This document shows positions 1 to 64,000 of a stretch of DNA of 64,000 bases, piece after piece. The notes beneath the pieces were generated by a model. That model saw nothing but the letters and a program-made list of their open reading frames with translations. It was not told the DNA's origin and did not search any database. Location: assembly GCA_008632985.1 (NCBI GenBank), contig QPGO01000028.1, positions 181,598 through 245,597 on the forward strand, written 5' to 3'. This stretch comes from Psammoneis japonica (lineage: Eukaryota). A program made the position numbers and the translations under genes. Positions within the stretch are counted from its first letter, which is position 1. Each line of letters begins with the position of its first letter.

Positions 1-1775
1 GCAGAATGCAGGTTTTCTGAGCATCATCAGCAACATGCACTTTGGCCTCATTGAATGCATGGGCCCATTCTTCCTCTGTGCTGCACTGCAGCATTGTCCG
101 GAGGTAGTCCTTTGTCTTTTCATGATGGAAAATGCTAAAATTGTCAGGGTTTGGCCAAACTTCATTGAAAGCATGGTGAAAATCACACCGCAGCACAATG
201 TCAAGGTCGTTGCCTGGGCTTTCGACAAAGCCACTGGTTGGGTGCTGGTCAGCAAAGATGATCCTGACATCTGAGATTTGCCACTTGTTTTCCATGATGC
301 TTTCCACAGACTCAAGAACAAAATGACAGTGCTTGTGATCCTCCTCCAGGCAGAGGCCTTGTGCAACAGCACGAGGTTTCATCTCAGAGTCCTTCACTGC
401 CGGACCAATGTATGGCCAACCAGCCTTGTTGTGCTGTTGCTTCTGAGCATCTAGGTGGAGCACATCACCACACCTCTTGAGGTCACGTTTCATTTCAAGG
501 GTCATGTGGCAAACTGCTTCTGGTCTGCCATTGTCATCACTCATCAATCGGAAGTCAAATCCATGGTTTGATTCTTTCATGGCTTCAAGAAAATGAAGTG
601 CATTCCAAGTGGATGAGTCCTCCTGCATCACACGTCAAAGCATGGCATGTAGATTCTTTCGAGCAATGGTTGAGTCACCAATGATGAATTCATCAGCTGC
701 ACTCTTTCGGCATTTCTTTGCCAGGTCTTCTGCAAACTGAGCTGCAACCTGACACTCCTGGGGGTCTGCATTGATCAACCATGTTTGGACATGACGCTTG
801 AAATTTTTTATGAAGGTTGCATCCATTGAGGCACAGACTGGCATGTGCTTCTGCAACAATGGCCGCAGTTCCCTGGGCTCCACTGATGGATTTGACTCAA
901 TCCGATCAATCACTGACTCAAGATGAGCAAGATTTGGTTGGAGGTTGCCACCAGTCTCTTTTGCCTTGCGGTGGAAAACCATGTTGAGGTCATGAGAATG
1001 GTGACAGTTTGCTGGGGCAATCTTCACAAGGTGAAAAATGCCTGGTTTTGTTGTGCCCAATTGAGGGTCAACACACTTGTTGACAAGAGAGTGCCGAATC
1101 ACAAATGGACATGTTTGCACTGCTCTTTCATGGACTGCTTCTGGTGCCTGCGGCTGCCACTGCCTTGCAATTGATCCAAAGGCTTTCTTTTTTTCTCTTT
1201 GCATGCATCTGACTTGGTGTCACTGAAGTGACAAACAATTTGCTTCCCATCATGAACACAAGAAATGGCCCACACATCAAGAAACTGGATGGCAGCTTGG
1301 TGCAACTGCTTGCAGCCAGCAAAGTGACGACCATCAGGAAACATGAGCTTGCACTTTGTCTTGAAAGAATCTAGAGATTGTTGGCTCTCATTGGCATTGG
1401 AGATGTCTTCTTCTGTGGGAGCAAGTTTAATGATCTCTTGTGCAAGATCCTCAGTTGACCAGCTCTTCTTGAGAAGTTCCTTGCTCTGCTCTTTGAGAGG
1501 GTGTGCTTCAGAATGCTCCCCACAATTGTTCATAAATGAAGGCATTGAGACCTTTTTAAGAGAGGGAGGGGGTGGAAGCACTGGTTGAGAGGAGGTGAAC
1601 TGAGCAGAGTCTCAGTTGCACCACTGTCATCTCCACATGTGTCAGAAATTGCACTGTCATTGTTTTCCAACAGCTCTTGCTGGGAGCTTGACAAATCATT
1701 GTCATCACTTTTGTCTGCCTCATGATCTGAGGACAAAAGGATAGATGAACCTTCATTGGTGTTTGACATCATGTG
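1..1775 (-). pseudogene. Mutator-like (MULE) transposase relic, frameshifted and hypermutated; runs off the window start
   Basis: Minus-strand frames (ORFs 1099..1581 and 635..1204, then downstream) read FDFRLMSDDNGRPEAVCHM..GDVLHLDAQKQQHNKAGWPYIGP..VRIIFADQ, resembling the first and second catalytic Asp regions of MULE transposases; TA nearly absent. Confidence 0.65.
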
Positions 1776-2239
1776 TGAAACGACAAGTTGACAACAAACA
1801 AGTGCAAGCCACAACTGTGTGCACTGCGGTGCATGTGTTGTCTGTTGTTGGCTCACCAAAAATCCTGGCGCGACAGAGACGTTATGAGCGAACAGTGAGC
1901 GTTAAAGTGCATTTTGTGGCATTCATGAACATGAATGCAAAATGAGATTGTTGCAAGATTCATCTGCCACGTCATTTTATTTAAAGAAGATTCGTGGTCT
2001 GCATTTGGTCTAGCGTGCAGTGGTCTGTCACGACCAGTTCTGCTCCAGCTGGCTAGAATGTCATTTGCGTTGCAGTGCTTTGCGGGGCGCCCGTGCGGTG
2101 ACGTCTAAAAATTAAAAACTCTTGGAAGCTCCGGCGACTCTATGTGGGAGACAACCCAACCAAGAATCTGAAGCTTTTTGAAATTGTGGGTCGGGAGAAT
2201 GATGCCCAGCCAAATCAAATTGTTGTCAAAGCTGTCTTC

Positions 2240-2685
2240 TCACCTCAATGTCAATTTTGCCATGTCTGCAAGAGCTGTGGCTCTTAATTTCTGTGTTAAC
2301 TCCAGAGCTTTTTTCTTCCCAACTCGCTGTGCAAACAATTGCAGCCATCCCCGAACCTCGTCATTCGCGCCTGCAATTCTTCCAATCTCAGCCAGGCGTG
2401 ATTCGCATTGTTCATCCGATTTTCGACCCTTGCATTCTTCCCTAGGACCAATGCAATGGTGCACTCGAAACAATGCTTCTGCACAGGAAACAAATGTGTT
2501 GTGAATGCACAGAGCGTCCGTCATGTGGTGGGGAGACCCCACTTTGCTTCCATCATAGCGCGAGGCATCCACCAGTGGTTTTCCTGGACATCTGTTCTGG
2601 TGTGGCTGATGACAGCGATGCCGCAGTGTGTGGAATTGATTTGGATCAAAGCCGTCCGGGACTTGGGAGTAAGTTTCATTGGAAG
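2240..2685 (-). pseudogene. 3' part of a glycosyltransferase (GT92/GT2-like) pseudogene split by the Copia insertion
   Basis: Reads SNETYSQVPDGFDPNQFHTLRHR..GKPLVDAS..LFRVHHCIG directly beyond the TSD; continues the fragment at 9904-10757 with a frameshift. Confidence 0.5.
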
Positions 2686-2973
2686 ACTTGGGATGCAACA
2701 ATGCACTGTGTGGGATGGAGAGTTCAGGACTCTCTTGAGGTTGTGCAATGCAACAGAGGATGACAAGAAGCAGTTTTGGGACAATGAGATGCGCCAAAGA
2801 TGCAAATTGTGAGAAGATCTCACGAGGGATTGGAGATGACATTGTGACCCAATGGTCGTGTGTGTCACTCCGATTGCTGTCGCTAGAAGACTCAACGGAC
2901 ATTTCTTCCGGAAGAAGAGATCCATGACCGGAAGCGTCATCCGTGAATCAGACTCGGTTGTTGACTCGTGACT
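2686..2973 (-). repeat. 3' LTR of Copia element 1
   Basis: Direct repeat of 9616-9903 with 8 differing dinucleotide sites; preceded on the minus strand by polypurine tract GGTTGAGAGGGAG. Confidence 0.95.
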
Positions 2974-3009
2974 CTCCCTCTCAACCGAAAAGAGAAGGAG
3001 AACTGTCAG

Positions 3010-6000
3010 TCACCAGCCCATGAGGGCTTTGCGACCAGCACGGAATAGATCAACAGTCAACCCTTTGGCAAACTGGTCAGCAAGCTGTGCAGCTGAGCTC
3101 ACAGGCTCAATTTTGATCTCCAAAGCCTCAACTTTAGCACAAAACCAATGGTGGGGAATGCCGATGTGCTTGGTTTGTGGGGACAATTTTGGCACACGGG
3201 CAAGTTGGAGGCAGGCAGCATTGTCTTCGTACACAACGGATGCTGGGAGGTCAGTGGAGTCAATGGGAGAATCCTCAGTTCCGTCGTTGGCGTGTCGGAA
3301 AGCCTTCGAATGTGTCGAAATGTCGGTCTGTCTGTCCGGCTGTCCGAAAACGAGCGCGTTGATTTCCTTCACGATCTCGCGAAGGGGGATGAGATCACGC
3401 ATCGCTTGGGAGAGGGCGACACACTCGGCTTCCATGGCAGAGAGTGCGACGAGGGTCTGCAACTTGGACACCCAGACAATCGGACATCCTGCATGACAAA
3501 TGACATGTCCCGTGCGTGACTTGACAGACGTGGGATCTTGTCCATCTTCAACACTGAAGAGTCCCGCGAAATCAGCATCAACATGGCAGTCGAGTCGTTG
3601 ATCGGCGGTTGGAGTTAGGATGAGTCCTTTATCGGCCGCATCCTTCAGGTGACGAAGAATGCGCTTGATGGCCGCAGCGTGGGAGGCCTTGGGTGCGCAG
3701 GAGAACCGTGCGACTTGATGGGTCGCGCAAGCAATGTCCGGGCGGCTGTTGGACGCTAGATGCATCATCATGCCGACCATGGAACGGCAGTCATGAGGCT
3801 CATCGAACGGTGGCCCGTCGGTGTCGCTGCCAGCAGGAGCAGGCAAGGCAGGAGTGGGTGCGCCGTTGCACTCAGTCATCTGTGCAGTGTGGAGAACTTT
3901 CTCAATTAGGCCGGGTTGGGTCAGGAGGAATCGGCCGTCTTCGAGCTTTTGAATCTTGATGCCTGGAAAGTTGCCGACTTCGCCTTCATCACGTAGATCA
4001 AAGACATGGCGTTGCTCATCGTTGGAAATGCCCAACTTGGCAATCTCTGCTTCCAAGGCTTGGGCCGATGCGCCGGCGAACACGGCATCATCAACATGTG
4101 CCACACACAACACACCCTTTTTGAAATAAAGACAAGGGTCAATGGCGGATTGAATCCATCCTCTTTCGAGCAATCCGTCCCTCAGCTTTTCATGGAAGCA
4201 CTTGGGAGACTGGCGCAGGCCGCACAGGCCTTTCAATGATTTCAGTGCCAGATCGGCGCCCGATTTTGGCTGGAAACCCTTGGGAGGCTCTACACAGACC
4301 TTCTCCTTGACATCAGCTTGGCAGAAGGCTGCAGTGCAGTCCACTTGACGTGCAGTCCAACCTTCCTTGAGCACCGTGGTGAGGAGAAGGCGCATGGACG
4401 ACCATTGCACTGCCGGCGCGTGGGTCTCGAAAAAATCGATCCCGTGTTTCTGTAAATCGCCGTGAACGCAATGTCGTGCCTTGCACTTCAAGGGCGTGCC
4501 ATCCGGGAGTCGTTTGAGTTTGAAAGCCCATGTGCCGGGTAGCACATTCACATCTGCCGTTCTTGGCACCATTTCCCATGCACGTCGGTGGAGCAGCACG
4601 TTGGCTTCAATTTTCACAGCCTCAACCCACTCTTCGGATTCATCGCTGCGCATGGCCTCGTGNNNNNNNNNNNNNNNNNNNNNNNNNNNNNNNNNNNNNN
4701 NNNNNNNNNNNNNNNNNNNNNNNNNNNNNNNNNNNNNNNNNNNNNNNNNNNNNNNNNNNNNNNNNNNNNNNNNNNNNNNNNNNNNNNNNNNNNNNNNNNN
4801 NNNNNNNNNNNNNNNNNNNNNNNNNNNNNNNNNNNNNNNNNNNNNNNNNNNNNNNNNNNNNNNNNNNNNNNNNNNNNNNNNNNNNNNNNNNNNNNNNNNN
4901 NNNNNNNNNNNNNNNNNNNNNNNNNNNNNNNNNNNNNNNNNNNNNNNNNNNNNNNNNNNNNNNNNNNNNNNNNNNNNNNNNNNNNNNNNNNNNNNNNNNN
5001 NNNNNNNNNNNNNNNNNNNNNNNNNNNNNNNNNNNNNNNNNNNNNNNNNNNNNNNNNNNNNNNNNNNNNNNNNNNNNNNNNNNNNNNNNNNNNNNNNNNN
5101 NNNNNNNNNNNNNNNNNNNNNGGAAGCCCGTGCCAGCTCCCTCTGTTTACGTTGAAGTTCTTCCGGAGTTGACCAATCGTCTTGAAGATGAATCGACTGG
5201 TCTTTTTCGAGGGGCATCTGGACACTTTGGTCCAGGCATGACTCTTCCCAGTGGCTTGGCGGCTCACTCTCCCTCGCGATCGAAGAGACGGCAGCAAAGA
5301 GATCGTCAAACACGACATGGCACTGGGGAGTGACGCTTCCTGTCTGAAGATTGAGCACAAGGGGCACCTCGCTGGAGTGGATGCTGCTCAAGCCGAGGAA
5401 GAGACCACGACGAGTGCGGGGTTGCCAGCGGGGCAATTTCTTGCCTTCTTGAAGTTTCGGATCAAGGACATAAACCGGACAGCCCCAGACGTGGACATCG
5501 CGAAGACCATGTCGGGGTGCAGCAGTGCCGGTAAAAATGTCCGTGGGGCAGCAGCCTTGAGCGTTGGGAGTCACGTCATAAATGTGCGTGGCATGAGACA
5601 CGGCCACAGGCCACAAAGAGCTGTCTGTGCCCCCCTTCCAACGGATGGATGCGTGGAGAAGCATCGCTCTCGCCATGTTGGAGACTGCAACGCCGTTCTG
5701 ATGGTGGGCGTTGGTTCCGCAAAAACGTAGACGTTGTTCGTGCTGTCGCATGTGTTGCACAAAAGCATTGGCCTTGAAAGCGCCAGAATCGGCAAGAAAT
5801 TCTTGGATGATGACGCCGTGGTCCATCGCGTGCTTTTCAAACGCTTGCTTCGCTCGCACCGTTTCCACAGCAGAGAAACCAAGTTGGTGTTCAATGTGTG
5901 GGTAACCGGAGGCATGATCCACAAAAATGCAGCCTCCTTTGTATTGCTGGGACGAGGCCTTCCCGCAGGAGTCGCAGGTTCGGCCGAGGAGACGGGATTC

Positions 6001-9000
6001 GAAGTGATCCACGCTGACGGCTTGGCCTGGGCGTAGATGCTCGGCTCGAAGAGCACCCTCACGCTCTGGAGTAGCCGCATGTTTGGCAGACTTGAGGGTT
6101 CGGCGATGTCCTTTGGCATGTTCGCACACCTCGCACCGCGGAATGTCGCAACGCGAAGCATGCTTGAATTTGGGTCGGAGAAAAGGTTCGGCCCGAAGCA
6201 GGCCTTGGATGCGTGGCACATTCAGGTGACCAAACCTGAAGCGCCATTCTTGAAGGAGCTTCTGACCGGAGGTGAGGTTCTGGTTATCCTCGTGCAACAC
6301 AGACAGATTGACTTGAGGAGCGGGTGCCACCCCGTTGGTCACAGACGCAACCGGCAAGTGATTTGACGCGTGCGCGACCTTGAGCGAACCGACGCCATCA
6401 ACATGCACTCGAAATGAGTCCTCGTCTCCCTCACATTTTCCTGTCACGCCATGTTCCTTGCTGTGGAGGCGTTGTGGGGATAGAAGACGTTGTCCGGCCT
6501 GAGGCACATGGTCCGCCATCGTCTTGACGACGAGCTCAGAGCCGTCCTCGTTGTGGAAAACCCAGGAGACGGGTCCGATGCCGGCGATGGTTAAGCCATT
6601 TGCTAGACCCCCAAGCTTCAATGGGCCATCAGGGATCGTCAGAGGTCCGACAAAGTCGTTTTCATCGTAAGTGATGGCCAAGGATGCGCCAGTGTCGCAT
6701 GTGACGGTGTGGCGCTCATGTGCCAGGCTCAGCAAAGCTTGCGGGTCGGCGGCGAGTTGTGCTAAAGAACGTTGGCCTGTCAATGCCTGCACAGAGGTGT
6801 GAGTGGGATGGGCTTCGGTTCCGTCAGCAGCTGCCTGGAGAAGCTTCACAGGGTCTTGCCATGGAGTGGTGTCCACGAAACCAAACTTGGTGGACAGCTC
6901 GTCGAAACGAAAACAGTCCGGAGAGAGCTCCTCAACCGTGTCAAAGCAGTGGCTCAGCTCGGTAGGGAGCGGGCCGAGGGCTTCCTCTGAATCACAGGTG
7001 TCGAAGTAGGACTCGGGGTCTTCTAGAGCTGGAGGGACACAGCAGCCTGGGGAAGAGCATGCATCGTTCTCCCAGAGCTGCGTGAATTTCTTGCTCAGAT
7101 GATGGTCCGGATCGCGCTCCACAAATTCGGCAAGCACTTGTCGCGCCTTGATCTTGTTGCATTCCACCAAACTGCCCGGATCTAACACTGTCTCATCGTC
7201 CAGTTCTTCAATGATCGAGTGGACCTGAGAGCCAGCTTTGGAGAAGCGAGAGGGGACATTGGAGAATGGATGCGTGGGAAGCTGACCGTTGAAAACAGAC
7301 GCCCAGACCATGATGGCTCCAGTCAGCACCATCCAGGTAGAGGGGAAACCGTGAATGGTTGGGATGAATGCCTTACGGCGCACACAACGAGGCAAGACAG
7401 GAATCGGCGCACAGCAAATGTGTGGCACCGTTTCCCAGAACACAGCAAACAGCCAGAAAACTCGGAGCTTCAAGAAGTTCCAGAAGAGCTCAAGACGAGA
7501 GCTCGGCGTTGCCTCCTCGATGCCACAATCAACATCTTGGGGTTCGGGATCATAAAATTCGAAACCGCGATGCTGGGTGCTTGGAGGTAAGTGCTCGTAG
7601 CTGTCTTCGAAAGGTGGGATGCTTGCCCCGGAAACGAGATCGTCTAACACGTCGTCGGACAGACCTTCCACGTGAGTTGCGATCGTGTCATAAAACACGT
7701 CCGGATTTTGAATCTCATGCACAGTGTGGGCCGGAAATAGCTCGATGGCTGACGGCAGGGAGTCAAAAGAGGAGTGAGCGTCGGAGCACTCGGAGTAATC
7801 GTCAGCGTCTTCGGGGTCAACCGTTTCAACCAAGATGGGAGCGGGTTTGGCCACGGCAGTCTCCCTCTCGGCCGATGGAGCAGGAGTGAACGTGACGGTC
7901 GTAGTCACTGGAGTCGAACTCAAAGAGTCGTCCACAGGTGCACACCACATGCCGCAATAAACCAGCTTGTTAGGGTCAGAGGGTTCGTCTGTAGGCGGAG
8001 ACGTCGTCTGCTTGGGAGGACCAAAAGGAATGCCCAAAGAGGGGTCCGACACAGCAGATAAATTTGCCGCAGCGGTGGTTTCGGTTTTGACAGACGGTTT
8101 CCCGGTGTGTTGAGCGGAGGAGTGGCCTTGACACATGCCCTTCTTGCCCGTTTCCTTGTTCACACACTTGTCGCACCAGTGCCAGGTCGTGCCTTTCTTG
8201 TCGGTGACAGTGGCACCTTTGTGAACGAAACGCCAGGCCGGCTTGGGTGGTTTCTTGGAAGGGTCAGTCTTCCGGACATCCGGAGGGTCATCCTTGGACT
8301 TGTCTGCCGTGCCCTTTTTGTCCTTCTTGCATTGCTCCTTGCAGGCAGGACACGTGCGTTTGGTGCACCCAACCTTGCCACAGCCGCAGCAATGCTTTTC
8401 CGAGTTGTCCTTGGCGAGGTTGGATTCCGGGAGCTTGGCTGCTAAGGCAGGCCAATCTTCATCGCTAATGAGTTCGCCATGGGTCTTGGTGATCCAGCCA
8501 ATGAGGCCAACAGGTCCAAGATCCGCACAGTCGGCATCCTTGGGGACTTCTGCCGGGTCACGCAAGCGACATTTGCGCTCCAAGCGCTTGACGGAGTCGA
8601 GCTTGGCAAAAACTTGACGATTGAAAAACTCGGAGGATGTCTTTGATGCCTCAGATAAAACAGTGGACCCAGTTTCAACTGGTGACGCACAGTCCGTCTG
8701 CATGATCTTGAGCAGGTGCAGAGCTTCGGTTGCAAGCTCGGTGCAGTCCTCGCCAGGGCAGGCATCCAGAGTTAAGTCGTTCAACTTTTCCTTGGCGGCC
8801 TTGACGTCAACCAGAGCACTGGCGTTGCAGGCATCCAGAGCCATCATAAATGAGACAGACCCCGGAAGATCCCTGCAGTTCTTCAAGTGATTGAACTTGG
8901 CTTCAATCTTTTCACGGAAGGTTTCGGTGACACGCGACTTGACGATGAGTTGTGACAAGCCGATGTCATCGATTTCACACTGATCGTAGCCTTCATCACC

Positions 9001-9462
9001 TGTGGCCGCCACACGGGTCTCACATTCCTTCTCAAGGTCTTTGACAGTGAAGGCGTGAAGATGATCAAAAAGGTGCACGACCTTGCCGTCGACTTTCTTG
9101 AGATGGTAGAAAGTTTCTTGTCCGTGCGACTCGACCAAGTCCTGAATGGTCTTGACAAAGTGGTCTTTGTCCAGTTCAGTGCTGGAACCGTTGGACAACT
9201 CAATCTGGCCGTTGAACTTGGATGTGGTTGCCGAAGCGAGTTGATCTCGGAGAGATGGATGGCGACGCTGCGAGGCAAAACGGCAGGTGCGGGTGTTGGT
9301 CTGCTCGCACTTGTTGTTCAGAGCCGAACCACCCAGATGCACTCCATGAGAGTGGTGGATGCCGCCGCGAAGCGGCGTGGGGATCGCAGGAGGGTTGGTC
9401 GAGGTTTGCATCTTGGCAAAGGCCTCAGCAAACATCTTGACGGCATCAGGATCCATGGACAT
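3010..9462 (-). pseudogene. Copia gag-pol polyprotein (Gag zinc knuckle, protease, integrase, RT, RNase H); open but mutated
   Basis: CCGCGKVGCTKRTC knuckle, DTGAS protease, GH..CEVC pre-integrase, VDHF..DSG integrase, KARHCVHGD / LCGLRQSP / HVDD RT, DADFAG / EAEC / EDNAAC / LADQFAK RNase H; spans an N gap. Confidence 0.93.
4663..5121. other. Assembly gap (459 N)
   Basis: Run of N between the integrase and RT regions. Confidence 0.99.
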
Positions 9463-9603
9463 GGTTGTGGATGATTCGACACAGAGGATCGATTAGCAGG
9501 CAGGGATTGCGACACAGAAGATCGCCGTTGGACAGGATGTCGTCTGCAACGAGACAAACGAGTGGCAGCAACTCCATCACGAGTTGACACCGGTGCATGG
9601 ATT

Positions 9604-9615
9604 GGGGTCGTAACC
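9604..9615 (-). promoter_or_regulatory. Putative primer-binding site (half-tRNA type)
   Basis: GGTTACGACCCC immediately after the 5' LTR; resembles the copia-type internal tRNA-Met PBS GGTTATGGGCCC, with mismatches. Confidence 0.5.
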
Positions 9616-9903
9616 ACTTGGGATGCAACAATGCACTGTGTAGGATGGAGAGTTCAGGACTCTCTTGAGGTTGCACAATGCAACAGAGGATGACAAGAAG
9701 CAGTTTTGGGACAATGAGATGCGCTAAAGATGCGAATTGTGAGAAGATCTCACGAGGGATTGGAGATGACATCATGACCTGACGGTCGTGTGTGTCACTC
9801 CGATTGCCATCGCTAGAAGACTCAACGGACATTTCTTCCGGAAGAAGAGATCCATGACCGGAAGCGTCATCCGTGAATCAGACTCGGTTGTTGACTCGTG
9901 ACT
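9616..9903 (-). repeat. 5' LTR of Copia element 1
   Basis: Direct repeat of 2686-2973; flanked by TSD GGAAG. Confidence 0.95.
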
Positions 9904-10757
9904 GGAAGGCTCTCGTTGTTTGCAAACAGAACACGGGGCAATGTCATGCACGGCTTGTCAAAATGCCAGCATCTGTTGGTGCGGTTCAACTCACTGGCTA
10001 AGCAGTGTGCCACCGTAGCCTCCCCGATTTTGGGAAGTCTTGAACGCGGATGCCCTCCCTTCTCAATGTCGTCCCGAAACTTCTTCATGCATGCAGCGCG
10101 TTCAGAAATGTTGACATGGCGACAGCAGGGACAAGCCACCTCTTTTTTGTCGCAGTCGTTAAAGACCCAATGCTCATCGGGATCAATTGGCACCGTCCAA
10201 GTTCTGTTCTGCCTCTTTAGGGAATTCAGACACGACTGAATAAATGCCTCTTGACATCGTAGAAACAGTTTTAGTCATTCTGTTCTGTCAGCCGAGGGGT
10301 TGACGCACTGTCCCTTGTTGAGATAATCTTCATCGTTCCACATTTCGATCGTCACATTTGGCAACGTGCGAAACTTCTCCAAAACCGGTTCTGGCGACAT
10401 TTTGCTGCAAGGATCTGCCGCAACAATCAAGTGACGAAGAGGCAGCACTTCACAACGACATGCTGTCCACTCTGGCAAGAGGTGATTGTCCTCCTTGACA
10501 ATGACACAAGCTGACATGTCAAACGGAAAATCAGATGGCAGCGAGGTGGGTGATGATGACAATGATTCGCAGTCTGTAGATTCACATCTGTCTTGGGTGC
10601 ATGGCAGTTGGAGCTCCACGTGAAAAGCACGGGTGAACAGGAAGATTGACAAACATGGGATGACGATCCACACCGGAAGTCTCTTGTTAAAAACAGCACC
10701 TCCCAGTCTCATGAGGGGCTTGTTCTTCTGTTTCGCGGTCTCTTCCGTGTTGATCAT
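9904..10757 (-). pseudogene. 5' part of a GT92/GT2-like type II membrane glycosyltransferase pseudogene
   Basis: N-terminal TM segment, SACVIVKEDNHLLPEW..PLRHLIVAADP, and WTVPIDPDEH (DxDE); internal TGA; Tyr replaced by Cys/His. Confidence 0.6.
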
Positions 10758-11739
10758 TGCTGTGCTCGGTCTTCATTCTTCACATTGCATGCAGCAAGTC
10801 GCCTTTAGTGTTTTGTGGTGTTCAGCCCCCAGCAGCGTTGCGTTGACAAAAAATTCGAAACTGACGGCGCACCGGGTTCGCAAAATCCTCCTCAACGGAC
10901 ATTGTGTAACGTCTGAATTACAAACACAATGTCCACACACGTTAGCCTTCATCCACGCGCGCCTTCCTGTCTGCCAGGTCAATTTTTCAAAAATAGAAAG
11001 CAAACGAGCAAGAGACGTTCAAATGCGCACTGTGCAAGACTGCAAGTGCACGGCAGCGTGGGTCATTGTGCGCAGTGCTGGACAGCATTTGGGCAATTGT
11101 TGTGAGAGATTGCAGTCATGACACATGAACACCTCGCTCCACCATGCCTGGTGCTCCTGTTGTTGTTGATTTTGTGCCAAGCCCTGCAACACTCAACTCA
11201 AGAACCTGCAGGTTCAGTGCACCACAAGAAAGCCCCTCCTTTTGCAGTGGCACATTGAGCTCTCAACCGCAAGGAGAAAAAAAACAAGAGATTCACTGTC
11301 ATTGCATGGCAAAAACTCAAAAAGTTCAATCATCCAAATTTCAAGTGAGCAAGAGAGGGGGGGAGGCTCATTGCTGGTGAAAGTGTTTGTGCAAGCCCTC
11401 ACAGCAGCTCAGGCTGACTTTGCCTCAGGATTTCCAAAATTGCCAGGATGCTGCCATGCTTCAGCGCACATGTGAACTGGACATGCAGCCCTTGTTTGGA
11501 GCAAGACAGTTGCCTGCCACCATGACCACTGAGCTCATTGATGGCTGTGCAAAGCTGTTGTGCTGCTTTTCCATTTTTCCACAGCTTCAGGGGCTGAAAA
11601 CCACAGAGCAAAAATTGCCAAGAGCCACATGATGCACACGATGAAAGGTGCAGTTGCTTTTGTCAAAGCGAAGATCAAAGTTTCTTGCTCAGATGTGCAA
11701 TGCAGAGTCTGCAGAGCTCTTTTCAACAAGCCAGTGATC

Positions 11740-13110
11740 ACCAACAGAAAGAGAGGCAACATTTTGTGACAACTTTCAAGCACCCATGCTTCAAGTGTGG
11801 TGTTGCTTCCAGCATGCTCAGCTGTGCTCTTCAGATGTTTAAAAATGTGCTCAGTTGTGCTCTTCAGATGTTTCAAAATGTGCAACTTCTGCCTTGTTCT
11901 CAGAAATGGCCAAAGCCAAACTCTGCTGGCTCTTTGCAAAACTCCAAGGTTCCACCCAGAGCCAGAGCATCATTGTGCATGTCAAAAGGTTGTGCAACAA
12001 ATTGCCATGAGACAACTGTGCCAATGACCCAAAATGTGGATTGATTGTTTCTTTGTTTGTTTGTGCTGCCACAAAAAGAGCAACTCAAGCACCTCTCCCT
12101 CAACACCCTTTGTCAGGAAACTGCAAAATCTCCATGTTTTGTTTCAAAAAGCAAGGGTTGACAATGTGCTCACCTGGCTCCTGGGCAGACACATCTTGCA
12201 GAAAGCTGCCACACTTGTCTTTGCCGACACTTTGCTCAGAGCACATGTTGTTTTCTCCAGGGAAATTTCCTCACCTGTGCATTTTTCTTGTTCATTTTCT
12301 GTGCAACATGCACCATGTTGTCTTTGTCAGGTTGTTCATCCATCACAGGAAACATCATCTCCAGCCCCAGGCAGGTGCTGTGTGTGAGCATGCAAGACAC
12401 GTGTTGGGCTTCCATGCAAAATTTCTTTCTGCACCAATGCTGTCAGTGGTGAAATCATTGGGTGATGAATGAGCCAATGATTGCCAACAAAACAAAAGGA
12501 AATTTGTGTGGTTGACTTCAAGCATTGGCACTTTGAACATGCCATTTTTGGTGTGCTCACAGTCACTTTGTTTGTGAAACAGACAAAATGAAATTGTGCC
12601 AACTTTTTTTGCAAAACCAGAGATGTGCAAATCCTCTGTTGTTGCCCACACACTGATTTGCCAAGTGCATGCCTGTGTGTGAGCCACAACAGATGACTTG
12701 CTTGTGTGCACCTCTGCACAAAAAAAAGGTGTGCAAAGCACAAAAAAGTTGTCACTGGCTGGAGTCAGAAAGAGGTGCCTCTGGGGGGCATCATTGTTTG
12801 CACTCGCCAAGTCTGGGGGTGTTGAAGCTCTTGTTGGAACTCCCAATGGTGTCTCATTGTCTTTGGACAGCAGCTGCCTCAGCAGCCTTTGCACTCCACT
12901 GCATGCAAAAAGTTGTGAGCCACAGCTTTGTGTGTTTGCTGGAGGTTGTTTGGGATTTTTGATTTTTGTTTGAGGTTCTGGGGGAGAGTTGATCTTGTCT
13001 TGATCTGCTGATTTCTTGTGAGAGGCAACTGGGTCCATGCGTTTGGTGCATTTGGCAAAGGTCTTCAGCAGGGTGAGCTTCTGGAAGTTTTCTGTGCAAA
13101 AATCAGGGGG
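11740..13110. repeat. Hypermutated duplicated block, homologous to about 42075-43345
   Basis: Shared strings such as CAACTTTCAAGCACCCATGCTTCAAGTG, CCCAGAGCCAGAGCATC and CTTTGGACAGCAGCTGCCTCAGCAGC. Confidence 0.85.
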
Positions 13111-13524
13111 AAGTCTCCAGCCAGCTGCTGGCTGAAAAAAGTCTGCTCGTCAGTGCATTTGGGGTTTTTGCCAGTGCAATTTTTGTGCACATAAAAGATG
13201 ATGAGTGAGTCCATCTAGCATTCACCAAAACCTCTTGATGCACAGATTGACAGACTCTTGTTTCAGTGCAAATTCTGCACAAGACAAACCCTTTCAGTCA
13301 GCAAAACCACAGGCATGCTGTGGCACTTGGCACAAATTGCATGTGTGCTTCACCGTGTTGAAAAAAATGAAAACCATGGCAAGCACAAAGGAAAGAGTCA
13401 ATCTGTCTCCTGCTCTGTTCAACACTGGGGTGCACCTTGACCACACAAACTGATTGGGTGGGGACAAGCTTGACAATGCGCAATGATTTTCCACCAAAAG
13501 AATGCACTTCATTGGTCATTGAGA

Positions 13525-13925
13525 GCCTCGCAGACGCGTTCCAGGTCTAGGTGGGACCTCGTACTACTGAACTGTGACATCGATAGTTTTTTGAATCACG
13601 TCGTATGTCGCGCACGTAGATTTCTACGTGATTTTTTCGATATTTTGTGTCATTTTACGGTACACTTATTGAGCGATCCGTCCAACAACTTTTGACATTT
13701 TTTGTTAAAGCGCGATTCTATAATGTCTTAAGAATCGCGTAGGGCAGGCGCATTTGCAAAAACGTCGAGTGGCAAGAGGCATAATTGTACCACAAACTTG
13801 GCAGTTTATTTGATGTTGAAGATAAATATATCCATTAATTAAATTCTCGTACTACGGAGCTCGCACGTAGAATTCTACGGGCCCAATGTCACACGGAGTC
13901 CCACCCAGGACTGGAACCCATCCGC
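13525..13925. repeat. Unmutated (TA/CG-rich) copy of the repeat family also present at 25280-25538 plus 29924-30065
   Basis: Colinear alignment; differences are dominated by TA or CG here versus TG/CA in the other copy. Confidence 0.85.
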
Positions 13926-14464
13926 AAAGTGTCTCCAGTTAATTGCCAGCAATTTGTGTGGTAATTTGGTGAGCAATTCACTGCACTTTGCCATGGCAGA
14001 ACAAGGGCTGTCCAATTTTTTTTATTCAGTGACATCTCTGTTGGCAAAAGTTTTGAGTTGCGCCACCTTTGCTGGTGTCGGGCAACACTTGCACAACGTT
14101 GAACCACCAGCATTGCTCATCTGGACATTCTCCACCCCTCATGCTTTTCACTGTGCTTTTGCCATGTGATTTTGATTTGCAACACGGCAAAGTGTTGATG
14201 CAAAACAATTCTGCACATTTTGTGTGCTGCATGCTGTGGGGGGTTGGCCTTTTTCTAATTCCACTTGGGCAAAAAATTAAACCACTCAGTGGTTTGCAAC
14301 TTGCGCAGTGTGAAACTTGCGACTGAAACAATGAATCAGCACCCATGTGTGCACAACCTTTTAAAAGAGGCAAAGAGCCATCATTGCCAACGCATTGTGC
14401 AGTCAGCAACCACTCGTGTGTGAAGCACGGTTGCCGTCAAATCACCGTCATGGTCATTGATGGT

Positions 14465-14920
14465 GAGTGCACATGCTGTCAAGCGCTGCTCACAAAAAAA
14501 GCAGTGATGACTTCCTTCAGAAAACAGGACAATGACCAAATTTTCAATCTTCTGTTTTCCATTCTGCCACACAAATTCTTGTCACTTCTTCTGTTTTTCG
14601 GTTCTTCCACACAAATTCCTTTCTCTTGTGAGCATTGCAATGGGAAATTTTCAATCTTCTGTTTTCCATTCTGCCACACAAGTTCTTGTCACTTCTTCTG
14701 TTTTTCTGTTCTTCCACACAAATTCCTCTCTCTTGTGAGCATTGCAGTGTTCTGCCAGTTGCCGCCAGCTGAACTCTTTGGGGCCATGCAGGTGTCAATC
14801 CTGGCAAAGCATGTAAGCACACCTGCCTTTCACCTTTCTCTGCAGATTTCCAAGAGGCCAAGTTGTGACTGTGTTCTTGCTCTTTTGAGCAGGATGCAAA
14901 ATCATCTTCTTGTTCAGGCA
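14465..14920 (+). repeat. Hypermutated third copy of the HA-gene upstream region, with an internal tandem duplication of about 105 bp
   Basis: Aligns to 43840-44210 and 16010-16320; tandem units at about 14538-14640 and 14645-14746. Confidence 0.8.
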
Positions 14921-16608
14921 GAAACTCAGATTGGAGGGAACAAAAGTGGAGAACGGAGTGTTTGTCAACAAGCTCCACAGTCAAACAACGTTGCCAAAAT
15001 TGCACCAACTCTGCTGTCCTGCAGAACAAAAATTTTCAGTGAGTGGAAGCTCTCCCTCCTTGTGAACATCTGCTCTTGTTTTGTTGCAGAGAAATGCGAG
15101 ACGCAGAACCCGCTGACTGTGAGTGCAAAGAAGATGCACAGCAGGGGGTGCAAGGCTTTTGCAGCAAGCAGTTTTCATGGACTGCACATTGCACATCATT
15201 CTCAGCATGACAGAGCCAAAACAAAGTTGCCACAAAGTCAACAATGAACTGCAAGAAAATGGAGCACAGCCACTCAGTCGGGTTTTTGTGCCGACGCTGC
15301 CATGTGCCTCGGCATTGACCGAGAAAGGGTGGTGGGAGCCACAGCACCTTTGGACCCCCCTGCAACAGACAGAAAACAATGAGATGTGAGCATCATTGGT
15401 GTCTCCTGCTGGTCTTTACACAGACATTTTGCAAGAACAGATCGGGCACATGCGCTGTTCACTGTGTCTGTCATTTGAAAACAGGGCTGACTTTTGGTGC
15501 GCTGGAAGCACCAAAATTTGGTGCTGGAAACACCAAAACCATGCAGTGGGAAAGAGTGAAGGCAAATTTTGTTGACGGCTCCACAACTGACCTGACCCTC
15601 TGCTTGTGACCCCAAAAGTTGTCCGGAACTTACTTTGTGTTGGCGCACCATGACATTGCATTGGTGGGTTGATGTTGTGTGTTTTTCGTCGATGACGTGG
15701 TCACCCGTGGATGCACGGGGCTGGGCGCATGGCAGCGACGATGCCTGCGACTTGCGATCCGGGAAAGAGTCAGTTGTACGTACGTACAGTAGGGCCCTCT
15801 ACGTACAGTAGAGTCACAGTCGTTGTTCACTCAGCTGGATAAAAAACACTATGTAACATACGTGACAGTATTGCCGTAATATGATGACGATGTGTTCTGC
15901 GAGTATCAGGAAATACACATCTTCGAAATCCAAACATCCCTCCTTGAACAACCGATCACCATCTCAACGGACATCGAGCAAGAATGAAAATTTCTCAAAA
16001 AAGCATAGTGAGCACTTCATTTCAGAAACCAGCCAAATTTCAATCTTCTTGGATTTTGTTCTGCACTTTTTCAATCTCTTCTTGTTCTTGTTCTTGTTCT
16101 GCACTTTGCACAGCTCTTATTGCTTACACAGTATTCTCTCATTCTGTCAATAGCCGTCAGCTGAACCTTGGGTGTATGCAGGCATCAATCCTACTTCGTT
16201 TCACCGCACAGTCTGTTAGTATGTGAGTGCACCCACCTTTCTCCTTACTCTGTAGATTTGCAGGAGGCGAGTTGTGGTTGTGTTGTTTCTTTTCTGACCA
16301 GAATTCGTCATCTTATTCTGCTGCGCCTGTTTCTACATTCACCAGCGTATCGATTGAAAAACTATACGGAGCTTTTCTTTCCTCACCATCTCCACTTTGA
16401 CTACTCTCTGGAGATTGCCGTGATTTCATACAAAGAAGCCTATCGTCTCGTTATTATTACCAGCTCGGCAATTGGGTGTCGACTCAGCGGCGACAGAGCT
16501 ATTGGACGAGGGACGCACATCGTCCCGTCGTAGACTCGGGAAAGGTCAATTCAACTAGAGCTGCGCTTTGTCTGAGAACCTAAACGAGGTCCTTCAACCA
16601 AAACTGAA

Positions 16609-18618
16609 ATGAATGCAAATATTGGCACTTCAGATAGGCTCACGCATCCGAGAAGCCCAAGTCACGCGCCTTCTGCATTTGTCGCTGCTGTCAGAGAAGG
16701 AGTCACGCTGCCACACGATGCGCTGAGTGGTGTTGCAGCATTACCTCCAAGATTCCAAGGGCCAAATCCTAATGAATCCGTTGCTCAGCTGCTACTTCCA
16801 CATCTTGGGAGTCTTACGCACAATCACGAGCTAGCTCCTCCTCCTCCAGTGGGAGAAAGTGACACCGCCGGCTACAGAGGACCTTTTGCGCCTCTGGGCA
16901 GTGTGTTTGCATCTGTGCCTCTGCCTTCCAGCTTGCTGCCTGGTTCACATCTTGAAGATTTTTCTCTGTTTCCTTCTCATACCCGGAGATTACCACGCGA
17001 TGTGCTCTCCATCGATACAAAAACAGCTCCGCTAGAACGAAGCCTTTACTCAACAATAGCACTTCAAACCAAGGCAGAACGGGCTGAAGCACTTTTGCTC
17101 GAGTCAGTGGTACTAGAACAGATGTTACATAAAGAACAGCAAGAACTGTTGCATGCAAGTCAATTGCAATCATTGATTCAAGCGATTTGTCCTGCCTATC
17201 TCGATGTGCCTGGTTCGTGTTTGCAGCAAACTGGACTGTCGCCATCTGCGCTGGTGTTGCTGGCCCTACAGCAGAATCTCGCCAATTCGGTATCGACTCA
17301 GCGGAAAGAAAACAAAGCGTTGGACGAGGGGCGTCCATCGAGTCTGGACTCCGGAAGAGTCAACATTCTAGACAATATGGGCGCTTGGAAAACCCGTCTC
17401 CAAGAATTGATTGATTTTCAAAAGTGCAACGGCCATTGTCGAGTTCCTATCAATAATCCGGTAAGGATGAGTGTCAAGATATTGTTGCCTTTGTGTTGAG
17501 AGCGAACCTTTGTTTCATTTCTAGTTTTCCTTTCGGTTTTGGTGTTACTTTTCATACAGCCGAATCCTGCACTAGGGTACTGGGTATCAAGTCAGCGGCA
17601 AGAAACGAAAGAGTTTGGCGAGGGACGTCCATCGAGTGTAGATAAGGAAAAAGTCAAACTTCTGGACGACGTGGGCTTTGTCTGGAAAGTTGATGAGAAA
17701 AAGGAAGCGGGAGAAGATGCACAGCACAATCATGGGGAAACTCGTCGTAATCAACTGATTGAGTTCAACGACGAGAGGAATCGTGACAATGGTCTTGTTC
17801 CTGAGGAGTTTCGGGTAAGGATGAGCTTCTAGTGATTAGGCTTCCCTTGTCGTTCAGAATACATTCGTGTCCCTGTCCTGAGCTCTCGTACTGTTTTGTT
17901 TCTTTGTTGGTTCGTAGCCATATCCTGCACCTGAGCTTAGGGTGTCGCGGGAGTCTTCTCATCAGCGGCAATTGGACGATGGGTGTCCAATGAGACTCGA
18001 CGAGAGAAACGTCATGTTTCCAGAAGAACGGAGATCTATCTTGAACAACATGGAGCCAAGTGGAAACCAAATAGAAACGAACAACAGGGAAAAAATCAGC
18101 CAGCACGACCATTGGGAAAGTTGTCTTAAAGATCTTGTTGAGTTCAAGAGGGCTCATGGACATTGTCAAGTCCCTCTCGTATACCCGGTAAGAATGTGGT
18201 CCACGTGGTGACTCTGCTCTCTTCGTTCCGTGTGCGTTTGTGTCCCCGTCTTGTTCACTTTTACGCTCATTTCCTTTGTGCGTGTTGCCCATCCATGTAG
18301 CCGCATCCTGCCCTTGGTTCTTGGGTTTCGGCGCAACAAAAAGAGAAAGAGGCGCTCGACGCGGGACGCGAATCGAGATTGAATACGGAAAAGGTCAAAA
18401 TTCTGCAAGATCTTGGCGTTGTCTTGGAAACAGCTCCTAGGGGATTAAAGAGAAAAATTGGCGAGCCAAACCAATCTGACGTTGTTCATCTCGAGGAATC
18501 CGCAGCTCGGCTTTCGCCGCAACACCACAGGGATCATGCGCAGGCTCCCCTCAGGATCAGGGCAAGCTTTGCAAACAGCAGAAGAGGACGACGTCGCCGG
18601 GGCTTGCGTGCTTCCTAG
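16609..18618 (+). CDS. Helicase-associated (HA) repeat protein, copy 1; exons 16609-17460, 17560-17814, 17918-18187, 18301-18618 (about 564 aa; true start may be upstream)
   Basis: WKTRLQELIDFQKCNGHCRVP..PNPALGYWVSSQRQ..LLDDVGFVW and WESCLKDLVEFKRAHGHCQVP..PALGSWVSAQ; three phase-0 GT-AG introns give a continuous frame. Confidence 0.85.
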
Positions 18619-19020
18619 AAGTAAGGTTGCATCTTTGCAAGCTGTGCGCTCCCTTGTGAAACTGTGCTGCAAGGGTGAATGGAAGCGATCTAACACTGCA
18701 GGAGTCTCCAGAACAGAAGCGAATGTGTTTGAACCAAGGACTGCCACCGTTGTGACCAGATCTTGTGCCTTCCAGCGGCTGTCGTCTTGATCAGGAATCT
18801 CTGCAGTCGAGTTTCAATGCTTCGACCCCACTCCACCTTCGTCAACATGTCGACCGCAGCCTTCCACTGCATCATCTACAGTAGTCCTGGGAATCTACCG
18901 CTCTCGCATTCAACATATGGACATTTCCGTTCGTCCTGGAGACTCGAAATGTAAATATAAATGTACATAATAAACACATGTCACATCATGTAGATGCTCT
19001 TCATACATGTGTTTTCAATG

Positions 19021-19467
19021 TGGTCCAGATTCTACGTACGTAGAGCTTATTATGTTTTCTACACAAATCGCCAAAGTCGGCAGCCAACTTGAACCCTCTC
19101 CCAGACGATGGAAACTTGGACATTTCACATGACAAAGTGTTTGGACTGCATAATTACACTCCCCTCGACTGGAGAGAAGTTACAAGTTTTCATGGGTTTC
19201 TGAGGACACACAAAGAATCTAATCAGAAAGAAGCCAAAATCGCAACGTTCGAGAGTTTTAAAGAGCCATGCAAAACGAGAAACCTGAGGAAACTTGCAAC
19301 TTCTCTCCACAAACAAGTCAAGGGGAGCACAGTTGGGTGGCCCAAACACTTTGTCATGCAAAATGTCCAAGTTTCCATCATCCGGGAAAGGGCTCAATTT
19401 GGCAAGCCAACTTTGGCAATTTGTGCAGAAAACACACTGAGCTCTGCGTGCGTGGAATCTGGCCCAC
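19021..19467. mobile_element. MITE with about 150-bp terminal inverted repeats
   Basis: 19021-19171 is the reverse complement of about 19314-19467 (shared GATGGAAACTTGGACATTT..CATGACAAAGTGTTTGG). Confidence 0.8.
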
Positions 19468-20012
19468 TTTTGCACCAGTGCCACCTGAAAATGAGGGCTG
19501 CAATGATTGCAGTCAATTGTGTTGACACCATTGCATGGACTCAATGGACGCTTGTGTCATTTGTCAATGGCTGTGTGCCCCGCATGAGAAAAATGATTTC
19601 TGGGTCTGCGTGATTTCCTCATTTGAAAAAACCTGGGTGTGGCACCCTGGTGTTTGGCGCCAAGACTGAACGATGTGGACACCCAGTGGTGTGCAGCCAT
19701 GGTGGGGCCAGTTGGCCATGCATGTTTGGGTTCGATGTGGTGCACAACTGGCCACACCTTGCAGGAAAAGCTGGTGGCAGCAAGTGGAAGCGCGAGACAC
19801 ACGCAACACCCTGAGACCTTGCTTCAAAGCAAAAGAACACGGTGTTGGTGAAGACGTTGTACAATGACATGACAACAAGTCATGAGAAGAACCCCAACTG
19901 GGCCAAGGAACTGAGTGCATTGATGTTGTTCAGCTGCTTTGATCTTGTCTGGAAATGCCTGCTCGCAGAGTCGTGAATGGTGCTCATGTGTTGCTCGCCG
20001 TGGCGCTGTTGG

Positions 20013-20451
20013 TGCAATGTGCAGCTGCTGACAAGAGCCAATGCATCACGGCGATGTGTTGCAGCCTTTAAATGTCACAAAGGGCATGACAAAAATGACC
20101 TTTTGTCTGCATGCATGCTGCATCATGAATTCACAGCGGAGTGGTTCATCGCAACCATTGGGCAGGAGGCCAGGGGTTCGAAACCCTGAGTGGGAGTTGT
20201 CTGCAGCAACGTTGATCACTGTCGAATGCGTAAAACTCTGTGCAGTTCTGTGTGTTCCTTCGTGCGCACCCACACTGTTCCGCCAAAACCGTGCAGTGTC
20301 AGTGCATGTTAGCAAAGAGCTGCATGGACGCGTGACACATGGGGAGGAGTGCAACACACAGCTGCCAACAAGAGCCAATGTGTCACGGTGACGTGTTGCA
20401 GCCTTTAAATGTCACAAAGGGCGTGACAAAAATGACCTTTTGCCTGCATGC
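20013..20451 (+). repeat. Two direct repeats of about 100 bp enclosing a tRNA-like A-box/B-box segment
   Basis: 20013-20115 matches 20350-20451; CAGCGGAGTGG (20134-20144) and GGTTCGAAACC (20175-20185) lie between them; GGGGAGGAG precedes the second repeat. Confidence 0.6.
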
Positions 20452-23400
20452 AAACTGCAGTTGTGCTTGTCATGCTGCTGTTGCGCGTGCAGGACGAGGT
20501 GTCCATTTCACCACCAGCGACTCTTTTTTGACAACAGCAGATGTTTTGCCACATCTGATTTGCAGACATTTTGAGAAGCACTTCATGGTGACTTTGTTTG
20601 ACCGTCAAACAGTGATTTTTTTGTCCAGATTCCAGAGTTGTTTTGGGGTGTTCTGTTGGATTTTTGAGTCACCACATGTGTGCATTGGAAGCATTAAAAA
20701 TTTCAATGACATGCAAAAGCATCAAGAATGTACAAAAATTTGCATTCCCTGCAGACCGCAAAGAATGTGTGCCAGCAAAAATCCACCGCATGTCAAGCCA
20801 CTCAGCAGTGATTCCATGCATTTTCTGCTTGCACCTCACACATGCCTGCACAGTCCAATGACCGTGCACAGCATGTGCAACATGAGGATTCAAATCAAAG
20901 TTTTTCACACAAAAAAGGTGATGTCAACGAGGACACCAACCTCTGACAGCGAGTGCTTGCACACGCAAAAGAGTCGGGTGCCTGTGATGTCTTCTGTTGA
21001 GGAGGAATTTGGCACATGCTCCAATCAGCTGGATGTGCCGACATGTCATGTGACCCAGTGCTTGTCTTGACATTCAAAGACCAACCAAATCCACAGCCAA
21101 GCTGCATCCAAGAAGAGACTCTTGCGTTCATTTGAGATCTGCTGCCACCAAATGGGGAGGGGGGGTGCAGCATTTTGTGAGTTGGGAACAAAACGCCACA
21201 AGAGACCCAGCAAGCCAGCAAGAGTTTGCACCCACCTCACTCTGAAACTGACACCACACCAGCGCAGATGAAAATTTCTCATGTTTTCAGCAAAGTGTGG
21301 CCAGAAACTGTGTCTTCTTGCACCAAACCAGAGTGCTTTTGACATCTCTCCATTCACTGCCGCAGCCAGCAAACACCAACTTTTCTGGGCTGCACCTGCT
21401 TCCCAGCTGCTGCTGCACTGTCAGAGATGGCTCAATTTGTGTTGCTTCACTGCCAGGGAGAGAGAAAGAAAGAGGGAGAAAGAGCTCTGTTGACAACCAG
21501 CCAGCACAAAGACTCAGGTTGAGAGTCTCAGAGGGGGCAGAAATGCTGGTGCAGAAATGCTGCAGAATGGAGAAGATGTTGTCAATGTGCAACACTTGCA
21601 CTGCTGCCCTGGCAGCATCACAGTCTTCATTGACAGCTGCAAGACACACTCACCAAGGTTGGTCACTTGGATCAACATGGAAGCAGCAAGCCACAATGAT
21701 GTGCCAGCCCACATGGCAAGCCAGCGGGCCAACATGAAGTGCGCAAGCTGCTGACTGCTGAGGATGAATTTGCACTTCAATTTAACCTGAGACATCATCA
21801 TCTCACAATGCATCCCCACGAGTCACAAGGAGACCCTTGCAATGCAAGTGTGGTGCTCTCCAGCCTGCTGCTGTCAATGTGCGTGCATGTGCAGATTGCC
21901 ACACAAGGAAAGGCAATGAGGTCCCAGAGATGAGCTGGATGTTCCTCTGGCAGAGCTCCAGCCAACCTTCAAAAAGGGTGAAAAGATTGTTGGTTTGCTT
22001 GCTGGCCAAATGAAAGATGAGACCAAATTCTCCAAGTCAACTCACCAAGGATGACACCCAACCAGAAGCCTTGTCAGGCTCACCTGCACTGCCCTTCTCA
22101 AGGTGTTGCAAGACTTGGATGGCCTCTTTTGCTTTGTTGATGTGGCCCACACGCTGTCATCAGTGCTGTCCCACCCCCAAAAGATTTGCACTTGCTGGGA
22201 TGCCCCACAGGCATCCAACCCACTTTGTGATCTCAGAGATGGCAGGAGAGCTGACAAGACTGAGATTTGGCAAGACTCTTGCACACAAGGATGACTGGAC
22301 ATCACAAGTGCCCCCCACAGCTTGATGCAACAACCAGAGCAGGAGCACCTCATCCAGCTTTGGCAAATCAACAAGACTGTGGCCAAGCTCAGCCAGAGTG
22401 CTGACAACCTTTGCTTGGTTTGCTGTGGGATTCCCCAAAATTTCCAGGATTGCTTCCTTTTGTCATGCTCTTTTCTGCAGGGAGCATGAGTTCCAGGGGA
22501 ATTGCCATGAGCACCATTTTGTTTTGCACAAACTGTGGACATGGATGAAATGAATGAACACGCTTGAAGCTCCCCAACTTCCCCTGCATGATTTGCCATG
22601 CACAGATGCCCACCTCTCATGCAGCACATTTCTGCATCATCTGCATGCCCAGAAGCATGGAGCCACATCATGCAAGTTGTGATGGCTTTGGTCAGTCAAC
22701 AATGACACCAGTCAATCTGGTCAACAGCATTGATGGGTTGTGACCTGCAGTGCAAAAGACAAGGTGAAGCATGATGTTTTGTGTGCAAAATGCCAGCACA
22801 ACTGATTGTTGGTTTCTTGCGTGTGTTGTTTCTTAAAAAATGCAAACCACAAGGCATCTTGAGTGAAGGCCATTGTGAGTGCAGAACCTTGACATCGCAT
22901 GGTCAACAAAAAATGTGGCAGATTGGACAGTCTCATGTGTGTCACTCCCTTTGACATGTCTCATGTGCAGAGTGCAGAGGATCATTTTGTCATTCTTGCT
23001 GTGTCTTGCAGCCACAAATGTAAACCATGAGGAGTCTGGAGCAAAGGGTGAGGCCACAGATGCACTTCCAAAAGCCACAAGATCAGATGCACACAAAGAA
23101 AGAACAAGGAAAAAGTGGCAACATGAGCAACATTGGCACATTTGTCAGTCACTCCCACTCTTTGTCTGTGTCTGTTCATCTGATGTCATGTTGGTTGGGT
23201 GCAAATTGAAAAGCCTCATTTGCCCATGATGAGCAACCTTCCATCTCAGGCCACAGCACACCTCCTTTAACAACATGAGAGTCAATCCCCGCCTGACAGG
23301 GGCTGCAAAACATGGGTCAAGCTCTGCCACCCTTTGTGGCTAATTGAGAGCAGAGGTGGGCACTCTCTTTTTGGATGATGAACTTGAACATGGCAGAGAC

Positions 23401-23939
23401 CCAGGTGAATGGCAGTGCACAATGTGCATGTGTTTTGGGGGGGGGGACAAGGAGGGAGCAGAGCAGATGGCTTCATCAACATGATGCCAAGGGGCAAAGT
23501 GTGCAGCATTTCAGCCAACAAAAAGCAAGCCTTGAGTCCTTCAAATCAAGGTGCATGTTGGCAAAAATGTGCCTGGGTTGGCTGATTGTGAAGTGGCAAT
23601 GCAAACAGTCATGGCACTTTTAGCACAAGCAAGAGACACAAGCATGGAAGGATGCAGGCTCTGCTTTGCACTGTCAGCTTTGGCACACATTGCCTTTGAC
23701 CAGTCTTGGTTGAGTCAAAAGGAGAATGTTCTTGTTTGCTTTGTTCCAACACAGTGCACAAATTTGGCGCAGGCAACCAATGTTAGTGCAGGCTCGTCAA
23801 TGTGCTCAAAACTGTGCCCTGGCAAAGAGCTGAGCTCATGGCTGAAGTGGATGGCAACCCAGAAAAATGGGGAAAAAATGACTGCATGTGCTTTGTCATG
23901 TGGTGTGTGCTTTTCTGTTGCAACAGTGGTTTTGCCGCA

Positions 23940-23940
<1 letters not shown>

Positions 23941-23970
<30 letters not shown>
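23941..23970. repeat. (CTG)10 microsatellite
   Basis: Direct reading. Confidence 0.95.
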
Positions 23971-23971
<1 letters not shown>

Positions 23972-25775
23972 AGTTGATCTGGTTGCTTTTGCATGTTGTG
24001 GATGGATGAAGAATGGGGCGCGACGTTGTCATGTGAAAATGTGCATGCCTGCTCATTGAGCCAACAGCACTGCAGATCAAAATTCAGCTCATTTTTTTCA
24101 AACTCAATCCACCATCAAAGCCAACACAGCAACAAAGCAAAAAAGACAGGCTGTGCCAATGCAAAAGGCATCACATGGTGTTTGAGATGATCGCCAGCTG
24201 GCTGTTGCCTTGCTTGCCCCTGATGGCTCTGGCAGTCATGCACCTGGCTGACTGTCTGACAATGCCAGGGGTCAGACAAGATGCTGACATCAAAAAGAGT
24301 GAGAGCAAGACACAGGCAGCATTGCAGTCAATGGCTCAATGTTCAAAGTGTCCGCCCACCCAAAAAAGTGACATCAGCAAAAGCTCAAGCTGCCTTGCTC
24401 AGCCCAGAGCATTGCATGATGTCCATGGTCAATGAATCCTGTGGCAATGACGCATGATGTGGGGACAATGTTGACCCTCCCTTGTGTCTGAAACAATCAA
24501 AATGGAAGGAGTTTGTTGTGCCAAACTGCTCAGAAAATTGAGCTCTCACGTGATGGATGGTTCATCACCTGGAGCCAGAACAGGCCTGCCCAGAGCACAT
24601 TGTCAGAGCTCTGCTTTTCTCTGGGGAAGCTGTGGCAGCCATTTTGTTGCCAGCTGTGAGGCTGGGACAAAGTCAGCAGCACGGAGCTTTTTTTTTACTG
24701 GGTTTAAGAAGAAGCAGCTCTGAGAGCCAACAGCAGCAACCACAATGTCCAAAAGGGTGGGTGGCTGGTTAGATTCAGCAAAATCACCTGACAAAAACAC
24801 AGGATGCCAGGCTTCTTGCAATGAGCTCCACCAGAGATTTTGCCTGTGGAGATTTTAAGGGCCCTCCAGCTGCTGGAGAGTTGTCTTTTTGGTCACCTGG
24901 GAAGCGCACAATGGGGGTCATCGTGCCACTCAACTCCCCAGCGTTCAGAAGAAAGAAAATGCTCAGACACTGATGAGTTTTGCATGCAAAATTTGACACC
25001 GAGCTGCGTGCGCAATCCCATGCATGTGGACCTTTTCATTGGTGTCTGAGCTCTTTGTTCCTTCCAGATTGCAAGATGCTTTTGGTCAATTCAAGCCGGC
25101 TCAAAATGCTTTTTGCAAAAAGGTCAAAAAATTGACAAAATTTGCGCAATGCTGCACACCCCAGCACCTGACATCGACATCATGCTGGTGCAACTGCAAG
25201 CCAAAAAACTTTTTGAAACAAACATCCCAAAAGCAGGAAGTGAGCACCACAATGCTTCTGTTGACAAAGTCCACAACAAGGCGCGTTCCACCTCCAGGTG
25301 GGACCTTGCACTGCTGAACTGTGACATCAATGGTTTTTTGGATTGCACCACATGTCAAACACGCAGAAAGATGTGCGACTTTTTTCAAATTTTGCATCAT
25401 TTTGTGGTGCACTTGTTGAGTGATCCATCCAACAACTTTTGACATTTTTTGTTGCAGCGCAATTCTGTGATGTCTTAAAATTGCGCAGGGTGCAGGCGCA
25501 TGATTTGCAAAAATGTCGAGTGGCAAGAGGCACAATTGCACCCCTGTGCAAGTGCTTCCATGGGATGCAGGTGGGTGTGGTGTGTGATGACATCATCACA
25601 TGCATTGAGTTGCACATGTTGACATTTGCGCTGATGCTCACATGTCATTGAGCAACAGCTCCCATCCCATGGCACCCCCAATTCTCTGGCCACGAAACAC
25701 TGGGGGCAAGAGTTGACCATTTTTCACCCATTCTCACACAGTGCAAACAACGTGTGTCACATCAACTCCACCATG

Positions 25776-28700
25776 ACAATGTCTCCTCCTTCATCTCCAA
25801 CGTACACTGACAATGCTGCCCATCCCTTTGGTGACTCCACCATGCCCATCATGGATGACAATGCCATTGCTCCAGCTGTCGTGACCCAACCACACCAGAT
25901 GCATTGCGGTCCGGAAGATGTCAACCATTTTTCTCCCGATCCAGTGCCTTTCGTGCAGTCTCAAGGCCAAAGTTGTTCCACCCCGGTTGTTGCATTGCCT
26001 GAACAACTTTCTTTGAAGCACTTGCATGAAGTCATGTTCGGCGATGTTGAACAGGGGCTGGAGTGCAGAAGTTTGCAACTTTGTGCAACAAAAAAGAAAC
26101 AAAAGACAAAGTGTGTGGTCAAGGTGGTGCTCAATCCCTCCACCATGCTCTCTTTTCTCCACAACCCCACTGTCAACGAGTCCATTTCTTTGGGGTCTTT
26201 CTTGCCTCCTGACACTCCCAACCTTGTCAAACAGGCAATGCACAATTTTGACATAAAGCAACAACCTTGGCCTCAGAAACAAAGCAATGCAAATGACAAG
26301 AAGATGTGCAGTGCTTCCAGGCCCCCACCAGCACCATCTGGATCCACCAAGTGCCCCCCTTGTCATGACAAATGGAGCAAGGCAATCCCTCACGTTTCTT
26401 GGGACTCACCTGTGCTGCAAGATCTTCTCACCTGCCACTGTCAACGGTTGCTTTTGGAGGATGTCCTTCGGCTGCCGGTCAGCTTGGACATTGCACTGTG
26501 GATTTCTTCTGCCCATCCTGCTTTTTCATTGACATGGAAACCGTTGCTTGACACAGTTTGTGCTTCGGCACCTTCGTCTGCTGTTTGCATCAGCAAAGAG
26601 CACTTCTGCATGGTTCAAGCTGCAATTGCCAAAATCCAGAACAACAAAAACTCATTGGTGGTGGTGAATTGTCAGCCAGCGATGTGCAACACCTTTGCAC
26701 TGAAAGTGGTGGTGATGCAGTTGCAATCGCTCCTGTGGCTGCGGCATCTTCTGGTTGCAAAATCAAGCACTGCAATTTGTTTTATCATGGGGCAACCTTT
26801 CACGTTTGGGTGGCGCAGCCATGCAACAACCACCCAAAATTGCAGTTGGAAAATGTGCCTGATGCAAACTGACGTGCCGCCATGTTCCAGTGCTGCATGC
26901 GGGAGCCATGGGGTGATGGCCATGCCGTGCATTTGTTGTGTTGTGAGCATGACATCTTAATCCAGAAAGACAAGGAGGATGAGGAGCGCAAACATTGCAA
27001 AAATGCCGAGATGTCAACGGAATGGATTCGCAAATTGTTCGCCATTGATCCGAAGGCTCCCAACTTCCAAGCCTTCTGCGCTTTTGTGGAGGGCACCTGT
27101 GAGCAGGCGATTTGTGTGTGTTTTGGACACTTCACCCATTTGACGTCTCCCATTCTCATGCAGGCTGTGGTCCAGGAAATGGCAAAATGGTTTTGCAAAA
27201 CTGTGCCACAACACTGTGTTGTGTTGAGCACCCTGTTGAGCTGTGAGATGCACCAGTGCAACACCAGGAAGCAGCATCTCCTGCCTCTTTGAGATCGCTT
27301 TGTTTTGTGCATCTTCATGTCCATCATGCACATCTGCAATCCATGCTTGTTTTCCTGGTGGGCATGCTGCAACACTGTGGCGTCGCGTGAGTTGTTGGAC
27401 TCAACATCTTGATCAAAGCTTTCTGTGTGTTTCAGTCAGGCCACCATTCAACAAACTCTCCTGCGCAAGTGTCATCCATTTTTGAACTGTGCAATGGCAA
27501 TGGCCTCCACCAACCAAACATTGAAGGGCTCTGGCAACTTTGGCGTTGCCATTTTTGACAATTCCCAGGTGCACATCAACCAATGTGTTGCCTGCATTGA
27601 TGCATTTGTCTCTCACGCCACTTTTCTTCTTACTTCCATTTTGGGTGGTTGAGTCTCTTAAGTGCCAATGTGGGTGCCAATCCTTGACGGTTGCAAAGAC
27701 TGTGTCACACATGTTCATCAAGCCATGTGTGCTGCCCAAGTTTCATTTGTGTCCGACCGCACTTTCTCTGAAGCCCAAAACCACCATGTGGGTCACTGCA
27801 TTCCATCTCCCTTTGGCATGCCTGCTTGCAAGCTGCAGGACTCTTTGTTGCGTGCCGATGCTTCCATTCTGGACTTTCACAACTCCAACGAGTTCTTGGA
27901 ATCCGCTGACAGCATGGGTGTTAGAGTGTCTTGGCATGCCTCACTTGTAATCCTCGCAACAAGTGCCCACTTGCACCACCAGTGCATTCCGCACAAAGGC
28001 GTTGTCTTCCAATTTCAGCATGAGTGCAGAAAAGAGACCATGCAGCAAATTGGTGGGGCATGCCTTCACATGTCTCTGCACTCATTCCTCCTGTGTCATG
28101 TGAGAATTGAGACCATGAGCAAAGGTGCCGGCAAGGTTGCACTTGGATTGATGCAGCTCTTCAACATCTTAGAAGCAACGTTGTCCAAAGGGGTTTCAGG
28201 TGATTCCATCAAGGATCTTTGCCTTGGTGACGGATGCCAGAATCATCACTTGATGACAGTTGGTGATGGCCTGTCGCAAATGTGTGTGAAGGCATTTTGC
28301 ACTCTCATCCAAATGTCTGCCTGCAGCCACATTGACCACCATGTTGCTGCAGGAGTCTTTGAAAAAGCCATGGAACAAGTGATCAATGCGACAGGAGATC
28401 TGCATGGCAGTGGCTTCCATTTCCTTGGGGCTGTTTGTGCGCTGTTCTGTGGGTTGCTGCTGCAGCCGTTTCAGGCGGTGCTTGGGTGGAAGTGGATGCA
28501 AGGTGCAGATGTGATGAAGTGCCATCAACAGGCCGCTGGAATGGCTGTAATGACACTTTCGGGAATCAAGCATCAACTCTTTTTGATGGTTTGGGTGCAC
28601 GTGTGAAACACGGATGAGCTGCAAAGCAGGTGGATGGCTTTGTCAGATGCTGGAGAGCATTCCATGTTCACAGCATGTGAGCACAAGCACTGCTGGGTGG

Positions 28701-28800
28701 ACATTCGGATCAAGGTTGGCTCCGACAAAGTGCATCACATGTCGCTGCCATTCATGATGCTCATGTGTCACTGTCATTTGTTTCAGCATTTGGTTTGATG
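25776..28800 (+). pseudogene. Putative Academ/DUF6589-like transposase relic
   Basis: Frameshifted ORFs containing GVAIFDNSQ, HVRIETMS, TVGDGLSQ and TGDLHGSGFHFL, the acidic and GxLH motif pattern I associate with this family. Confidence 0.55.
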
Positions 28801-28811
28801 TGGCAATGCCG

Positions 28812-29698
28812 TCATGAGGAAACAATCCGGCCAGTGCAAGTTGCAGTCATGAGTGGGAAGGGCATTGAAGCGATGGATGGCAGGTGAGTGAAAAAGCATT
28901 GGGGCAGCTCCTTGAATTTGGAATGAAAGGACAGACCAAAGCTGACAAAAAGATGGACTTCATCAAGAGCAACAAGCCGCAGCAGACCCTGGTGTGCAGT
29001 TGAGAGAAGGAATTGCAACAGCTCTTCAGTGGCGACAATCAACTGAGGCAAGGCAAACAGGAATGTGGGCCCATGAACCGGCACCATCCGTTGCTGCAAC
29101 CGGCCCATCCTGTCAAAAAAACATTTCATGTGATTTGAATTTTTAGATGTTTTGTCCAAATGAAATGATGTGACCGGGCCATGTTGTTGTTGTTGTTGTG
29201 TGGCTCTTGTCATAATTTTGCAGCATTGATCCAAACCAAGGGACAAAAGAAGGACAATGGCAAGGATTGCGCCATGGCGGCAGACGCCGACGATGTCACG
29301 GACAAGGGATTTGCCACCTCCTGTGGGGCGCACTGGCAACAATGGCTGGGCTTGTTGATTTTGCATTGAAAAAAGTGGTTTGGAGCCAACCTCAACCTGC
29401 CACCTGAAAGGTTGCTTGCCAAAGACATCAACAGAGACATCGATGAAGGTTTGGGAGAATGTTGTGGGTGGCTTTGTAGAGGTTGCGCAGATGCATTGTC
29501 TGTGTGAGGCATTGCAGCAGCTGAAAAACGGTGCAAGTTGTTGCAGTGTAACACCAGCAATGATGCACTCTTGACAGTGCTAAAAACCACATCACCTGAT
29601 TCAGCAGATCCATTGTGGTTGGCACCAATGGGACTCGCATCAGGGGATGGCATTGACGATGCTCGCTCGACATCATCATGGAAAGTTGTTGTTGACAT
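28812..29698 (-). pseudogene. RecQ-like SF2 helicase N-terminal half, truncated
   Basis: PTGGGKS (motif I), LLSLGLDQ (Ia), LVALDEVH..GLSF (motif II plus RecQ aromatic loop), MTAT (motif III). Confidence 0.85.
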
Positions 29699-30414
29699 GT
29701 GTCATTTGTGTGTTGTGCAAGAGGCGAAAAATGGTCAACTCCTTCCCTCAGTGTTTGGTGGCCAGAGAATTGGGGGAGAGCATGGATCAGGATTTTCCCT
29801 GGTGCTGTGAGCATTTGTGCACAAATGCTTGATTTTGTCAAATGACAGCAAATGAGATTTTTGATGATGTCTAAATTGCATCACCATGCCATCACATCCA
29901 TGCTCTTCCCTTGCACAGGGGTGGCACAATTGCACCACAAACTTGGTTGTTCATTTGATGTTGAAGACAAATGTGTCCATCAACTAAATTCTTGCACTGC
30001 AGAGCTCACACGTAGAATTCTGTGGGCCCAATGTCACACGGAGTCCCACCCAGGACTGGAGCCCATCACAGCAAACATCAAAACAGATGGAAACAACATG
30101 GCAGAATTGACTCTTGCCATGAGCACAAAGAAACACCCAACAACCTGCCAGCTGGACCTTCAAAATCTGCTCCAACTGCAATCAACCATGGCACGCCAAC
30201 TCTGGTTGTTCCAACTGTTGTCTCATGTTCTCATTGATGTGCAAGATTGGACTGTGCATCAAAATCTTGTCCAAATGCAATGCAGCAAATGCAGTCCAGC
30301 CGCCATGTTCCCTCTTGTGGCAAAAGTGCAGTGCTTTTTCGAAATTTCTTGATTTGCGAAAAAGCGTCTTGAAATCTGGGAGGGAGTCAGAGGTCGGAGT
30401 TGTCCCAATTGAAA

Positions 30415-30640
30415 CACACAGTGTTGGTTGATGACAACCCATTGGGTTTTTTGGCTGATCCTGAGAATGGCACACCGGTGTTGAGTTTTTACGACGATGC
30501 ACGTGACACGATGTCACCGGCCATCCTGAATTTGTCACATGAACCAGATCAAGAACGTGACATCCAGCCAACGTTACATTCACAGTTCCGTCTCCATCAT
30601 GCATTGAATGATTTGTTGAATGGTCATCCATTTGCGGGAT
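30415..30640 (+). pseudogene. Captured C-terminal fragment of an FCP1/SCP (NIF) phosphatase gene
   Basis: TVLVDDNPLGFLADPENGTPVLSFYDDARDT..LNL..DIQPTL matches the NIF C-terminus; no upstream DxDxT motif; begins right after a repeat end. Confidence 0.7.
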
Positions 30641-32449
30641 GGGATCAACAAATTGACAACACTCAACAACATCAACAACAAAAGGCAGAACAACAACATC
30701 AACGAAATGTCATGGACAACGAAGAACCACAACAAGAACTTGCAGTCACTGCATCGTGAGACTGGCTGGACTTTCCCTGGTTCTTTCATTCCATCCTCCT
30801 TCTTCTTGCACCTGTTGTCTCTCTTTTGCAACAACATTTTTCTTTTGCCAGGAATGCCTTCTTTGCGCAGCATTCCAACACTGTTGCAAGCTGCCACTGC
30901 TGCACACTGCTTCACTGGCCTTCTTGTGTCATCTGCTGCACACACTGCATGCCTGGCACATTGTTCTAAGTTTCATTCCTTTTTTGACGTCTCATTGCTG
31001 TGATGGCCAGCGTTCCTGTTTTGCAGACAGTGGAGGACACCAGTCGCACATCTGTGTGACGGTGACACAATGTGAGGTTCCCAAATCATTGCTGCAGAGG
31101 ATGGGCACCAGTGAGAAATGCAAAAGCGACATTGGTGTCACGTCACTTGTGTTGCTTTTGCACCAACACTTCATCAGCACCACAATGAAAACAGTTTCTG
31201 CAGGCGAAAATGTGGCGCACTGGTGCAGGACAGGCGATGAACAAAAAAGCAACTTCTTGTAAAAAAGATTTTGCAATGACAAAAAAGATGACAATGAAAA
31301 TGGTTTCTGCAGGGACACTCTTGGTGCCAGTGCAGTTGTGTTTGCATCTGCCTCCATCGTTGACAACGACAATGATCAACCATTTTGCAATGATTGGTTG
31401 AAACAACACAAATGTGGTGCATTGCATGCAATGCACAGATCAATGTGCGTTTGCGTGCAGCGACAATGCAGCGGCGTTGAGATCACTGCAACTGTCAATC
31501 TGTCAAATGTTGAGTGAAAGTGATGGGTGATCAAACAACCATGGAGGATCCTGTTGGGGATGTGCTCCTTCTGGATGGATGAAAAGAGCTTTCAGACACC
31601 TTGCGCTGTCCATTGCAACAGTCTTGGGATGTTGTTCCACAAGAAAGACTGACTCTGGATCTCCAAAGGAGTCCAGGAAGGCAGAAATCTGCTCAAAAGA
31701 GACAAACCGCTGTTGCAGTGGTGCAAAATTCAACATTGCAAGGGAACCAGGCAGTGCAGTGGGGTTGAATGCAACACATGGACATGCGTGTGGCAAGTGC
31801 ACATGTCAAGCAGGAACAGACGGGATGCATGACTGAAGACAGTCATGGATGTCAGAGAGTGGGCACAATGTTGACATCCAAGGTGAGTCATTCATGGACT
31901 CATGAACAGGAAAGTGAAGTGGAAGATGCAGTGTTTGGTGTGCAATCAAATCCACTCAGCTCCCTGAAGGGGTGCCAGGTCCAGTCAACAGAAAGAGACA
32001 AATTTGTGGTTGTGCAAATGAGTGTCTGTCAGTCTGTCCTGATCCTCATTCCTTCCAATGCACACATCATTGTTGTCCAGGAATCAACAAAACTGCAGTG
32101 TGCCAGTTGCCAATGACAATTGACCAAACCAACTTCGAAGTCAAGGCAAAAGACACTTCAGAGTGAACCGGGGTGAGATGTGGCCAGAGCAAAAACAACC
32201 CCAAGTGTGACAATGCTGGGTTGCAAATGACATGGCAAATGGACACATGTCCCCCAATGGTCAATTCAGGGTGGTCTTGGTGAAAAGTTCAAAATGGATC
32301 TGTGTGATGTTGAGTTGTGCAGAAATGTGCTGCGCACTCATTGCACAGATTTCTGTGTGACATAAAATCATCTGCACACTTTCAGACCTCCACACTCCCA
32401 AATGCACACATGCAGACCTCTGCACTCCCAAATGCATGCTGGGGAGTAG

Positions 32450-33245
32450 ACTGCCCCCCAGCATTCGGGAGTGCAGAGGTCTGCATGCATGGACATGATT
32501 TTACATTGCGCAGAAATCTGCACAATTGACGAGCAGCACATTTCTGCACAATGTCTCTTGCAAACTGTGACCTCCAACTCCCTCCCAGATTTCAAGATGC
32601 TTTTTCGCAAATCAAGCCATTTCGAAAAAACACCGTACTTTCACCACGAGAGGGAACATGGCAGCTGGATTGCATTTGCCGCATCATGTTTGGACAAGAT
32701 TTTGATGCGCAATCTGATCTCATGCATCAATTGTGACATGACACAGTCGTTGGAACGACCGGAATCAGCACTCTGGTTGTTTCGTTCACGTTTTTGTGAT
32801 TGATGCACCATGGCCATGGTCGACCGCAGTTGGTGCTGGTGGCAAGAGTCAATTTCCATTTGTTGCTTCCATCTGATTTGGTGCTTGATGATGCTGAAAC
32901 AGTCAACAGAAGCATCACGGTGCTCACTTCCTTTTGTGATGTTTGTTTTAGCAAGTTTTTTGGCTTGCGGTTGCATCAGCATGACGTCGACGTCAGGTGC
33001 TAAGTTGCACAGCATTGTGCAAATTTTGTCAATTTTTCCACCTTTTTGCAAAAAGCATTTTTTGCCGGCTTGAATCGACCAAAAGTGTCTTGAAATCTGG
33101 GAGGAAGAAAGAGCTCAGACACTGATGCCAAGGTCTGCACACATGGGGTCACGCATGCAGACCTCGGCATTAAATTTTATGCATGTGAAATTCGTCAGTG
33201 TCTGAGCATTTTCTTTCTTCCAAATGCTGGGGAGTGGGGAGTGGA
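32450..33245. mobile_element. Shorter inverted copy of the 24925-30400 non-autonomous element
   Basis: Reverse-complement alignment to 24940-25265 and 30075-30400; ends carry the CCCCAGCATT/AATGCTGGGG inverted motif. Confidence 0.65.
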
Positions 33246-33420
33246 CATCTTCCGCAAATGCTGCAATGTTCAATGGACGATCAATGGTCATGCATCATTG
33301 CATGCACGCGGCTCACGGCTCTCATGGTGACAAAATGCTGAAAGATTGCCAAAAAGCAAGACAGTGTAAAAGCAAACGAAGTCATCCACCATCAAGCACT
33401 GCGTTCCTCCCATTGATGTC

Positions 33421-35373
33421 ATGAATGGAGAGCTTGACAACACCGTCACGCCACAACGGGGCAGCCATGTTGAGAAAAACATTGTCAGCAGAAACAAGCA
33501 AGTTGCAGAAGATGCACTCAACAAACATGATGCTTCTCCCAGTTCCACCCCGCCCACCCCTGAACAAGAGCCTGACAGTCCAGGCACGGTGAAACAGGTG
33601 TTGGATGAAAGAGAAGCCCATGAGCAGTTTGAAAAGGAGTGCAACTCTTGCAATCATGGCTGTCATGGGCCACCAAGCATTCCCAGTGATGACAACACAA
33701 CAAACAACCAGAACACTGTTGCTGAAGAGGTCGCGTTGGCTGAGAAGAGGGGAGTTGGAAAGCACAGTGGCTGTTGGAAGGCAAAACGGCATGCAGCAGG
33801 GAAAGCTGCAAATTGGATTAAAATCTCTGATGTGTTGCAAGACACACCCCACATGAAAGGCGTGGCTCAAAAATGTGCTGCAATTGATGAGGAAACGATG
33901 CTGCCAGAGGCACCTCACATGAATGACTCTGATGAAGGTGTTGAAGATTTTGATGAAGGAAAGAAAAATGATCAAGAGTTGCACTTTGATGCAACCTGTC
34001 TTGCTTCTGCACAAAAGGAGTTTTGTGATGCTCTTCCAAATGATGAGATGAAGAGAAAGTGCCCACAAAGTCTTCAGATTGAAAAGCAGAAAGTGGAGCA
34101 TGAGAGAAAGAATTGTCAGATTGCAGAGCAGAAAGCGGCTGTTTGCGAAGAATTGTGAAATGCAAAGGATGCGGAAGAAACACTCGAGAAGCACAGAAAA
34201 GCAGAGAGTCAAGCCATGGAGTTTTTGATGGATGCTGACCCAATTGTTTGTGATCCAGCATCCCTCACCAACACATGCCAGCATGCATTGGATGACGAAA
34301 AAGATTTCTCAGCCACGTTTGACAGAGAATCATTGAAGAAGTCATTTGATGTGACAAAAAGCACAAGTTGCTGCTCCAAGTGAGTGGTGCACATGCTGCG
34401 GCTTTCAAATCAACTGCAAATTTCATGACATGAGGCCATTGCAATGGCAATGTGGGGGGACACAGGAAGCATGTGCAGTGGATGGTCAAAACTCTCCATC
34501 GTGTGTTCAGAGAAGCAAGAGAGAGTTGTGGCTGCCATCCTTCCTGCAAAGATCTCTTCTTCCCTGGTCCAACCAGCCAAGAAGTGGAAGGCGTCCAACC
34601 GGTTTTCAAGGTGCTGCTCAAAGCAATCAGGGATTGTGTTGTCAAGTCGCATGTGATGGTGTGACAAATCCATCCTTGCCAATGACCATTGGTGTGTCGG
34701 AGCAGAAGGAGTTGTGCAGAACAAAAAATTGATGAGGGCATTGCTGTGATCTTTCAATTTGGAAATGCGGGAGGCACGTTGTTGCACTTTTAGCTGGTCT
34801 GATGGAGCTGACGTGCAAGATCAAACCAGGACAGTGCACTGACAAGACAGTGCCAGATCTGGCACAAGAAGGAAAGGACCAGGGTCTTAGCCATGCAGCA
34901 CTTTGCTGATGGTGCTGGTGTTCCATCATGTGCCACATCTGTGTCAGGTTTGCTGACTCACATCAAGATCAACCAACTTGTCCTCAAGGATCCTGGGAAG
35001 CCCTCTTCTTGTGTGGAGTCACACTCATCTGGACCATTGTCGCTGTTGCCAAAGGAGTGTTTTGATGCATGGCATCAATCAGAAGGCAAGCCACAACATC
35101 AAGAGGCTGTGGATGGCATGGCAAAAATTTTGCATGGAACAAGCAACAAAGGGGTGGATGAAATGGGCATTCCTCTTGGCATCAAAGCTGCACAAACCAT
35201 GATGATGTGTCCTCGTCATTTGCTCATTGGTCCAAGTTGGAGTCAAGTTTCAGAATTGCTGGGAGAAATGCTTGGTGCGGGTGCATTCGGAATGGTCTTT
35301 GCTGTCAACGGAAGTGAAGAAGCTGCAGTCAAATTGTCCAAACCCGGCCTGCATCATCACATCTCACGAGAGT
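33421..35373 (+). pseudogene. 5' part of a protein kinase pseudogene (coiled coil, linker, kinase subdomains I-III)
   Basis: LGAGAFGMVF (Gly loop), AAVK and ISRE run up to the TSD; several stops upstream. Confidence 0.7.
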
Positions 35374-35715
35374 TGACAGAAATTGAAGGCAAATGGCAAG
35401 AATTCAAACAATGACTCCTTGCTGCTGTCTAAATGGCAGATGAGTCTCCGCTCAGAGACCGTTGCAGGAGCCGAAAGACGTGTAAGTCGGTGCAATCGGG
35501 CTGCTGTTGTCATTCTTGTGAGCCTTGTGGCTCGAAAGCAAACTACATCGCGCGCGAACGCGCGGAACTAAAGCACACAAAACTGTGCACGGTAAACTAA
35601 ACAGCGCGCGATGTTTCGCGCGCACCTGAATCCTGTTCAAATCCTGTCACTCCCCAGTTTGCTTGAGGAGTCACAGAAACAGATTCGACTTTGGATTGAC
35701 CAAAGAACTTTGGAG

Positions 35716-35900
35716 TCAAAGCACCAAAACATGAGGAGACAAGAAAGGATCAAGATCCAAGAGCAACGTTGCATTCTCCAAGTGGGTCATCTTGAGATGA
35801 GCTGTGTCTCCCCAATTGCAGATGCCGTTGTGCCTTTTAAAGCTCAAGGCACACTTGGGATCTGGTGGGATTCCGCACTTGCAATGGAAGGAGCAAAGCT
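35716..35900 (-). pseudogene. Remnant of the region at the RT N-terminus
   Basis: CKCGIPPDPKCALSFKRHNGICNWGDTAHLKM resembles the YKYG..P....AL..D..NGN..W..A...EM motif of diatom Copia pol. Confidence 0.55.
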
Positions 35901-36129
35901 TGGGCTGGTTGACAATGTTGAACGGTGGGGCAACATTGCAGGCGGCATGGCGTTTGCACGACTCGGGGAACAGAGCAAGCATCAGTTCAAAGGCACAAGC
36001 GGTGGTCTTGTGTTCCACCAATCCGACTGCATCTCCTGAGAGACTGATCCAATTGGAGAAACGAGTCTCAAGGTGCAAGCCTTTGGGGATCGGATTGGAG
36101 CAAGACATCTTGTGGTGCAAGGCTGCAGA

Positions 36130-37025
36130 TGTCTGATTGGGGCAACCAGTCCCGTGCTGCAAGACTTCTGGGATCCAAAAGGACTTGCCAGTCTTGTGAC
36201 ACGAGTCTTCGGGGATCCAATCAGGAGGCCAAGTCTTGAGGTGCGAGACTTGGGGGATCCAATCAGGAGGCCGAGTCTCATTGCACAGGACTTGAGGGAT
36301 CCAATCCGGAGGCCGAGTCTTGAGGTGTGAGACGTGGAGGATCCAATTGGGAGGCCCGGTCTTGAGGCACGAGACGTGGAGAGTCCAGTTGGGAGGCCTG
36401 GTCTCAAGGCACCAGACTTGGGGCATCCGATCAGGAGGCCCAGTCTCGATGTACGACACTTGGGGCATCCAATCAGGAGGCCCAGTCTCGAGGCATCCAA
36501 TCAGGAGGCCTGGTCTCGAGGTGCGAGACTTGGGACATCCAATCAGGAGACCTGGTCTCGAGGTACGAGACTTGGGGCATCCAATCAGGAGGCCCAGTCT
36601 CGAGGTGTGAGACTTGAGGCATCCAATCAGGAGGCCTGGTCTCGAGGTACGAGACTTGGGGCATCCAATCAGGAGGCCCAGTCTTGAGGTACGAGACTTG
36701 GGGCATCCAATCAGGAGGCCCAGTCTCGAGGTACGAGACTTGAGGCATCCAATCAGGAGGCCTGGTCTCAAGGTACGAGACTTGAGGCTTCCAATCAGGA
36801 GACCTGGTCTCAAGGTGCGAGACTTGGGGCATCCAATCAGGAGGCCTGGTCTCGAGGTGCGAGACTTGGGGCATCCAATCAGGAGGCCCAGTCTCGAGGT
36901 ACGAGACTTGAGGCATCCAATCAGGAGGCCTGGTCTCGAGGTGCGAGACTTGAGGCATCCAATCAGGAGGCCCAGTCTCAAGGTACGAGACTTGAGGCAT
37001 CTAATCAGGAGGCCTGGTCTCATGG
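36130..37025. repeat. 42-bp tandem minisatellite, about 20 units, degenerating leftwards
   Basis: Unit GGGGCATCCAATCAGGAGGCCCAGTCTCGAGGTACGAGACTT; gives 14-aa periodic ORFs in all frames. Confidence 0.95.
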
Positions 37026-37858
37026 TGCGATGCTTGGAGGATCCGAAGACAACAAAGCTGCTTGGATGTCCTGAACTCCCCATCTGATGAACCGGTTGAA
37101 CTGTTGTGAACAGATTCAATGATGGGAAAAGGAGGCTCCCCATCAGGAGATACGAGAAGCAAGTTGTCACCTCCATCACTACTCAAACGAAGACTGTGAA
37201 GGGTGACAGCGGTCGACACGTGGAGGTTGGCAGCACGTGGTTTGCGGGGTGCAAAGACTGCAGCTTTGGAAGCCATGGGTGGAGTGTCCCAACTGGTCTT
37301 GAAGTGCGGGCCTGTGCAAGGGCTGCAATCCTGCACTGGGCCGAGGTTGCTTGCAGGCGGGTTGGTCAAGACATGCGGGGCGCGACTGACACCACTTCTG
37401 GGGGACACCTGAGTGGCGGCACAGTGCAAGGCTGGTGTCAAAATGGCACTGGGTTCATCTGGTTTGGATGGCAAGGGACTCAGCACAGGTGCGGAGGGTG
37501 CTGCGCCAGTGGCCAGAGAGGTCAAGTAGTCTGGACCAAGGCGGCAGTTGCGAAATTCCTCGGGTGTGAGCAACTGGGGTTCATTGGTCACATCATCACC
37601 GTTGCAAACTTTGACAAAGTAGAAGCTGATCAAGGCTGCTAGGAGGTTTCTGTGGGTCCGTGGCAAAGGCACTGCATTGGCGCCGTCTCTGTGAGTGAGG
37701 GCATCAATTTGGGTGGGTGAGAACGTGAACAATTCCTCGCACGATTCAATCCCATTGATGGACAGGGCAGAACGAAGAGGGCTGTCATCGTCTTGATTGA
37801 GCACAGTGCCTAGAATGTATTTGAAGCTTTCGGTTTGTTGCTGTCGCGTGAGAACCAT
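37001..37858 (-). pseudogene. Gag-like N-terminal ORF of LTR element 2
   Basis: MVLTRQQQTESFKYILGTVLNQDDDSPLRSALSINGI..IDAL resembles diatom Copia Gag N-termini; lies downstream of the PBS. Confidence 0.6.
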
Positions 37859-38800
37859 GACGGAGGACGGTGCAGTAGAAACAAAAGACAGGAACCAATC
37901 TAGAGCGCGATCTTGACTCGGAGTTTTGACTTGGAACTTGGCTTGAAGAAGACTTGACTTGAGCCAGACTTGACTTGAAATCTTGGACCATCTTAAAATC
38001 AGAAGTCGCTGGGCTGTGCCACCCCGTTCGTTGTTGAGTGCTAAACTTCCCATCCGGTCCGTAGAGTTGTGCCGGCACGTCCGAACCCGCAGCCAGTGGC
38101 GCTTTGGGTTGCTTACGAGCGGAGCAGCGGGTTGTAAACCCCTGCAGGTGAGCTGACTGGAGGTGGACAAGACCCCCGAACCGTTCTTATTTTATGTCGG
38201 TTGGATTTCCCGATCAGGCTGGCCAGTTGACGCAGGCGTTGGGCGCTGTGGACGAACGAACAAACGCGGGAAAAACACCCTCGCCCCAACGTAGGCTGTA
38301 ATCACGGCTGCTTGCTCTCACAGTTGTCCTCGTGGACCTGGTGGAACTGCAAAGCACCAGCAGTCCGGGGTGGATCTGGTGCAATGGACTCGGTGTGCTT
38401 GCAGAGTGGCAGCAAAACCGCAGTCCGAAGAGTGGGCACAAGTTCTTGGCCGTGAAGATGTGCACACACACATGTGTCTTTAGCGACGAAGATCCTTGAA
38501 CATGTGGGGTTCTTGACCGTCAACCAATGAATGGGTACATCAAGGGATGAGGATCAAGGATGGACTTGGACATGACCGTTGAATGCATGTCTTCAGCAAT
38601 CAAAGGTGGCACAACCAATCCAGACATCCAGCGGTGAGGAGACTTGACGGTGACGTTAACTTCCTGCCGATGCCCTGGTGTTGAACGCGCGTGGACTTGC
38701 CGATGTATGTAGAATGTGTGCGGAGGTCCACGCAGAATTGAAACAGCGTCGTTGGTAAATCAACGACGACGATGGCGGTTGCTCAATGGGTTGACAATGA

Positions 38801-38815
38801 GCAAGACTGTTAATC
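38801..38815 (-). promoter_or_regulatory. Primer-binding site complementary to a tRNA-Asn(GUU)-like anticodon arm
   Basis: Plus strand reads GACT-GTT-AATC abutting the 5' LTR. Confidence 0.6.
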
Positions 38816-39096
38816 TGACAGAAATTGAAGGCAAATGGCAAGAATTCAAACAATGACTCCTCACTGCTGTCTAAATGGCAGATGAGTCTCCGCTCAGAGA
38901 CCGTTGCAGGAGCCGAAAGACGTGCAAGTCGGTGTGATCGGGCTACTGTCATTGTTCTTGTGAGCCTTGTGGCTCGAAAGCAAACTACATCGCGCACGAA
39001 CGCGCGGAACTGAAGCACACAAAACTGTGCACGGTAAACCAAACAGCGCGCGATGTTTCACGCGCACCTAAATCCTGTTCAAATCCTGTCAAGAGT

Positions 39097-39920
39097 CCGC
39101 CATTTTGAAGCTGTTGTCAGAGAAGGATGACATTCCTGAGAACATGCCACTTTTCATCAGGTCTGGGCTCTTAGAGGCTGACATTGGGGGTGTGACGTTT
39201 CAATTGCCTGCACTTGAAATGCAACCTTGGTGTCGCAACATCTGCAGTTTGTGCTCAAAGGGATCAGACGATGAACGCATTGCCCTCATGAAGTGCACAC
39301 TCAATGGCACTTTGTGTGCTCTAAAATTTGTCCATGGTCTTGATGTCTGCCACCTTGGTGTCAATGAAGCAGACATCCATTTGCAAAAAAATGTGCAAAA
39401 TGAATGGAGTGCTGCACTTGCGGATTTCAGTGTTGCTCGACCTGTGCACAAGAAAGTCACAGGCTTTGTGGGAACCCCTGACTTCGTTCATCATGAGGTT
39501 CACGTGAATCATGAATGGACTTCTGTCAAAGAGCTTGACAAGAGAAGCCTTGGTTTTACAATGGTTGTGCTTCTTGAGGGTGGTGTCATTCTGTGGAAGG
39601 GCTTGAATGACAAAGGTCTGCGGGACCGCAACGCCTCCTCAGTGCACCAGGAGTGCATCAAGCAGGCAAAGTGTTGTTTGTCACAAAAGAAACTTGACAA
39701 GAATTTGTCAAATCAAATCCAGAACCTGTTCATCAAGGATGAAGCACAGCTCCAAAGGGCTTGTGGCAGCAAAACCAAGTGTGACTCAAGAAGGTGTGAC
39801 TGCTCCAAGAAGGGGCATGGTTGCTCTGTTTTGTGTGCGTGTTGTGATGATCAGAAAAAAATCCCTGTGCCTTGGCCCTTGCTGGTGCAAGAGTCTGATT
39901 CCTTCAAGTGTGCCACTTGA
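39097..39920 (+). pseudogene. 3' part of the kinase pseudogene, with a C-terminal Cys-rich (CXC-like) tail
   Basis: Removing the element and one TSD restores the frame (ISRE-SAILKLL); HLGV..I (catalytic loop, Asp lost), LADFS (DFG), GTPDF; CGSKTKCDSRRCDC..CSVLCAC. Confidence 0.8.
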
Positions 39921-40379
39921 AGATGTCAAGTTTGATGCTCCCATCAACATTGTTGATTCTGTGGACAATTCTGTTAACACCCCTTGACCTTTAGAGTCAC
40001 CAGTGCTTGTGTGTGATTGATGCAGAGGCCACTTCTCTGCCGCAGGTGACGCTAAGATGTTGTCACCAAACAAAAGTGTTTCAATGGATCCACTGCTCTA
40101 GTTTGAGCTTTTTCATTGTTGTTGCTGTTGTTCCAGTGCAGAGCTTTGTTGTCATTGGTGCCGCAAAGCACTTTGCATCTCAAAGGCATGGAGTCTTAGC
40201 ATCTGCAGCCACCCTGTCACTTTGCACCTTTGTCAGCTGAAAAGCATCCATCCACACAACCTCGTCTTCCAGTGAAAACTTTGCATGATTTGCATCTCCA
40301 ATTTTTTTCCCATTGAGCAAAGATGCAGTTTGCACATGAGTGTGTGTCTCTGAGAGGACAGCAGCACATGATCTTCATG

Positions 40380-41290
40380 GGAAGCACATCACAAGTTGTT
40401 TGGAACAAGACAAGCTTCATCTCAACATGATTTGTGATCATGCTGAAACAGGCACAGGAATCTGTGAGTGCATGATCCAAATGCACTGCTCAGCCCCACG
40501 CATGCAGATCCCACACAGATGCGTGCACCAGAGGAGGGGTGGTGCAGACTCAGATTTTTGCTCAGAAATGGGCATTGACTTTGTTCATCCCAGAAAATGC
40601 AGTCTCTCAGATTTTGAAGTGCGCTGGCACAGACTTTCTGTCATGTGCTCTCCAGCTCCCTCATGGGATGAATGGTTGTTTTGTCCAGGCCAGATCTTTG
40701 GCCCTCTTGCATTTTGAGAGGCAATGGCAGACATCCAGAGGCTGGCTGTGTGTCCTGGTGCCAATGTTGTCAGGGGGCGGTGGCAACACAGCCCATGACA
40801 CCCCCCTGTGAGCTGATGCCATGAGCTGAGTTGCACATTGCACTGTGGGAGCTTGACACTTGGTGTGCAACAATGATGCACAACCAAGGCAAGACAAGCT
40901 GGTGCTCTCTTGACTCTCAATGCAAGCCAAAAAAAAAGAAAGCTGTGCAACTGCCTTTTTCCTCTCCCAAGTCACGCCCACTGCACACCACTCCCTTTTG
41001 CTCAAGTGGCTTTGACACACAAAACAATGCTCTGCTCCTTCTGGATCTGTGCTTCTGATGGAGTTCTCATCAATGATGGTTCCAACCCATCCATGGCTGC
41101 ATGCTCTCCACTCACACGTGCAGCAGCCACTGCTGCCTGGTGACTCTTCTGGTGTCTCTTGCATGACCCAGCTCACATCTCTCACAACACGATCGCATTT
41201 GCTTTTGTTCCTTCCACTCCACCCTGCAATCTTGCTTGCCCTGACAGAATTTGCAATGGACATGCACCCACTCTTTGAAGACAGCATCAC
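40380..41290. repeat. Repeat homologous to 46950-47765 plus 49577-49745 (the Harbinger target)
   Basis: Shared GAAACAGGCACAGG.AATCTGTGA, GGTGGCAACACAGCCCAT, GCTTCTGATGGAGTT and ATCTTGCTTGCC.TGACAGAATTTGCAA. Confidence 0.75.
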
Positions 41291-41749
41291 AAAATCCCCC
41301 CCCCCCCTTGTGTGTCACCACGTGATGGGATCAATGGGAATCATTCGAAAATGTCCCATCGGTCACATTTAATTTTTCACACAACAAAAAATGCAAAATC
41401 ATGTGGAAATGCACACAATGTCATGCAAGAGAGTGATTGGACCCAACAACTTTGCGGGAAGTCAATTGAAATGTTGTCTGATCAAGGGCATTTTGATTTG
41501 CATGGTGAAGACCAACACCCTTGATCAGACAACATTTCAATTGATTTCCTGAGAAGTTGACATTCACACGTGGACAGACAGGCACACTGACAACGATTGT
41601 TTTTGGCACTCTTCCACACAATTTCTACATGATGACTGTGAGAGCCGAATGATTCCTGCTGTTGTTGGGCCTCTGATGCGCGCGCGTGCTCACCGCGGCA
41701 TCGGCATCTGTCCATCTGCCCACATGCACTTCACTCATGATGGCGACAA

Positions 41750-42075
41750 GGATTGGCCACCTCTTTTTTGTTGCAGTCATCAAAGACCCAATGCTCATCT
41801 GGATCAATGAGCACAGAGTCCAAGTCCTGTGCTGCCATTCTGCCTTTTCAGGGAATTCAGACATGACTGCAAAAATGCCGCTTGATGTTGTAGAAAAAGT
41901 TTGAGCAGCTCTGCTCTGTTAGCCAAGGGGCCAATGTGCTGTCCCTTGCTCAGACAATCCCCTTCCTCCCACATTTTAATGGTCATGTTTGGCAACGTAC
42001 GAAATTTCTTCAAAACCAGTTTTGGCAACATTTTGCTGTGAGGATCCACCGCAACAATCAAGTGACGAAGAGGCA
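41750..42075 (-). pseudogene. Second partial copy of the GT92-like gene
   Basis: PLRHLIVAVDPHSKMLPKLVLKKFRTLPNMTIKMW..SCLNSLKRQN, paralogous to 10135-10445. Confidence 0.75.
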
Positions 42076-42885
42076 CCAACAGAAAAAGATTCAACATTTT
42101 GTGGCAACTTTCAAGCACCCATGCTTCAAGTGTTGTGCTGCTTCTGACGTGCTCAGCTGTGCTCTTCAGAGATTTAAAAATGTGCAACTTTTGTCTTGTT
42201 CTCAGAAATGACAAAAGCCAAACTCTGCCAGCTCTTTGCAAAACTCCAGGGCATGCAAAAACCATGTCAGAAAAGAGTGTGTGCAGAAATGTGCACAGCA
42301 GCTTTCATGCAGCCGATGACAAAAAAAGGTGCCACAGTCCAATGCAACCCAGAGCCAGAGCATCCTTGTGCATGTCAAAAGGCTGTGCAACAAGTGGCCA
42401 TGAGACAACTGTGTCAACAACCCAGCTGATTATTTGTTTCTGCCACACTGCAAAAAAGAGCCACACTCAAGCACCCCCCATTGATGCCCTTTGTCAAGAA
42501 ACTGCACAATCTCTGTGTTTTGTTTCAAAAAGCAAGTGTCAACAATGTGCTCACCTGGTTCCTGAGCCAAAGCATTGCTTGATGCCCATTTTATTTTCCA
42601 GGAAATTCCCTCATTTGTGCATTTTTCTTGTTCATTTTCCATGTGTTGTGCATCACATCATTGTTGTCAGGTTCATCCATCACATGAGATGTCTCTGTTT
42701 CCAGGCAGGTGCTGGGGTGCCAGCATGTGAGACATGTGTTTGCTCTCCCTCCACACAAAATGAACAAAACGAAATTTGTGACACACTCAAAGGAAACAGA
42801 TGAAATGAAATTGTGCCAACTTTCTTGCAAAACCAGATGTGTGCAAATCCTCTCTTGTCACCCACACACTGACTTGCCATGTGCA

Positions 42886-42919
<34 letters not shown>

Positions 42920-44454
42920 CCACAACAAATGACTTGCTTGTGCGCGCTTCTGTGCAAAAATCAGGAGGAGACGTGCAAAACAAAGAGTGGTTGTCGCTGG
43001 TGGCTGGAATCACAGAAAGAGATGCCTGGGCACATTGTTTGCATTGGCCATGTCTGCGGGTGTCAAAGCTCTTGTTGTCACTCTCAATGCCCTTCTGTCA
43101 TCTTTGGACAGCAGCTGCCTCAGCAGCATTCCCACACTGCAGATGAAGAGTTGAGAGAGCAGCGGCCGGCTCTGTGTGTTGACCTGGTGAGAGAGTTGCT
43201 TTGGATTGTTTTTTTTGTTTGAATTTTTGGGGAGAGTTGATCTCATCTTGATCTGCTAATTTCTTGCAAGAAGCAACTGTGCCCTTGCGTTTGGTGCATT
43301 TGGCGGAGGTTTTCTGCAAGGTGAGTTTCTGGAAGTTTTCCACGCAAGAATTGCGCGCATCGGTGCAGCCGACTTTTTTAGCTGATTTGTGCGGGAATAA
43401 CAGACTACATGCATGAATGTTATAATAAATTAAAAAAGCACTCAACAGATGATGCTGACAGTCGTGCAATGACGGTGCGCTCCATGTTGTGTGAGTCAAA
43501 ACCTGCTTTTCGAAACTTTTGTTCACTCACCTTCCACAGGTCCAGCACATAACGTCGTCATGAAAAAAGGCGAAGTCGTAAACGACAACTCGTAACACCC
43601 ACCAGAACAACAACATCAACACAATCAAAACGATAACGATCGATCACAGAGCGACGAGAGTCTCAGCGCAGTAAGAGCGTGTAGGCCCTACAGTGTGTAG
43701 AATATCCATTCAACCGCAACACTCACAAGTAAATTTTTAAAACTCATATTTTAAGACACGAACATTTGAAAAAATATCTTCGAAATTTAAACCTTCCTCC
43801 TTGGACAACTGATTACCGGCACAACTGACATCGTCACGTAATGCACATACTGTCAAGCACTGCTCACAAAAAAGGATAGTGATAACTTCCTTCAGAAAAC
43901 AGGATGACGACGAAATTTTCAATCTTCTTCTGTTTTTCGTTCTGCCGCACAAACTCTTCGCACCTCTTCTGTTTTTCCGTTCTTTCTTCCGCACGAATTC
44001 TTCTCGCTTACGAGTATTATAATATTCTGTCAATTGCCGTCAGCTGAACTTTGGGTACATGCAGGTATCAATCCCGCTGCGTTTCACCGCACACCGCACA
44101 GTATGTGAGTATACCCGCCTTTCGCCTTTCTCTGTAGATTTCCAGGTGGCCAAGTTGTGATTGTGTTGTTGCTCTTTTGACCAAACGCAAAATCGTCTTC
44201 TTATTCTGCTGCGCCTGTTTCTACATTCACCAGCGTATCGATTGAACAACTATACGGAGCTTTCCTTTGCTCATCATCTCCACTTTGACTGTAGTCTGGA
44301 GATTGCCGTGATTGCATACAAGGAACCTTTCGTCTCCTCATCTCACGTCTCTTCACCACTCAGCCGAATTACCAGCTCGCCAAATTGGGTGACGACTCAG
44401 CGGCGACAGAACAAAAACATTGGACAAGGGACTCCCATCGTCTCTAGAATTGAA

Positions 44455-46354
44455 ATGAATGAAAATATTGCCACTTCAGATGGGCTCACGCATCCGAGAA
44501 GCCCAATTGCATTTGTCGCTGCTGTCAGAGAAGGAGTGCCGTTGCCGCTTGATGCGCTGAGTGTCGTTGCAGCATTACTTCCAAGATTCCAGGGGCCAAA
44601 TCCTAATGAATCTGTTGCTCAGCTGCTGTCACCACATCTTGGGAGTCTTACACACAATCACGAGCTAGCCCCTCCTCCTACAGCGGGAGAAAGTGACATC
44701 GCCGGCTACAGAGGACCTTTTGCGCCTCTGGGCAGTGGATTGACTGGTTCACACCTTGATGATTTCTCTCTGTTTCCTCCTCATCCCGGAGACTACCAAG
44801 TGAAACAGCTCCGCTAGAACGAAGCCTTTCCTCAACAATAGCACTTCAAATCAGGGCAGAACGCACAGAAGCACTTTTGCTCAAGTCAATGGTACGGGAA
44901 CATATCTTACATCAAGAACAGCAAGAACTGTTGCATGCAAGTCAATTGCAATCATTGATTCAAGCGTCTTGTCTTGCCCATGTCGTTGCGCCTGATTTGT
45001 GTTTGATGGAGCAAACTAGAATGTCACCACCTGCGCTGGTGCTGCCGACCCTGAAGCAGAATCTCGCCAATTTTGTGTCGATACAGCGGAAAGAAAACAA
45101 ATCGTTGGACGAAGGGCACCCATCGAGTCTGGACGCGGGAAGCATCGACATTCTAGAAAATATAGGCACTTGGAAAACCCGTCTCCAAGAACTGATAGAT
45201 TTTCAAAAGTGCCACGGCCATTGTCGAGTTCCTATCGATTATCCGGTAAGGATGAGTGTCAAGATATTGTTGCCTTTTATTGAGTACGAACCTTTTTTTC
45301 ACTTGTAGTTTTCCTTTCGGTTTTGGTGTTACTTTTCATACAGCCGAATCATGCACTAGGGTATTGGGCTTTAACTCAGCGACAAGAAAAGAAAGAGTAT
45401 GACGAGGGACATCCATCGAGTCTGGACGCGGAAAAAGTCAAACTTCTGGACGACATTGGCTTTGAGTGGAATATCCTTGAGAGAAAAGAAACAGGAACGG
45501 ATCCACCAAACGATCTTGAAGAAACTCGTCGTAGTCAATTAATTGAGTTCAGCGATGATACGGATCATGGCAATTGTCTTGTTCCTGAGGAGTTTCGGGT
45601 AAGAATGAGTTTCTAGTGGTTGTGTTTCCCTTTTCGTTCAGAATACATTCGTGTCCCTATCCAGAGCTCACAGACTGTTTTGTTTCTCTGTTGGGTCGTA
45701 GCCATATCCTGCACCTGAGCTTAGGGTGTCGCGGGTGTCTTCTCATCAGCGGCAGTTGGACGATGGACGTCCAATGAGACTCGACGAGAGAAAAATCATA
45801 TTTCCAAAAGACCAGAGATCTATCTTGAACATGGACCCAAGTGAGGACAAAATAGAAACGGACAATAGAAACGATTTAAACCAGAAGAACCATTGGGAAA
45901 ACTGTCTTGAAGATCTCATTGAGTTCAAGAGGGCTCATGGACATTGTCAAGTTCCTCTTGTTTACCCGGTAAGGATTAGGTTCACGCAGTTACTCTGCTC
46001 TCCTTCTTCCGTGTGCCTTGGTGTCCCCGTCTTGTTCGCTTACGTGTTTTCCTTTGTGCATGTTGTCCATCCATGCAGCCGCATCCTGCCCTTGGTTCTT
46101 GGGTGTCGGCGCAACAAAAAGAGAAAGAGGCGCTCGACGCGGGTCGCGAATCGAGATTGAATGCGGAAAAGATCAAAATTCTGCAAGATCTTGGCGTTGT
46201 CTTGGAATCAGCTCCTAGAGGATTAAAGAGGAAAATTGGCGAGCCTTGTTGCTCAAACCAATCTTATGCGCAGGCTCCTCTCAGGATCAGAGGGGGGTTT
46301 GTAAGCAGCAGAAGAGGACGACGTCGCCGGGGGGTGTTTGCTTCCAAGAAGTAA
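44455..46354 (+). pseudogene. HA-repeat protein copy 2; same exon layout (to 45245, 45344-45598, 45702-45968, 46079-46354) but frameshifted near 44800
   Basis: Colinear with 16609-18618; a deletion at about 44797-44805 leads to TAG at 44815-44817; normal TA/CG content. Confidence 0.75.
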
Positions 46355-48029
46355 GGTTGCATCTTTGCAAACTATACGTTCCCTTGTGAAGCTACTCTGC
46401 AAGGGTGAATGGAAGCAATCTAGAACTGCAAACGGACATGTTTAAACCAAGGACTGTCAAAAATGCGACCAGATTTTGTGCCTTCCGGAGGCTGTCGTCT
46501 TGAGCAGGAATCTCTACAATCGAGTTTCAATGCTTCGACCCCACTCCACCTTCGTCAGCATGTCGTAGAGACTCGAGTTCTGGGAATCTACCGCTTTTGC
46601 ATTCAGCATAAGGACGTTTCCCTTCATCCTGGATACTCGAGTTTTCGAAAGCACAGTCCGCAAACACAGTTGGAAGCAATTTCTCTTTGATCTGTGCTGG
46701 GTAAGTGTTCAATTTTGGCGAGTTTTGCAAGGACAATGTAAATATAAATGTACATAAAGGCATTTCACATAGATACAGACGCATGTGTTTTCAATGATTT
46801 TACGGCAGTGCCATGATTGTCGCACGGGCAGAAAATCTGCACCGGCATTGCAGATTCAGGGGACCAGAACAGGCACAGATTTCCAGAGGGTTTGCAGAGA
46901 CACACAGTCAGATTGCAAAAGATCCAGATCTTCCATCATCTCAACAAGATTTGCATTCACATGAAAACAGGCACAGGGAATCTGTGAATGCATGGCCTGA
47001 ATGTGCTGCTCAGGTGCGAGCACCCGCCTGGCGCAGATCCTGTGCAGAGGCATCATGCACCGGAGAAGGTGTGGCACACGCTCAGCTTTCCACTCAGAAA
47101 CAGGCACTGACTTAATTCAGCCCATTCACAGGAGATTTTGAAATGTGTTGGCACAGATTTTCTGCTTTTTGCTTGATTTTGAGTGCACAGTTCACATGTG
47201 GGGGGAAAATGGGGGTTGAACATCTCACAAACTAGCAGCATTTTGGGGAGATTTGTTGCACACACAATGCACCAGATTCTTGCATGTGGACACAAGAGTG
47301 GGCTGGACAAACAAACACACTGGGAACTTTTGCACAGCTCTGTGCAACCAAGCAGACTTTTGGGAGTGGCCAGCCTTGGGTGGTTGTTTGACCCAGGCCC
47401 AGCAGGTGGGTTGGCTCTCTCAAACATTTTGAGAGACACACAGCAATGCACGGGCATCCTGGTGGGAGGCTGCACATGTGCTGGTTGATGTTGTTGTCAG
47501 GTGGCAACACAGCCCATCATGAGAACACACAAGAGCTGAGAGTTGCAAGCCATCTTGAACACTTGAAGCATGTCACTTGGTGCGCACAACAGCAGAAGCG
47601 TGCTTCACAGGTGCTGGCAGCACCGCTTTTTTGTTGTTTTGGTGCCAACGGGGCTTTGACAGACAAGACAATGTGTGTGCACCACTTCTTCTGGCTCACT
47701 GCTGCTTCTGATGGAGTTTTTGTCAAAATGACTCAACCCACCCAAGGCACCGCACTCGCTGCTCAGACGCCGGGATAACAAGCGCGCATTCGCGCCCCGG
47801 GGCAGTAAAGCGCCCTGCAGCCGATCGCCGGGCAGGGCGCCAGACATCGCGAAGATATCAGGCCTCAACGCGCATTGGCGCCCGCCGCCCGCCGCCACCG
47901 CTCGTTGAGATGACGTGGCACTGACGACTAGGGTAGCAAACGCTCATAAAATAAAGCCACGAAACCGCTTTTTGTGAACAAGCTCTGTTGTTCTGTTGTA
48001 TCAAACGCAGGACCAACACGAAGTTAAGC

Positions 48030-48255
48030 AAGGGAGTAATCAAAGCCCTCATCAGGGAAGGTCTTGATGATGATGATTTTAAAGAGATAGAGCACATATA
48101 TCAGTTCAAGCGGGTGAAATGAGACGACCACGTCGAAATGCTCCGTCATACCAATGAATTCGAGAACCGGTACCACATGGAGGAAGAGACATTTTGCATT
48201 TTAGTCGATACTCTATGCGAGGATGCGACAGTAAGCTTGCAAAATCACGAAAGCT
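48030..48255 (+). pseudogene. Harbinger transposase N-terminal fragment
   Basis: RVK*DDHVEMLRHTNEFENRYHMEEETFCILVDTL resembles the F...YRM....F..LV..L helix-turn-helix; DDE core missing. Confidence 0.6.
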
Positions 48256-48477
48256 ACAGTATTACAACAATTACTAGTATGTAGATTACTCTCAGACAAT
48301 ATGAACTCAAAGTCAATCCAATCAACCCGATAATAATTTCATATTTTTGGTTTTGATTTTGAGTATAGTTGTACATGTAATATTATATCTATGTAGTTTA
48401 CATTCTGATGGACTAGTAGAACTGAATCTACTATGGCCTAATCTCCAATATATGCTATGATTCGTATTGTATCTATG

Positions 48478-49356
48478 CTACGCTATTTTGTCGTGAAACT
48501 CTTTGAGCTGGCGATTGAAATACGCACGCTGCTCTTTTTTGTTTTCGATTTCTATTTGGGTCTCGTAGATTTCTAGAAATGTAGATTCTTGCGAGTCAGG
48601 TGCGTCATACAAACCACCAGAGTCGGCATCGGATTCGTTGAAGTCACGCCACGATCTATCCTTGGATGCCTTGTTTGATGCCTTTCGAGGCTTCTTGGTA
48701 TTGCTACCATTGTTGGCACTCGATTTAGGCAATTGGCGAGCAATAGACTCACTGAATGATCCTTCCGACAGTTCACCTTTCAAGAAAATGAACCGAATAT
48801 ACAATTTGAGGACGCATGACGAGTTAGATTTTCATTGAAGTAATATGAAAGAGCAATTCAGACAGAACAATAATACTCACCGGTTATTTTCTCAAAAATA
48901 CCAGGAAACTGAAAAACAAACTCGTGAAAATATGACAAGTAGTTGCTGTTGTTAATAAAGTCCGAGAAAGGCTTCGCCGACTCCCTGCCTGCTTCATCGT
49001 CTTGATCTCCAAACTCTCCACGCGTCCCAGATAGTTTCCAGTTCTTGAATGCATACTGATATTCCTTCACACACGACTTCAAAATATCCTCTGACTTTTT
49101 CCACGTTATGTCACTTGAAAAGTTACTAGGGTCCGAGCCTCTGAAAGCTCGAATAGGGTGCGACGACCTTGGTGACAACAGTAGCGCCGTCGACACCACT
49201 CGTATCGCTTGTGCCGGCAATAGGCGCTTTTCGAGAAGACGTCAGACCGATGGCACCATTGTCTTCGTCTCTAGATGAGGCAAGTAACTCTTCCGTACTG
49301 AGAGTAGGCGTTGTCTTGCCGCTGGAAGGCGCGGGAGTAGTATTCATAGAGCTCAT
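48478..49356 (-). pseudogene. Harbinger accessory (ORF2-like) protein relic with one intron
   Basis: WKKSEDILKSCVKEYQYAFKNWKLSG..FSDF..YLSYFH; GTGAGT donor near 48880; frameshift near 49160. Confidence 0.45.
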
Positions 49357-49899
49357 GGTGCTTGTGTGTTTTTTGATGTGAGACACGGTTGGAGGGAGTC
49401 GCTGTCAAAGTGCTACCAGAGCACGTAGGATTGTACGTGTCGTGGGCACTCATCACTTGCCGGGCGCCCTGCGAACAAGAGAAGTGCCCAGCAGGGCGCG
49501 GTTTTCCGGGTGCCTTCCGCCCGGCAGGGCGCTTTTTGCCCGCGGGCGCAAATGCGCGCTTCGTTATCCCGGGCCCTCAGCCATGCATGTGCTGTGCGTG
49601 CTGCTGGCGGCTCTCTCGTCTCTTCTTGCCCACCCCCCTCTCGCCGCACAGGAGCCTATTTTTTCATTTTGTTCCTTCCACCCCATCCTGGAATCTTGCT
49701 TGCCTTGACAGAATTTGCAACAGACTTGCGCCTGCTCTTTGAAAAAGTGAGGGGAGGGAACTTGGGCCTCTAAGGCGCGCATGCAGCGCGTCGCGGCCGT
49801 CGTCTGTCCATCCGCCCAATGTGAGCCACGGCATGAAACGGTGGCGGCGGGCGCGGCGGCTGACACCGAATGCAACACACAACAAAAGCGACTGCGACA

Positions 49900-51092
49900 A
49901 TGACGTATTCGTCGTCGACGCTGTTGACTCGCTTTGTTGTCTTGACCTTTTTGTTTGTATGCATACAGTTCCTTTACATACCATTAGATGGTGTGGTGAA
50001 TAATGATGATGAAATGATGATGGTCTCATCCATGCAATTGGTCCCTCATAAGCAACATCATGCCGTCGTAGCAGAAACGACCAAACAACAACAACAACAA
50101 CAAGAACGGATAATTATGTCAGCAAAACCACAACAACAACATTTCATTTGGTTTTTACACTTTCACAAGGCAGCCGGTTCGAGTTTTATCGATTTGGCAT
50201 GGAGAAATAACGAGATTGTTCGTCATGCTCAGAATGATCCAACTGCGGCCAGTCATGATGTACACGGGCATTTGGAACTCGATTCGAATCAACAATTTCG
50301 GTGGCAATCACTCGTGGGTAATAAGCAAAATTGTGAATTGTTTCAACCTCCCAAACAAGCAAAACTGTTGCAAGAGGAATTGATGGATTTGCACAAAAAG
50401 GGCATTACGTTTGTCAGTACCGAACACTGGTTTCCATCCTTGGCTGTTATCAAACAACAACAATTACATAATAAAGCGACACTGGTCACATTGATGCGTC
50501 ATCCCATGGACCGACTTGCGTCATCCTTCTATTTTCACAAGGCTGGCGGTGGACGGTGTTTGAATGTTACGAAAAGAAGAAGAACTTGTACCTTTGACGA
50601 GTGGTGGCCCTCGGAATCCAATATACACGTCAAAATGCTCAATGGCATTCCCTTTGGACCCCTGAATTTACAAAACTGTGCCGAGACAAACTCTTTACCC
50701 ATGCGGACATCAATGAAACCATGTACCAACAAGCACGCGACTTGTTGAATCAATTTGATATCGTTCTGACACTGGAATCCATTATCAATCACAAGTCAAG
50801 AGCCGAGTGTGTTTTACAAACATTATTGGGTTGGAACGACGCGGTATTGCCCAAGAAAAATGCCAGAAATGCAGCCGTACACAATGACAAGAATAATGCA
50901 GCACGATTGGTAGCTGGACGACGACAACAACGACGAAATCGCAACTTTATGAATCAACGACGAAAAGAGCCAACTAGCACTATCCATGAAGAGGCTTTGA
51001 AAAGAGCAGAAAAATCCAATCACTGGGATATGCAGCTGTATCAATACGCACAAGAATTGGAACAAGAGCTGTTTGAAAGACTTGGTTGCTGA
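49900..51092 (+). CDS. Golgi-type sulfotransferase family protein (single apparent frameshift near 50680)
   Basis: N-terminal TM, FLHFHKAAGSS (5'-PSB loop), TLMRHPMDRLASSFYF (3'-PB), and C-terminal FDIVLTLE..NHWDMQLYQYA in a second frame. Confidence 0.75.
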
Positions 51093-51433
51093 TGAATGAC
51101 AGCTGCAGTCTTGTTCCAATAAAGCTACAAATAACTTGAACGCTACGGAATAGAAAATACGCATTCAAGAAATACACACAAGGGCCGACCGTTTGGAAGC
51201 GATCCTTTTATTGGGTTTTGCTGAATGCAAGCTTGGACTTGGTTTTTGTCAATCATAAACAAAGAACAAGTCGAACGCTCTAAAATGGAAAGCATCCAAG
51301 AAGAGCGTCTATAACAGACGACCTTGAAAAGGCAGAGCACAAAAACCAACAACAGCTGCTCCACAAACTGCCTTGTTGAAAGCGGCTTTTCGTGTCTCCA
51401 ACGGACGGCAATGATGGAATACCTCTTTTGCTG

Positions 51434-52357
51434 TTATGGAATGGAAAGCATCCAAGAATACAAGTCTGGCAGTTTGGACGCGGTAATGCCCGTGGAATGC
51501 CCTTGTACGGATCCGGTAAATCCTTCTTGATCGTGGTCATATCGAGTATATCGTATCAAATTCTTGTTATTGTCATTGACGGATCTCAACGACTCCACCA
51601 ACCGATCACTGTAGGCCACGGGAAAAATGACATCGTCGGCCGAGTGAAAGACCCAAAATGGAATGCCCTTTAACAATTGCAATGCCCGTGGTGGGAGAGT
51701 ACCGCCGGAAAAACCATATGCGGCAATAGACACACTCTTGAAGCGCCGCGTCGTGGCCAATTCCACCGCCACGGTTGCTCCGTCACTAAAACCAAACAAG
51801 TGTATATTGTTTTTGTTTTGAATAGCACTACTCGTTCCAATAATGTCGTCACTGCGTAGTATCCAATCCAAAAATTGTAACAGTTTGGATCTCGGTTCTT
51901 CATAAAAGGAACGCTTGGAATGACCAACGTAAGGCGCAATGACTATGAAATTGTCAGCCAGTATCGTTGGAGCCACATCATGGTTGGCCAACAAGCTCGG
52001 TGCAAGTCCGGCATGCTCTCCTTTGATGTCCAACAAGGCGGACGCGTCTTGATTGTTTTTTCCGGCACCGTGCAACACCAACAAGATTGCTTTTGGATTC
52101 TGTGGAATATATGCTGCAGCCGAATACGTGTCTGGATCGTTTACAATTTTGATGTTTTGGCTTTTTGTTGTTGTTACCGCTTGAACGCTTTGTGGGGAAA
52201 CGAGAAAGCTACTGGAAATGTAGGATGCAACAAGTTCGCGTCGCGTAATTTTTTTGTGCGCTTGCAGTAAACTGCCTTGATAACTCTCATCTCTCTGTGG
52301 AATTAAACATTTGTTGCAGCTCAAAAATGACACAATCAAAAAAGCAAAGAGGTGCAT
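51434..52357 (-). CDS. Alpha/beta hydrolase (phospholipase/carboxylesterase or peptidase-like), probably plastid/thylakoid-lumen targeted
   Basis: LHGAG, GFSDG nucleophile elbow, FWVFHSADD, GH; signal peptide followed by TRRE..hydrophobic..VQA twin-arginine motif. Confidence 0.8.
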   Translation of the reverse strand: MHLFAFLIVSFLSCNKCLIPQRDESYQGSLLQAHKKITRRELVASYISSSFLVSPQSVQAVTTTKSQNIKIVNDPDTYSAAAYIPQNPKAILLVLHGAGKNNQDASALLDIKGEHAGLAPSLLANHDVAPTILADNFIVIAPYVGHSKRSFYEEPRSKLLQFLDWILRSDDIIGTSSAIQNKNNIHLFGFSDGATVAVELATTRRFKSVSIAAYGFSGGTLPPRALQLLKGIPFWVFHSADDVIFPVAYSDRLVESLRSVNDNNKNLIRYTRYDHDQEGFTGSVQGHSTGITASKLPDLYSWMLSIP

Positions 52358-52599
52358 GACTTTTAAGAAGGGTATAGTACTGTATATGGACGGTCCCTTG
52401 GATGTCAGCAACGGCCCTCGCTCTATCGCATCATGGTCGACAAAAACAACAAACAACAAACGTGACGTCGCGAAAACGGACAGCGGACAGAAAGCAATTT
52501 TTGAAAATTTCGCAATTTTTTTCAAAATTTCAAAATGGGCGAGTCAGTCGTGCTTCGCACTGCCAGTAGAGAGAGTCTGTCGGCATTCGACCATGCACT

Positions 52600-55500
52600 G
52601 CTTCAGACTTGAGAATGTCATCAAGCCAAGTTCATAAGCCTTGCACAGCAGTGGTTTCTCTCCTCTCATCACTCACTCTTTTAACTTGTCACCCAACCTC
52701 TGGGTGTGGCACATCATGTGGGGCAAAAAAAGCGTTGCATTGGAAACACCCAGATGCGGGTGGTGCTGGTCTGGGACTCCAACAATCTGGGTCTTGCCTG
52801 CCTGTCATAATCCAGGTGTTTCCTGACTGTAATCTCAGACAAGTGTCTCTCATTAAGTTGGGTGTTCCTTTTCACCTCAGTTCAGAACTGGCCAAGTTTG
52901 TGGGGGCTCCTTGACCTCCAAACTGCGCCCCACTTTGGACAATGGACATTCTTGCCCACAACCCCATCTTTGACATTTTCTTACAAGTGCACTTGGTTGC
53001 TCTTTCATTTTGTCTCATCCTGCAAGCTTTGTGGGTTTAAAGCATCAACTCAAACATCCACACATGCATTCCTGACAAAAAATCCTGTCACGGCCAACCC
53101 TTTTGCTTTTGATGTGTTCCAGATTTCATGCTGTGTGTGCTGCAATTCATGCTCACACACCACTTTGGTTTGTTGCCATGGCCACAACTCCTTCTGTGCT
53201 GTTGCTGGTGGCCATGGACTGCAATGGCAGCTCCTCTCCTGGTGGCACACCCCACCCACCCTCTCTCTTCTTCCCCTTCTCCTTTCTCTTTTGTTTCTTT
53301 TTGGGGCTTCCTTGGACATGTTTGCCTTCTTCTCATGTCTCATTTCCTTGAACCATGCACTGAAACCTTGGTTGTTCTCTCTGTCTTGCTTCACCCACTT
53401 GTGCAACTCTTTGCATTTCTGAATCTCTTGTTTGCTCCACCCTTGGTTCTGCTTTGCTGACTCTCCCCTTCCCTGTGGACTTTGCATCCATTGCATCTTC
53501 CTCCATCAGCTTTCTGAACCTTGCAATGTTGTCTTTGTTCTCTGTTTTTTCTGCCATGTTGGCTGCCTTGTCATGGAAGTTCTGGTGATTTCTTTCCCCA
53601 CCTTTTCTGATGGTGCCCTTCTCCTCCTGCCTTTTCTGGTGCCCTCCTGTTGCCAACAAAAACAAAAGTGTCATTTGCACAATGAATGCAACATTTGCTC
53701 ACATTCAGTTGCCCCAATGACTGAGTGCTCAAATGCTCACATCCACACACCAAACCACTTGGCCACCAAGTCACTCATTCATGGTTCCCATCTGTCTCAA
53801 CCTGACTTGATTTAATTTGGTGCTCTTGCCATTTGCCATGTTGCAATTGTCACAATGAACCATCTCAATTGCCCAAATGCGTGCAGTCTCTGCTGTCATC
53901 ACATGCCAGATGTTGAGCATGATTTGGTGGCATGGTCAATTTTTGGTTTTTTCAACCAAGATCATTTGTCACCCTGACCTTTTGACAGCTCCTCTTGGAA
54001 GAAATTCTTGTGCAAGAAACAGAGTTGTTGTGATCTTGGTGGTGGCTGTGGTGTTTTTGTGATTGCTTGTCACTTGCTTGCTCCCACCAGCAGCGAGGTC
54101 TTTGGCATTGAGGAGTGTGCTGCTCCTCATCACAAGTTGGGCAGCACTTGTTGGTGTGAATGGCATGCACCCAACTTTGACAAATTGATCCTTCCTCAAT
54201 GAAGATGACTCTGTTTGTGGTTTGCATTGTGGGCCCAATGCCAAGTTTTTTTTTCCAACAACCATGAAGGGCCCATGTTGTTTGACAACAATGCTGCGCA
54301 GAGTCACCTGGAGGAGATCTTGACCAATGAGTGCACAGAAGGCATGGTTGTTGTCTCACACCAAATGTGATGCTTTGTGGACATGTCAACAAATGAAGCA
54401 AGAATGAGTCTTTTTTGCACCAGCACATCAAACAGATTTGCAGTGAAATCCTGGGGTGGACTGGTGGCAGCACCACCTTCACTTGTGCACTGAACAGAAG
54501 CTTTGCTCCTAAAACTTAAGATGACTGTTGCCAAACATTGCAGAGAAATTCACAATTTGCCTGAACAGCAGGAACAAGTCAATGACAAGATGAAGCAATG
54601 AACGGAACTTTGCAGTCCTGAACAAGTGCACATTTGCTGCACATTGGAGACAGGATTTTTGTCTTGAATGTGAGCAATGCAACATGGCACTTAAAATGCA
54701 CTTTGCCAGTTTTGGCACAAAGTTCCTTCTCACAGATGCAGAATGCACAGAACAAAAGCATGCAATGCAACAAGTCAAGAAGATTGTCCACTCTGCACCA
54801 CCAATTTTTCTGTGACAGCTTCTTCTTTTGCAAGTGACCTGAAGGATTCAGGAAGACAGTTCTCTGCTTTTGCATCAATGGTTGTGCCAGGGGACTGTGT
54901 TTTTGTGAAAAGATGTTGTCGTCTGCACGAGCATCTGGCAAGTCATCATTGCCATCAACAGTTGCTGCAGACAAGCCATTGGGCTGGGAATTGACAACAG
55001 ATCTGGCAAAGCCATGAAAGGCCAATGCTTGTGCCGCAATGATTTGCATTCTTTCCAAATAATTTTTTGGCACATCAAATGCATTTGTCTTCCACCTGGT
55101 TGGAAAATGTTTTCCAGAATTCTGACAAACCATGTTGACAAATTTGTTGCATCACATGCTGATGATGCTTGGGGTCACCTGGATCATGCTTTGTCAAACC
55201 ACTGCTCTTGTGATTCAGCATCTGGCATTGGCAGGACAGTTGTGGTGGTGGTTGGTGCAGTTGACAGAGCAAAATTTGTTTGATCATCGACTTCAATGTT
55301 GTTTCACTTGGCGCGGTTCTGTTTCATCCTCATCCTCTTCTTTGGGCTCACTTTTGGAAGATTCTGTCACTTGCTCATCTTGAATGCAAGCAACTTGCCA
55401 ATCTTTTCATCCCAAGTGTGAGTCAGCTCAGGGTGGAAAGACCACAATTCATTCTCAATCAGGAACAGTCATGCCTTTGACCTGGACAACACCAGGTGAT

Positions 55501-56150
55501 GCAAAATGACTCTGATGCAATCTGGTTGAGCTCTTCTTTTTGTTTGTCAGGCTTTGCACTGACTGTCACACCTTCATCATTTGTGGAGCAATGCTTGATT
55601 CCATCACATGTGTTGTGTCCAAGACCATCATGCCAAATGCAACACATGGGTTGTCATCCATGTTTGCTGGGAAATGTGCATTGTTAAAAGCATGCCAACC
55701 AAAACATTTTGAAGCATGTTTTCATTTGTTGGATCAGAGCAGAAACAGTTTGGTTTCTGCTTTCTTGTGTGCTTTTGCTTTTCTGTGTTTTCCAGATGAT
55801 TTTTTGACATGTTGACACCACTGGATGTTGTCATTGTCAGAGTCTGGACTCCATGTGGAGAGAGCAAGCAGCTTGATGAAAGCTTGGTTGAAAAACTTTA
55901 AAAAAAAAAAGAGAATTGTCTGACAGCAGAAAAGTTTGTTCAAGTTTCCAAAAGCTAAATTGAAGAGCAGCAATCAATGCTTTCAGAGCAGTTGCTGGCA
56001 TTTGTGTTGAGTTTAGATTCACAAGTTGCCCCACATTTTTGGTTGCCATCCAATTTTCCTTTTTCCCGTTGTTTGCCAATGTTCATCATTGAGGTTCTTC
56101 CTCTTCTTGTCTGACTGGTTCCAAAACAATTTGTTTGTTGTGTGCAAGAC
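52600..56150. other. Hypermutated, unidentified repeat/TE-like block
   Basis: TA and CG both nearly absent; no protein family recognised. Confidence 0.45.
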
Positions 56151-56169
56151 AGCTGTTTTGGAAACACTG

Positions 56170-57027
56170 ACAGAAAAGCCAACGGCTCTGCAGTGACATC
56201 TCTGATGGCAAAGCAATGTCTTGATGTTTTTTGAGATGTGGTGATTTCAAGTTCCCAGTGCTGAGCTGCACCATTTGATGACTGGTCTTGCATGACGTCT
56301 TTGTCTGCTCCTTGCATGACTGGCCAATTGCAAGCCAGAGGAGTTGTTCTGTCACCAGCATAAATGAAGCCACAAAGAAGAAAACATGTGAGCACCTCTG
56401 CTTCTCACCCCCACTCTTGGAGCATCGCACTGAGCTTTCCAACCTGTGAGCGATGGAACTGAGGCTTTTTCCATTGCCTCTGTCAGCCTCCCAGCCTCCA
56501 TTGTGTGTGAAGACAATGCTGCATGGCTCCGATTTGCATGCAAGCCAAAACCATCCCCACAAACTGAGCACACAGGATTTCTGCACCACTGGTCTCACAC
56601 CAAAGTTGAGGTGCTCCAGAGATCAAGATTGAGCCTGTCAACTCTGCTGCACAGCTTGCCAGCCAACTCACCAAAGGTTCAGGTGCTGATCCATTTTGCA
56701 TTGGTCGTAAAGCCCTCATGGGCTGGTGATGCCAGTTTTGCTCTTTTCGGTTGAGAGGGAGAGTCTCGAGTCTGATCCACAGATGATGCTCCACTTGATT
56801 GCATGTTGGCAACAGCAATGGGGATGACACTGGCAACTGTTGGGTCAGAATGTCATCTCCAGTCAACCATAAGATCTTCTCACAATTTTTGTCTTTAAGA
56901 GCATGTCATTGTCTTCTGATGCATTGACAATCCTCTGTCTTACACTTTGCAACCTGCTGAAGAGAGTCTCCGCTGCTGAAGAGAGTCTCCGCTCTCCCCA
57001 GTCACCGTGACTTGTTGTGTCCCAAGT
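56170..57027 (+). mobile_element. 3' remnant of a Copia related to element 1 (RNase H, PPT, 3' LTR 56762-57027)
   Basis: LPASIVCEDNAA..IKIEPV.SAAQLA..GRKALMGW*, same PPT CGGTTGAGAGGGAG, LTR AGTC...TCCCAAGT. Confidence 0.85.
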
Positions 57028-57578
57028 GGTGCGACTGTGGCAAAGGGTCAGTTTGCCATCGAATCACAAGACAGCAATCGGAAAGCCACATCTGTGCCGC
57101 CCATAAATTGGAAACCAAGGAGGATTTTGAGAAAGCACAGTGGGTGCGGCAATGGCATGAACAAGCAAGAAAGCAGTGCAGCTGCTGTTTGTGCCGTCTC
57201 CACTAGAGAGGACTCTCTACAGTAGAGAGAGGTGAAACGCCACATGCTCGAATCTGTGCATGCATCAAAGTTTTCTGTGTGCGTTTTACATTCTCTCGAT
57301 CTAGCCAAACCTTTCTGCAAGAGAGAAAGAACCAATGCGTTGAGGTTTGGTGGTGGCATCTTATTGTCCAAATGCGTGGATCTTGAAGCTTTAATCAATC
57401 GACAGTGTGTTGAGATGCGAGAATACACTGAACGAGCCAGCAAGAAACGGTTTCGACAATATTAAAGCAAAATTTATGAGAACAACCTCTTTACATCAGA
57501 ACAAAAATGGCCTCTGCTGTTCTATTCGACGGTTATAAGTTCTACCTTTCATTTGTTTGTACTCAGCGCCGTCCTTTT

Positions 57579-58951
57579 TTAGTTTTCAGCATCAATGTGC
57601 AACACGCGTTCAAGTTCTGCCAAACCCTCACATGCTTCAATGATTTCGACGGAACAGTCTTCCTTGATCATAACGCCTAGAGCTGGTTCGTTTCCAAGCG
57701 AAGAAAGTTCCTCCACTTCTTCCCACGCAAGCTTGGCTTCTGCAGACCTCTTTCCAAACTTTTTACTCACCAATTTAGCATTGGCAATGGACGCCTCCAA
57801 TGCTTCCAAGTTTGATCCGGCTTGCGGTTCAACGGATGGTACCTTGATTGCCTTCATTTGACTATAAATATCACTGTTAGACTTATTGACGACGACATCG
57901 TCCGGCACAACGTCAAGCTCTTGCATAATTTCAAACACTTCGGTTCGATACCCATGAAATGAACTTTCATCGGGCCATGATGCGATCGACTCTCTATATT
58001 CATAGAAAAAAAGCGATTTTAACATTCGTGAGAATCACACAACATGACCGTAATGTTTTGAGCTTTCGGCCAGAAAACAATCAACTTACTTTCTGGCTGT
58101 AGAAGCCGAAACTTCTTCCACAATATCCCATGCCGTTCGTGCCTCAGGTGAGTTCTTGCCATATGTCTTGGCCGCCGAGGCTGCTTCTTTGATTGCGTTT
58201 GACAGTGCTTCGGGTACATTGCTGACCTTGTTGCTATCCGAGTGCAACACGCGTTGCAACTCTTCCAGTGCCTCACAGGCTTCGGCCGCATCTGTCAAAC
58301 ACGATTCTTCGTCAATCATACCTCCAAGTGCTGGATCACTCCCAAGAGAAGAGATTTCATCCACTTCTTCCCAAGCAAGCTTGGCTTCGGTCGAATGCTT
58401 TCCCTTTTCTTCTGAAATGCGCTTGGCGCGAGCCACGGCTGCCTTTAGGGAGGCAGATTCGTGTCCGGCTTGTGGTTTGGAGGGCGGTACCTTGATTGCC
58501 TCGAGTTGTGAAATCAAATCTTCCTGGTTTACTTTTTCCACGACGTTATCGGGTGCCACATCAAGCTCTTGCATTAGTTCAAAAACTTCAGTACGATATC
58601 CGTTAAAGTGACTTGTTTCATCAGAAGATGATTTCCTGTGCAAGGTCGGTACAGTGCGCATTGTTAGAACACACGAGAACAATGAAAAAAGAAAAACTCT
58701 TGTAAAACTTCCTCAAATTATTCATACCTATTATGTGCCGCAGCGATTTCTTCTGCAATATCCCACGCGGTACGAGCCTCAGGTGAGTTCTTGCCATATT
58801 TACGGGAAGTTTGCACGGCCTCTTGAATGGCTTCGGATGGTGTCACCAGAGAGCTAGAAAGAAATGTATTAGTTGCTCTCGTTTGTACACCGAATGGAGA
58901 AATGAAAGCCTTGGTGGAGGCAAATAGCGTAAATGCAAGAGAAAGCTTCAT
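57579..58951 (-). CDS. Plastid-targeted protein with four CP12-like repeats; exons 58951-58728, 58635-58090, 57993-57579
   Basis: Signal peptide ending TKA-F; motifs EARTAWDIAEE, EAKLAWEEVDE, EARTAWDIVEE, EAKLAWEEVEE; two phase-2 GT-AG introns keep the frame. Confidence 0.85.
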
Positions 58952-59172
58952 GATGATGCAGTGATTAAGAAGAACTTGTCGTTGTACCTTGTGTTTGAAA
59001 AGATCGCTAATTTTCAAAATTGTGAGAACTTTCAGAAGAGATTTCTCCGTGTTATTTCAGTCGCGCATGGGCACTGACTCAACCGAATTTTCAGACAAAA
59101 GGAATTCTTGGAATTTTGGTTGCTGACGTGGATGGTGGTGTGGAGTGCTTTTCTATTCGCCAATGCAAATGG

Positions 59173-59314
59173 AGCAGACGCTGAAGAATTCTGCCTCATT
59201 CTCAGACGTGCACGACACACATCAATTCCATGGAATACGTACGCACGCACATAGAAACTCGGCTAGAGCAGACGTTGAAGAATTCTGCTTCATTCTCAGA
59301 CGTGTACGACACAC
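59173..59314. repeat. Direct duplication of about 48 bp in the divergent promoter between the CP12-like and K+ channel genes
   Basis: AGCAGACG(C/T)TGAAGAATTCTGC(C/T)TCATTCTCAGACGTG(C/T)ACGACACAC occurs twice. Confidence 0.85.
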
Positions 59315-59383
59315 GCGCCGACTGACGCACATCCTTGTTCTGGGTTCCTCACAAAATACCTCAGCTCTTTTCTCACCAACACA

Positions 59384-61285
59384 ATGAGCACACGCAAGAC
59401 CACGGACAACAATAGGTCTAATGCCGACACCAACGATGGCATCCACGGAAATTTTGCTGCCAATTCTGACAATGGGGAGAGCAAAAGTACTACCCAAAGC
59501 AGCAGTTACCAGGTGGTGAGCCTCAATCTGGATGCAAACGACGACAAAATCGAGATCTTTGATCCCGAAGATCCTTCGGCTGCGATCATAACAAAGAACA
59601 AGGACATTGTTGCTGTCAATGTGAAAATTGACGATAGTGAAAACAAGCCAAAGCTAGTACTCTCAGATCATAGTCTAAGAAGGTAAGAATCAAACAAACA
59701 CAGTAGTTCGGGTCTTGTTAATTCATAATTTGTGCCATTCTGAACACATTATTTCCCCTCCACCTTCTACTTACTTCTTCTTTCAGCACTATACGAGGTG
59801 ACTCTGAATGCGAGCAACTGGCGGAACGAATCGAAGAGCGTCGAGCCAACCGCATGCCTGTAACACATGAAATCCGAGTGGAATTCCTCAAAACTTGTCA
59901 AAAGATTTGTCTGGAACGAGGATATCCGAGCAAATCCAAGATTTTGGTTAGTGACCTTCTTCAAGTCGAGCGGCAACTAAAAGAGAAAGTGGACGATGCG
60001 ACTCACTTGAAGCGAGGCAAATTCAAAATTTGCAAACCGTCCGCGTTGATTCCCAAGCTTTTAGGATTCCACAATTTGAGCGCTACACTCCTTGACGTTA
60101 TTGAAAAAGCTGTTGAGCTTACGCGCGAGGACTTTCTCCGCGACGACGATTGGTTCAGCTATCGTGACTTTAGTTTCTACTATACGAGGGTGGAATCCAA
60201 ATGGCCGTGGATGAGAAAAAGAACAACAGCTGCTTTTGTCGTTATATTTCTCTACTACTTTTTCACGCCGATATTCTTTTGCCACGTTCTAAACGATAAG
60301 GGAATCTGCGAAGAAGACCCCACTGGGCAGAACCGCTCCTACTACGGTTGGGTCTCCAGTCTATACTTTGCGTCAACAACAATGAGTACCGTTGGTTATG
60401 GCGATTTGACAGTAGAGAAGACTTCTTCATGGCGAGTCTTTATGGGTATCATGTACATGATTGTTTCCGTTTTGATGGCATTTACGGCCTTCAACGCCGC
60501 ATTTGAAGCCGCAGCATCTCCCTTTGCCAAGTACCGCGAAAAGCTTCTCGAGCTCATCCCATGGTATCGCCGCCAAAAGGCCAGACAGGACCTCTTGCTT
60601 TATCAGCGAATTCGTCTTCTCAAGTTTGTTAGATTGACCGAGATTGGTCTTCAGTTTACTGTCTTGAACATGATTGGCTTTGGGGTTTCAAGGGTCTTTG
60701 CTGCCGACGAAAGTTGGACCGTGATGGAGTCTTTGTACTGGGCGGTTCAGACAACCACAACTGTTGGTTACGGTGACCTTACAATCCCTTTTTCGATGAG
60801 GTGGTTCAACATTGTCTACCTCGCGTTGAGTACTTACATGGTTGGTAATACGCTGGGAAAGCTGGCCAATTTGAAATGTGAGATGGAAGAGATTCGAAGA
60901 TATTACGCGTGGGAACGACGTGAGATAAGCGCAGGAATGGTACAAGAATTTCAAGCTAGTGGCCACGATGGTATGTTTCTTTCCCCAACTCTTGGTTATG
61001 ATACCTTGTTAACTTTTGTACTCACGAGGTGCCTTTCTTGCTTGCACAGACGTTGTCGACCAATACGAGTTTGTCTTGGCGTCGCTCCTTACTCTTGGCA
61101 AAGTAAGGTCTGAAGATATCACCCCAATTATGGACAAGTTTAGGGATCTAGCGGGGGAGAAAGGTTTCATCTTCGTCTCCAAGGACATTGGTGGTACCGA
61201 AACGGGTACCAGTATTCACTCGGACTTTGATTTGGATGCTGAAGCCAATGCTCAGGCGGAAGTGGAGCAAGTAGACTTGGACTAA
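59384..61285 (+). CDS. Two-pore-domain (TPK/K2P-like) potassium channel; exons 59384-59682, 59787-60970, 61050-61285
   Basis: Two TVGYGD selectivity filters, four TM segments and an EF-hand-like tail (DVVDQYEF); splicing keeps the frame. Confidence 0.9.
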
Positions 61286-61741
61286 ATGTGGTGCTGATCT
61301 TGTGAGGGGAATCTAGCTGATACAGATGTTTATGCTGGCTTGCTCTCTTGACAAATACGGCTGTTATTACCAAAGGAAAAGATACTCGTATTTGCCGCTT
61401 CTTTCTTTACCGATTCTGGCGGTTGGTGGATGGGCAGAACCTGCGTACGATGTGAAACGAGCTGTCCCTACTAGCGGGGTCGCTTGTAGCCGCTTGATGA
61501 GTTTGTAACACGCATAATCCACGTTTCTGAAAAAAAAATGGAGTAGTCTACTGTAGACATTTATCTGGTCTTTTAAAGTTTTGATAGGTCGATGTCCAAA
61601 ATCATCAACCAACGGCTGGGTCTCTCGCGCCTGCAGGTGGTCGCGAGTTTGACAGGATAAGCAAAATATTTCTTTCCATGCTTTAGCTCAAGCTAGCACT
61701 GCGATGATCCGAGTTCTAAATATGCGAGAATCACCTCATTG

Positions 61742-62989
61742 TCAGTGCTCCATCAAAGGAAAGCGAGAGTCGTGGGGGTTCGTCATGTCCAAGAGAAGAG
61801 CCACAAGCCCAGCCGCGCCCTCGTACAGCGAGTACGGACGATCCGGTACGAGCTCAAGTTCTTCAAAAGCATTGACTGCAAAGCAAGTAAAATGCGAGGC
61901 TCTTTGTAGCCACAATGGGTTTGACGGTTGTGCTCTGGCTATGGATAACAAAGCGTACGCATTTCCGGAGATTCCGTGACAAAGCCCAACCCCTTTTCGC
62001 AAGAGTCCTCGTTTCCAAATGACATTCTCGGCAATTCGCTTTGCTTGATCAAGAAAACGTGATTCTTGGTAGAACTCAGATGCTTTTACCAAGAGCATGA
62101 CATGCCCAGGCGCACCGTGACACCAGTGTACCAACCGATCTCCGCCATGGCTATCCACACTACTCATGAGATTTCCCGACTCAAAGCAGTGCTCACTCAA
62201 ATCATCAATGGATTGGCGAATCAATTGACATATTGGAATGCTTAAATGGGCTTCCAAGAACTCATATTCTTCGGCTTGCAGGTACATCAAAGTGTGCAGA
62301 ATGCCCACATGACCATGAGCAGCACCCAAGTAGATCTTGTTGTGCCACGTCCATAGCAAAGGCATCTTGCTGCCACATCGCTGCGCTTTTTCTCGCCCTT
62401 GAGTCAAAATTGACGTGGCCAACTCAATGACTAGATTGCGGCCTATTGTAGAATCATGCAACTGCTCACGAAGAAACAGAGCAACCTGTAGTGCTCCGGC
62501 TCGGCCGTACAAGACTTCGCATTCGTCGCCGGGCAAAGCGCTGCATTCTCTTGATAGAACATGGAGTAGCTGTGACACACTCTGCCGGGCTTCTTGTTGT
62601 CTACCCAGCTCGAACTGCAAGGCACAAACCGCAGCCATTGCCCCAACCCATGGTCCCTCCAATAATGTGACGCGAAAATTCCTACTATCAGTTCTCCTCC
62701 TTTCTTGGTAATCGACTGCCTCTTGAGCAACCGTCAAGGATTGCTCCAAAAGCTTCTTTGCTTCCACAGGGTTACTTGCTTTGATCACCTGAGCCATTCG
62801 TAACCCAAGGTATACACGAGGCCCTAACCCACCGCAATACAATGTACCGAGAGAACCAGAGGATGATGTGTTGCGAACACATTTGTTCTGAAGATTTGTT
62901 GCCATTCTCATAAGCTCTTCTTGACTCGGCAACTCCGCATCACTCGAGTCGGACAATGTATTTTGATAATAGCGTGAGGCAGACATCAT
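61742..62989 (-). CDS. LanC-like protein (LANCL/GCR2 family)
   Basis: EVLYGRAG, YLGAAHG, HWCHGAPG, GLCHGISGN and PDRPYSLYEG motifs. Confidence 0.93.
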   Translation of the reverse strand: MMSASRYYQNTLSDSSDAELPSQEELMRMATNLQNKCVRNTSSSGSLGTLYCGGLGPRVYLGLRMAQVIKASNPVEAKKLLEQSLTVAQEAVDYQERRRTDSRNFRVTLLEGPWVGAMAAVCALQFELGRQQEARQSVSQLLHVLSRECSALPGDECEVLYGRAGALQVALFLREQLHDSTIGRNLVIELATSILTQGREKAQRCGSKMPLLWTWHNKIYLGAAHGHVGILHTLMYLQAEEYEFLEAHLSIPICQLIRQSIDDLSEHCFESGNLMSSVDSHGGDRLVHWCHGAPGHVMLLVKASEFYQESRFLDQAKRIAENVIWKRGLLRKGVGLCHGISGNAYALLSIARAQPSNPLWLQRASHFTCFAVNAFEELELVPDRPYSLYEGAAGLVALLLDMTNPHDSRFPLMEH

Positions 62990-63345
62990 GTCCTAATGAC
63001 TGTGAAAAAAGGGATACCACACGTTAGAAAGTGCAGGGTGCGTGGCTCATTGAGTGTCAATAGTGTCATGGTCGATCGAGAATCGAGATGCACGGCAGCG
63101 GTTGGGGTTGAATGTGTCATTGAGCACCATGGCTGGTGCATGAGGAGTGGCACCTTCAACTGTGCCAACCAGTCGACCTCAATCACTGGTTGTGGCCATG
63201 TGAAGTTTGCAGGCAAGAATGGCATTTGTGGCTCTCCCCTTCCTCTGTGCCGGACATTGAGTTGGCTGGACCCTTTGATGTTCAGTCCTCTGGTTGTGAT
63301 GACAGATCTTGCCATGATCTGGTCATGGACTTGTGTGCTGGTGCA

Positions 63346-63457
63346 GATGAATGTCAGCTCAGTGCCAACCCCTGCGCCAATGTTGCAAACAGCTTGTGCC
63401 TGAATTAACCTGGAAGCTGTGAACGGGTGTGCAGCATCAGCTTTGAGGGTGATGGTG
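63346..63457 (+). pseudogene. Calcium-binding EGF-like domain relic inside a hypermutated block (62990-64000)
   Basis: DECQLSANPCANVANSLCLN*PGSCERVCSISFEGDG fits DEC..C..C.N.PGSY.C.C..GF.GDG. Confidence 0.55.
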
Positions 63458-64000
63458 CACTCCACAGTGACACCATGGCAGAATGATTCATGATTGATGA
63501 GACCTGCATGACCTTCCCAACAGGCAGCACCAGCAAGGTGATGATGGTGAGCAGCTGTGACAAAACAGACCCTTTGTTTGATCCAGGTGCATTGGAGCAA
63601 GACAAGCCCCTGGTGACAGGTCTTTGAAAGCCCTGTCAGCTTTGCACACTCCATCTGCTGAACCATTTGTCTCTCTTGTCCTGAGCATTTCCCATTGGAT
63701 GCTTCAGACATGACTGGGCCTCCAAGCTGTGCTGAAAATGGGGTTCTGCCATCATGCACAAAGCACACCAGCATCAAGCAGGCCACATTGATGATGGTCA
63801 TCACCCAGTCAACCCTGATGATGAAAGGACTGGTTTTGATTGTGTCATCATTTTCTGCAATCAAACAAAGAAATGGAGGTGGCACTGGACTCTTTGTGCC
63901 ATCTTCCCTTGCGTCTTTTCCCGCACCAAAAACCTTCAGGACTGTGCCTTGAATCTTGTGAGGGATGACACCAGCTTGGTTGCCACAGATGAACACTGGC

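Follow-up and report, generated by a model that had tools for sequence, protein, structure and literature searches.

The 64,000-nt stretch of Psammoneis japonica DNA analysed here (the window) carries, as comparison of its related copies showed, the footprint of a DNA-level process that turns TpA into TpG or CpA in this diatom genome. Our preferred reading, which we hold with somewhat more belief than doubt, is a mutator that acts on TpA in silent DNA, likely by adenine deamination of the TadA/ADAT2 type, and that is a system of the same type as in Bigelowiella natans.

In 1-kb sliding windows over the seven blocks that an earlier note on this DNA had listed as depleted of TA and rich in TG/CA, the observed/expected ratio (o/e) of TpA was 0.00–0.25, and the ratios of TG and CA were 1.6–2.1. 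Pooled (44,967 nt), the seven blocks hold 245 TA, against 2,897 expected from base composition and 1,569 expected at the outside-block ratio, and TG and CA stand at o/e 1.67 and 1.72. The pooled TA o/e of 0.08, compared with 0.54 in the DNA outside the blocks (18,574 nt; CG 0.96, TG/CA 1.19), confirmed the listed depletion. The 500-nt windows were bimodal, with TA o/e ≤0.15 in 75 of 126 and a second mode at 0.35–0.6. An independent segmentation of the window, using a threshold of ≤3 TA per 300 nt, gave blocks at 1-1828, 2436-10068, 10392-13434, 14027-15635, 19306-43256, 46906-47779, 52981-57068 and 63145-64000, which agree with the listed coordinates within about 100–400 nt. Block 19306-43256 encloses a less TA-depleted LTR element at 35.4–39.2 kb. 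The AA/TT o/e was alike inside and outside the blocks (1.23/1.20 vs 1.19/1.20), and the GC content was near-equal (0.47–0.48 vs 0.46). The CpG o/e in the same blocks was 0.43 overall and 0.04–0.3 in the oldest parts; this loss by CpG to TpG/CpA was overlooked in the earlier note. The TA deficit of 1,324 and the CG deficit of 1,455 sum to 2,779, and are matched by a TG+CA excess of 2,818, so that the books balance. The hypermutated blocks, without strand, and the coding traces in them are as follows.

1-1828: old hypermutated block, TA o/e 0.09, CG 0.20.
2-634, minus strand: weak trace of a MULE-type transposase (Pfam ZSWIM1-3_RNaseH-like, E 5.8e-4, below the cut-off).
10392-13434: old hypermutated block, 10 TA in 3,043 nt, TA o/e 0.05, CG 0.27; a further mutated copy, at 41740-43351, is collinear with it, and it holds the longest run without TA (1,352 nt, 11840-13192).
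14027-15635: old hypermutated block with a mutated copy of HA-gene 5' sequence; its edge with normal DNA lies at 15600-15700, within ~100–200 nt.
19306-35419: largest old hypermutated block, 53 TA in 16,114 nt, TA o/e 0.05, CG 0.31; a patchwork of relics of repeats, in which 30373-30756 is a weak NIF-phosphatase fragment.
39186-43256: old hypermutated block, TA o/e 0.06, CG 0.24.
39072-39917: weak protein-kinase fragment, in or at block 39186-43256.
46906-47779: small hypermutated block on its own, with normal genes on either side, 3 TA, TA o/e 0.06, CG 0.25.
52981-57068: old hypermutated block, TA o/e 0.05, CG 0.12.
56434-56913, minus strand: old Copia 3' relic inside block 52981-57068.
63145-64000: hypermutated block running off the window end, 1 TA, TA o/e 0.02.

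Repeat relics are present in every block, and no viral relatives were found for two block ORFs. Read-derived contigs (~60x word depth) match TA-free stretches of 2.6–3.5 kb with 0–2 letters different, although the read run behind them may be the source of the assembly itself. A 2,661-nt contig matches 10475-13135 with 1 letter different, and contigs match 20419-23928 with 2. The TA-free sequence, which the reads thus back, is not a base-calling artefact, with the same proviso on the origin of the run. The window contains one sized N gap (4663-5121).

The direction of change was read from copies of a MITE-like element and other repeats.

13530-13925, no strand: clean MITE-like element with 33-nt terminal inverted repeats, identified by inverted repeat and composition.
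25279-25542, plus strand: hypermutated MITE-like copy; 18 clean-copy TA became 9 TG, 6 CA, 1 TA and 2 other.
29923-30067, plus strand: hypermutated partial MITE-like copy; 12 clean-copy TA became 6 CA and 4 TG, and 2 were kept.

The clean copy, which was used as the unmutated reference, is nested in an old block; its TA o/e is ~0.8 and its CG o/e 1.4. It belongs to a very abundant family, with a summed contig depth of 104,087 vs ~60–80 for single copy (~1,700x). That such an element has a clean copy inside an old block counts against the preferred reading, and means that the mutator works in episodes, has a length limit or has ceased to act. In four pairs of clean and mutated copies, 47 clean-copy TA became 22 TG, 20 CA, 3 TA and 2 other (21 TG, 20 CA, 3 kept and 3 other under slightly different alignment handling). 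The claim that TA reads as TG or CA where both kinds of copy coexist therefore holds for 42 of 47. The polarity is given by sites at which two clean copies concur on TA and the third copy has TG or CA. From clean to mutated copies, A changed to G at 42/94 positions after T, and at 9/167 after A, 5/102 after C and 7/111 after G (5–6%). C changed to T at 35/102 positions before G, 5/104 before A, 0/59 before C and 8/88 before T. The TG and CA outcomes were interspersed (runs-test z from -2.5 to +2.0; +1.47 in the 24-kb block) and near-equal in number, which indicates that both strands are hit. The process is thus an A:T to G:C transition on either strand, with the choice independent at each site.

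The timing was examined using two LTR retrotransposons with intact 5-bp target-site duplications, both members of multi-copy families.

2681-9908, minus strand: Ty1/Copia LTR retrotransposon (RVT_2, E 2.6e-33; LTR alignment and flanks), LTRs (2686-2973, 9616-9903) flanked by the duplication GGAAG (2681-2685, 9904-9908); TA o/e 0.13–0.35, CpG still 0.8–1.0; reading frame open on either side of the N gap.
35369-39096, no strand: young non-autonomous LTR element, identified by LTRs, target-site duplication and composition; LTRs (35374-35649, 38816-39091) flanked by the duplication AGAGT (35369-35373, 39092-39096), with a 42-nt tandem array inside the element (36188-37021); TA o/e 0.05–0.34, CpG 0.45–1.1.

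The two LTR pairs, aligned over 288 and 276 positions, differ at 12 and 15 of them. Each of the 27 differences lies in a YR step (8 TG/CA doubles, 7 TA versus TG/CA and 4 CG versus TG/CA), and none was found at the remaining aligned positions. Four TA were conserved and at least 15 changed, while 31 CpG were conserved and 4 changed. Since every difference is of the type TA or CG to TG or CA, the mutation postdates the point at which the two LTRs became separate copies, hit each LTR on its own, and was far faster than background. In the simplest case, the mutator would act in place after insertion. Its rate is >100x that of background substitution and above that of CpG decay, and it runs to near saturation. 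A second, slower process, CpG to TpG/CpA decay as from deamination of 5-methylcytosine in silenced transposons, acts on the same DNA.

These LTR data also bear on the candidate that the earlier note had named Pol-eta-like error-prone repair, in which a Y-family polymerase changes WA to WG during repair synthesis in heterochromatin. Pol eta has a bias for A>G at WA, of which TA is one form; AA, the other form, was nevertheless at background (9/167 vs 42/94 for TA), its o/e (AA/TT) is equal inside and outside the blocks, and near-complete saturation with 27/27 LTR changes at YR steps and no collateral ones is unlike patch synthesis. We therefore disfavour this candidate as very improbable; the other two chemistries in the earlier note, adenine deamination and a miscoding modified T, both fit the sequence.

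The Copia element (family contig depth 1,300–4,500 vs 60–80 for single copy) has HVDD at its reverse transcriptase motif, where the relatives have YVDD, and a Tyr content of 0.4–0.9%. In 30 outgroup Copia polymerase proteins, 14 columns hold a conserved Tyr, and the window copy keeps none of them (7 His by CAY, 5 Cys by TGY, 1 Trp and 1 Ile), compared with 236/285 of the other conserved columns. Element death comes by missense, Tyr to His or Cys with the YVDD motif included, and long empty reading frames remain, because TA to TG/CA makes no new stop codon. Among 71 environmental contigs with related Copia elements, none has TA o/e <0.30 in any 1-kb window; their CpG o/e goes down to 0.03–0.06 with TA at ~0.45.

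Two further readings can be weighed against these results. RNA or cDNA editing of the ADAR/APOBEC kind at retrotransposition, by which copies would be born mutated, is hardly credible. It would suit the 5' U preference of ADAR-type enzymes (noted in bioRxiv 10.64898/2026.01.13.699255) and the fact that LTR elements make up most of the identifiable targets, but both strands are affected in one ORF (7 Tyr to His and 5 Tyr to Cys), a TIR-type DNA element and a partial gene-5' duplicate are mutated as well, and the old relics, at TA o/e 0.02–0.05, are past any single editing round. We give equally little credence to there being no mutator at all, with the pattern coming from a sequencing or assembly artefact or from imported elements natively poor in TA by selection against UpA. 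RNAs are known to avoid UpA under selection, and the only DNA run that contains the stretch may be the one from which the assembly was built. However, the pattern tracks element boundaries and target-site duplications, copies of one family differ within the same assembly, ~60x read-derived contigs support the sequence, selection on UpA is impossible for non-coding relics and the MITE-like element, and the outgroup proteins show the ancestral Tyr.

The genes between the blocks were compared with each other and with the silent DNA.

16069-18971, plus strand: spared host gene with HA domains, covered by a spliced 2,465-nt contig.
43257-46905, plus strand: spared paralogous HA-domain gene region, TA o/e 0.47, duplicating 16602-18947 at 81% identity.

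The exons of the HA-domain gene have TA o/e 0.46, and the four stretches skipped by splicing (438 nt) hold 18 TA (o/e 0.70). In the gene-bearing 2.3-kb duplication, 38 of 60 TA were kept. The HA-gene 5' sequence is clean in its gene-associated copies at 15940-16340 and 43800-44240, and mutated only in the silent-block copy at 14440-14940. Genes, introns and the 2.3-kb gene duplication are thus spared by the mutator. It works within discrete domains that consist of relics of transposons, both LTR retrotransposons and a TIR-type DNA element, and of other duplicated DNA that is silent, with the neighbouring genes and introns left alone.

The earlier note had called the system repeat-targeted and RIP-like. 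A true RIP analogue, in which homology above a length/identity threshold triggers the mutator at a life-cycle stage, e.g., before meiosis, is in our estimate improbable. Repeat relics in all blocks and the multi-copy families of both young elements are what it would predict; a short (~400-nt) high-copy element could stay clean under a length threshold; and saturated loss of TA and CG leaves copies ~85% alike (an estimate), so that recognition could persist. Against it, the duplication of 2.3 kb at 81% identity is unmutated, a repeat clean in two gene-associated copies is mutated only in the silent block, and mutated copies of the same short element exist. The oldest blocks are single-copy today at ≥85% likeness, and a copy of the ~1,700x repeat is clean. 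In B. natans, a viral insert of 186 kb, present in single copy, is the chief target, with events during asexual propagation. The results fit a mutator guided by chromatin or 'foreignness' no worse than one guided by homology. The proposal of a distinct mutator that removes TpA on both strands of silenced transposon-derived DNA and leaves genes alone is supported, and its repeat-targeting part is not supported in the form given.

As TpA is self-complementary, sequence statistics cannot separate 'A after T' from 'T before A' as the target. The most likely chemistry would be enzymatic deamination of DNA adenine needing a 5' T, by a TadA/ADAT2-type deaminase. What draws the enzyme would be chromatin that is silenced or foreign, and not repetition in itself. 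The natural tRNA target of these enzymes, A34, always follows U33. The surviving TA do not resemble known ADAT tRNA contexts, which counts against the ADAT2-type reading: ATAT was found in 0/245 in the blocks vs 63/727 outside, ATAC and ATAG were also preferentially lost, and CTAA and TTAA were 3.7-fold over-represented, a comparison confounded by new TA arising from abundant TG/CA. Modification of the thymine of TpA is a less probable alternative. A TET/JBP-type dioxygenase, for instance, would oxidise it, and the resulting 5-hydroxymethyl- or 5-formyluracil would miscode as C at replication. All the results fit this alternative equally, because T>C before A complements A>G after T. 5-Formyluracil mispairs with G, and 5-hydroxymethyluracil in dinoflagellates prefers TpA. 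The same enzyme class acting on 5-methylcytosine could add to CpG to TpG change, and one activity would then link the loss of both 5-methylpyrimidine-purine palindromes, TpA and 5mCpG. However, the two losses are uncoupled: young LTR elements have TA o/e 0.13–0.35 with CpG 0.8–1.1, and the environmental Copia relatives have the reverse (0.03–0.06 for CpG, ~0.45 for TA). In B. natans, 230/231 events are A:T to G:C and none is C to T. Among the matches listed by a literature search on 5-hydroxymethyluracil in diatoms, there were dinoflagellate reports only. Adenine deamination remains our preferred chemistry.

Among the known systems, deamination of 5-methylcytosine accounts for the CpG to TpG/CpA half of the changes (35/102 CpG bases), and the environmental Copia relatives show such decay alone; it cannot remove TpA and is slower here than the TpA process. 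Ascomycete RIP is likewise transition-only, dinucleotide-specific and domain-limited; it puts inserted transposons permanently out of action and can be traced by its footprint in dinucleotide indices. It changes C:G to T:A, mainly CpA to TpA, and creates TpA, AT-rich isochores and stop codons, whereas here A:T to G:C change destroys TpA, GC% is unchanged and C before A is at background (5/104). The APOBEC3 and ADAR systems of animals share deaminase-type transition hypermutation against mobile elements, and ADAR and TadA-type enzymes prefer a 5' U/T. APOBEC3 and ADAR act on RNA or on one cDNA strand in replication and are strand-asymmetric; unlike them, the process here affects both strands of resident chromosomal DNA, DNA transposons included, to saturation.

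The earlier note knew of no description of such a system, but TpA-specific A:T to G:C hypermutation of integrated NCLDV and virophage DNA has been reported in the chlorarachniophyte B. natans (Mettrop et al., April 2026, bioRxiv 10.64898/2026.01.13.699255). According to this preprint, two integrated viral regions gained 231 single-nucleotide mutations in mutation-accumulation lines. A>G or T>C changes accounted for 230 of them and all fell on TpA; the rate was ~1000x the genomic one, and the authors proposed an ADAT2-like DNA adenine deaminase. That system and ours are alike in acting on TpA only, with TpG and CpA products and so on both strands, in keeping to discrete domains of DNA that is foreign or silent, and in exceeding the genomic rate by orders of magnitude. 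In both, TpA-poor, CpA+TpG-rich clusters are enriched for reverse-transcriptase and DDE domains, and no stop codons are made, which leaves many unannotated 'CDS'. They differ in the host (a rhizarian there, a stramenopile, the diatom, here), in the targets (giant-virus inserts there; repeat relics that include LTR retrotransposons and a TIR element here), in the depth of depletion (TA o/e 0.45 in the NCLDV region; 0.02–0.1 over tens of kb here) and in the evidence (de novo events there; historical copy and LTR comparisons here). As to the host, the named matches of one protein, at 40–46% identity, point to a diatom. That paper says nothing of CpG, which here is lost in the same DNA. The shared signature suggests the same kind of system, with homology assumed. 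As far as the literature search went, the process is described only once before, in an unrelated alga, and the window represents a second lineage, in which the footprint on transposons is far stronger.

Sliding 1-kb windows placed TpA at 0.00-0.25 of expectation, and TG and CA at 1.6-2.1, in the blocks that an earlier note, made from the sequence alone, had described as TA-poor and TG/CA-rich. The description held in pooled counts as well, and a blind segmentation returned the same intervals to within a few hundred bases. The seven blocks taken together (44,967 nt) contain 245 TA (observed/expected, o/e, 0.08), where 2,897 are expected from base composition and 1,569 at the ratio of the other 18,574 nt (o/e 0.54). 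The TA o/e is bimodal, 75 of 126 windows of 500 nt not exceeding 0.15 and a further mode lying at 0.35-0.6. CpG, whose depletion in the same blocks the note overlooked, is also low, at o/e 0.43 overall and 0.04-0.3 where the TA loss is greatest. The block deficits of TA (1,324) and CG (1,455) sum to 2,779, the excess of TG and CA is 2,818 (TG 1,404, CA 1,414), and none of the remaining dinucleotides shifts by more than 264. The GC fraction is 0.47 in the blocks and 0.46 outside, because the TpA process raises GC and the CpG process lowers it; GC content is thus no flag for hypermutated DNA.

The blocks are made up of a patchwork of mobile-element relics (Copia, an LTR element, a MITE-like element and a trace of MULE). 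They also contain several unclassified repeats common to more than one block and a partial copy of the 5' region of the HA genes. The identified features are as follows.

Normal stretches: host genes for a LanC-like protein, a potassium channel, an alpha/beta hydrolase, CP12-domain proteins and HA-domain proteins
2686-2973 and 9616-9903: LTRs of a Ty1/Copia element, target-site duplication GGAAG, RVT_2 (E = 2.6e-33)
13530-13925: clean (TA-retaining) copy of the MITE-like element, 33-nt inverted termini; mutated copies lie within blocks
30373-30756, + strand: weak NIF-phosphatase fragment (E = 9.7e-6), inside a hypermutated block
35374-35649 and 38816-39091: LTRs of a 3.7-kb non-autonomous LTR element, target-site duplication AGAGT, internal 42-nt tandem array
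39072-39917, + strand: weak protein-kinase fragment (E = 4.8e-7, under the Pfam cut-off), inside a hypermutated block
56434-56913: old Copia relic
57582-59056, - strand: CP12-like tandem gene cluster, three adjacent ORFs each with a CP12 domain (E = 7e-13 to 3e-5)

The Ty1/Copia assignment is further based on SH3_retrovirus (E = 2.6e-7), a weak Pol_BBD match and LTRs of 95.8% identity. All named relatives of the LanC-like protein come from diatoms (40-46% identity), with the best matches at 55%, and the host organism is most likely a diatom without a close sequenced relative. A Pfam search on 127 ORFs detected within the blocks just the weak MULE trace and the NIF fragment, and the HA and CP12 matches were in normal DNA. 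The NIF and kinase fragments derive either from host genes, captured or decayed to pseudogenes, or from a larger foreign insert; a homologue search for the kinase fragment found none and no viral relative of its ORF, and IMG/VR contained no relatives of two block ORFs. The 441-codon ORF at 25635-26957 has two weak relatives without domains among 1.84 billion representatives, and the ORF at 14327-15244, also in a block, was ruled out at the protein level as an HA-gene paralogue. The 42-nt array (36188-37021; periods of 84 or 126 nt can also be read) lies within an open frame of 488 codons for which Pfam gave no match. The CP12 cluster contains internal repeats (57597-57959 and 58242-58607, 67% identity) in DNA of normal composition. 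For the segment 19875-20541 the contig depth sums to about 64,000, about 1,000 times single copy, although the window copy is TA-depleted (o/e about 0.09). The segment includes a tRNA T-arm-like box near 20.2 kb, while no tRNA (ARAGORN) and no Rfam family was found in the window. It may represent a SINE-like family that still amplifies in the TA-poor state, and possibly escapes the mutator.

The spectrum of the changes was obtained from four aligned pairs of clean and mutated repeat copies, and expressed on the purine-carrying strand. A>G was found at 42 of 94 sites after T and at 21 of 380 after the other bases (9/167 after A, 5/102 after C and 7/111 after G), so that the change at TA is far commoner than in other A>G contexts. 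C>T was found at 35 of 102 sites before G, and outside CpG it stayed at background (13/251; 5/104 before A, 0/59 before C, 8/88 before T). Among 47 TA of the clean copies, 22 were TG and 20 were CA in the mutated copies, 3 were unchanged and 2 were other, and the earlier statement that TA becomes TG or CA on both strands was thereby borne out. A three-way alignment showed TA in both clean copies where the third has TG or CA. In the Copia RT/RNase H ORF, none of the 14 conserved Tyr columns (Tyr in at least 80% of 30 aligned protein relatives, 53-59% identity) is kept; they read 7 His (CAY), 5 Cys (TGY), 1 Trp and 1 Ile, whereas 236 of the 285 other conserved columns are kept. The Tyr of the RT catalytic motif is among those lost (YVDD in the relatives, HVDD in the window copy). 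The Tyr content of the Copia ORF is 0.4-0.9%, against 3.1-4.7% in three host proteins, and no Tyr-poor protein is found among the 120 listed relatives of the ORF (minimum 2.3%, median 3.3%). Because of the three-way alignment and the outgroup Tyr columns, the polarity is independent of the assumption that the clean copy is ancestral. The TG and CA outcomes are interleaved at random (runs-test z -2.5 to +2.0; local skew variance 1.2 against the binomial 1), and the record therefore adds up many single hits, each on one or the other strand; no strand tracts of TG or CA were found, single events being below the resolution. These results demonstrate a TpA-specific A:T>G:C process on resident DNA, and we have little doubt about the hypermutation itself.

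The analysis is based on the 64-kb window and one set of read-derived contigs. Contigs from a public run (about 60-fold word depth) match the TA-free sequence at 10475-13135, 14652-16340 and 20419-23928 with 0-2 other letters. The reads thus agree with the TA-free state, but the run may be the assembly's own source, and the match is consistency rather than independent proof. A sized N gap is taken as a sign of a scaffolded assembly, not of signal-level base-calling of modified bases. From a second run (X2, kind not recorded), a 2,465-nt contig joins five pieces of the HA gene in the first duplicate copy (16602-18947) and skips four stretches of 99-123 nt, in which the TA o/e is 0.70 (18 TA in 438 nt), as compared with 0.46 in the exons. 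An equal TA depletion in neutral single-copy DNA, which the note had named as an outcome against its proposal, was not seen in the introns (0.70), on the little such DNA that the window contains. X2 gives almost no cover of the old, most TA- and CpG-poor blocks, and this is not evidence of their silence.

The LTR pairs of the two young elements are a ready-made polarised natural assay of the process. The 5-bp target-site duplications are intact in both elements, so that each pair derives from a single insertion, with its two LTRs copied from the same template by reverse transcription. One pair differs at 12 of 288 positions and the other at 15 of 276. These 27 differences are all in pyrimidine-purine (YR) steps, namely 8 adjacent TG<>CA doubles, 7 TA<>TG/CA and 4 CG<>TG/CA, against no non-YR difference among the 564 aligned positions; 15 differences in the two pairs are TA-derived. 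A TG<>CA double is the signature expected of two independent hits on a single ancestral TA, and its origin from CpG is unlikely because 31 CpG are kept in both LTRs and 4 are changed. Therefore, most of the LTR TA was lost after the LTRs separated, independently in each, while ordinary substitution was undetectable. Some of the LTR TA loss may have occurred on replication intermediates, an explanation that is inapplicable to the DNA transposon and to the saturated relics. At 5899-5900 and 6552-6553, the high-depth contigs of other Copia copies have CA and the window copy has TG, so that adjacent doubles mark independent hits between dispersed family members too. Across the 20 kb compared with contigs, the places with other letters comprise 264 transitions and 85 transversions.

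TA was lost before CpG. The young elements have a TA o/e of 0.05-0.35 with CpG at 0.45-1.1, and the old blocks have 0.02-0.09 and 0.11-0.33, respectively. The 13 in-register 42-nt units of the tandem array (36188-37021) repeat this order in miniature: one TA-derived step is TG in 7 units, CA in 5 and AA in 1, another is TA in 7 and TG in 6, and a CpG step is CG in 8, CA in 3 and TG in 2, with one further G/A polymorphism outside this pattern. In a metagenome scan based on the Copia protein alignment, 71 environmental contigs with a related Copia had no 1-kb window below TA o/e 0.30, a result from a scan that is biased against mutated copies because one of its two search patterns includes Tyr. 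Several, among them L037, L041, L060 and L009, showed an extreme loss of CpG (o/e of 0.03, 0.06, 0.14 and 0.23) with ordinary TpA (about 0.45-0.8; about 0.45 for the first two). Methylation-type CpG decay without the TpA process thus exists in other hosts of this Copia lineage; it is common and can be separated from the TpA process, which among the environmental Copia contigs sampled is lineage-restricted. A metagenome scan with the mutated Copia ORF gave 33 pattern matches, none of which was a relative.

The note had called the process repeat-targeted, and on this the observations point both ways. Homology-dependent triggering, as in RIP, would account for the mutated multi-copy elements (contig depth 1,300-4,500 for Copia). 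However, a clean copy of the MITE-like element, which is the most abundant one at about 1,700 copies (depth about 104,000), lies in the window, and the old relics are single-copy at a likeness of at least 85%, with a depth of 60-80, as in genes. A gene-bearing duplication of 2.3 kb (16602-18947 and 44448-46640, 81% identity) is also spared, with 38 of 60 TA kept, 181 transitions and 116 transversions. Furthermore, of the repeat that makes up the HA genes' 5' region, the two copies next to genes are clean, and only that in the silent block is mutated. Copy number is therefore neither necessary nor sufficient for TA loss. The block edges are sharp (about 100-200 nt), with one about 400 nt upstream of an expressed gene, and genes with their introns are spared (TA o/e 0.46-0.70 in the 64-kb window). 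We therefore somewhat prefer chromatin state or 'foreignness' to RIP-like homology sensing as the target signal. The HA-gene segmental duplication serves as an internal control in its own right: duplication by itself does not trigger TA loss. The spectrum, the LTR timing and the spared genes together support the core proposal of the note, a distinct mutator, here acting on silenced DNA derived from transposons.

The process has consequences for annotation. Since TA>TG/CA can make a new stop only from an existing one (TAA>TGA) and destroys TAA and TAG, the blocks contain, with both strands counted, 334 TAA and TAG against 2,181 TGA, and ORFs of 150 codons or more occur at 1.22 per kb as compared with 0.75 outside (1.6-fold). 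With this loss of TAA and TAG, the Copia frame stays open through 1,457 codons on one side of the gap and 550 on the other, though the copy, judged from its sequence, is enzymatically dead. Stop-poor DNA thus yields many unannotatable 'genes', and such long false ORFs pollute gene sets and are a hazard for gene prediction. Conversely, any genome or metagenome can be screened for the process simply by looking for Tyr-free, His/Cys-rich ORFs.

As for the mechanism, a Pol-eta-type error-prone synthesis (WA>WG), one of the candidates of the note, is disfavoured because AA is untouched (9/167, versus 42/94 for TA). Among the candidates we prefer deamination of adenine in DNA by a TadA/ADAT2-type enzyme, at slightly less than an even chance. 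The tRNA target of these enzymes, A34, always follows U33, and this natural context would explain the 5'-T rule. The main rival is a modification of thymine, with miscoding by 5hmU or 5fU; because TpA is self-complementary, sequence does not distinguish an altered A after T from an altered T before A. The surviving TA hint at an extended context beyond TpA: they are scarce in ATAT (0/245, versus 63/727 outside), ATAC/GTAT (0.18-fold) and ATAG/CTAT (0.27-fold) and enriched in CTAA/TTAG and TTAA (3.7-fold), a comparison confounded by new TA arising from TG/CA. If the enzyme responsible is a DNA adenine deaminase that occurs in nature and strictly requires a 5' T, it would be of interest for base-editing research.

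To our knowledge, all hypermutation defences known before a preprint of 2026 (RIP, APOBEC, 5mC decay) change C:G to T:A, and an A:T>G:C process confined to TpA represents a different chemistry. Unlike fungal RIP, the present process leaves C>T before A at background (5/104), and it destroys TpA instead of creating it. Editing of RNA or cDNA of the ADAR/APOBEC3 type was rejected, since one and the same ORF carries changes from both strands (7 His, 5 Cys) and a TIR-type element and the duplicate of a gene 5' region are affected. Searches of the literature on diatom transposons, TpA or A-to-G hypermutation and 5-hydroxymethyluracil found no comparable diatom report, and term look-ups in two papers on diatom transposons, PMC2806351 and bioRxiv 2025.10.24.684338, gave no mention of dinucleotides, deamination or hypermutation. 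The statement in the note that no such system had been described is, however, outdated. According to the portion of the preprint available to us (bioRxiv 10.64898/2026.01.13.699255, 14 April 2026), two integrated viral regions received 231 of the 302 nuclear point mutations seen in mutation-accumulation lines of Bigelowiella natans. Of these 231, 230 were A>G or T>C changes, every one at a TpA; they arose at about 6e-7 per site and generation, compared with 3.5e-10 in the remaining genome, in some lines only. The same portion describes 124 TpA-poor, CpA+TpG-rich clusters and a TpA-poor CDS class rich in RT and DDE domains, proposes an ADAT2-like DNA adenine deaminase, and has no mention of diatoms, stramenopiles or CpG.

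As far as that text shows, the two systems share A>G/T>C on TpA, both products (TpG and CpA) and discrete domains of foreign DNA, here within 64 kb, and by this analogy they are probably akin in kind. A broader proposal, which we offer tentatively and as the less favoured side of the question, is that TpA editing of chromosomal DNA is an ancient immunity shared at least across SAR (Rhizaria and Stramenopiles), and that it is what chiefly and permanently inactivates transposons in this diatom. The agent would be a context-specific editor of DNA adenine occurring in nature, or one that modifies thymine; guided to chromatin that is silent or foreign, it would edit double-stranded chromosomal DNA in place, leaving TA-free, stop-poor, GC-neutral 'ghost' DNA, which standard repeat and gene finders would misread. 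Guidance by small RNAs is conceivable because a third run (X3; 0.16 million letters in contigs of 47-154 nt) covers, of the 20 kb compared, the clean MITE-like element at 13532-13871 alone; X3, which comes from the same sample and is of unrecorded kind, may be a small-RNA library directed at the active family. Unlike what the available text describes for B. natans, CpG>TpG/CpA is frequent in the target DNA here (35/102 CpG bases; CG o/e of the blocks 0.43), and this signal looks like a separate, ordinary process. The present case also differs from B. natans, as described there, in coming from a second, distant lineage and in a much deeper footprint on transposons, and a footprint near saturation over about 70% of the 64-kb window, in another algal group that is distant and ecologically dominant, suggests that such processes are widespread and not a peculiarity of one species.

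Follow-up and report, generated by a model that had tools for sequence, protein, structure and literature searches.

The LTR retrotransposon near the left end of a 64,000-nucleotide stretch of Psammoneis japonica DNA (contig QPGO01000028.1, positions 181,598 to 245,597; hereafter the window) raises the question of how the two LTRs of one element come to read TG in one copy and CA in the other at the same site, when such changes are made and from which ancestral dinucleotide they start. We consider it likely that a post-integration process that converts TpA to CpA or TpG, accompanied by slower CpG decay and regional in its reach, has acted on this Ty1/copia element. The features of the window that bear on the question are collected in Table 1.

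Table 1 Features of the window, with positions counted from its first base.
Feature	Position	Strand	Basis or remark
Target-site duplication GGAAG (left)	2681..2685		Read from sequence; matches the 5 bases beyond the other LTR
3' LTR in the element's sense, 288 bp	2686..2973	-	96% identity with 9616-9903, gapless
Polypurine-tract-like run GAGAGGGAG (minus strand), adjoining the 3' LTR	2974..2982	-	Putative function; kept in the diverged copy at ~56.4-57.0 kb
gag-pol frame, 2160 codons, Ty1/copia order, open yet heavily mutated	3010..9492	-	ORF and Pfam
Primer-binding-site-like TGG... stretch, sharing the last LTR base	9599..9616	-	No tRNA match
5' LTR in the element's sense, 288 bp	9616..9903	-	Pairwise alignment with 2686-2973
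Target-site duplication GGAAG (right)	9904..9908		Same 5 bases as 2681-2685
Largest TpA-poor block: rho(TA) 0.04-0.07, rho(CA+TG) 1.67-1.93, rho(CG) 0.07-0.45	20001..36000		Dinucleotide scan
Second LTR element, LTRs 35374-35649 and 38816-39091, TSD AGAGT, without RT, internal 42-bp tandem array	35369..39096		Alignment, repeat search
Diverged fragment of a related element, 69-71% identity, part of the LTR and the pol end	56434..56968	+	Weak outgroup
Host-like control genes: K+ channel ORF 59722-61113 (+) and LanC-like ORF 61742-62992 (-)	59722..62992		Pfam matches

The element and its two LTRs

The LTRs are a true pair from a single insertion, flanked by a target-site duplication (TSD), and a contig from run X2 in which the right flank is joined to left-flank-like sequence with a single GGAAG represents a paralogous or allelic empty site of the element. 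Within the gag-pol frame, Pfam matches RVT_2 at residues 1638-1883 (E = 2.6e-32) and SH3_retrovirus at residues 1331-1397, with a weak match to Pol_BBD; the rve integrase core gave no Pfam match, and 153 codons between SH3_retrovirus and RVT_2 are N (a 459-N run at 4663-5121). An RVT_2-type RT with the integrase-associated SH3_retrovirus domain upstream of it, together with the paired LTRs and the TSD, identifies the element as Ty1/copia, and the YxDD motif of its RT reads HVDD. Like the CoDi-type Ty1/copia elements of diatoms (PMC2806351), it combines a long copia polyprotein (2100-2300 aa) with RVT_2, a 5-bp TSD and LTRs; unlike theirs, its LTR ends read AGTC...AAGT in the element's sense rather than the canonical TG...CA of Ty1/copia, and the diverged copy ends in the same way. 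The closest relatives share 57-61% identity, one of them a protein of Fragilaria crotonensis, and no sibling protein above 61% was found among the proteins searched (1188-3780 aa and 30-301 aa). The family is high-copy, with a word depth of 1000-7000 versus ~60 in the flank, a ratio that suggests tens of copies; an exact LTR 30-mer had no match in metagenome contigs, and no tRNA genes lie within the 64-kb window.

Alignment of 2686-2973 with 9616-9903 spans 288 columns without a gap and contains 12 differing columns, which resolve into the same 8 sites that a sequence-only reading of this DNA had listed: four TG/CA doubles (columns 59-60, 158-159, 165-166 and 193-194), two sites with TA in one LTR and TG or CA in the other (columns 27 and 110) and two with CG versus CA or TG (columns 119 and 168). 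That reading had also reported no further substitutions or indels and had set this alignment as a test for many other substitution types; none occur in this pair, and all 12 differing columns are transitions inside a YR dinucleotide. YR dinucleotides hold 134 of the 288 LTR positions, and the probability that all 8 sites fall within them by chance is ~2e-3 even if transitions were the sole type of change and ~9e-6 if half of random changes are transitions; chance would produce no adjacent double changes such as the four seen here. The window contains another, unrelated LTR pair with TG...CA ends, which gives the same picture: 15 of 15 differing columns are YR and fall into 11 sites, four of them TG/CA, five TA versus TG or CA and two CG versus CA. 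Pooled, the two pairs provide 564 aligned columns without any non-YR change.

Since the changes separate the two LTRs of one insertion with an intact TSD, they postdate insertion, as the sequence-only reading had proposed. Its further claim that double-stranded DNA was the substrate also holds: TG and CA stand at the same site in opposite LTRs, and along the coding strand TA>TG and TA>CA changes are balanced (19 versus 15; binomial p = 0.61). RNA and cDNA editing of retroelements is well known in animals, which speaks for changes made before integration, whether by ADAR-type A>I editing of RNA, APOBEC-type editing of cDNA or an error of reverse transcriptase. The reported preference of ADAR for a 5' U (bioRxiv 10.64898/2026.01.13.699255) would also suit it. 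Changes of this origin are expected to be common to both LTRs or one-stranded; those observed distinguish the LTRs and occur on both strands, and the intact TSD argues against LTRs drawn from different insertions. With both strands changed, sense-strand RNA editing, single-strand cDNA editing and RT error are ruled out, as had been concluded earlier for RNA editing and RT error, and the probability that we attach to pre-integration editing as a whole is practically negligible.

Another explanation regards the changes as artefactual, introduced by assembly or base calling where TpA carries a modified base, such as a modified T read as C. It would be compatible with the presence of no more than 57% of sampled element words in run X1 and with several rows of the X1 table for which no contig carries the window's letter. 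A systematic miscall predicts the same call at a given site, whereas the LTRs show opposite calls, and the double miscall CG is absent (no TA/CG pairs and no Tyr>Arg). Furthermore, the TpA-poor flank 10005-10400 is recovered in a single-copy X1 contig (depth 61) that departs from it at 2 of 396 bases, although X1 may be the assembly's source sample and hence not independent, and 294 of 913 contigs from runs X1-X3 share 99% or more identity with the window. An artefact is extremely improbable on these grounds.

Direction of change

The sequence-only reading had interpreted each TG versus CA site as one ancestral palindrome changed on opposite strands. Our data support this interpretation and favor TA as the ancestral palindrome at most sites. 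To compare codons, we used an alignment of the C-terminal 1150 residues with 71 homologs. At 22 conserved-Tyr columns, the window copy has His at 8, Cys at 6, Tyr at 4, Phe at 2, and Trp and Ile at one each, with no Arg; His or Cys fills only 25 of 1731 Tyr-column cells in the control homologs, none of which has more than 2 (Fisher p = 1.5e-19). Conserved Arg is replaced by Cys, His or Gln at 3 of 32 columns of the window copy, which is inside the control range of 0-3. The codon comparison finds deviations at 93 of 535 conserved columns, consisting of 19 TA>TG, 15 TA>CA, 6 CG>CA, 2 CG>TG, 4 CA>CG, 3 other transitions, 23 transversions and 21 multi-step changes. Among the 49 polarised single transitions, 34 are TA>CA/TG, 8 are CG>CA/TG and 4 are CA>CG; none creates TA from CA or TG.

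The LTRs point the same way. The pooled states of both pairs are TA/TA 4, TA/x 7, CA/TG 8, CG/x 4 and CG/CG 31, with TA/CG at 0. A TA origin of the TG/CA doubles is fitted with p = 0.70 and q = 0.059 and is ahead of a CG origin by a dlnL of 22.25, in a likelihood test that supposes uniform CpG mutability and would be weakened by a mixture of hypermutable and immune CpGs. The diverged copy (69-71% identity) reads CA, TC, CA and TG at the four TG/CA sites of the first pair and gives no polarity there; it is informative at only 2 of the 8 sites, with TA at column 110, which supports an ancestral TA, and CA at column 168, which is consistent with an ancestral CG.

These results bear on CpG methylation decay as the sole cause, according to which every variable site was once a CpG, deamination of 5-methylcytosine produced TG or CA, and TA arose by a second change. 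Cytosine methylation is reported for diatom transposons (PMC9998398), CG versus CA or TG differences are present, two in each LTR pair, and CpG is depleted in the same blocks as TpA. A comparison with family contigs likewise leans toward CpG: among 19 internal sites of difference from the window copy, 9 are CG in the family, 3 are TA and 1 is TG (window TA), with 2 TG/CA doubles and 4 others. CpG decay thus exceeds TpA loss among these best-supported internal differences, which derive from the 21 internal rows among the best-supported 40 of 192 variant places, none of them inside an LTR; we tentatively read the CpG excess in this subset as a selection of sites where siblings agree. Against CpG decay alone, TA is lost and not made (0 CA>TA or TG>TA versus 34 TA>CA/TG among the 49), conserved Tyr has become His or Cys at 14 of 22 columns compared with the 3 of 32 for Arg, rho(TA) is 0.04-0.17 in repeats, and under uniform decay the 8 visible doubles are far too many beside 31 CG/CG and 4 CG/x (dlnL -22). 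We therefore regard this explanation as very unlikely. Ancestry in TA for most sites follows from the replacement of Tyr by His or Cys, the 34:8 ratio of TA to CG changes, the likelihood difference of 22 and the depletion of TA with gain of CA and TG; the two CG versus CA or TG sites of the first pair are ordinary CpG decay.

Strength and regional pattern of TpA loss

Approximately 70% of TpA and 6% of CpG are converted per LTR copy, and other sites not at all. Three independent estimates of TpA loss agree, namely the LTR pairs (0.70), the conserved-Tyr codons (14 of the 18 that read Tyr, His or Cys, or 0.78) and the depletion in rho(TA), which is 0.15-0.17 in the window element versus a median of 0.65 across 80 related elements of other origin. 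Per base, and as a historical lower bound, TpA changes at a rate 226 or more times above the 95% upper bound for background and outpaces CpG ~20-fold. The depletion does not characterize the family as a whole: at conserved Tyr, each of 12 relatives tested has no more than one His and one Cys versus 12/14 in the window copy, and the signature is absent from the sole environmental relative with low TpA (L043), in which 13 conserved-Tyr columns contain Tyr at 8, His at 0 and Cys at 1.

Across the window, TE-rich blocks have a rho(TA) of 0.04-0.1, whereas values over host genes are 0.5-0.7, with 0.69 at 60-62 kb. The total YR fraction stays constant at 0.24-0.25 as its split among TA, CA+TG and CG moves from 18/61/21% to 1.4/91.5/7.1%, and rho(TA) correlates with rho(CA+TG) at a Spearman coefficient of -0.90 and with rho(CG) at +0.88. 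The cut-offs of the Bigelowiella natans preprint discussed below (rho(TA) ≤0.43 and rho(CA+TG) ≥1.52) capture 33 of 63 1-kb windows, and the block at 20001-36000 is a long-term footprint of the TpA process. None of 15 deviations over 148 conserved columns of the LanC-like host gene is TA>CA/TG. The host genes match diatoms, by which a dinoflagellate host with 5-hydroxymethyluracil was set aside, as was B. natans, against which the long single-exon form of the host-like ORFs also speaks. Duplicated DNA in the window lacks the pattern: a 105-bp tandem copy (14538-14749) has 4 differing columns and no YR transition, and at 81% identity a 2.3-kb duplicate is without YR excess (65 YR transitions, 100 other transitions and 112 transversions); repetition alone thus seems not to be a trigger. 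The TpA that remains is several-fold commoner in TTA/TAA than in ATA/TAT, a comparison whose denominator mixes ancestral and derived TG and from which we draw no motif.

This regional pattern could in principle follow chromatin state without dedicated targeting, as would be the case if an untargeted chemical or repair bias made TpA hypermutable genome-wide and genes seemed spared through better repair or selection. The close coupling to CpG depletion fits a heterochromatin effect. Yet the contrast between neighboring DNA within 64 kb, at least 200-fold, far exceeds known repair and chromatin effects, and host-gene regions hold their rho(TA) of 0.5-0.7 along the whole length, not just in constrained codons. 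Moreover, TpA mutations in B. natans, at ~1000 times the genomic rate, are reported from some lines only (bioRxiv 10.64898/2026.01.13.699255) and are regulated in the reading of the authors. We judge an untargeted bias to be unlikely.

Known systems and a proposed mechanism

The signature is in print only for the integrated viruses of B. natans, in a 2026 preprint, and the LTR retrotransposons of this window are a further case. For two viral regions integrated in the genome, new mutations arising in B. natans mutation-accumulation lines are reported as A>G/T>C in 210 of 211 and 20 of 20 cases, all at TpA (bioRxiv 10.64898/2026.01.13.699255). Of the 49 polarised transitions here, the 34 TA>CA/TG and 4 CA>CG are of this type, against 8 CG>CA/TG, which are C>T/G>A, and TA-linked classes prevail in the LTR pairs. 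As described for that integrated NCLDV and virophage DNA (Mettrop et al.), changes are near-exclusively A>G/T>C, all at TpA and yielding TpG or CpA by strand, they are limited to foreign or repeated DNA, and the footprint is a clustered TpA depletion with CpA+TpG gain. The two cases differ in host, a chlorarachniophyte there and a diatom here, from different supergroups, and in target, which here includes LTR retrotransposons and whole TE-rich blocks, whereas the main text of the preprint does not contain "LTR" or "retrotransposon." Depletion is far deeper here, with rho(TA) of 0.04-0.17 versus a reported 0.45 in the NCLDV region, and the evidence here is historical, from LTR pairs and codons, whereas new mutations were observed there. 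We found no literature report of TpA hypermutation in diatoms; "dinucleotide," "RIP" and "deamination" are absent from the main text of a paper on diatom Ty1/copia elements (Maumus et al. 2009; PMC2806351), and another diatom transposon paper lacks the same three words as well as "TpA" and "hypermutation."

Fungal RIP is also a post-integration, DNA-level process of dinucleotide-specific transitions that ruins transposons to near saturation and leaves genes alone. Its direction is the reverse: RIP is reported to create TpA from CpA by C>T (PMC2621366), whereas TpA is destroyed here and GC content rises. The CpA>TpA hallmark of RIP accounts for 0 of the 49 polarised transitions, and TpA is depleted, not enriched. 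RIP is triggered by duplication; here the element family is high-copy, yet the 2.3-kb duplicate of the window has no YR excess. CpG decay, presumably through methylation, is a minor component here. It has affected ~6% of CpG in each LTR copy, makes up 8 of the 49 polarised changes and has lowered rho(CG) to as little as 0.07 in old blocks; it is ~20-fold slower than TpA conversion and unable to yield TA-linked differences or Tyr>His/Cys. Finally, animal ADAR and APOBEC editing shares deaminase-type transitions, a neighbor-base preference and the inactivation of retroelements, but acts before integration on RNA or single-stranded cDNA and marks one strand, unlike the post-integration changes on both strands seen here.

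We propose that integrated double-stranded element DNA meets a process that would convert TpA to CpA or TpG, each event being a single transition, T>C or A>G, on either strand of the TA palindrome; since conversion destroys the palindrome, a site would undergo one event and never proceed onward to CG. A second process, ordinary CpG decay to TpG/CpA at an ~20-fold slower pace, would give the CG versus CA or TG differences, and the TG versus CA sites would descend from an ancestral TA in most cases and from CG in a few, changed on opposite strands in the two LTRs. The TpA process acts regionally: little TpA is left in the TE-rich blocks of the window, whereas host genes are spared. The data establish the pattern, its direction, action on both strands, timing after insertion and regionality; the agent behind it would be an enzyme aimed at silenced or foreign DNA, either a deaminase that attacks adenine in TpA or one that modifies thymine to a base mispairing with G. 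These two are inseparable by sequence because TA is palindromic. By analogy with TpA hypermutation of integrated viruses in B. natans, the process may serve as genome defense. The chances appear to us evenly balanced that a dedicated "reverse RIP" exists in diatoms, or in this lineage at the least, as an enzyme system converting TpA to CpA/TpG in silenced or foreign double-stranded DNA, on either strand and once per palindrome, at several hundred times background. Given the same signature in a rhizarian alga, such a system could represent an ancient genome defense of the SAR supergroup through DNA adenine deamination or thymine modification.

Several consequences follow for the reading of such genomes. 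LTR-divergence dating fails, since the divergences of 4.2% and 5.4% are wholly YR, with none outside YR dinucleotides. An open frame, however long, does not indicate an intact gene, since the process eliminates TAA/TAG stops and creates none; the 2160-codon frame stays open despite the lost catalytic Tyr of its RT. Homology-based transposon annotation is degraded as well. LTR pairs, in turn, provide a clean natural experiment, which proves that the process works on DNA that is integrated and double-stranded, changes either strand and strikes each site once. So far described for a single alga in a preprint of 2026, the process is here extended to a second, ecologically dominant group, with LTR retrotransposons as targets. 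A regulated, possibly widespread AT-to-GC genome defense gains credibility from this extension, which opens a comparative route to the enzyme. If true, "reverse RIP" would remove Tyr codons along with TAA/TAG stops and destroy transposons before any ordinary substitution had time to occur, and its enzyme could be sought by comparing species with and without the signature.

The first LTR pair and its Ty1/copia element

The first LTR pair bounds a single insertion, flanked by a 5-bp GGAAG duplication, with the domain order of Ty1/copia: RVT_2 (Pfam, E 2.6e-32) lies downstream of an integrase-associated SH3_retrovirus domain. In a contig from X2, one of the sequencing runs compared with the window, the right flank joins left-flank-like sequence with a single GGAAG, a related empty site; the flank at 9904-10400 is itself present in a few copies (word depth 186-319 versus ≈60 for a single-copy contig), and its X2 version is diverged and element-free. 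Among the matches listed, the nearest proteins are copia polyproteins of 2100-2300 aa (57-61% identity), and the one named protein among the closest relatives is from the diatom Fragilaria crotonensis. An in-frame run of 459 N (153 codons) lies between the integrase region and the RT region, and the main frame is assumed to stay open across it. The catalytic Tyr of the RT YxDD motif reads His (residue 1799), and the window copy is therefore dead despite this open frame. In element sense, the LTRs of this family end in AGTC...AAGT rather than the usual TG...CA, as also found in a diverged third copy.

Coordinates of the features discussed, with LTR columns counted in the pairwise alignment of pair 1
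Feature	Position	Strand	Remarks
Ty1/copia element	2686-9903	minus	purine run adjoins 3' LTR; TGG... stretch after 5' LTR
LTR pair 1	2686-2973; 9616-9903
GGAAG duplication	2681-2685; 9904-9908
Open frame	3010-9492	minus	2160 codons
N run	4663-5121
TG/CA doubles, pair 1	columns 59-60, 158-159, 165-166, 193-194		n=4
TA-containing sites, pair 1	columns 27; 110		TG vs TA; CA vs TA
CG-containing sites, pair 1	columns 119; 168		CA vs CG; TG vs CG
Second LTR element (LTRs)	35374-35649; 38816-39091		TG...CA ends; TSD AGAGT
42-bp tandem array	36062-37103		inside second LTR element
Third copy of pair 1 family	56434-56968
105-bp tandem copies	14538-14749
Collinear matches	10116-18947; 41740-46640
2.3-kb duplicate	16602-18947; 44448-46640
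LanC-like gene	61742-62992		single exon

Pairwise alignment of the pair 1 LTRs gives 288 columns without gaps, 12 of which differ, at eight sites; all are transitions within pyrimidine-purine (YR) dinucleotides (TA, CA, TG, and CG), with no other differences, confirming in full the sequence-only reading of four TG/CA, two TA, and two CG sites. Since YR dinucleotides cover 134 of the 288 positions, this restriction has P ≈ 2e-3 by chance assuming transitions exclusively, or P ≈ 9e-6 with transitions as half of random changes, and is thus not due to chance. Because the two LTRs of a single insertion differ, the process acts after integration; it also hits both strands, with TG facing CA at the same site and a 19 versus 15 split on the coding strand (p = 0.61). 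Both had been claimed from the sequence and are upheld, as is the exclusion of RNA editing and RT error: the geometry of the LTR differences rules out pre-integration editing.

A second LTR element, unrelated to the first, lacks RT and looks non-autonomous; its tandem array comprises 17 registers with 62-81% identity to the reference. Its LTRs differ in 15 columns at 11 sites, all YR transitions (four TG/CA, five TA versus TG/CA, and two CG versus CA), and for the two young pairs together 27 of 27 differing columns are YR transitions. Within a single 64-kb window and two LTR pairs, the pattern is general. Among 26 pairs from self-BLAST, counted after removal of self-hits and self-palindromes, mirror duplicates, and the tandem array at 36.0-37.2 kb, the older ones are mixed, with totals of 467 YR transitions, 333 other transitions, and 427 transversions, and several pairs within TpA-poor DNA are still about two-thirds YR. 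There are two exceptions. The 105-bp tandem copies (96% identity) differ in four columns, none a YR transition; they are the sole young repeat of the window off the pattern and sit in already TpA-poor DNA. The 2.3-kb duplicate (81% identity) carries 65 YR and 100 other transitions alongside 112 transversions; it is the core of collinear matches at 71-81% identity, which indicate an old segmental duplication, and has an observed/expected ratio, rho(TA), of ≈0.5 and a weak helicase-associated-domain match. This core shows no YR-transition excess, and duplication alone therefore does not seem to attract the process.

Ancestral state and direction of change

A TG/CA double can be modeled as arising from TA or from CG. 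Together, the two LTR pairs give the states TA/TA 4, TA/x 7, CA/TG 8, CG/x 4, CG/CG 31, and TA/CG 0; TA never becomes CG, so a given palindrome is struck once. Under a model in which copies are hit independently, strands are equally likely, and half of the double hits are invisible, TA origin fits, with q(CG) = 0.059 and p = 0.70 per copy, whereas CG origin would require q = 0.26 and fits much more poorly; dlnL favors TA by 10.96 and 11.64 per LTR pair and by 22.25 pooled, in a test that presumes equal mutability at every CpG and is hence indirect. Two further independent estimates are in line with this p: among 18 conserved-Tyr codons reading Tyr, His, or Cys, 14 are converted (0.78), and the element has a rho(TA) of 0.15-0.17 versus 0.18-1.01 (median 0.65) among 80 related elements from the environment, and thus has lost ≈3/4 of its TpA. 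With no non-YR change across the 564 LTR columns of both pairs, the TpA rate per base is ≥226-fold the upper 95% bound on background and ≈20-fold the CpG rate.

We polarized the changes by deep conservation, using the best 71 of 120 listed homologs (P0002-P0072) over the C-terminal 1150 residues and taking as conserved any column with one residue in ≥70%. Tyr (TAY) converts to His (CAY) by TpA>CpA and to Cys (TGY) by TpA>TpG. Of the 22 columns with conserved Tyr, the window copy retains Tyr at 4 and reads His at 8, Cys at 6, Phe at 2, Trp at 1, Ile at 1, and Arg at none, versus His/Cys in 25 of 1731 cells, and at most two per protein, when each of the 71 controls is compared with the rest (Fisher p = 1.5e-19). 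Conserved Arg shows no unusual loss in this copy (3 of 32 columns versus 0-3 in controls). Scored by codon, the 535 conserved columns include 93 that deviate: TA>TG 19, TA>CA 15, CG>CA 6, CG>TG 2, CA>CG 4, and a further 3 transitions, 23 transversions, and 21 multi-step changes, with no TA-creating change among them. The process targets TpA, in the direction TA>CA/TG.

In the RT-RNase H part alone, conserved Tyr is kept at 0 of 14 columns (6 His, 6 Cys, 2 other), and each of 12 relatives tested from the 80 (seven among the lowest in TpA, three closest, two high in TpA) has 0-1 His and 0-1 Cys there. The sole low-TpA copia relative of the 80, L043 (1-1776; rho(TA) 0.18, CA+TG 1.59, CpG 0.10), keeps Tyr in 8 of 13 columns, with no His and one Cys; its TpA depletion is therefore of another cause, or far weaker. 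As a control, the host-like LanC gene deviates at 15 of 148 conserved columns, never by TA>CA/TG, and has Tyr in six of eight conserved-Tyr columns and His/Cys in none. Its named relatives are nearly all diatoms (Seminavis, Amphora, Cylindrotheca, Cyclotella, Thalassiosira, Epithemia, and a Bacillariaceae MAG; 39-46% identity), with two arthropod names ranking lower and a best unnamed match of 55%. The host is thus most probably a diatom, one lacking a close sequenced relative among the proteins searched, and not Bigelowiella natans.

Comparison with read contigs yields 192 variant places, 156 of them transitions. The run X1 is possibly the assembly's own source and hence not independent. Of the 40 best supported, 21 (19 sites) fall within the element; a high-depth family contig reads CG against TG or CA of the window at 9 of the 19, TA at 3, and TG for a window TA at 1; two more sites carry the opposite double, and the last 4 differ in other ways. 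CpG decay thus exceeds TpA loss among these 19 sites, which counts against TpA dominance; the best supported places are presumably those where siblings agree, and TpA-derived sites would be expected to be heterogeneous among siblings. The proposed ancestral palindrome hit on opposite strands stands, and likelihood and codon polarization support TA as its usual identity, with CG at a minority of sites.

Regional depletion and related systems

Over the whole window the observed/expected ratios are TA 0.23, CA 1.56, TG 1.54, and CG 0.57, with a patchy distribution: rho(TA) falls to 0.04-0.1 across long stretches (20-36, 40-42, and 54-56 kb) and is 0.5-0.7 where host-like genes lie (48-52 and 58-62 kb). 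The process is regional. The total YR share of dinucleotides is constant at 0.24-0.25, and its TA/CA+TG/CG split shifts from ≈18/61/21% over genes to 1.4/91.5/7.1% across the block at 20-35.3 kb. Over 63 1-kb windows rho(TA) correlates at -0.90 with rho(CA+TG) and +0.88 with rho(CG); TA and CG palindromes both drain into CA/TG. In TpA-poor blocks (1-2600, 9904-12000, 20001-35300, 40001-42000, and 54001-56000), surviving TpA is several-fold commoner in TTA/TAA (TA/(TA+TG) 0.06-0.08) than in ATA/TAT (0.012), which may reflect a flanking-base preference or a refractory context.

In mutation-accumulation lines of B. natans, two integrated viral regions mutate ≈1000-fold faster, with 20/20 and 210/211 changes being A>G/T>C, every one at TpA; that genome has 124 clusters whose windows are TpA-poor and CpA+TpG-rich, TpA-poor genes are enriched for reverse-transcriptase Pfams, and an ADAT2-like DNA adenine deaminase is proposed (bioRxiv 10.64898/2026.01.13.699255). 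As far as the main text of that preprint describes them, the sequence-level features are all found here, and 33 of 63 windows pass its thresholds, whereas host, target class, and depth of depletion all differ; that main text does not mention LTR, retrotransposon, or diatom, and its supplement may list retroelements. Fungal RIP has a similar purpose but the opposite direction, which excludes membership, and CpG decay is present in the window as a minor component. Within the limited literature searched we found no report of a TpA process in diatoms; the diatom transposon sources examined do not mention dinucleotide, RIP, or deamination, nor, in one of them, TpA or hypermutation. Judged from one window and two LTR pairs, the present case adds another instance of a kind of hypermutation previously described once.

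Probably an enzyme directed at foreign or silenced DNA either turns the A of TpA into inosine or converts the T to a derivative that pairs with G; TA being palindromic, sequence does not separate the two. The coupling of TpA loss to CpG depletion suggests methylated, silenced sequence as the target. The window holds 34 stop-to-stop frames of ≥200 aa (e.g., 25635-26960, 35716-37182, and 27662-28606), and 7 of the 13 scanned lack a Pfam match. Conversion of TA to CA/TG removes TAA and TAG and never makes stops, which accounts for the openness of the 2160-codon frame and for the many other long frames that are family-less; the latter are probably "ghost" frames, which gene finders would over-call in TpA-converted DNA.

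What the first reader, a model, noticed from the sequence alone, without database searches (positions are those of the whole stretch)
3010..9462. Dead but open ORF: systematic Tyr to Cys/His and loss of TA with CpG still abundant
Conserved Copia residues are changed as TA to TG/CA predicts: YVDD to HVDD, YKAR to CKAR, LYGL to LCGL, EAEY to EAEC, TYAP to THAP, and FTK to FAK across a codon boundary. The process cannot turn a sense codon into a stop, so a polyprotein of about 2000 aa stays open while its catalytic motifs are destroyed. CG is still common here, unlike in older blocks, so TpA loss is uncoupled from and precedes CpG decay. This gives a relative clock for repeat age.
Basis: partly seen in the sequence, partly recalled or inferred. 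Interest (0 to 1): 0.8.

Follow-up and report, generated by a model that had tools for sequence, protein, structure and literature searches.

The report
TpA hypermutation kills diatom retrotransposon
A young Copia-type jumping gene in a diatom genome has had most of its TA dinucleotides rewritten to TG or CA after it inserted, which ruins its enzymes without closing its reading frame and points to a RIP-like genome defence so far reported only in one unrelated alga.

Summary
Window 2686-9903 is a Ty1/copia LTR retrotransposon on the minus strand: 288-bp LTRs, a 5-bp target duplication, and an ORF at 3010-9462 with no stop. 459 bases of that ORF read N. TA o/e is 0.17 and CG o/e is 0.87. Against 46 full-length relatives, 4 of 27 conserved Tyr survive (11 became Cys, 8 His), while 515 of 594 other conserved residues survive. 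None of 80 environmental relatives shows this loss. The decisive new evidence comes from two independent LTR pairs. All 19 difference events are TA/CG versus TG/CA, eight of them TG in one LTR opposite CA in the other, with no other substitution in 564 aligned bases. The changes therefore arose in chromosomal DNA after integration. TpA is lost about 20 times faster than CpG and at least about 450 times faster than other changes. Two thirds of the window is affected, with boundaries sharp to within 100 bp, and older blocks have also lost CpG. Host genes indicate a diatom. The same TpA-to-TpG/CpA signature was shown as de novo mutation in Bigelowiella natans (2026 preprint). My searches found no report of it in diatoms. 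The enzyme is unknown; adenine deamination is inferred.

The parts
2681..2685 (.). Target-site duplication GGAAG (left copy)
   Evidence: Read directly. The same 5 bases follow the other LTR at 9904-9908.
2686..2973 (-). 3' LTR of the Copia element (288 bp)
   Evidence: Direct repeat with 9616-9903, 96% identity. All 12 differing positions (8 events) are of TA/CG<->TG/CA type.
2974..2982 (-). Polypurine run next to the 3' LTR (GAGAGGGAG on the element's strand)
   Evidence: Read. Its role as a polypurine tract is inferred from position only.
3010..9462 (-). Gag-protease-integrase-RT-RNase H polyprotein ORF, open but with conserved Tyr replaced by His/Cys
   Evidence: Tyr 15, His 92, Cys 69 of 2007 readable codons. 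Full-length relatives are 2000-2400 aa.
3844..4581 (-). Reverse transcriptase domain (Pfam RVT_2), with YVDD changed to HVDD at 4087-4098
   Evidence: PF07727 E 2.6e-33, residues 28-273 of P0002. Relatives have Y in 60 of 62 at the HVDD position.
4663..5121 (.). Run of 459 N inside the ORF (153 codons, frame kept)
   Evidence: Relatives have 109-203 residues here, median 166.5.
5302..5502 (-). Integrase C-terminal SH3-like domain, upstream of RT (Copia gene order)
   Evidence: PF25597 E 2.6e-7, residues 1331-1397 of P0001.
9616..9903 (-). 5' LTR of the Copia element
9904..9908 (.). Target-site duplication GGAAG (right copy)
35374..39091 (.). Second LTR element. LTRs at 35374-35649 and 38816-39091 with TG..CA ends; TSD AGAGT at 35369-35373 and 39092-39096. 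It serves as an independent replicate of the LTR test.
   Evidence: All 15 differing positions (11 events) are of TA/CG<->TG/CA type.
13532..13922 (.). Unmutated copy of a short repeat, used as the polarity control
   Evidence: It keeps TA at 15+10 sites and CG at 12+4 sites where copies 25279-25542 and 29923-30067 have TG/CA. The reverse occurs at 0 TA and 1 CG sites. Composition edges are sharp.
56434..56913 (+). Old remnant of a related Copia element (RNase H end plus LTR) inside a block that has lost both TpA and CpG
   Evidence: blastn to 2780-3303 at 69%. tblastn with P0002 and relatives. Bins 56001-57000 have TA o/e 0.09 and CG o/e 0.20.

Best explanation
A Ty1/copia LTR retrotransposon of the long-polyprotein diatom clade inserted recently and was then hit, in chromosomal DNA, by a targeted hypermutation. 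This process converts TpA to TpG or CpA, that is, A:T to G:C only where the A follows a T. Either strand is hit at each site. It acts on transposon and repeat blocks and stops within about 100 bp of host genes.

Because the changes only remove A and T, they cannot create a stop codon, and they delete TAA/TAG. The polyprotein therefore stays open while Tyr (TAY) becomes His or Cys, xxT|ACN Thr becomes Ala, and NTA Leu/Val become Ser/Pro/Ala. This very probably kills reverse transcriptase, RNase H and integrase.

A second, roughly 20-fold slower decay of CpG to TpG/CpA follows. It is most simply explained as 5-methylcytosine deamination in methylated transposons. Together the two processes produce old blocks with neither TpA nor CpG.

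Shown: the direction, the TpA specificity, the post-integration timing, the use of both strands and the relative rates. Inferred: that this is a host defence, that the chemistry is deamination of adenine to inosine in DNA (my odds about 0.45; thymine oxidation is the main alternative), and that the element is dead.
For: (1) LTRs are identical at integration (established retrotransposon biology). In two elements with intact 5-bp TSDs, 19 of 19 difference events are TA/CG<->TG/CA, with 0 other transitions and 0 transversions in 564 aligned bases. An old duplicated gene segment in the same window shows 65 of 291 events of this type (p about 4e-13).
(2) Eight sites are TG in one LTR and CA in the other. 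This means an ancestral TA was hit independently on opposite strands. CpG-derived doubles expected at p_CG 0.059 are about 0.06.
(3) Polarity: a pristine repeat copy has TA at 25 sites where mutated copies have TG/CA, and the reverse occurs at 0 sites.
(4) Protein level: Tyr kept at 4 of 27 conserved columns versus 515 of 594 for other residues. 22 of 37 conserved-column substitutions are reverted by a single TG/CA->TA change.
(5) Relatives keep Tyr and have TA o/e 0.18-0.92, median about 0.63.
(6) Both strands are hit equally: TG 4305 versus CA 4042 in 77 hypermutated bins, with binomial scatter (chi2 79.9, 76 df). Tyr->His to Tyr->Cys is 8:11.
(7) Sharp block edges lie next to host genes that have normal TA.
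(8) Non-retroelement sequence is also hit: a short TIR-like repeat, and NIF and kinase fragments.
(9) The same TpA->TpG/CpA spectrum was seen as de novo mutation in Illumina-sequenced mutation-accumulation lines of Bigelowiella natans, at about 1000 times the background rate (bioRxiv 10.64898/2026.01.13.699255; abstract, Results and Discussion read).
(10) CpG methylation of diatom transposons: PMC9998398 (abstract and passages).
Against: No reads could be examined.

Only one window was seen, so genome-wide targeting rules (repeat-dependent or chromatin-dependent) are unknown.

The counts behind the rate ratios are small: 4 CpG events and 19 informative TpA sites.

Ten of 37 conserved-column substitutions are not of this type. 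One of them, His->Arg in the integrase zinc-finger region, is an A->G after C.

The scan that fetched the 80 environmental loci used a peptide pattern containing Tyr. It was therefore biased against finding other hypermutated copies.

Nothing in the sequence distinguishes A->G on one strand from T->C on the other, so the chemistry is open. No candidate enzyme could be sought.
Confidence: 0.82

Rival explanations
1. The same targeted DNA-level process, but the modified base is thymine. A TET/JBP-type dioxygenase would oxidise T at TpA to 5-hydroxymethyl- or 5-formyluracil, which mispairs with G and gives T->C. On the opposite strand this reads as A->G.
For: TpA is its own complement, so T->C and A->G give the same TG/CA products seen. 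From recall, not from any call: 5-hydroxymethyluracil is enriched at TpA in dinoflagellate DNA, and 5-formyluracil is mutagenic toward T->C.
Against: No evidence for such bases in diatom DNA was seen in any call. The Bigelowiella authors favour adenine deamination, though only from a candidate ADAT2 homologue. Sequence alone cannot decide.
Confidence: 0.12
2. Editing before integration. An ADAR-like enzyme acts on double-stranded transposon RNA, or an APOBEC-like enzyme acts on the cDNA, so that the copy was already mutated when it inserted.
For: The A->G with a 5' U preference resembles ADAR (stated in the preprint's Discussion). Retroelements pass through RNA and single-stranded cDNA.
Against: The two LTRs of each of two elements differ at 27 positions, all of this type, and RNA editing cannot produce such differences. 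cDNA editing should be strand-asymmetric, but the outcomes are symmetric. Non-retroelement repeats and gene fragments are hit too. The residual-TA analysis shows a 3' T is most susceptible (ATAT 0 left against 522 TG/CA; TTAA 0.118 left). ADAR, from recall, prefers a 3' G.
Confidence: 0.02
3. Sequencing or consensus artefact. Modified bases in silenced repeats (for example 5mC at CpG and a modified A or T at TpA) are systematically miscalled, so the true DNA still has TA and the element is intact.
For: TG-versus-CA alternatives at one site could in principle arise from strand-specific miscalls. The effect coincides with probable heterochromatin.
Against: Conversion is nearly complete over kilobases: for example, 0 TA and 3 CG in 12001-13000. 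There is no reciprocal creation of CG at TA sites (TA/CG pairs 0 in the LTRs). A 2007-codon frame and the host ORFs carry no frameshifts, unlike error-prone long-read drafts. A pristine repeat copy sits inside a converted block. The same spectrum is documented with Illumina data in another alga.
Confidence: 0.04
4. Natural composition or selection. This Copia lineage, or foreign DNA with its own dinucleotide bias, simply avoids TA and normally uses His/Cys at these sites.
For: TA is under-represented in most genomes. One environmental relative (L020) has TA o/e 0.18.
Against: 0-5 of 62 relatives carry the window's residue at the 11 Tyr columns. L020 still keeps 7 of 11 Tyr. LTR pairs and the repeat polarity show change within this genome after insertion. 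Catalytic-motif residues are lost.
Confidence: 0.01

Closest known systems
TpA-specific hypermutation of integrated giant-virus and virophage DNA in the chlorarachniophyte Bigelowiella natans (Mettrop et al., bioRxiv 10.64898/2026.01.13.699255; abstract, Results and Discussion read)
   Same: Almost exclusively A->G / T->C, and only at TpA, giving TpG or CpA depending on the strand. About 1000-fold above background there, and at least about 450-fold here. Aimed at foreign or mobile DNA. Low-TpA coding sequences there are enriched in reverse transcriptase and DDE domains.
   Different: The host is a diatom (Stramenopila), not a rhizarian. The evidence here is historical (LTR pairs, repeat copies), not de novo events. 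The erosion is far deeper: TA o/e 0.00-0.17 over two thirds of the window, versus 0.45 for their NCLDV region. Here it is followed by CpG loss, it shows a 3'-T context preference, and its dead-but-open ORF consequence is visible. A term search of the preprint found no occurrence of CpG, diatom, stramenopile, retrotransposon or stop codon.
Repeat-induced point mutation (RIP) of ascomycete fungi
   Same: Works alike: dense, dinucleotide-specific transitions confined to repeats and mobile DNA, with sharp edges, hitting both strands and inactivating transposons.
   Different: Opposite chemistry and direction. RIP is C->T mainly at CpA and so creates TpA and stop codons (abstracts of PMC2621366 and PMC7296669 in the listing). 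Here TpA is destroyed and no stops can arise. Dependence on duplication and on a RID/DNMT4-type enzyme could not be tested; diatom DNMT4 proteins related to RID exist but their function is unknown (PMC9998398, passages).
ADAR hyperediting and APOBEC3 editing of retroelements and viruses in animals
   Same: Deaminase-type transitions used against mobile or viral nucleic acid. ADAR prefers a U before the edited A.
   Different: Those act on RNA or on single-stranded cDNA before integration and are strand-biased. Here the changes are post-integration, symmetric between strands and also hit non-retroelements.
Ty1/copia LTR retrotransposons of diatoms (long-polyprotein clade; named relatives from Fragilaria crotonensis)
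   Same: LTRs, 5-bp TSD, integrase before RT, RVT_2 domain, polyprotein of about 2150 aa like relatives of 2000-2400 aa, up to 60% identity.
   Different: This copy has lost 23 of 27 conserved Tyr and other TA-encoded residues.

Membership tests
Ty1/copia LTR retrotransposon | Two direct long terminal repeats flanked by a 5-bp target-site duplication | tested here: met
   LTRs at 2686-2973 and 9616-9903, 96% identical. GGAAG on both sides.
Ty1/copia LTR retrotransposon | RVT_2-type reverse transcriptase, with integrase encoded upstream of RT | tested here: met
   PF07727 E 2.6e-33 downstream of the integrase SH3-like domain PF25597, E 2.6e-7. 845 longer and 821 similar-length relatives carry the same domains.
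Ty1/copia LTR retrotransposon | Intact catalytic motifs (autonomous, active copy) | tested here: not met
   YVDD is HVDD. Tyr is lost at 23 of 27 conserved columns, while all conserved Asp/Glu in the 20-relative alignment are kept. It is a member by descent but probably inactive.
TpA-targeted A:T->G:C hypermutation (Bigelowiella type) | Changes are A->G/T->C restricted to TpA, giving TpG or CpA | tested here: met
   Pooled over the two LTR pairs, 15 of the 19 LTR events are at TpA (7 single, 8 TG/CA doubles) and the other 4 are at CpG. No A/T change occurs outside TpA in 564 aligned bases. 25 of 25 TA-polarity sites run TA->TG/CA.
TpA-targeted A:T->G:C hypermutation (Bigelowiella type) | Rate orders of magnitude above the rest of the genome | tested here: met
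   Per-copy TpA loss is 0.70 with 0 other substitutions, a ratio of at least about 456 at the 95% bound. This is a historical estimate, not a measured rate.
TpA-targeted A:T->G:C hypermutation (Bigelowiella type) | Observed as de novo mutation in living lines | not testable with these tools
   No reads or lines were available.
TpA-targeted A:T->G:C hypermutation (Bigelowiella type) | Confined to foreign or mobile DNA | tested here: inconclusive
   LTR elements, a Copia remnant and a short repeat are hit, and host genes are spared with sharp edges. However, most old blocks have no recognisable origin, and they include NIF and kinase fragments.
Fungal RIP | C->T at CpA, raising TpA and creating stop codons | tested here: not met
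   The direction is the reverse: TpA falls to o/e 0.0-0.17 and TAA/TAG fall from 8.5 to 2.4/1.3 per kb.
Fungal RIP | Triggered by sequence duplication; needs a RID-type enzyme | not testable with these tools
   The whole genome is not held.
ADAR/APOBEC-type pre-integration editing | Acts on RNA or cDNA, so both LTRs inherit the same edits and one strand dominates | tested here: not met
   The LTRs differ at 27 positions of this type. TG:CA is 4305:4042.

The most novel reading that the evidence does not exclude
Diatoms run a programmed, locus-directed DNA base-editing defence that erases TpA from transposons and other silenced DNA. It is homologous to the process just seen in the rhizarian Bigelowiella, which would make it an ancient, SAR-wide counterpart of fungal RIP with the opposite chemistry (A->I instead of C->U). 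Because it cannot create stop codons, it would leave genomes full of long, open, dead reading frames. With the slower CpG decay it would give a two-hand molecular clock for dating repeats.
Probability: 0.3. Interest if true: 0.88.

Novelty: new member of a known kind. Interest (0 to 1): 0.68.

Why it matters
If real, this is the second lineage, and the first stramenopile, with TpA-specific hypermutation of mobile DNA. My searches of the held library found no report of it in diatoms.

It would show that the process shapes large parts of a genome: two thirds of this window. It would show that the process acts on retrotransposons after integration and runs about 20 times faster than CpG decay.

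It makes an open question testable: do eukaryotes outside fungi and animals use DNA editing as a genome defence, and with which enzyme? Diatoms are transformable, so candidate deaminases or dioxygenases could be knocked out.

There are also practical consequences. Stop-poor hypermutated DNA yields many long spurious ORFs (125 ORFs of 120 aa or more outside the element in 64 kb), and 'intact ORF' can no longer be read as 'active transposon'. LTR-divergence dating will be badly inflated unless TpA and CpG sites are masked.

Tried and rejected
Whole genome: none is held, so no genome-wide map or enzyme search was possible.

Earlier scan notes: nothing on this genome or sequence. The only 'TpA depletion' notes concern phages and do not bear on this.

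Strand processivity gave no clear answer. TG versus CA per 500 bp shows no excess scatter. Runs tests on sites with known ancestral TA gave z = -1.8, -1.3 and +1.4, which is inconclusive.

Origin of the old blocks: tblastn with the element's proteins and 6 relatives found only one further Copia remnant. Pfam on 96+16 ORFs found almost nothing.

Same signature in environmental relatives: none of 80 loci shows it. The scan patterns favoured Tyr-keeping copies, so this is weak negative evidence.

Close sister copies that would give the ancestral sequence directly: none. The best relative is 60% identical.

Rejected readings:
- GC-biased gene conversion, because no A/T change occurs outside TpA.
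- Foreign DNA with native bias, because of the LTR and polarity tests.
- RT error, because it is far too dense and symmetric.

Full report
WHAT IS THERE. The flagged interval is the coding part of a Ty1/copia-type LTR retrotransposon on the minus strand. The stop-to-stop frame runs 3010..9492 (2160 codons). Pfam finds RVT_2 (E 2.6e-33), preceded by the integrase SH3-like domain (E 2.6e-7). The element is bounded by 288-bp direct repeats at 2686-2973 and 9616-9903. These are flanked by the 5-bp duplication GGAAG. Full-length relatives in public data are 2000-2400 aa, so the size is normal for this clade. The best is 60% identical, and the named ones come from the diatom Fragilaria crotonensis. 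One caveat: 4663-5121 is a run of 459 N, equal to 153 codons, and the frame continues across it. Relatives have 109-203 residues there. The ORF is therefore verified as open over 2007 codons, not 2160.

HOST. No whole genome is held. A LanC-like ORF at 61745-62992 has its best named relatives in diatoms: Seminavis robusta 46%, then Amphora, Cylindrotheca, Cyclotella, Epithemia and Thalassiosira. The best unnamed hit is 55%. Helicase-associated-domain repeats, a two-pore K channel and CP12-domain ORFs also lie in the window. I take the host to be a diatom that is not close to any named genome in the collection.

The region has 52 TA in 6024 readable bases, giving TA o/e 0.17 with CG o/e 0.87. 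Gene-like parts of the window have TA 0.4-0.78 and CG 0.7-1.08. Older blocks have TA 0.00-0.10, CG 0.04-0.4 and TG/CA about 1.9.
- Against 62 relatives of the RT-RNase H part, 0 of 11 conserved Tyr survive (6 His, 5 Cys), while 201 of 227 other conserved residues do (p 3e-10).
- Against 46 full-length relatives, 4 of 27 conserved Tyr survive (11 Cys, 8 His, 2 Phe, 1 Asp, 1 Trp), versus 515 of 594 others (p 1e-15).
- The polyprotein has 0.75% Tyr, 4.58% His and 3.44% Cys. Medians in relatives are 3.24, 3.26 and 1.88.
- Of 37 substitutions at conserved columns, 22 are undone by one TG/CA->TA reversal and 4 by a CpG reversal. Ten are unexplained and one is odd.
'YKAR' is ambiguous because relatives have F 32, H 14, Y 10, L 4 at that position.
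- The refuting condition fails: relatives carry the window's residue at these Tyr columns in 0-5 of 62 cases. None of 80 environmental loci has more than 2 His/Cys at the 11-12 positions. The scan that fetched those loci used a Tyr-containing peptide pattern and is biased toward intact copies.

NEW, DECISIVE EVIDENCE: IT HAPPENED IN THE CHROMOSOME AFTER INSERTION. The two LTRs of a retrotransposon are identical at integration, which is established biology. Here they differ at 12 positions (8 events): 1 TA/TG, 1 TA/CA, 1 CG/CA, 1 CG/TG, and 4 sites that are TG in one LTR and CA in the other. A second, unrelated LTR element at 35374-39091 has TG..CA ends and the TSD AGAGT. It gives the same picture: 11 events, comprising 5 TA/TG-or-CA, 2 CG/CA and 4 TG/CA doubles. 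Across both pairs there are 0 other transitions and 0 transversions in 564 aligned bases. In an old duplicated gene segment of the same window, only 65 of 291 events are of this type. Nineteen of 19 therefore has p about 4e-13.

A TG-versus-CA double means an ancestral TA was hit once in each copy, on opposite strands. With the CpG loss estimated below, CpG-derived doubles are expected about 0.06 times. Polarity is shown separately. A short repeat at 13532-13922 with normal composition keeps TA at 25 sites and CG at 16 sites where its copies at 25279-25542 and 29923-30067 have TG/CA. The reverse occurs at 0 TA and 1 CG sites.

RATES AND RULES. Pooling the two LTR pairs gives TA/TA 4, TA/TG-or-CA 7, TG/CA 8, CG/CG 31 and CG/TG-or-CA 4.
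- The maximum-likelihood per-copy loss is 0.70 for TpA and 0.059 for CpG, a rate ratio of about 20. TpA loss is at least about 456 times faster than all other substitutions at the 95% bound. The counts are small.
- Both strands are used equally. In 77 hypermutated 500-bp bins, TG is 4305 and CA is 4042, with only binomial scatter (chi2 79.9, 76 df). Tests for short same-strand runs are inconclusive (z -1.8, -1.3, +1.4).
- Context matters. In 85 hypermutated bins the surviving fraction TA/(TA+TG) is 0 (0 TA against 522 TG/CA) for ATAT, 0.006-0.008 for ATAC/GTAT, and 0.118 for TTAA. An A followed by T or C is thus the best target. This fits the near-total loss of Tyr codons TAT/TAC.
- Edges are sharp at 100-bp resolution. 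For example, from 63000 to 63100, TA goes 3->0, CG 7->1 and TG+CA 18->27, right beside the LanC-like gene. The same sharpness is seen at 13400/13500, 13800/13900, 46800/46900 and 47600/47700.
- By the TA o/e <0.25 criterion, 85 of 128 bins of the window are affected and 29 are gene-like.

DEAD BUT OPEN. T->C and A->G can turn only TAA into TGA, so they cannot convert a sense codon into a stop. In hypermutated bins, TAA and TAG fall to 2.4 and 1.3 per kb per strand, against 8.5 and 8.5 in gene-like bins. TGA stays at 24.5 against 19.6. The element's frame 0 has no stop, while frames 1 and 2 have 47 and 83. The open frame is therefore still the signature of a recently intact gene, not merely stop-poor DNA. 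Seventeen in-frame CGA codons remain, so CpG decay can later close it. Conserved Asp/Glu are all kept in the 20-relative alignment, as expected for codons without TA. That the protein is inactive is an inference from HVDD and the many lost conserved residues, not a test.

TWO CLOCKS. No 1-kb bin with TA o/e >=0.4 has CG o/e below 0.66. Seven bins (the Copia element and 10001-11000) have TA <0.25 with CG >=0.75. The remaining low-TA bins have lost CpG to varying degrees. The CpG part is most simply 5-methylcytosine deamination: diatom transposons are CpG-methylated, and loss of DNMT5a derepresses young elements in Phaeodactylum (PMC9998398, abstract and passages). I did not show methylation here.

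WHAT IS KNOWN. A full-text search found one directly relevant paper: Mettrop et al., bioRxiv 10.64898/2026.01.13.699255. I read its abstract, Results and Discussion and ran a term search on it.
- In Illumina-sequenced mutation-accumulation lines of Bigelowiella natans, 231 of 302 nuclear mutations fall in an integrated giant-virus region and a virophage region. 230 of those 231 are A->G/T->C.
- The authors state that all of these GC-biased mutations fall on TpA. The rate is about 6e-7 per site per generation, roughly 1000 times background, and only some lines show it.
- Low-TpA coding sequences are enriched in reverse transcriptase and DDE domains. The authors propose an ADAT2-like adenine deaminase.
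- The term search found no occurrence of CpG, diatom, stramenopile, retrotransposon or stop codon.
Seven searches combining diatom with TpA, dinucleotide, hypermutation, RIP or TpG/CpA found nothing on this process in diatoms in the held library. Subscription journals are not covered.

MECHANISM AND RIVALS. I commit to a host-directed DNA-level process that targets silenced or mobile DNA and converts TpA by base modification, followed by replication. Adenine deamination to inosine is the most likely chemistry (about 0.45). Oxidation of thymine at TpA is the main alternative. The sequence cannot separate them, because TpA is self-complementary.
- Pre-integration RNA or cDNA editing is excluded as the main source by the LTR differences, the strand symmetry and the hits on non-retroelements.
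- A base-calling artefact remains formally open because I could not see reads. It is unlikely because conversion is near-complete over kilobases, no reciprocal CG is created at TA sites, the long ORFs are frameshift-free, a pristine copy sits inside a converted block, and there is an Illumina-based precedent.
- Fungal RIP is the closest functional analogue, but it has the opposite direction (C->T at CpA, making TpA and stops), so this is not RIP.

VERDICT. It is best filed as a new, phylogenetically distant member of a kind of hypermutation described so far only in one 2026 preprint. New aspects here are the action on LTR retrotransposons, the coupling to CpG decay, a context preference and the open-but-dead ORF consequence. 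Whole-genome and read-level confirmation are the missing steps.

Noticed in passing
window 35374-39091: A second LTR element of 3.7 kb with TG..CA ends and TSD AGAGT. Its internal ORFs (35719-37182, 37004-38191, minus strand) have no Pfam match, and it carries an internal tandem-repeat array at about 36146-37044. It may be a non-autonomous element.
   Followed up: partly
window 13500-13930: A short repeat of about 420 bp with imperfect terminal inverted repeats (MITE-like). It has normal TA and CG content yet sits inside a fully converted block, while two other copies (25279-25542, 29923-30067) are converted. Either it inserted very recently or it escapes targeting.
   Followed up: partly
window 10116-18947 versus 41740-46640: An old segmental duplication in several pieces (70-81% identity) that includes helicase-associated-domain ORFs. 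Its divergence is ordinary (116 transversions in 2188 bp), so old duplicates at about 80% identity are not strongly hypermutated.
   Followed up: partly
window 30373-30756 and 39072-39917: Fragments of host-type genes lie inside converted blocks: an NIF/CTD-phosphatase domain (E 9.7e-6) and a protein kinase domain (E 4.8e-7, below the Pfam cut-off). The process, or the blocks it targets, is therefore not limited to recognisable transposons.
   Followed up: no
window 4663-5121: The N run is exactly 459 bases (153 codons) and keeps the polyprotein frame. This fits masked or size-exact missing sequence better than a rough gap estimate, although there is a 1 in 3 chance of this otherwise.
   Followed up: partly
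window, all converted bins: The tetranucleotide ATAT is completely absent from converted bins (0, against 114 in gene-like bins, counting both strands), whereas TTAA is the most persistent TA context.
   Followed up: yes
window 6241-6243 (residue 1084 of the polyprotein): A conserved His in the integrase N-terminal zinc-finger region (46 of 46 relatives) is Arg here. This is an A->G after C, so it is not of the TpA type.
   Followed up: no
L020 (metagenome contig, 1776 bp): One environmental Copia relative has TA o/e 0.18 and CG o/e 0.10 but keeps 7 of 11 conserved Tyr. It may come from a host with generally low TA/CG, or it may be at an early stage of a similar process.
   Followed up: no
window 62989-63999 and other converted blocks: Converted DNA yields many long ORFs on both strands, for example the overlapping 33370-34155 (+) and 33385-34308 (-), none with a family match. 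These are likely spurious gene calls caused by the loss of TAA/TAG.
   Followed up: partly

Follow-up and report, generated by a model that had tools for sequence, protein, structure and literature searches.

Within the 64-kb stretch of DNA analysed here (the window), mobile elements and sharply delimited blocks have undergone hypermutation with a defined context and direction, in which TpA changed to TpG or CpA at a rate far above that of other sites and CpG was lost more slowly. The history that we consider very probable is that an LTR retroelement (element 2) inserted into a pseudogene already converted in this way, and that regionally confined hypermutation of TpA to TpG or CpA, accompanied by slower CpG loss, then continued in the inserted element.

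One record of the process is the pair of 276-bp LTRs of element 2 (35374-35649 and 38816-39091, minus strand, TG..CA ends); with the element read on the minus strand, the former would be its 3′ LTR. The pair is bounded by a target-site duplication read directly as AGAGT (35369-35373 and the identical 39092-39096). The two LTRs aligned without gaps over 276 bp and differed at 15 nucleotides, all 15 being transitions, which grouped into 11 sites: 3 TA/TG, 2 TA/CA, 4 TG/CA, and 2 CG/CA, with no other class, while 19 CpG steps were unchanged in both LTRs. An earlier sequence-only reading had counted 5 TA versus TG/CA, 4 TG versus CA and 2 CG versus CA, and our re-alignment returned exactly this spectrum. 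When LTR pair 1, belonging to an unrelated copia element (element 1), was added, all 27 differences were again transitions and all 27 lay inside pyrimidine-purine (YpR) steps (278 nt), compared to none in 286 nt outside those steps (Fisher p 2.6e-9). Steps holding TA differed in 7 of 11 cases and steps holding CG in 4 of 35 (p 0.0014). Naive divergence was 5.4% for pair 2 and 4.2% for pair 1, although divergence outside YpR steps was 0/132 and 0/154, respectively, which bears out the earlier statement that LTR dating would overestimate the ages of such elements.

TpA had also been proposed as the faster target, and the per-step rates agree: each LTR copy is estimated to have taken 1.21 substitutions per TA step, compared to 0.063 per CG step. 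TpA in the LTRs is thus lost about 19 times faster than CpG and at least 230 times faster than background, and CG>TG/CA change stands about 12-fold or more above background. The same ranking held when more pairs were included, as TA was the least conserved dinucleotide (0.465) in 25 alignments between dispersed repeats of the window, which cover 6383 nt, with CG at 0.646 and other dinucleotides at 0.70-0.83. Homogeneous decay estimated from surviving TA alone was rejected, since it predicts 1.6 opposite TG/CA pairs where 8 were seen, so that a fit requires either a loss probability p near 0.7 or a hot-TpA class. It was replaced by a one-parameter model fitted jointly to the LTR data (chi2 3.1, P 0.078), in which the probability that a TA is lost per LTR copy is 0.70 (95% interval, 0.54-0.83). 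This model implies 25 ancestral TA steps, or 4.5% of dinucleotides, which is an ordinary content, and its loss value agrees with the 72% TA deficit of the copia element. About 70% of the TpA steps would therefore have been lost in each LTR independently, and the TG-versus-CA double differences would represent TA steps that decayed in opposite directions in the two LTRs.

The direction of change was assessed with three kinds of outgroup, namely homologs of the copia reverse transcriptase (RT), a dispersed repeat with an unconverted and a converted version, and contigs of the element 2 family, and together they indicate that TA came first and that TG/CA derives from it. The unconverted copy of the dispersed repeat (13532-13928, plus strand) lies inside a 500-bp island of normal composition, and there are two converted copies, one of its first part (25279-25542) and one of its second part (29923-30075), both on the plus strand. 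Comparison of these copies showed that 25 of 30 TA steps had become TG or CA, 3 were the same and 2 had changed otherwise, and that CG had become TG or CA at 16 of 28 CG steps; in reverse, there were no TG/CA>TA events and a single TG>CG. In the element 2 family, polarity was examined with depth-weighted contigs from a single sequencing study on 33 YpR transitions within 40 variable places of 170. The family majority was TA at 10 places where the window copy has TG/CA and the opposite at 3, and for CG, 5 places favoured a CG majority and 1 the opposite, which weakly suggests the same polarity for element 2 itself.

These data bear on the alternative that cytosine deamination alone, by methyl-CpG decay or by RIP-like C>T change at CpG and CpA, produced the pattern, with ancestral CG steps hit on opposite strands and TA as the end product. 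Such a process would account for the CG-versus-CA/TG differences at 4 of 35 CG-bearing steps, for one column of a 42-bp tandem repeat in element 2 that has CG beside TG and CA, for CpG depletion in converted blocks, and for the 3 places in the family, along with a single column of the ORF, at which the window copy has TA and the majority CA or His. It is nonetheless extremely improbable, because converted DNA has a TA O/E of 0.05, meaning that TA has been destroyed rather than made, because the before/after repeat shows 0 TG/CA>TA against 25 TA>TG/CA, because conserved Tyr codons of the copia RT were converted to TGY, CAY or TGG in 10 of 10 cases, and because 0.06 opposite pairs would be expected from a CG origin, against 8 observed.

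The tyrosine codons belong to element 1 (2686-9903, minus strand; TA O/E 0.17, CG 0.86), a Ty1/copia retrotransposon identified by an RVT_2 domain (E 2.6e-33) downstream of an integrase SH3-like domain (SH3_retrovirus), inside LTRs with a 5-bp duplication. Its 288-bp LTRs (2686-2973 and 9616-9903, minus strand) have non-canonical ends, AC..CT, and are flanked by the target duplication GGAAG (2681-2685 and 9904-9908); between them, a stop-free frame of 2160 codons extends over 3010-9492 on the minus strand. Set against 63 homologs, its RT could be scored at 272 conserved columns. None of the 10 conserved Tyr remained (5 had become TGY Cys, 4 CAY His, and 1 TGG), compared to losses of 0 of 16 conserved Asp and 0 of 13 conserved Pro. 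The 47 departures comprised 20 single TA>TG/CA changes, 4 CG>TG/CA changes, 3 other transitions and 20 that were not single transitions, so TA>TG/CA made up 20 of 27 single-transition departures. As a control, the host LanC gene departed at 6 of 123 conserved columns, none by a TA>TG/CA or CG>TG/CA step, and kept 5 of 6 Tyr.

Across the window, about half of the DNA has a TpA O/E near 0.05 with low CpG, and the boundaries of this DNA fall within 500 bp: in 500-bp bins, TA O/E flips between 0-0.1 and 0.4-0.96 inside one bin. The largest fully converted block (19501-35373), into which element 2 is inserted, has TA O/E of 0-0.14 and CG of 0.03-0.76 per 500 bp, and the 500-bp profile placed others at 1-2000, 11001-13500, 14001-15500, 39092-43000, 47001-47500, 52501-57000 and 63001-64000. 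CpG O/E in old converted blocks is 0.03-0.5, and the density of TAA plus TAG is 2.9 per 1000 positions in converted DNA versus 15.4. The converted targets seen were the two LTR elements and the dispersed repeat; most converted DNA is without recognisable origin, apart from a kinase-like domain, and 19 frames at 20-34 kb had no Pfam match. A block of normal composition (57001-63000), containing CP12, K channel and LanC-like genes with non-coding spacers, served as an internal control. Those relatives of the LanC-like gene that carry a species name come from diatoms; together with named relatives of two domains, they make the host look diatom-like, while the Protein Atlas placed it no more closely than among eukaryotes.

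Such a profile might also arise from a genome-wide neutral bias against TpA and CpG, with converted blocks representing DNA that is old, free of constraint and at equilibrium, and with selection preserving the genes. The converted blocks do look dead, as they cannot be annotated, and recognisable host genes sit in normal blocks. However, the non-coding stretches of normal blocks have values of 0.5-0.78 for TA and 0.87-1.0 for CG, host genes retain TA in all three codon phases, including the largely synonymous phases 2-3 and 3-1, and a non-coding 500-bp island (13501-14000) remains unconverted amid converted DNA. Together with boundaries inside 500 bp, and with LTRs that are unchanged at all 286 nt outside YpR steps yet have lost about 70% of their TpA, these observations make a neutral bias very unlikely. 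As seen in the 64-kb window, hypermutation is bound to sharply delimited blocks and mobile elements rather than pervading the genome. The sequence-only reading, which spoke of this genome at large, is to be corrected in this respect, since host genes and their non-coding spacers keep ordinary TpA and CpG.

Element 2 shows direct terminal repeats, TG..CA ends and a target-site duplication within the 4-6 bp range of LTR retrotransposons. Its interior (35650-38815, minus strand, 3166 bp) has a TA O/E of 0.21 and a CG O/E of 0.61. A purine run adjoining the LTR (35650-35660, GGGGAG on the minus strand) resembles a polypurine tract and suggests the minus-strand orientation; no TGG-type primer-binding site was recognised. 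A Pfam search of both long minus-strand frames gave no match at all, and so no RT, integrase or protease, and since RT and integrase are absent, the element is considered non-autonomous. Summed contig depth reaches about 265,000 over the LTRs and 4,000-136,000 over the interior, versus about 60 on the flanks, and a very high-copy, non-autonomous LTR retroelement is the best reading of element 2. The probable coding part of its ORF (37001-37858, minus strand) starts at Met112 of the frame 37001-38191 and carries a conserved N-terminal module of no assigned function. Over residues ~112-250 it resembles the N-termini of 110 proteins at E<=1e-3 (best E 7.9e-15); 3 of these relatives reach E<=1e-10, and 12 of them belong to no Pfam family. 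The ORF itself matched no Pfam family, had no relatives of comparable length, and showed no similarity to the gag region of element 1. The module is too weakly conserved for the Tyr test, with one conserved Tyr changed to His and one conserved His to Tyr. The interior also contains the array of 42-bp tandem repeats (36062-37103), in which two columns vary among CG, TG and CA and a third among TA, TG and CA, forming the same network as the LTR states. The array was tried as a polarity test and set aside, because the states are the same but their ancestor cannot be inferred.

High copy number raises a further alternative, that the LTR differences were brought in from among thousands of paralogs, either through ectopic gene conversion or because reads belonging to other copies went into the assembly and its polishing, in which case the spectrum would be family polymorphism. 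Besides the LTR depth, this is favoured by the variation of the family, of which 155 of 170 are transitions and which includes TG/CA double variants, and by at least one difference site, 35628, that varies among family members (57% A). Even so, import would merely shift the same mutational process to the level of the family, and it leaves the block-scale composition, the Tyr loss of copia and the before/after repeat unexplained; moreover, the pattern recurs in LTR pair 1, whose element belongs to an unrelated family. We therefore regard paralog import as quite improbable, though some of the LTR differences could have come about in this way.

The insertion site supplies the order of events. Element 2 splits a kinase-like frame on the plus strand into an upstream half (34812-35373; TA O/E 0.03, CG 0.24) and a downstream half (39092-39920; TA O/E 0.05, CG 0.29), each with 0 Tyr codons and both fully converted. 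The downstream half contains a Pkinase domain match (E 4.7e-07) that at 29.9 bits slightly misses the curated cut-off of 31.7 bits. Element 2 plus one duplication copy is 3723 bp, or 3 x 1241, and since this length is divisible by 3, the kinase-like frame is continuous over the empty site. In the proposed sequence of events, element 2 would have inserted with a 5-bp target duplication into this kinase-like pseudogene when its conversion was already complete. After insertion, TpA would have changed to TpG or CpA, by A>G or T>C on both strands equally and in a regionally confined manner, and CpG would have been lost about 19 times more slowly, by C>T on either strand, with no measurable change at other sites. 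CpG loss may be a process separate from TpA loss, and its simplest source would be decay of methylated CpG in silenced DNA.

As for the agent, an analogy with the study discussed below suggests an enzyme that would deaminate the adenine of TpA wherever DNA is marked as mobile or silent. The same signature and targeting could have another chemistry, in which thymine in TpA of silenced DNA is modified (for example, hydroxymethylated) or damaged, mispairs with G, and gives T>C. TpA is self-complementary, so T>C and A>G on opposite strands would be indistinguishable from sequence, and TA>TG and TA>CA are indeed equally frequent (13 versus 12 in the before/after repeat; Cys 5 versus His 4 in the copia RT). 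Against this, the sequence gives no hint of thymine modification in the lineage, and the sole experimental study of the signature favours an ADAT2-like A-deaminase, itself unproven (bioRxiv 10.64898/2026.01.13.699255). Thymine chemistry is thus unlikely. Dinoflagellate-type hydroxymethyl-uracil at TpA was considered and rejected, as the spliced-leader motif had 0 matches at <=3 mismatches and the relatives of the LanC-like gene are diatoms.

Several known systems produce comparable changes. Fungal RIP is a duplication-triggered mutational genome defence that makes C>T changes mainly at CpA and creates TpA. As in RIP, transitions in a dinucleotide context riddle mobile DNA in the window and inflate apparent divergence; unlike RIP, TpA is destroyed here (O/E 0.05; 0 TG/CA>TA), and the duplicated blocks, 86% identical, at 16-19 kb and 44-46.5 kb have not been converted. 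The CG>TG/CA decay that methylated CpG undergoes in silenced transposons resembles the elevated CG>TG/CA change of the LTRs and the low CpG O/E of old blocks, but it covers only 4 of 19 differing LTR-pair sites and leaves the TpA loss wholly unexplained. APOBEC3 and ADAR edit cDNA or RNA before integration, with ADAR preferring U preceding the edited A. They share deaminase-type, context-dependent transitions on mobile or viral nucleic acid; however, editing before integration would give identical LTRs, whereas here the LTRs have diverged and non-retroelement DNA has also been converted.

The closest likeness is to the TpA hypermutation of integrated viral DNA in the chlorarachniophyte Bigelowiella natans, described in a 2026 preprint (Mettrop et al., bioRxiv 10.64898/2026.01.13.699255), which itself mentions RIP and discusses APOBEC3 and ADAR. 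According to that text, two integrated viral regions acquired 231 mutations in mutation-accumulation lines, and 230 of these were A>G or T>C changes, each at a TpA, with almost no GC>AT change; the de novo rate was elevated in these lines, and only some of them were active. Both cases have TpA>TpG/CpA on both strands, confinement to regions, an orders-of-magnitude contrast to the remaining genome, and TpA-poor, CpA- and TpG-rich clusters, most of which defy annotation and which are enriched in RT and DDE domains. The host here looks diatom-like, in contrast, and the targets are LTR retrotransposons and a repeat rather than a giant-virus or virophage insert. Conversion is also far more complete, with a TA O/E of about 0.05 and about half of the window converted, compared to 0.45 in the NCLDV region of B. 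natans, and CpG is lost as well (4/35 CG steps in the LTRs; 16/28 in the before/after repeat). B. natans hypermutation was demonstrated experimentally, while the signature here is known from sequence alone. The available text of the preprint contains 0 mentions each of CpG, LTRs, retrotransposons and diatoms, and we found no report of TpA hypermutation or repeat-induced point mutation in diatoms in the open-access papers searched. Thus, the TpA signature is already in print for B. natans, and what is new here is its occurrence in a diatom-like genome and on LTR retrotransposons, with accompanying CpG loss.

In such genomes, LTR-divergence dating, Kimura-distance repeat landscapes and repeat-based neutral rates would be badly inflated, as a divergence of 4-5% has arisen here at a background that cannot be told from zero. 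Converted DNA also loses TAA and TAG and hence acquires long false open reading frames, an example being the 2160-codon copia frame, which looks intact although its conserved tyrosines are all gone. Young, partly converted LTR elements would offer natural time points for the context preference of the enzyme. A bolder and doubtful, though conceivable, extension is that the TpA-erasing system of the chlorarachniophyte is an old and widespread defence of SAR algae, acting at genome scale on LTR retrotransposons in a diatom-like lineage, in which a single deaminase would attack both self-complementary YpR steps, A in TpA fast and C in CpG slowly, leaving silenced DNA with TG and CA only. The process may act as a genome defence, and if a second, unrelated algal lineage has TpA-specific hypermutation, the process would not be a one-species curiosity and would become a candidate for a broad defence comparable to fungal RIP.

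The LTR element at 35374-39091 (element 2) carries two 276-bp LTRs (35374-35649 and 38816-39091), which align without gaps, end in TG..CA and are flanked by the same five-base target-site duplication, AGAGT, at 35369-35373 and 39092-39096. Element 2 is a genuine LTR-element insertion. Together with one copy of the duplication it measures 3723 bp (3 x 1241), and the frame of the host is therefore unbroken across the empty site; the downstream half of this flanking plus-strand frame matches a Pkinase domain (E 4.7e-07) with 29.9 bits, just below the Pfam cut-off of 31.7 bits. No reverse transcriptase, integrase or protease was found in element 2, and it is best read as a non-autonomous LTR element. 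It is probably read on the minus strand, since a purine run adjoins the left LTR on that strand. In its minus-strand ORF, residues ~112-250 resemble the N-terminal ends of 110 unannotated proteins, with a best E of 7.9e-15; a search limited to proteins of comparable length gave no match, and the ORF showed no relationship to the element 1 gag region (element 1 is described below). A 42-bp tandem array at 36062-37103 encodes 14-residue units in either long frame; the units switch between CCTGG and CCCAG and among GTACG, GTGCG and GCACG, showing the TG/CA/TA/CG network of the LTRs in miniature. Summed contig depth in one study reached ~265,000 and 244,000 over the LTRs and 4,000-136,000 in the interior, versus ~60 on the unique flanks, which indicates a very abundant family.

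The two LTRs of element 2 differ at 15 nucleotides, all of them transitions. Our recount placed these in the same 11 sites as the sequence-only reading, namely TA versus TG (3), TA versus CA (2), TG versus CA (4) and CG versus CA (2), with nothing else, and its remark that many CG steps are intact corresponds to 19 CpG preserved in both copies. The second element, at 2686-9903 (element 1), belongs to Ty1/copia (RVT_2, E 2.6e-33, and an integrase SH3-like domain) and has LTRs of 288 bp (2686-2973 and 9616-9903) unrelated to those of element 2. These LTRs end in non-canonical AC..CT instead of TG..CA, nonetheless with a perfect 5-bp duplication, GGAAG. They differ at 12 nucleotides, again only by transitions and within the same network of states, including four TG/CA doubles, in which one LTR has TG and the other CA. 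Over both pairs, all 27 differences fell inside the 278 nt of pyrimidine-purine (YpR) steps and none in the remaining 286 nt (Fisher p 2.6e-9).

The proposal that TpA is the faster target was borne out, as over both LTR pairs 7 of 11 TA-bearing steps differed compared to 4 of 35 CG-bearing steps (p 0.0014). To obtain rates, the model let each LTR lose any ancestral TpA with probability p, independently of the other LTR, TG and CA being equally likely products. With 4 TA/TA, 7 TA/x and 8 TG/CA sites as input from both pairs, the fit gave p = 0.70 (95% interval 0.54-0.83; expected classes 2.2, 10.5 and 6.2; chi2 3.1, P 0.078), and implied ~25 ancestral TpA in 564 bp, an ordinary content of 4.5% of dinucleotides. 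This amounts to 1.21 substitutions for each TA step in a copy and 0.063 for each CG step (~19-fold), and the TA-step rate exceeds the upper bound at non-YpR sites (0/286) by a factor of at least 230. Fitting the surviving TA only gave p 0.47 and predicted 1.6 opposite pairs versus the 8 observed, so some heterogeneity among TpA sites is possible. An origin of the TG/CA doubles from CpG is contradicted, as it predicts 0.06 opposite pairs versus the same 8. Extension to dispersed repeats across the window (25 alignments, 6383 nt, 577 transitions and 251 transversions) also showed TA to be the least conserved dinucleotide (0.465), followed by CG (0.646) and the rest (0.70-0.83). CA<->TG was far ahead among double changes (67), with AC<->GT next (21) and CG<->TA at 3.

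The direction of change was determined by three independent polarisations: a protein outgroup, a repeat with copies before and after the change, and the majority state of the element 2 family. For the first, the RT-RNaseH part of the copia frame (3010-4662, minus strand) was aligned with 63 of at least 120 homologs, and 272 columns were conserved, that is, in agreement in at least 80% of homologs. Element 1 departs at 47 of these, 20 by single TA>TG/CA steps when neighbouring bases are considered, 4 by CG>TG/CA, 3 by other single transitions and 20 by changes that are not single transitions. All 10 conserved Tyr were lost, to Cys (TGY, 5), His (CAY, 4) and Trp (TGG, 1), while losses were 0/16 for Asp, 0/13 for Pro, 0/5 for Cys and 1/20 for Gly. 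In the LanC-like control gene (60 of at least 120 homologs), 6 of 123 conserved columns depart, none by a TA>TG/CA step, and 5 of 6 conserved Tyr are kept. The fitted TpA loss agrees with the copia element, which has a TA observed/expected ratio (O/E) of 0.17 versus ~0.6 in host genes and no conserved Tyr left.

The second polarisation compared a repeat copy at 13532-13928, lying in a normal 500-bp island, with its two halves at 25279-25542 and 29923-30075 in converted DNA, where TpA has been rewritten to TpG/CpA and CpG is low. Of 30 TA, 25 became TG (13) or CA (12), 3 were unchanged and 2 changed otherwise; 16 of 28 CG became TG/CA and 9 were unchanged. Reverse changes numbered 0 for TG/CA>TA and 1 for TG>CG. 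The 4.4-kb gap dividing the converted copy holds a 4.1-kb insert flanked by 54-bp inverted repeats (25675-25728 and 29723-29776, 91% identical), with long frames at 25635-26960 and 27662-28606 that gave no Pfam match; this could be a terminal-inverted-repeat DNA transposon that has been fully converted as well. In the element 2 family, contigs of one run showed transitions at 155 of 170 variable places, and 40 of these 170 places included 33 YpR transitions. At those 40 places, weighted by depth, the family majority was TA where the window copy has TG/CA at 10 places (reverse, 3) and CG at 5 (reverse, 1), and in four TG steps both positions were variable. The element 2 ORF gave a weak signal, with one conserved Tyr>His (CAC), yet also one conserved His>Tyr.

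Whole-window averages (TpA O/E 0.23, CpG 0.57, CA/TG ~1.55) mix two states. Converted blocks cover 31,268 of 64,000 bases (1-2000, 11001-13500, 14001-15500, 19501-35373, 39092-43000, 47001-47500, 52501-57000 and 63001-64000), with TA O/E of 0-0.1, CG O/E of 0.03-0.5, at times up to 0.76 per 500-bp bin, and TG+CA making up 0.9-0.99 of YpR steps. Normal blocks (TA O/E 0.4-0.96, CG 0.8-1.2) are where the recognisable host genes lie, encoding LanC-like, K-channel, Abhydrolase_2, CP12 and HA-domain proteins in single, uninterrupted frames. The young LTR elements have TA O/E of 0.17 and CG of 0.86 (element 1), and 0.23 and 0.68 (element 2). Each boundary falls inside one 500-bp bin. At 63000, next to the normal LanC-like gene, the change to converted DNA is complete within ~500 bp, and the minus-strand frame beside that gene (62986-63999) has 337 stop-free codons and no Tyr codon. 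This contrast is regional targeting. Protein selection against a genome-wide bias was ruled out, since non-coding DNA in normal blocks shares their composition (as in the 628-bp spacer 61114-61741, TA 0.78, CG 0.87) and three host genes keep TA at ~0.5-0.7 of expectation in every codon phase. Duplication alone as the trigger was also rejected, the 86%-identical blocks at 16-19 kb and 44-46.5 kb being unconverted.

A diverged segmental duplication with HA-domain frames (10135-19000 and 41756-46640, 76-90% identical in pieces) is normal in the HA-bearing parts of both copies and converted in both at 11-13.5 kb and 42-43 kb. The island at 13501-14000 (TA O/E 0.76, CG 1.22), which bears the unconverted repeat copy within fully converted DNA, may be a very recent insertion, still unhit. 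Self-complementary stretches of ~240 and ~115 bp (32315-32551 and 41447-41559, palindromes 72-85% identical) lie in converted DNA.

HA domains, which are expanded in diatoms, and CP12, which is found in photosynthetic organisms, are both present in the window; the CP12 domains occupy two adjacent minus-strand frames at 57579-58712 (E 2.7e-05 and 6.9e-13), a pointer to a photosynthetic host. Nothing near-identical to the LanC-like protein was found in the protein collection; the closest of the matches listed is 55% identical. Named relatives among the best 120 listed come from the diatoms Seminavis, Amphora, Cylindrotheca, Cyclotella, Thalassiosira and Epithemia, and from two arthropods (a mite and a midge), with no other named group. 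Together these features suggest that the host is a diatom-like alga rather than Bigelowiella natans.

A process of this kind is already known in B. natans, from the one directly relevant paper given by full-text search, a preprint dated 14 April 2026 (bioRxiv 10.64898/2026.01.13.699255). According to the available text of that preprint, mutation-accumulation lines yielded 302 nuclear mutations, 231 of them inside two integrated viral regions. Of these, 230 were A>G or T>C changes, every one at a TpA step; they arose at ~6e-7 per site per generation, in some lines only. The B. natans genome has 124 clusters in which windows are poor in TpA and rich in CpA+TpG, with RT and DDE domains enriched, and the candidate put forward in the preprint is an ADAT2-like DNA adenine deaminase. 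A term search of that text found no occurrence of diatom, LTR, retrotransposon or CpG, and no report of a comparable process in diatoms was found in the open-access literature searched. In the window, TpA hypermutation is seen in another lineage and on LTR retrotransposons, with conversion much more complete than in B. natans.

The warning that LTR dating would overestimate element ages is justified, as naive divergence is 5.4% and 4.2% while background divergence is 0. TAA+TAG occur at 2.9 per 1000 positions in converted versus 15.4 in normal DNA, so long stop-free frames in converted DNA are no evidence of function; this affects the copia frame (3010-9492, minus strand; 2160 codons without a stop, spanning a 459-base N run at 4663-5121; Tyr at 15 of 2008 codons) and six others that have 0 or 1 Tyr codon. 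Since the copia frame is stop-free yet has lost every conserved RT Tyr, an intact ORF is no sign of an active element here. These results support a hypermutation that acts on mobile and silent DNA, targets particular regions and turns TpA into TpG/CpA, with CpG lost more slowly; it would be enzymatic and may serve in defence.
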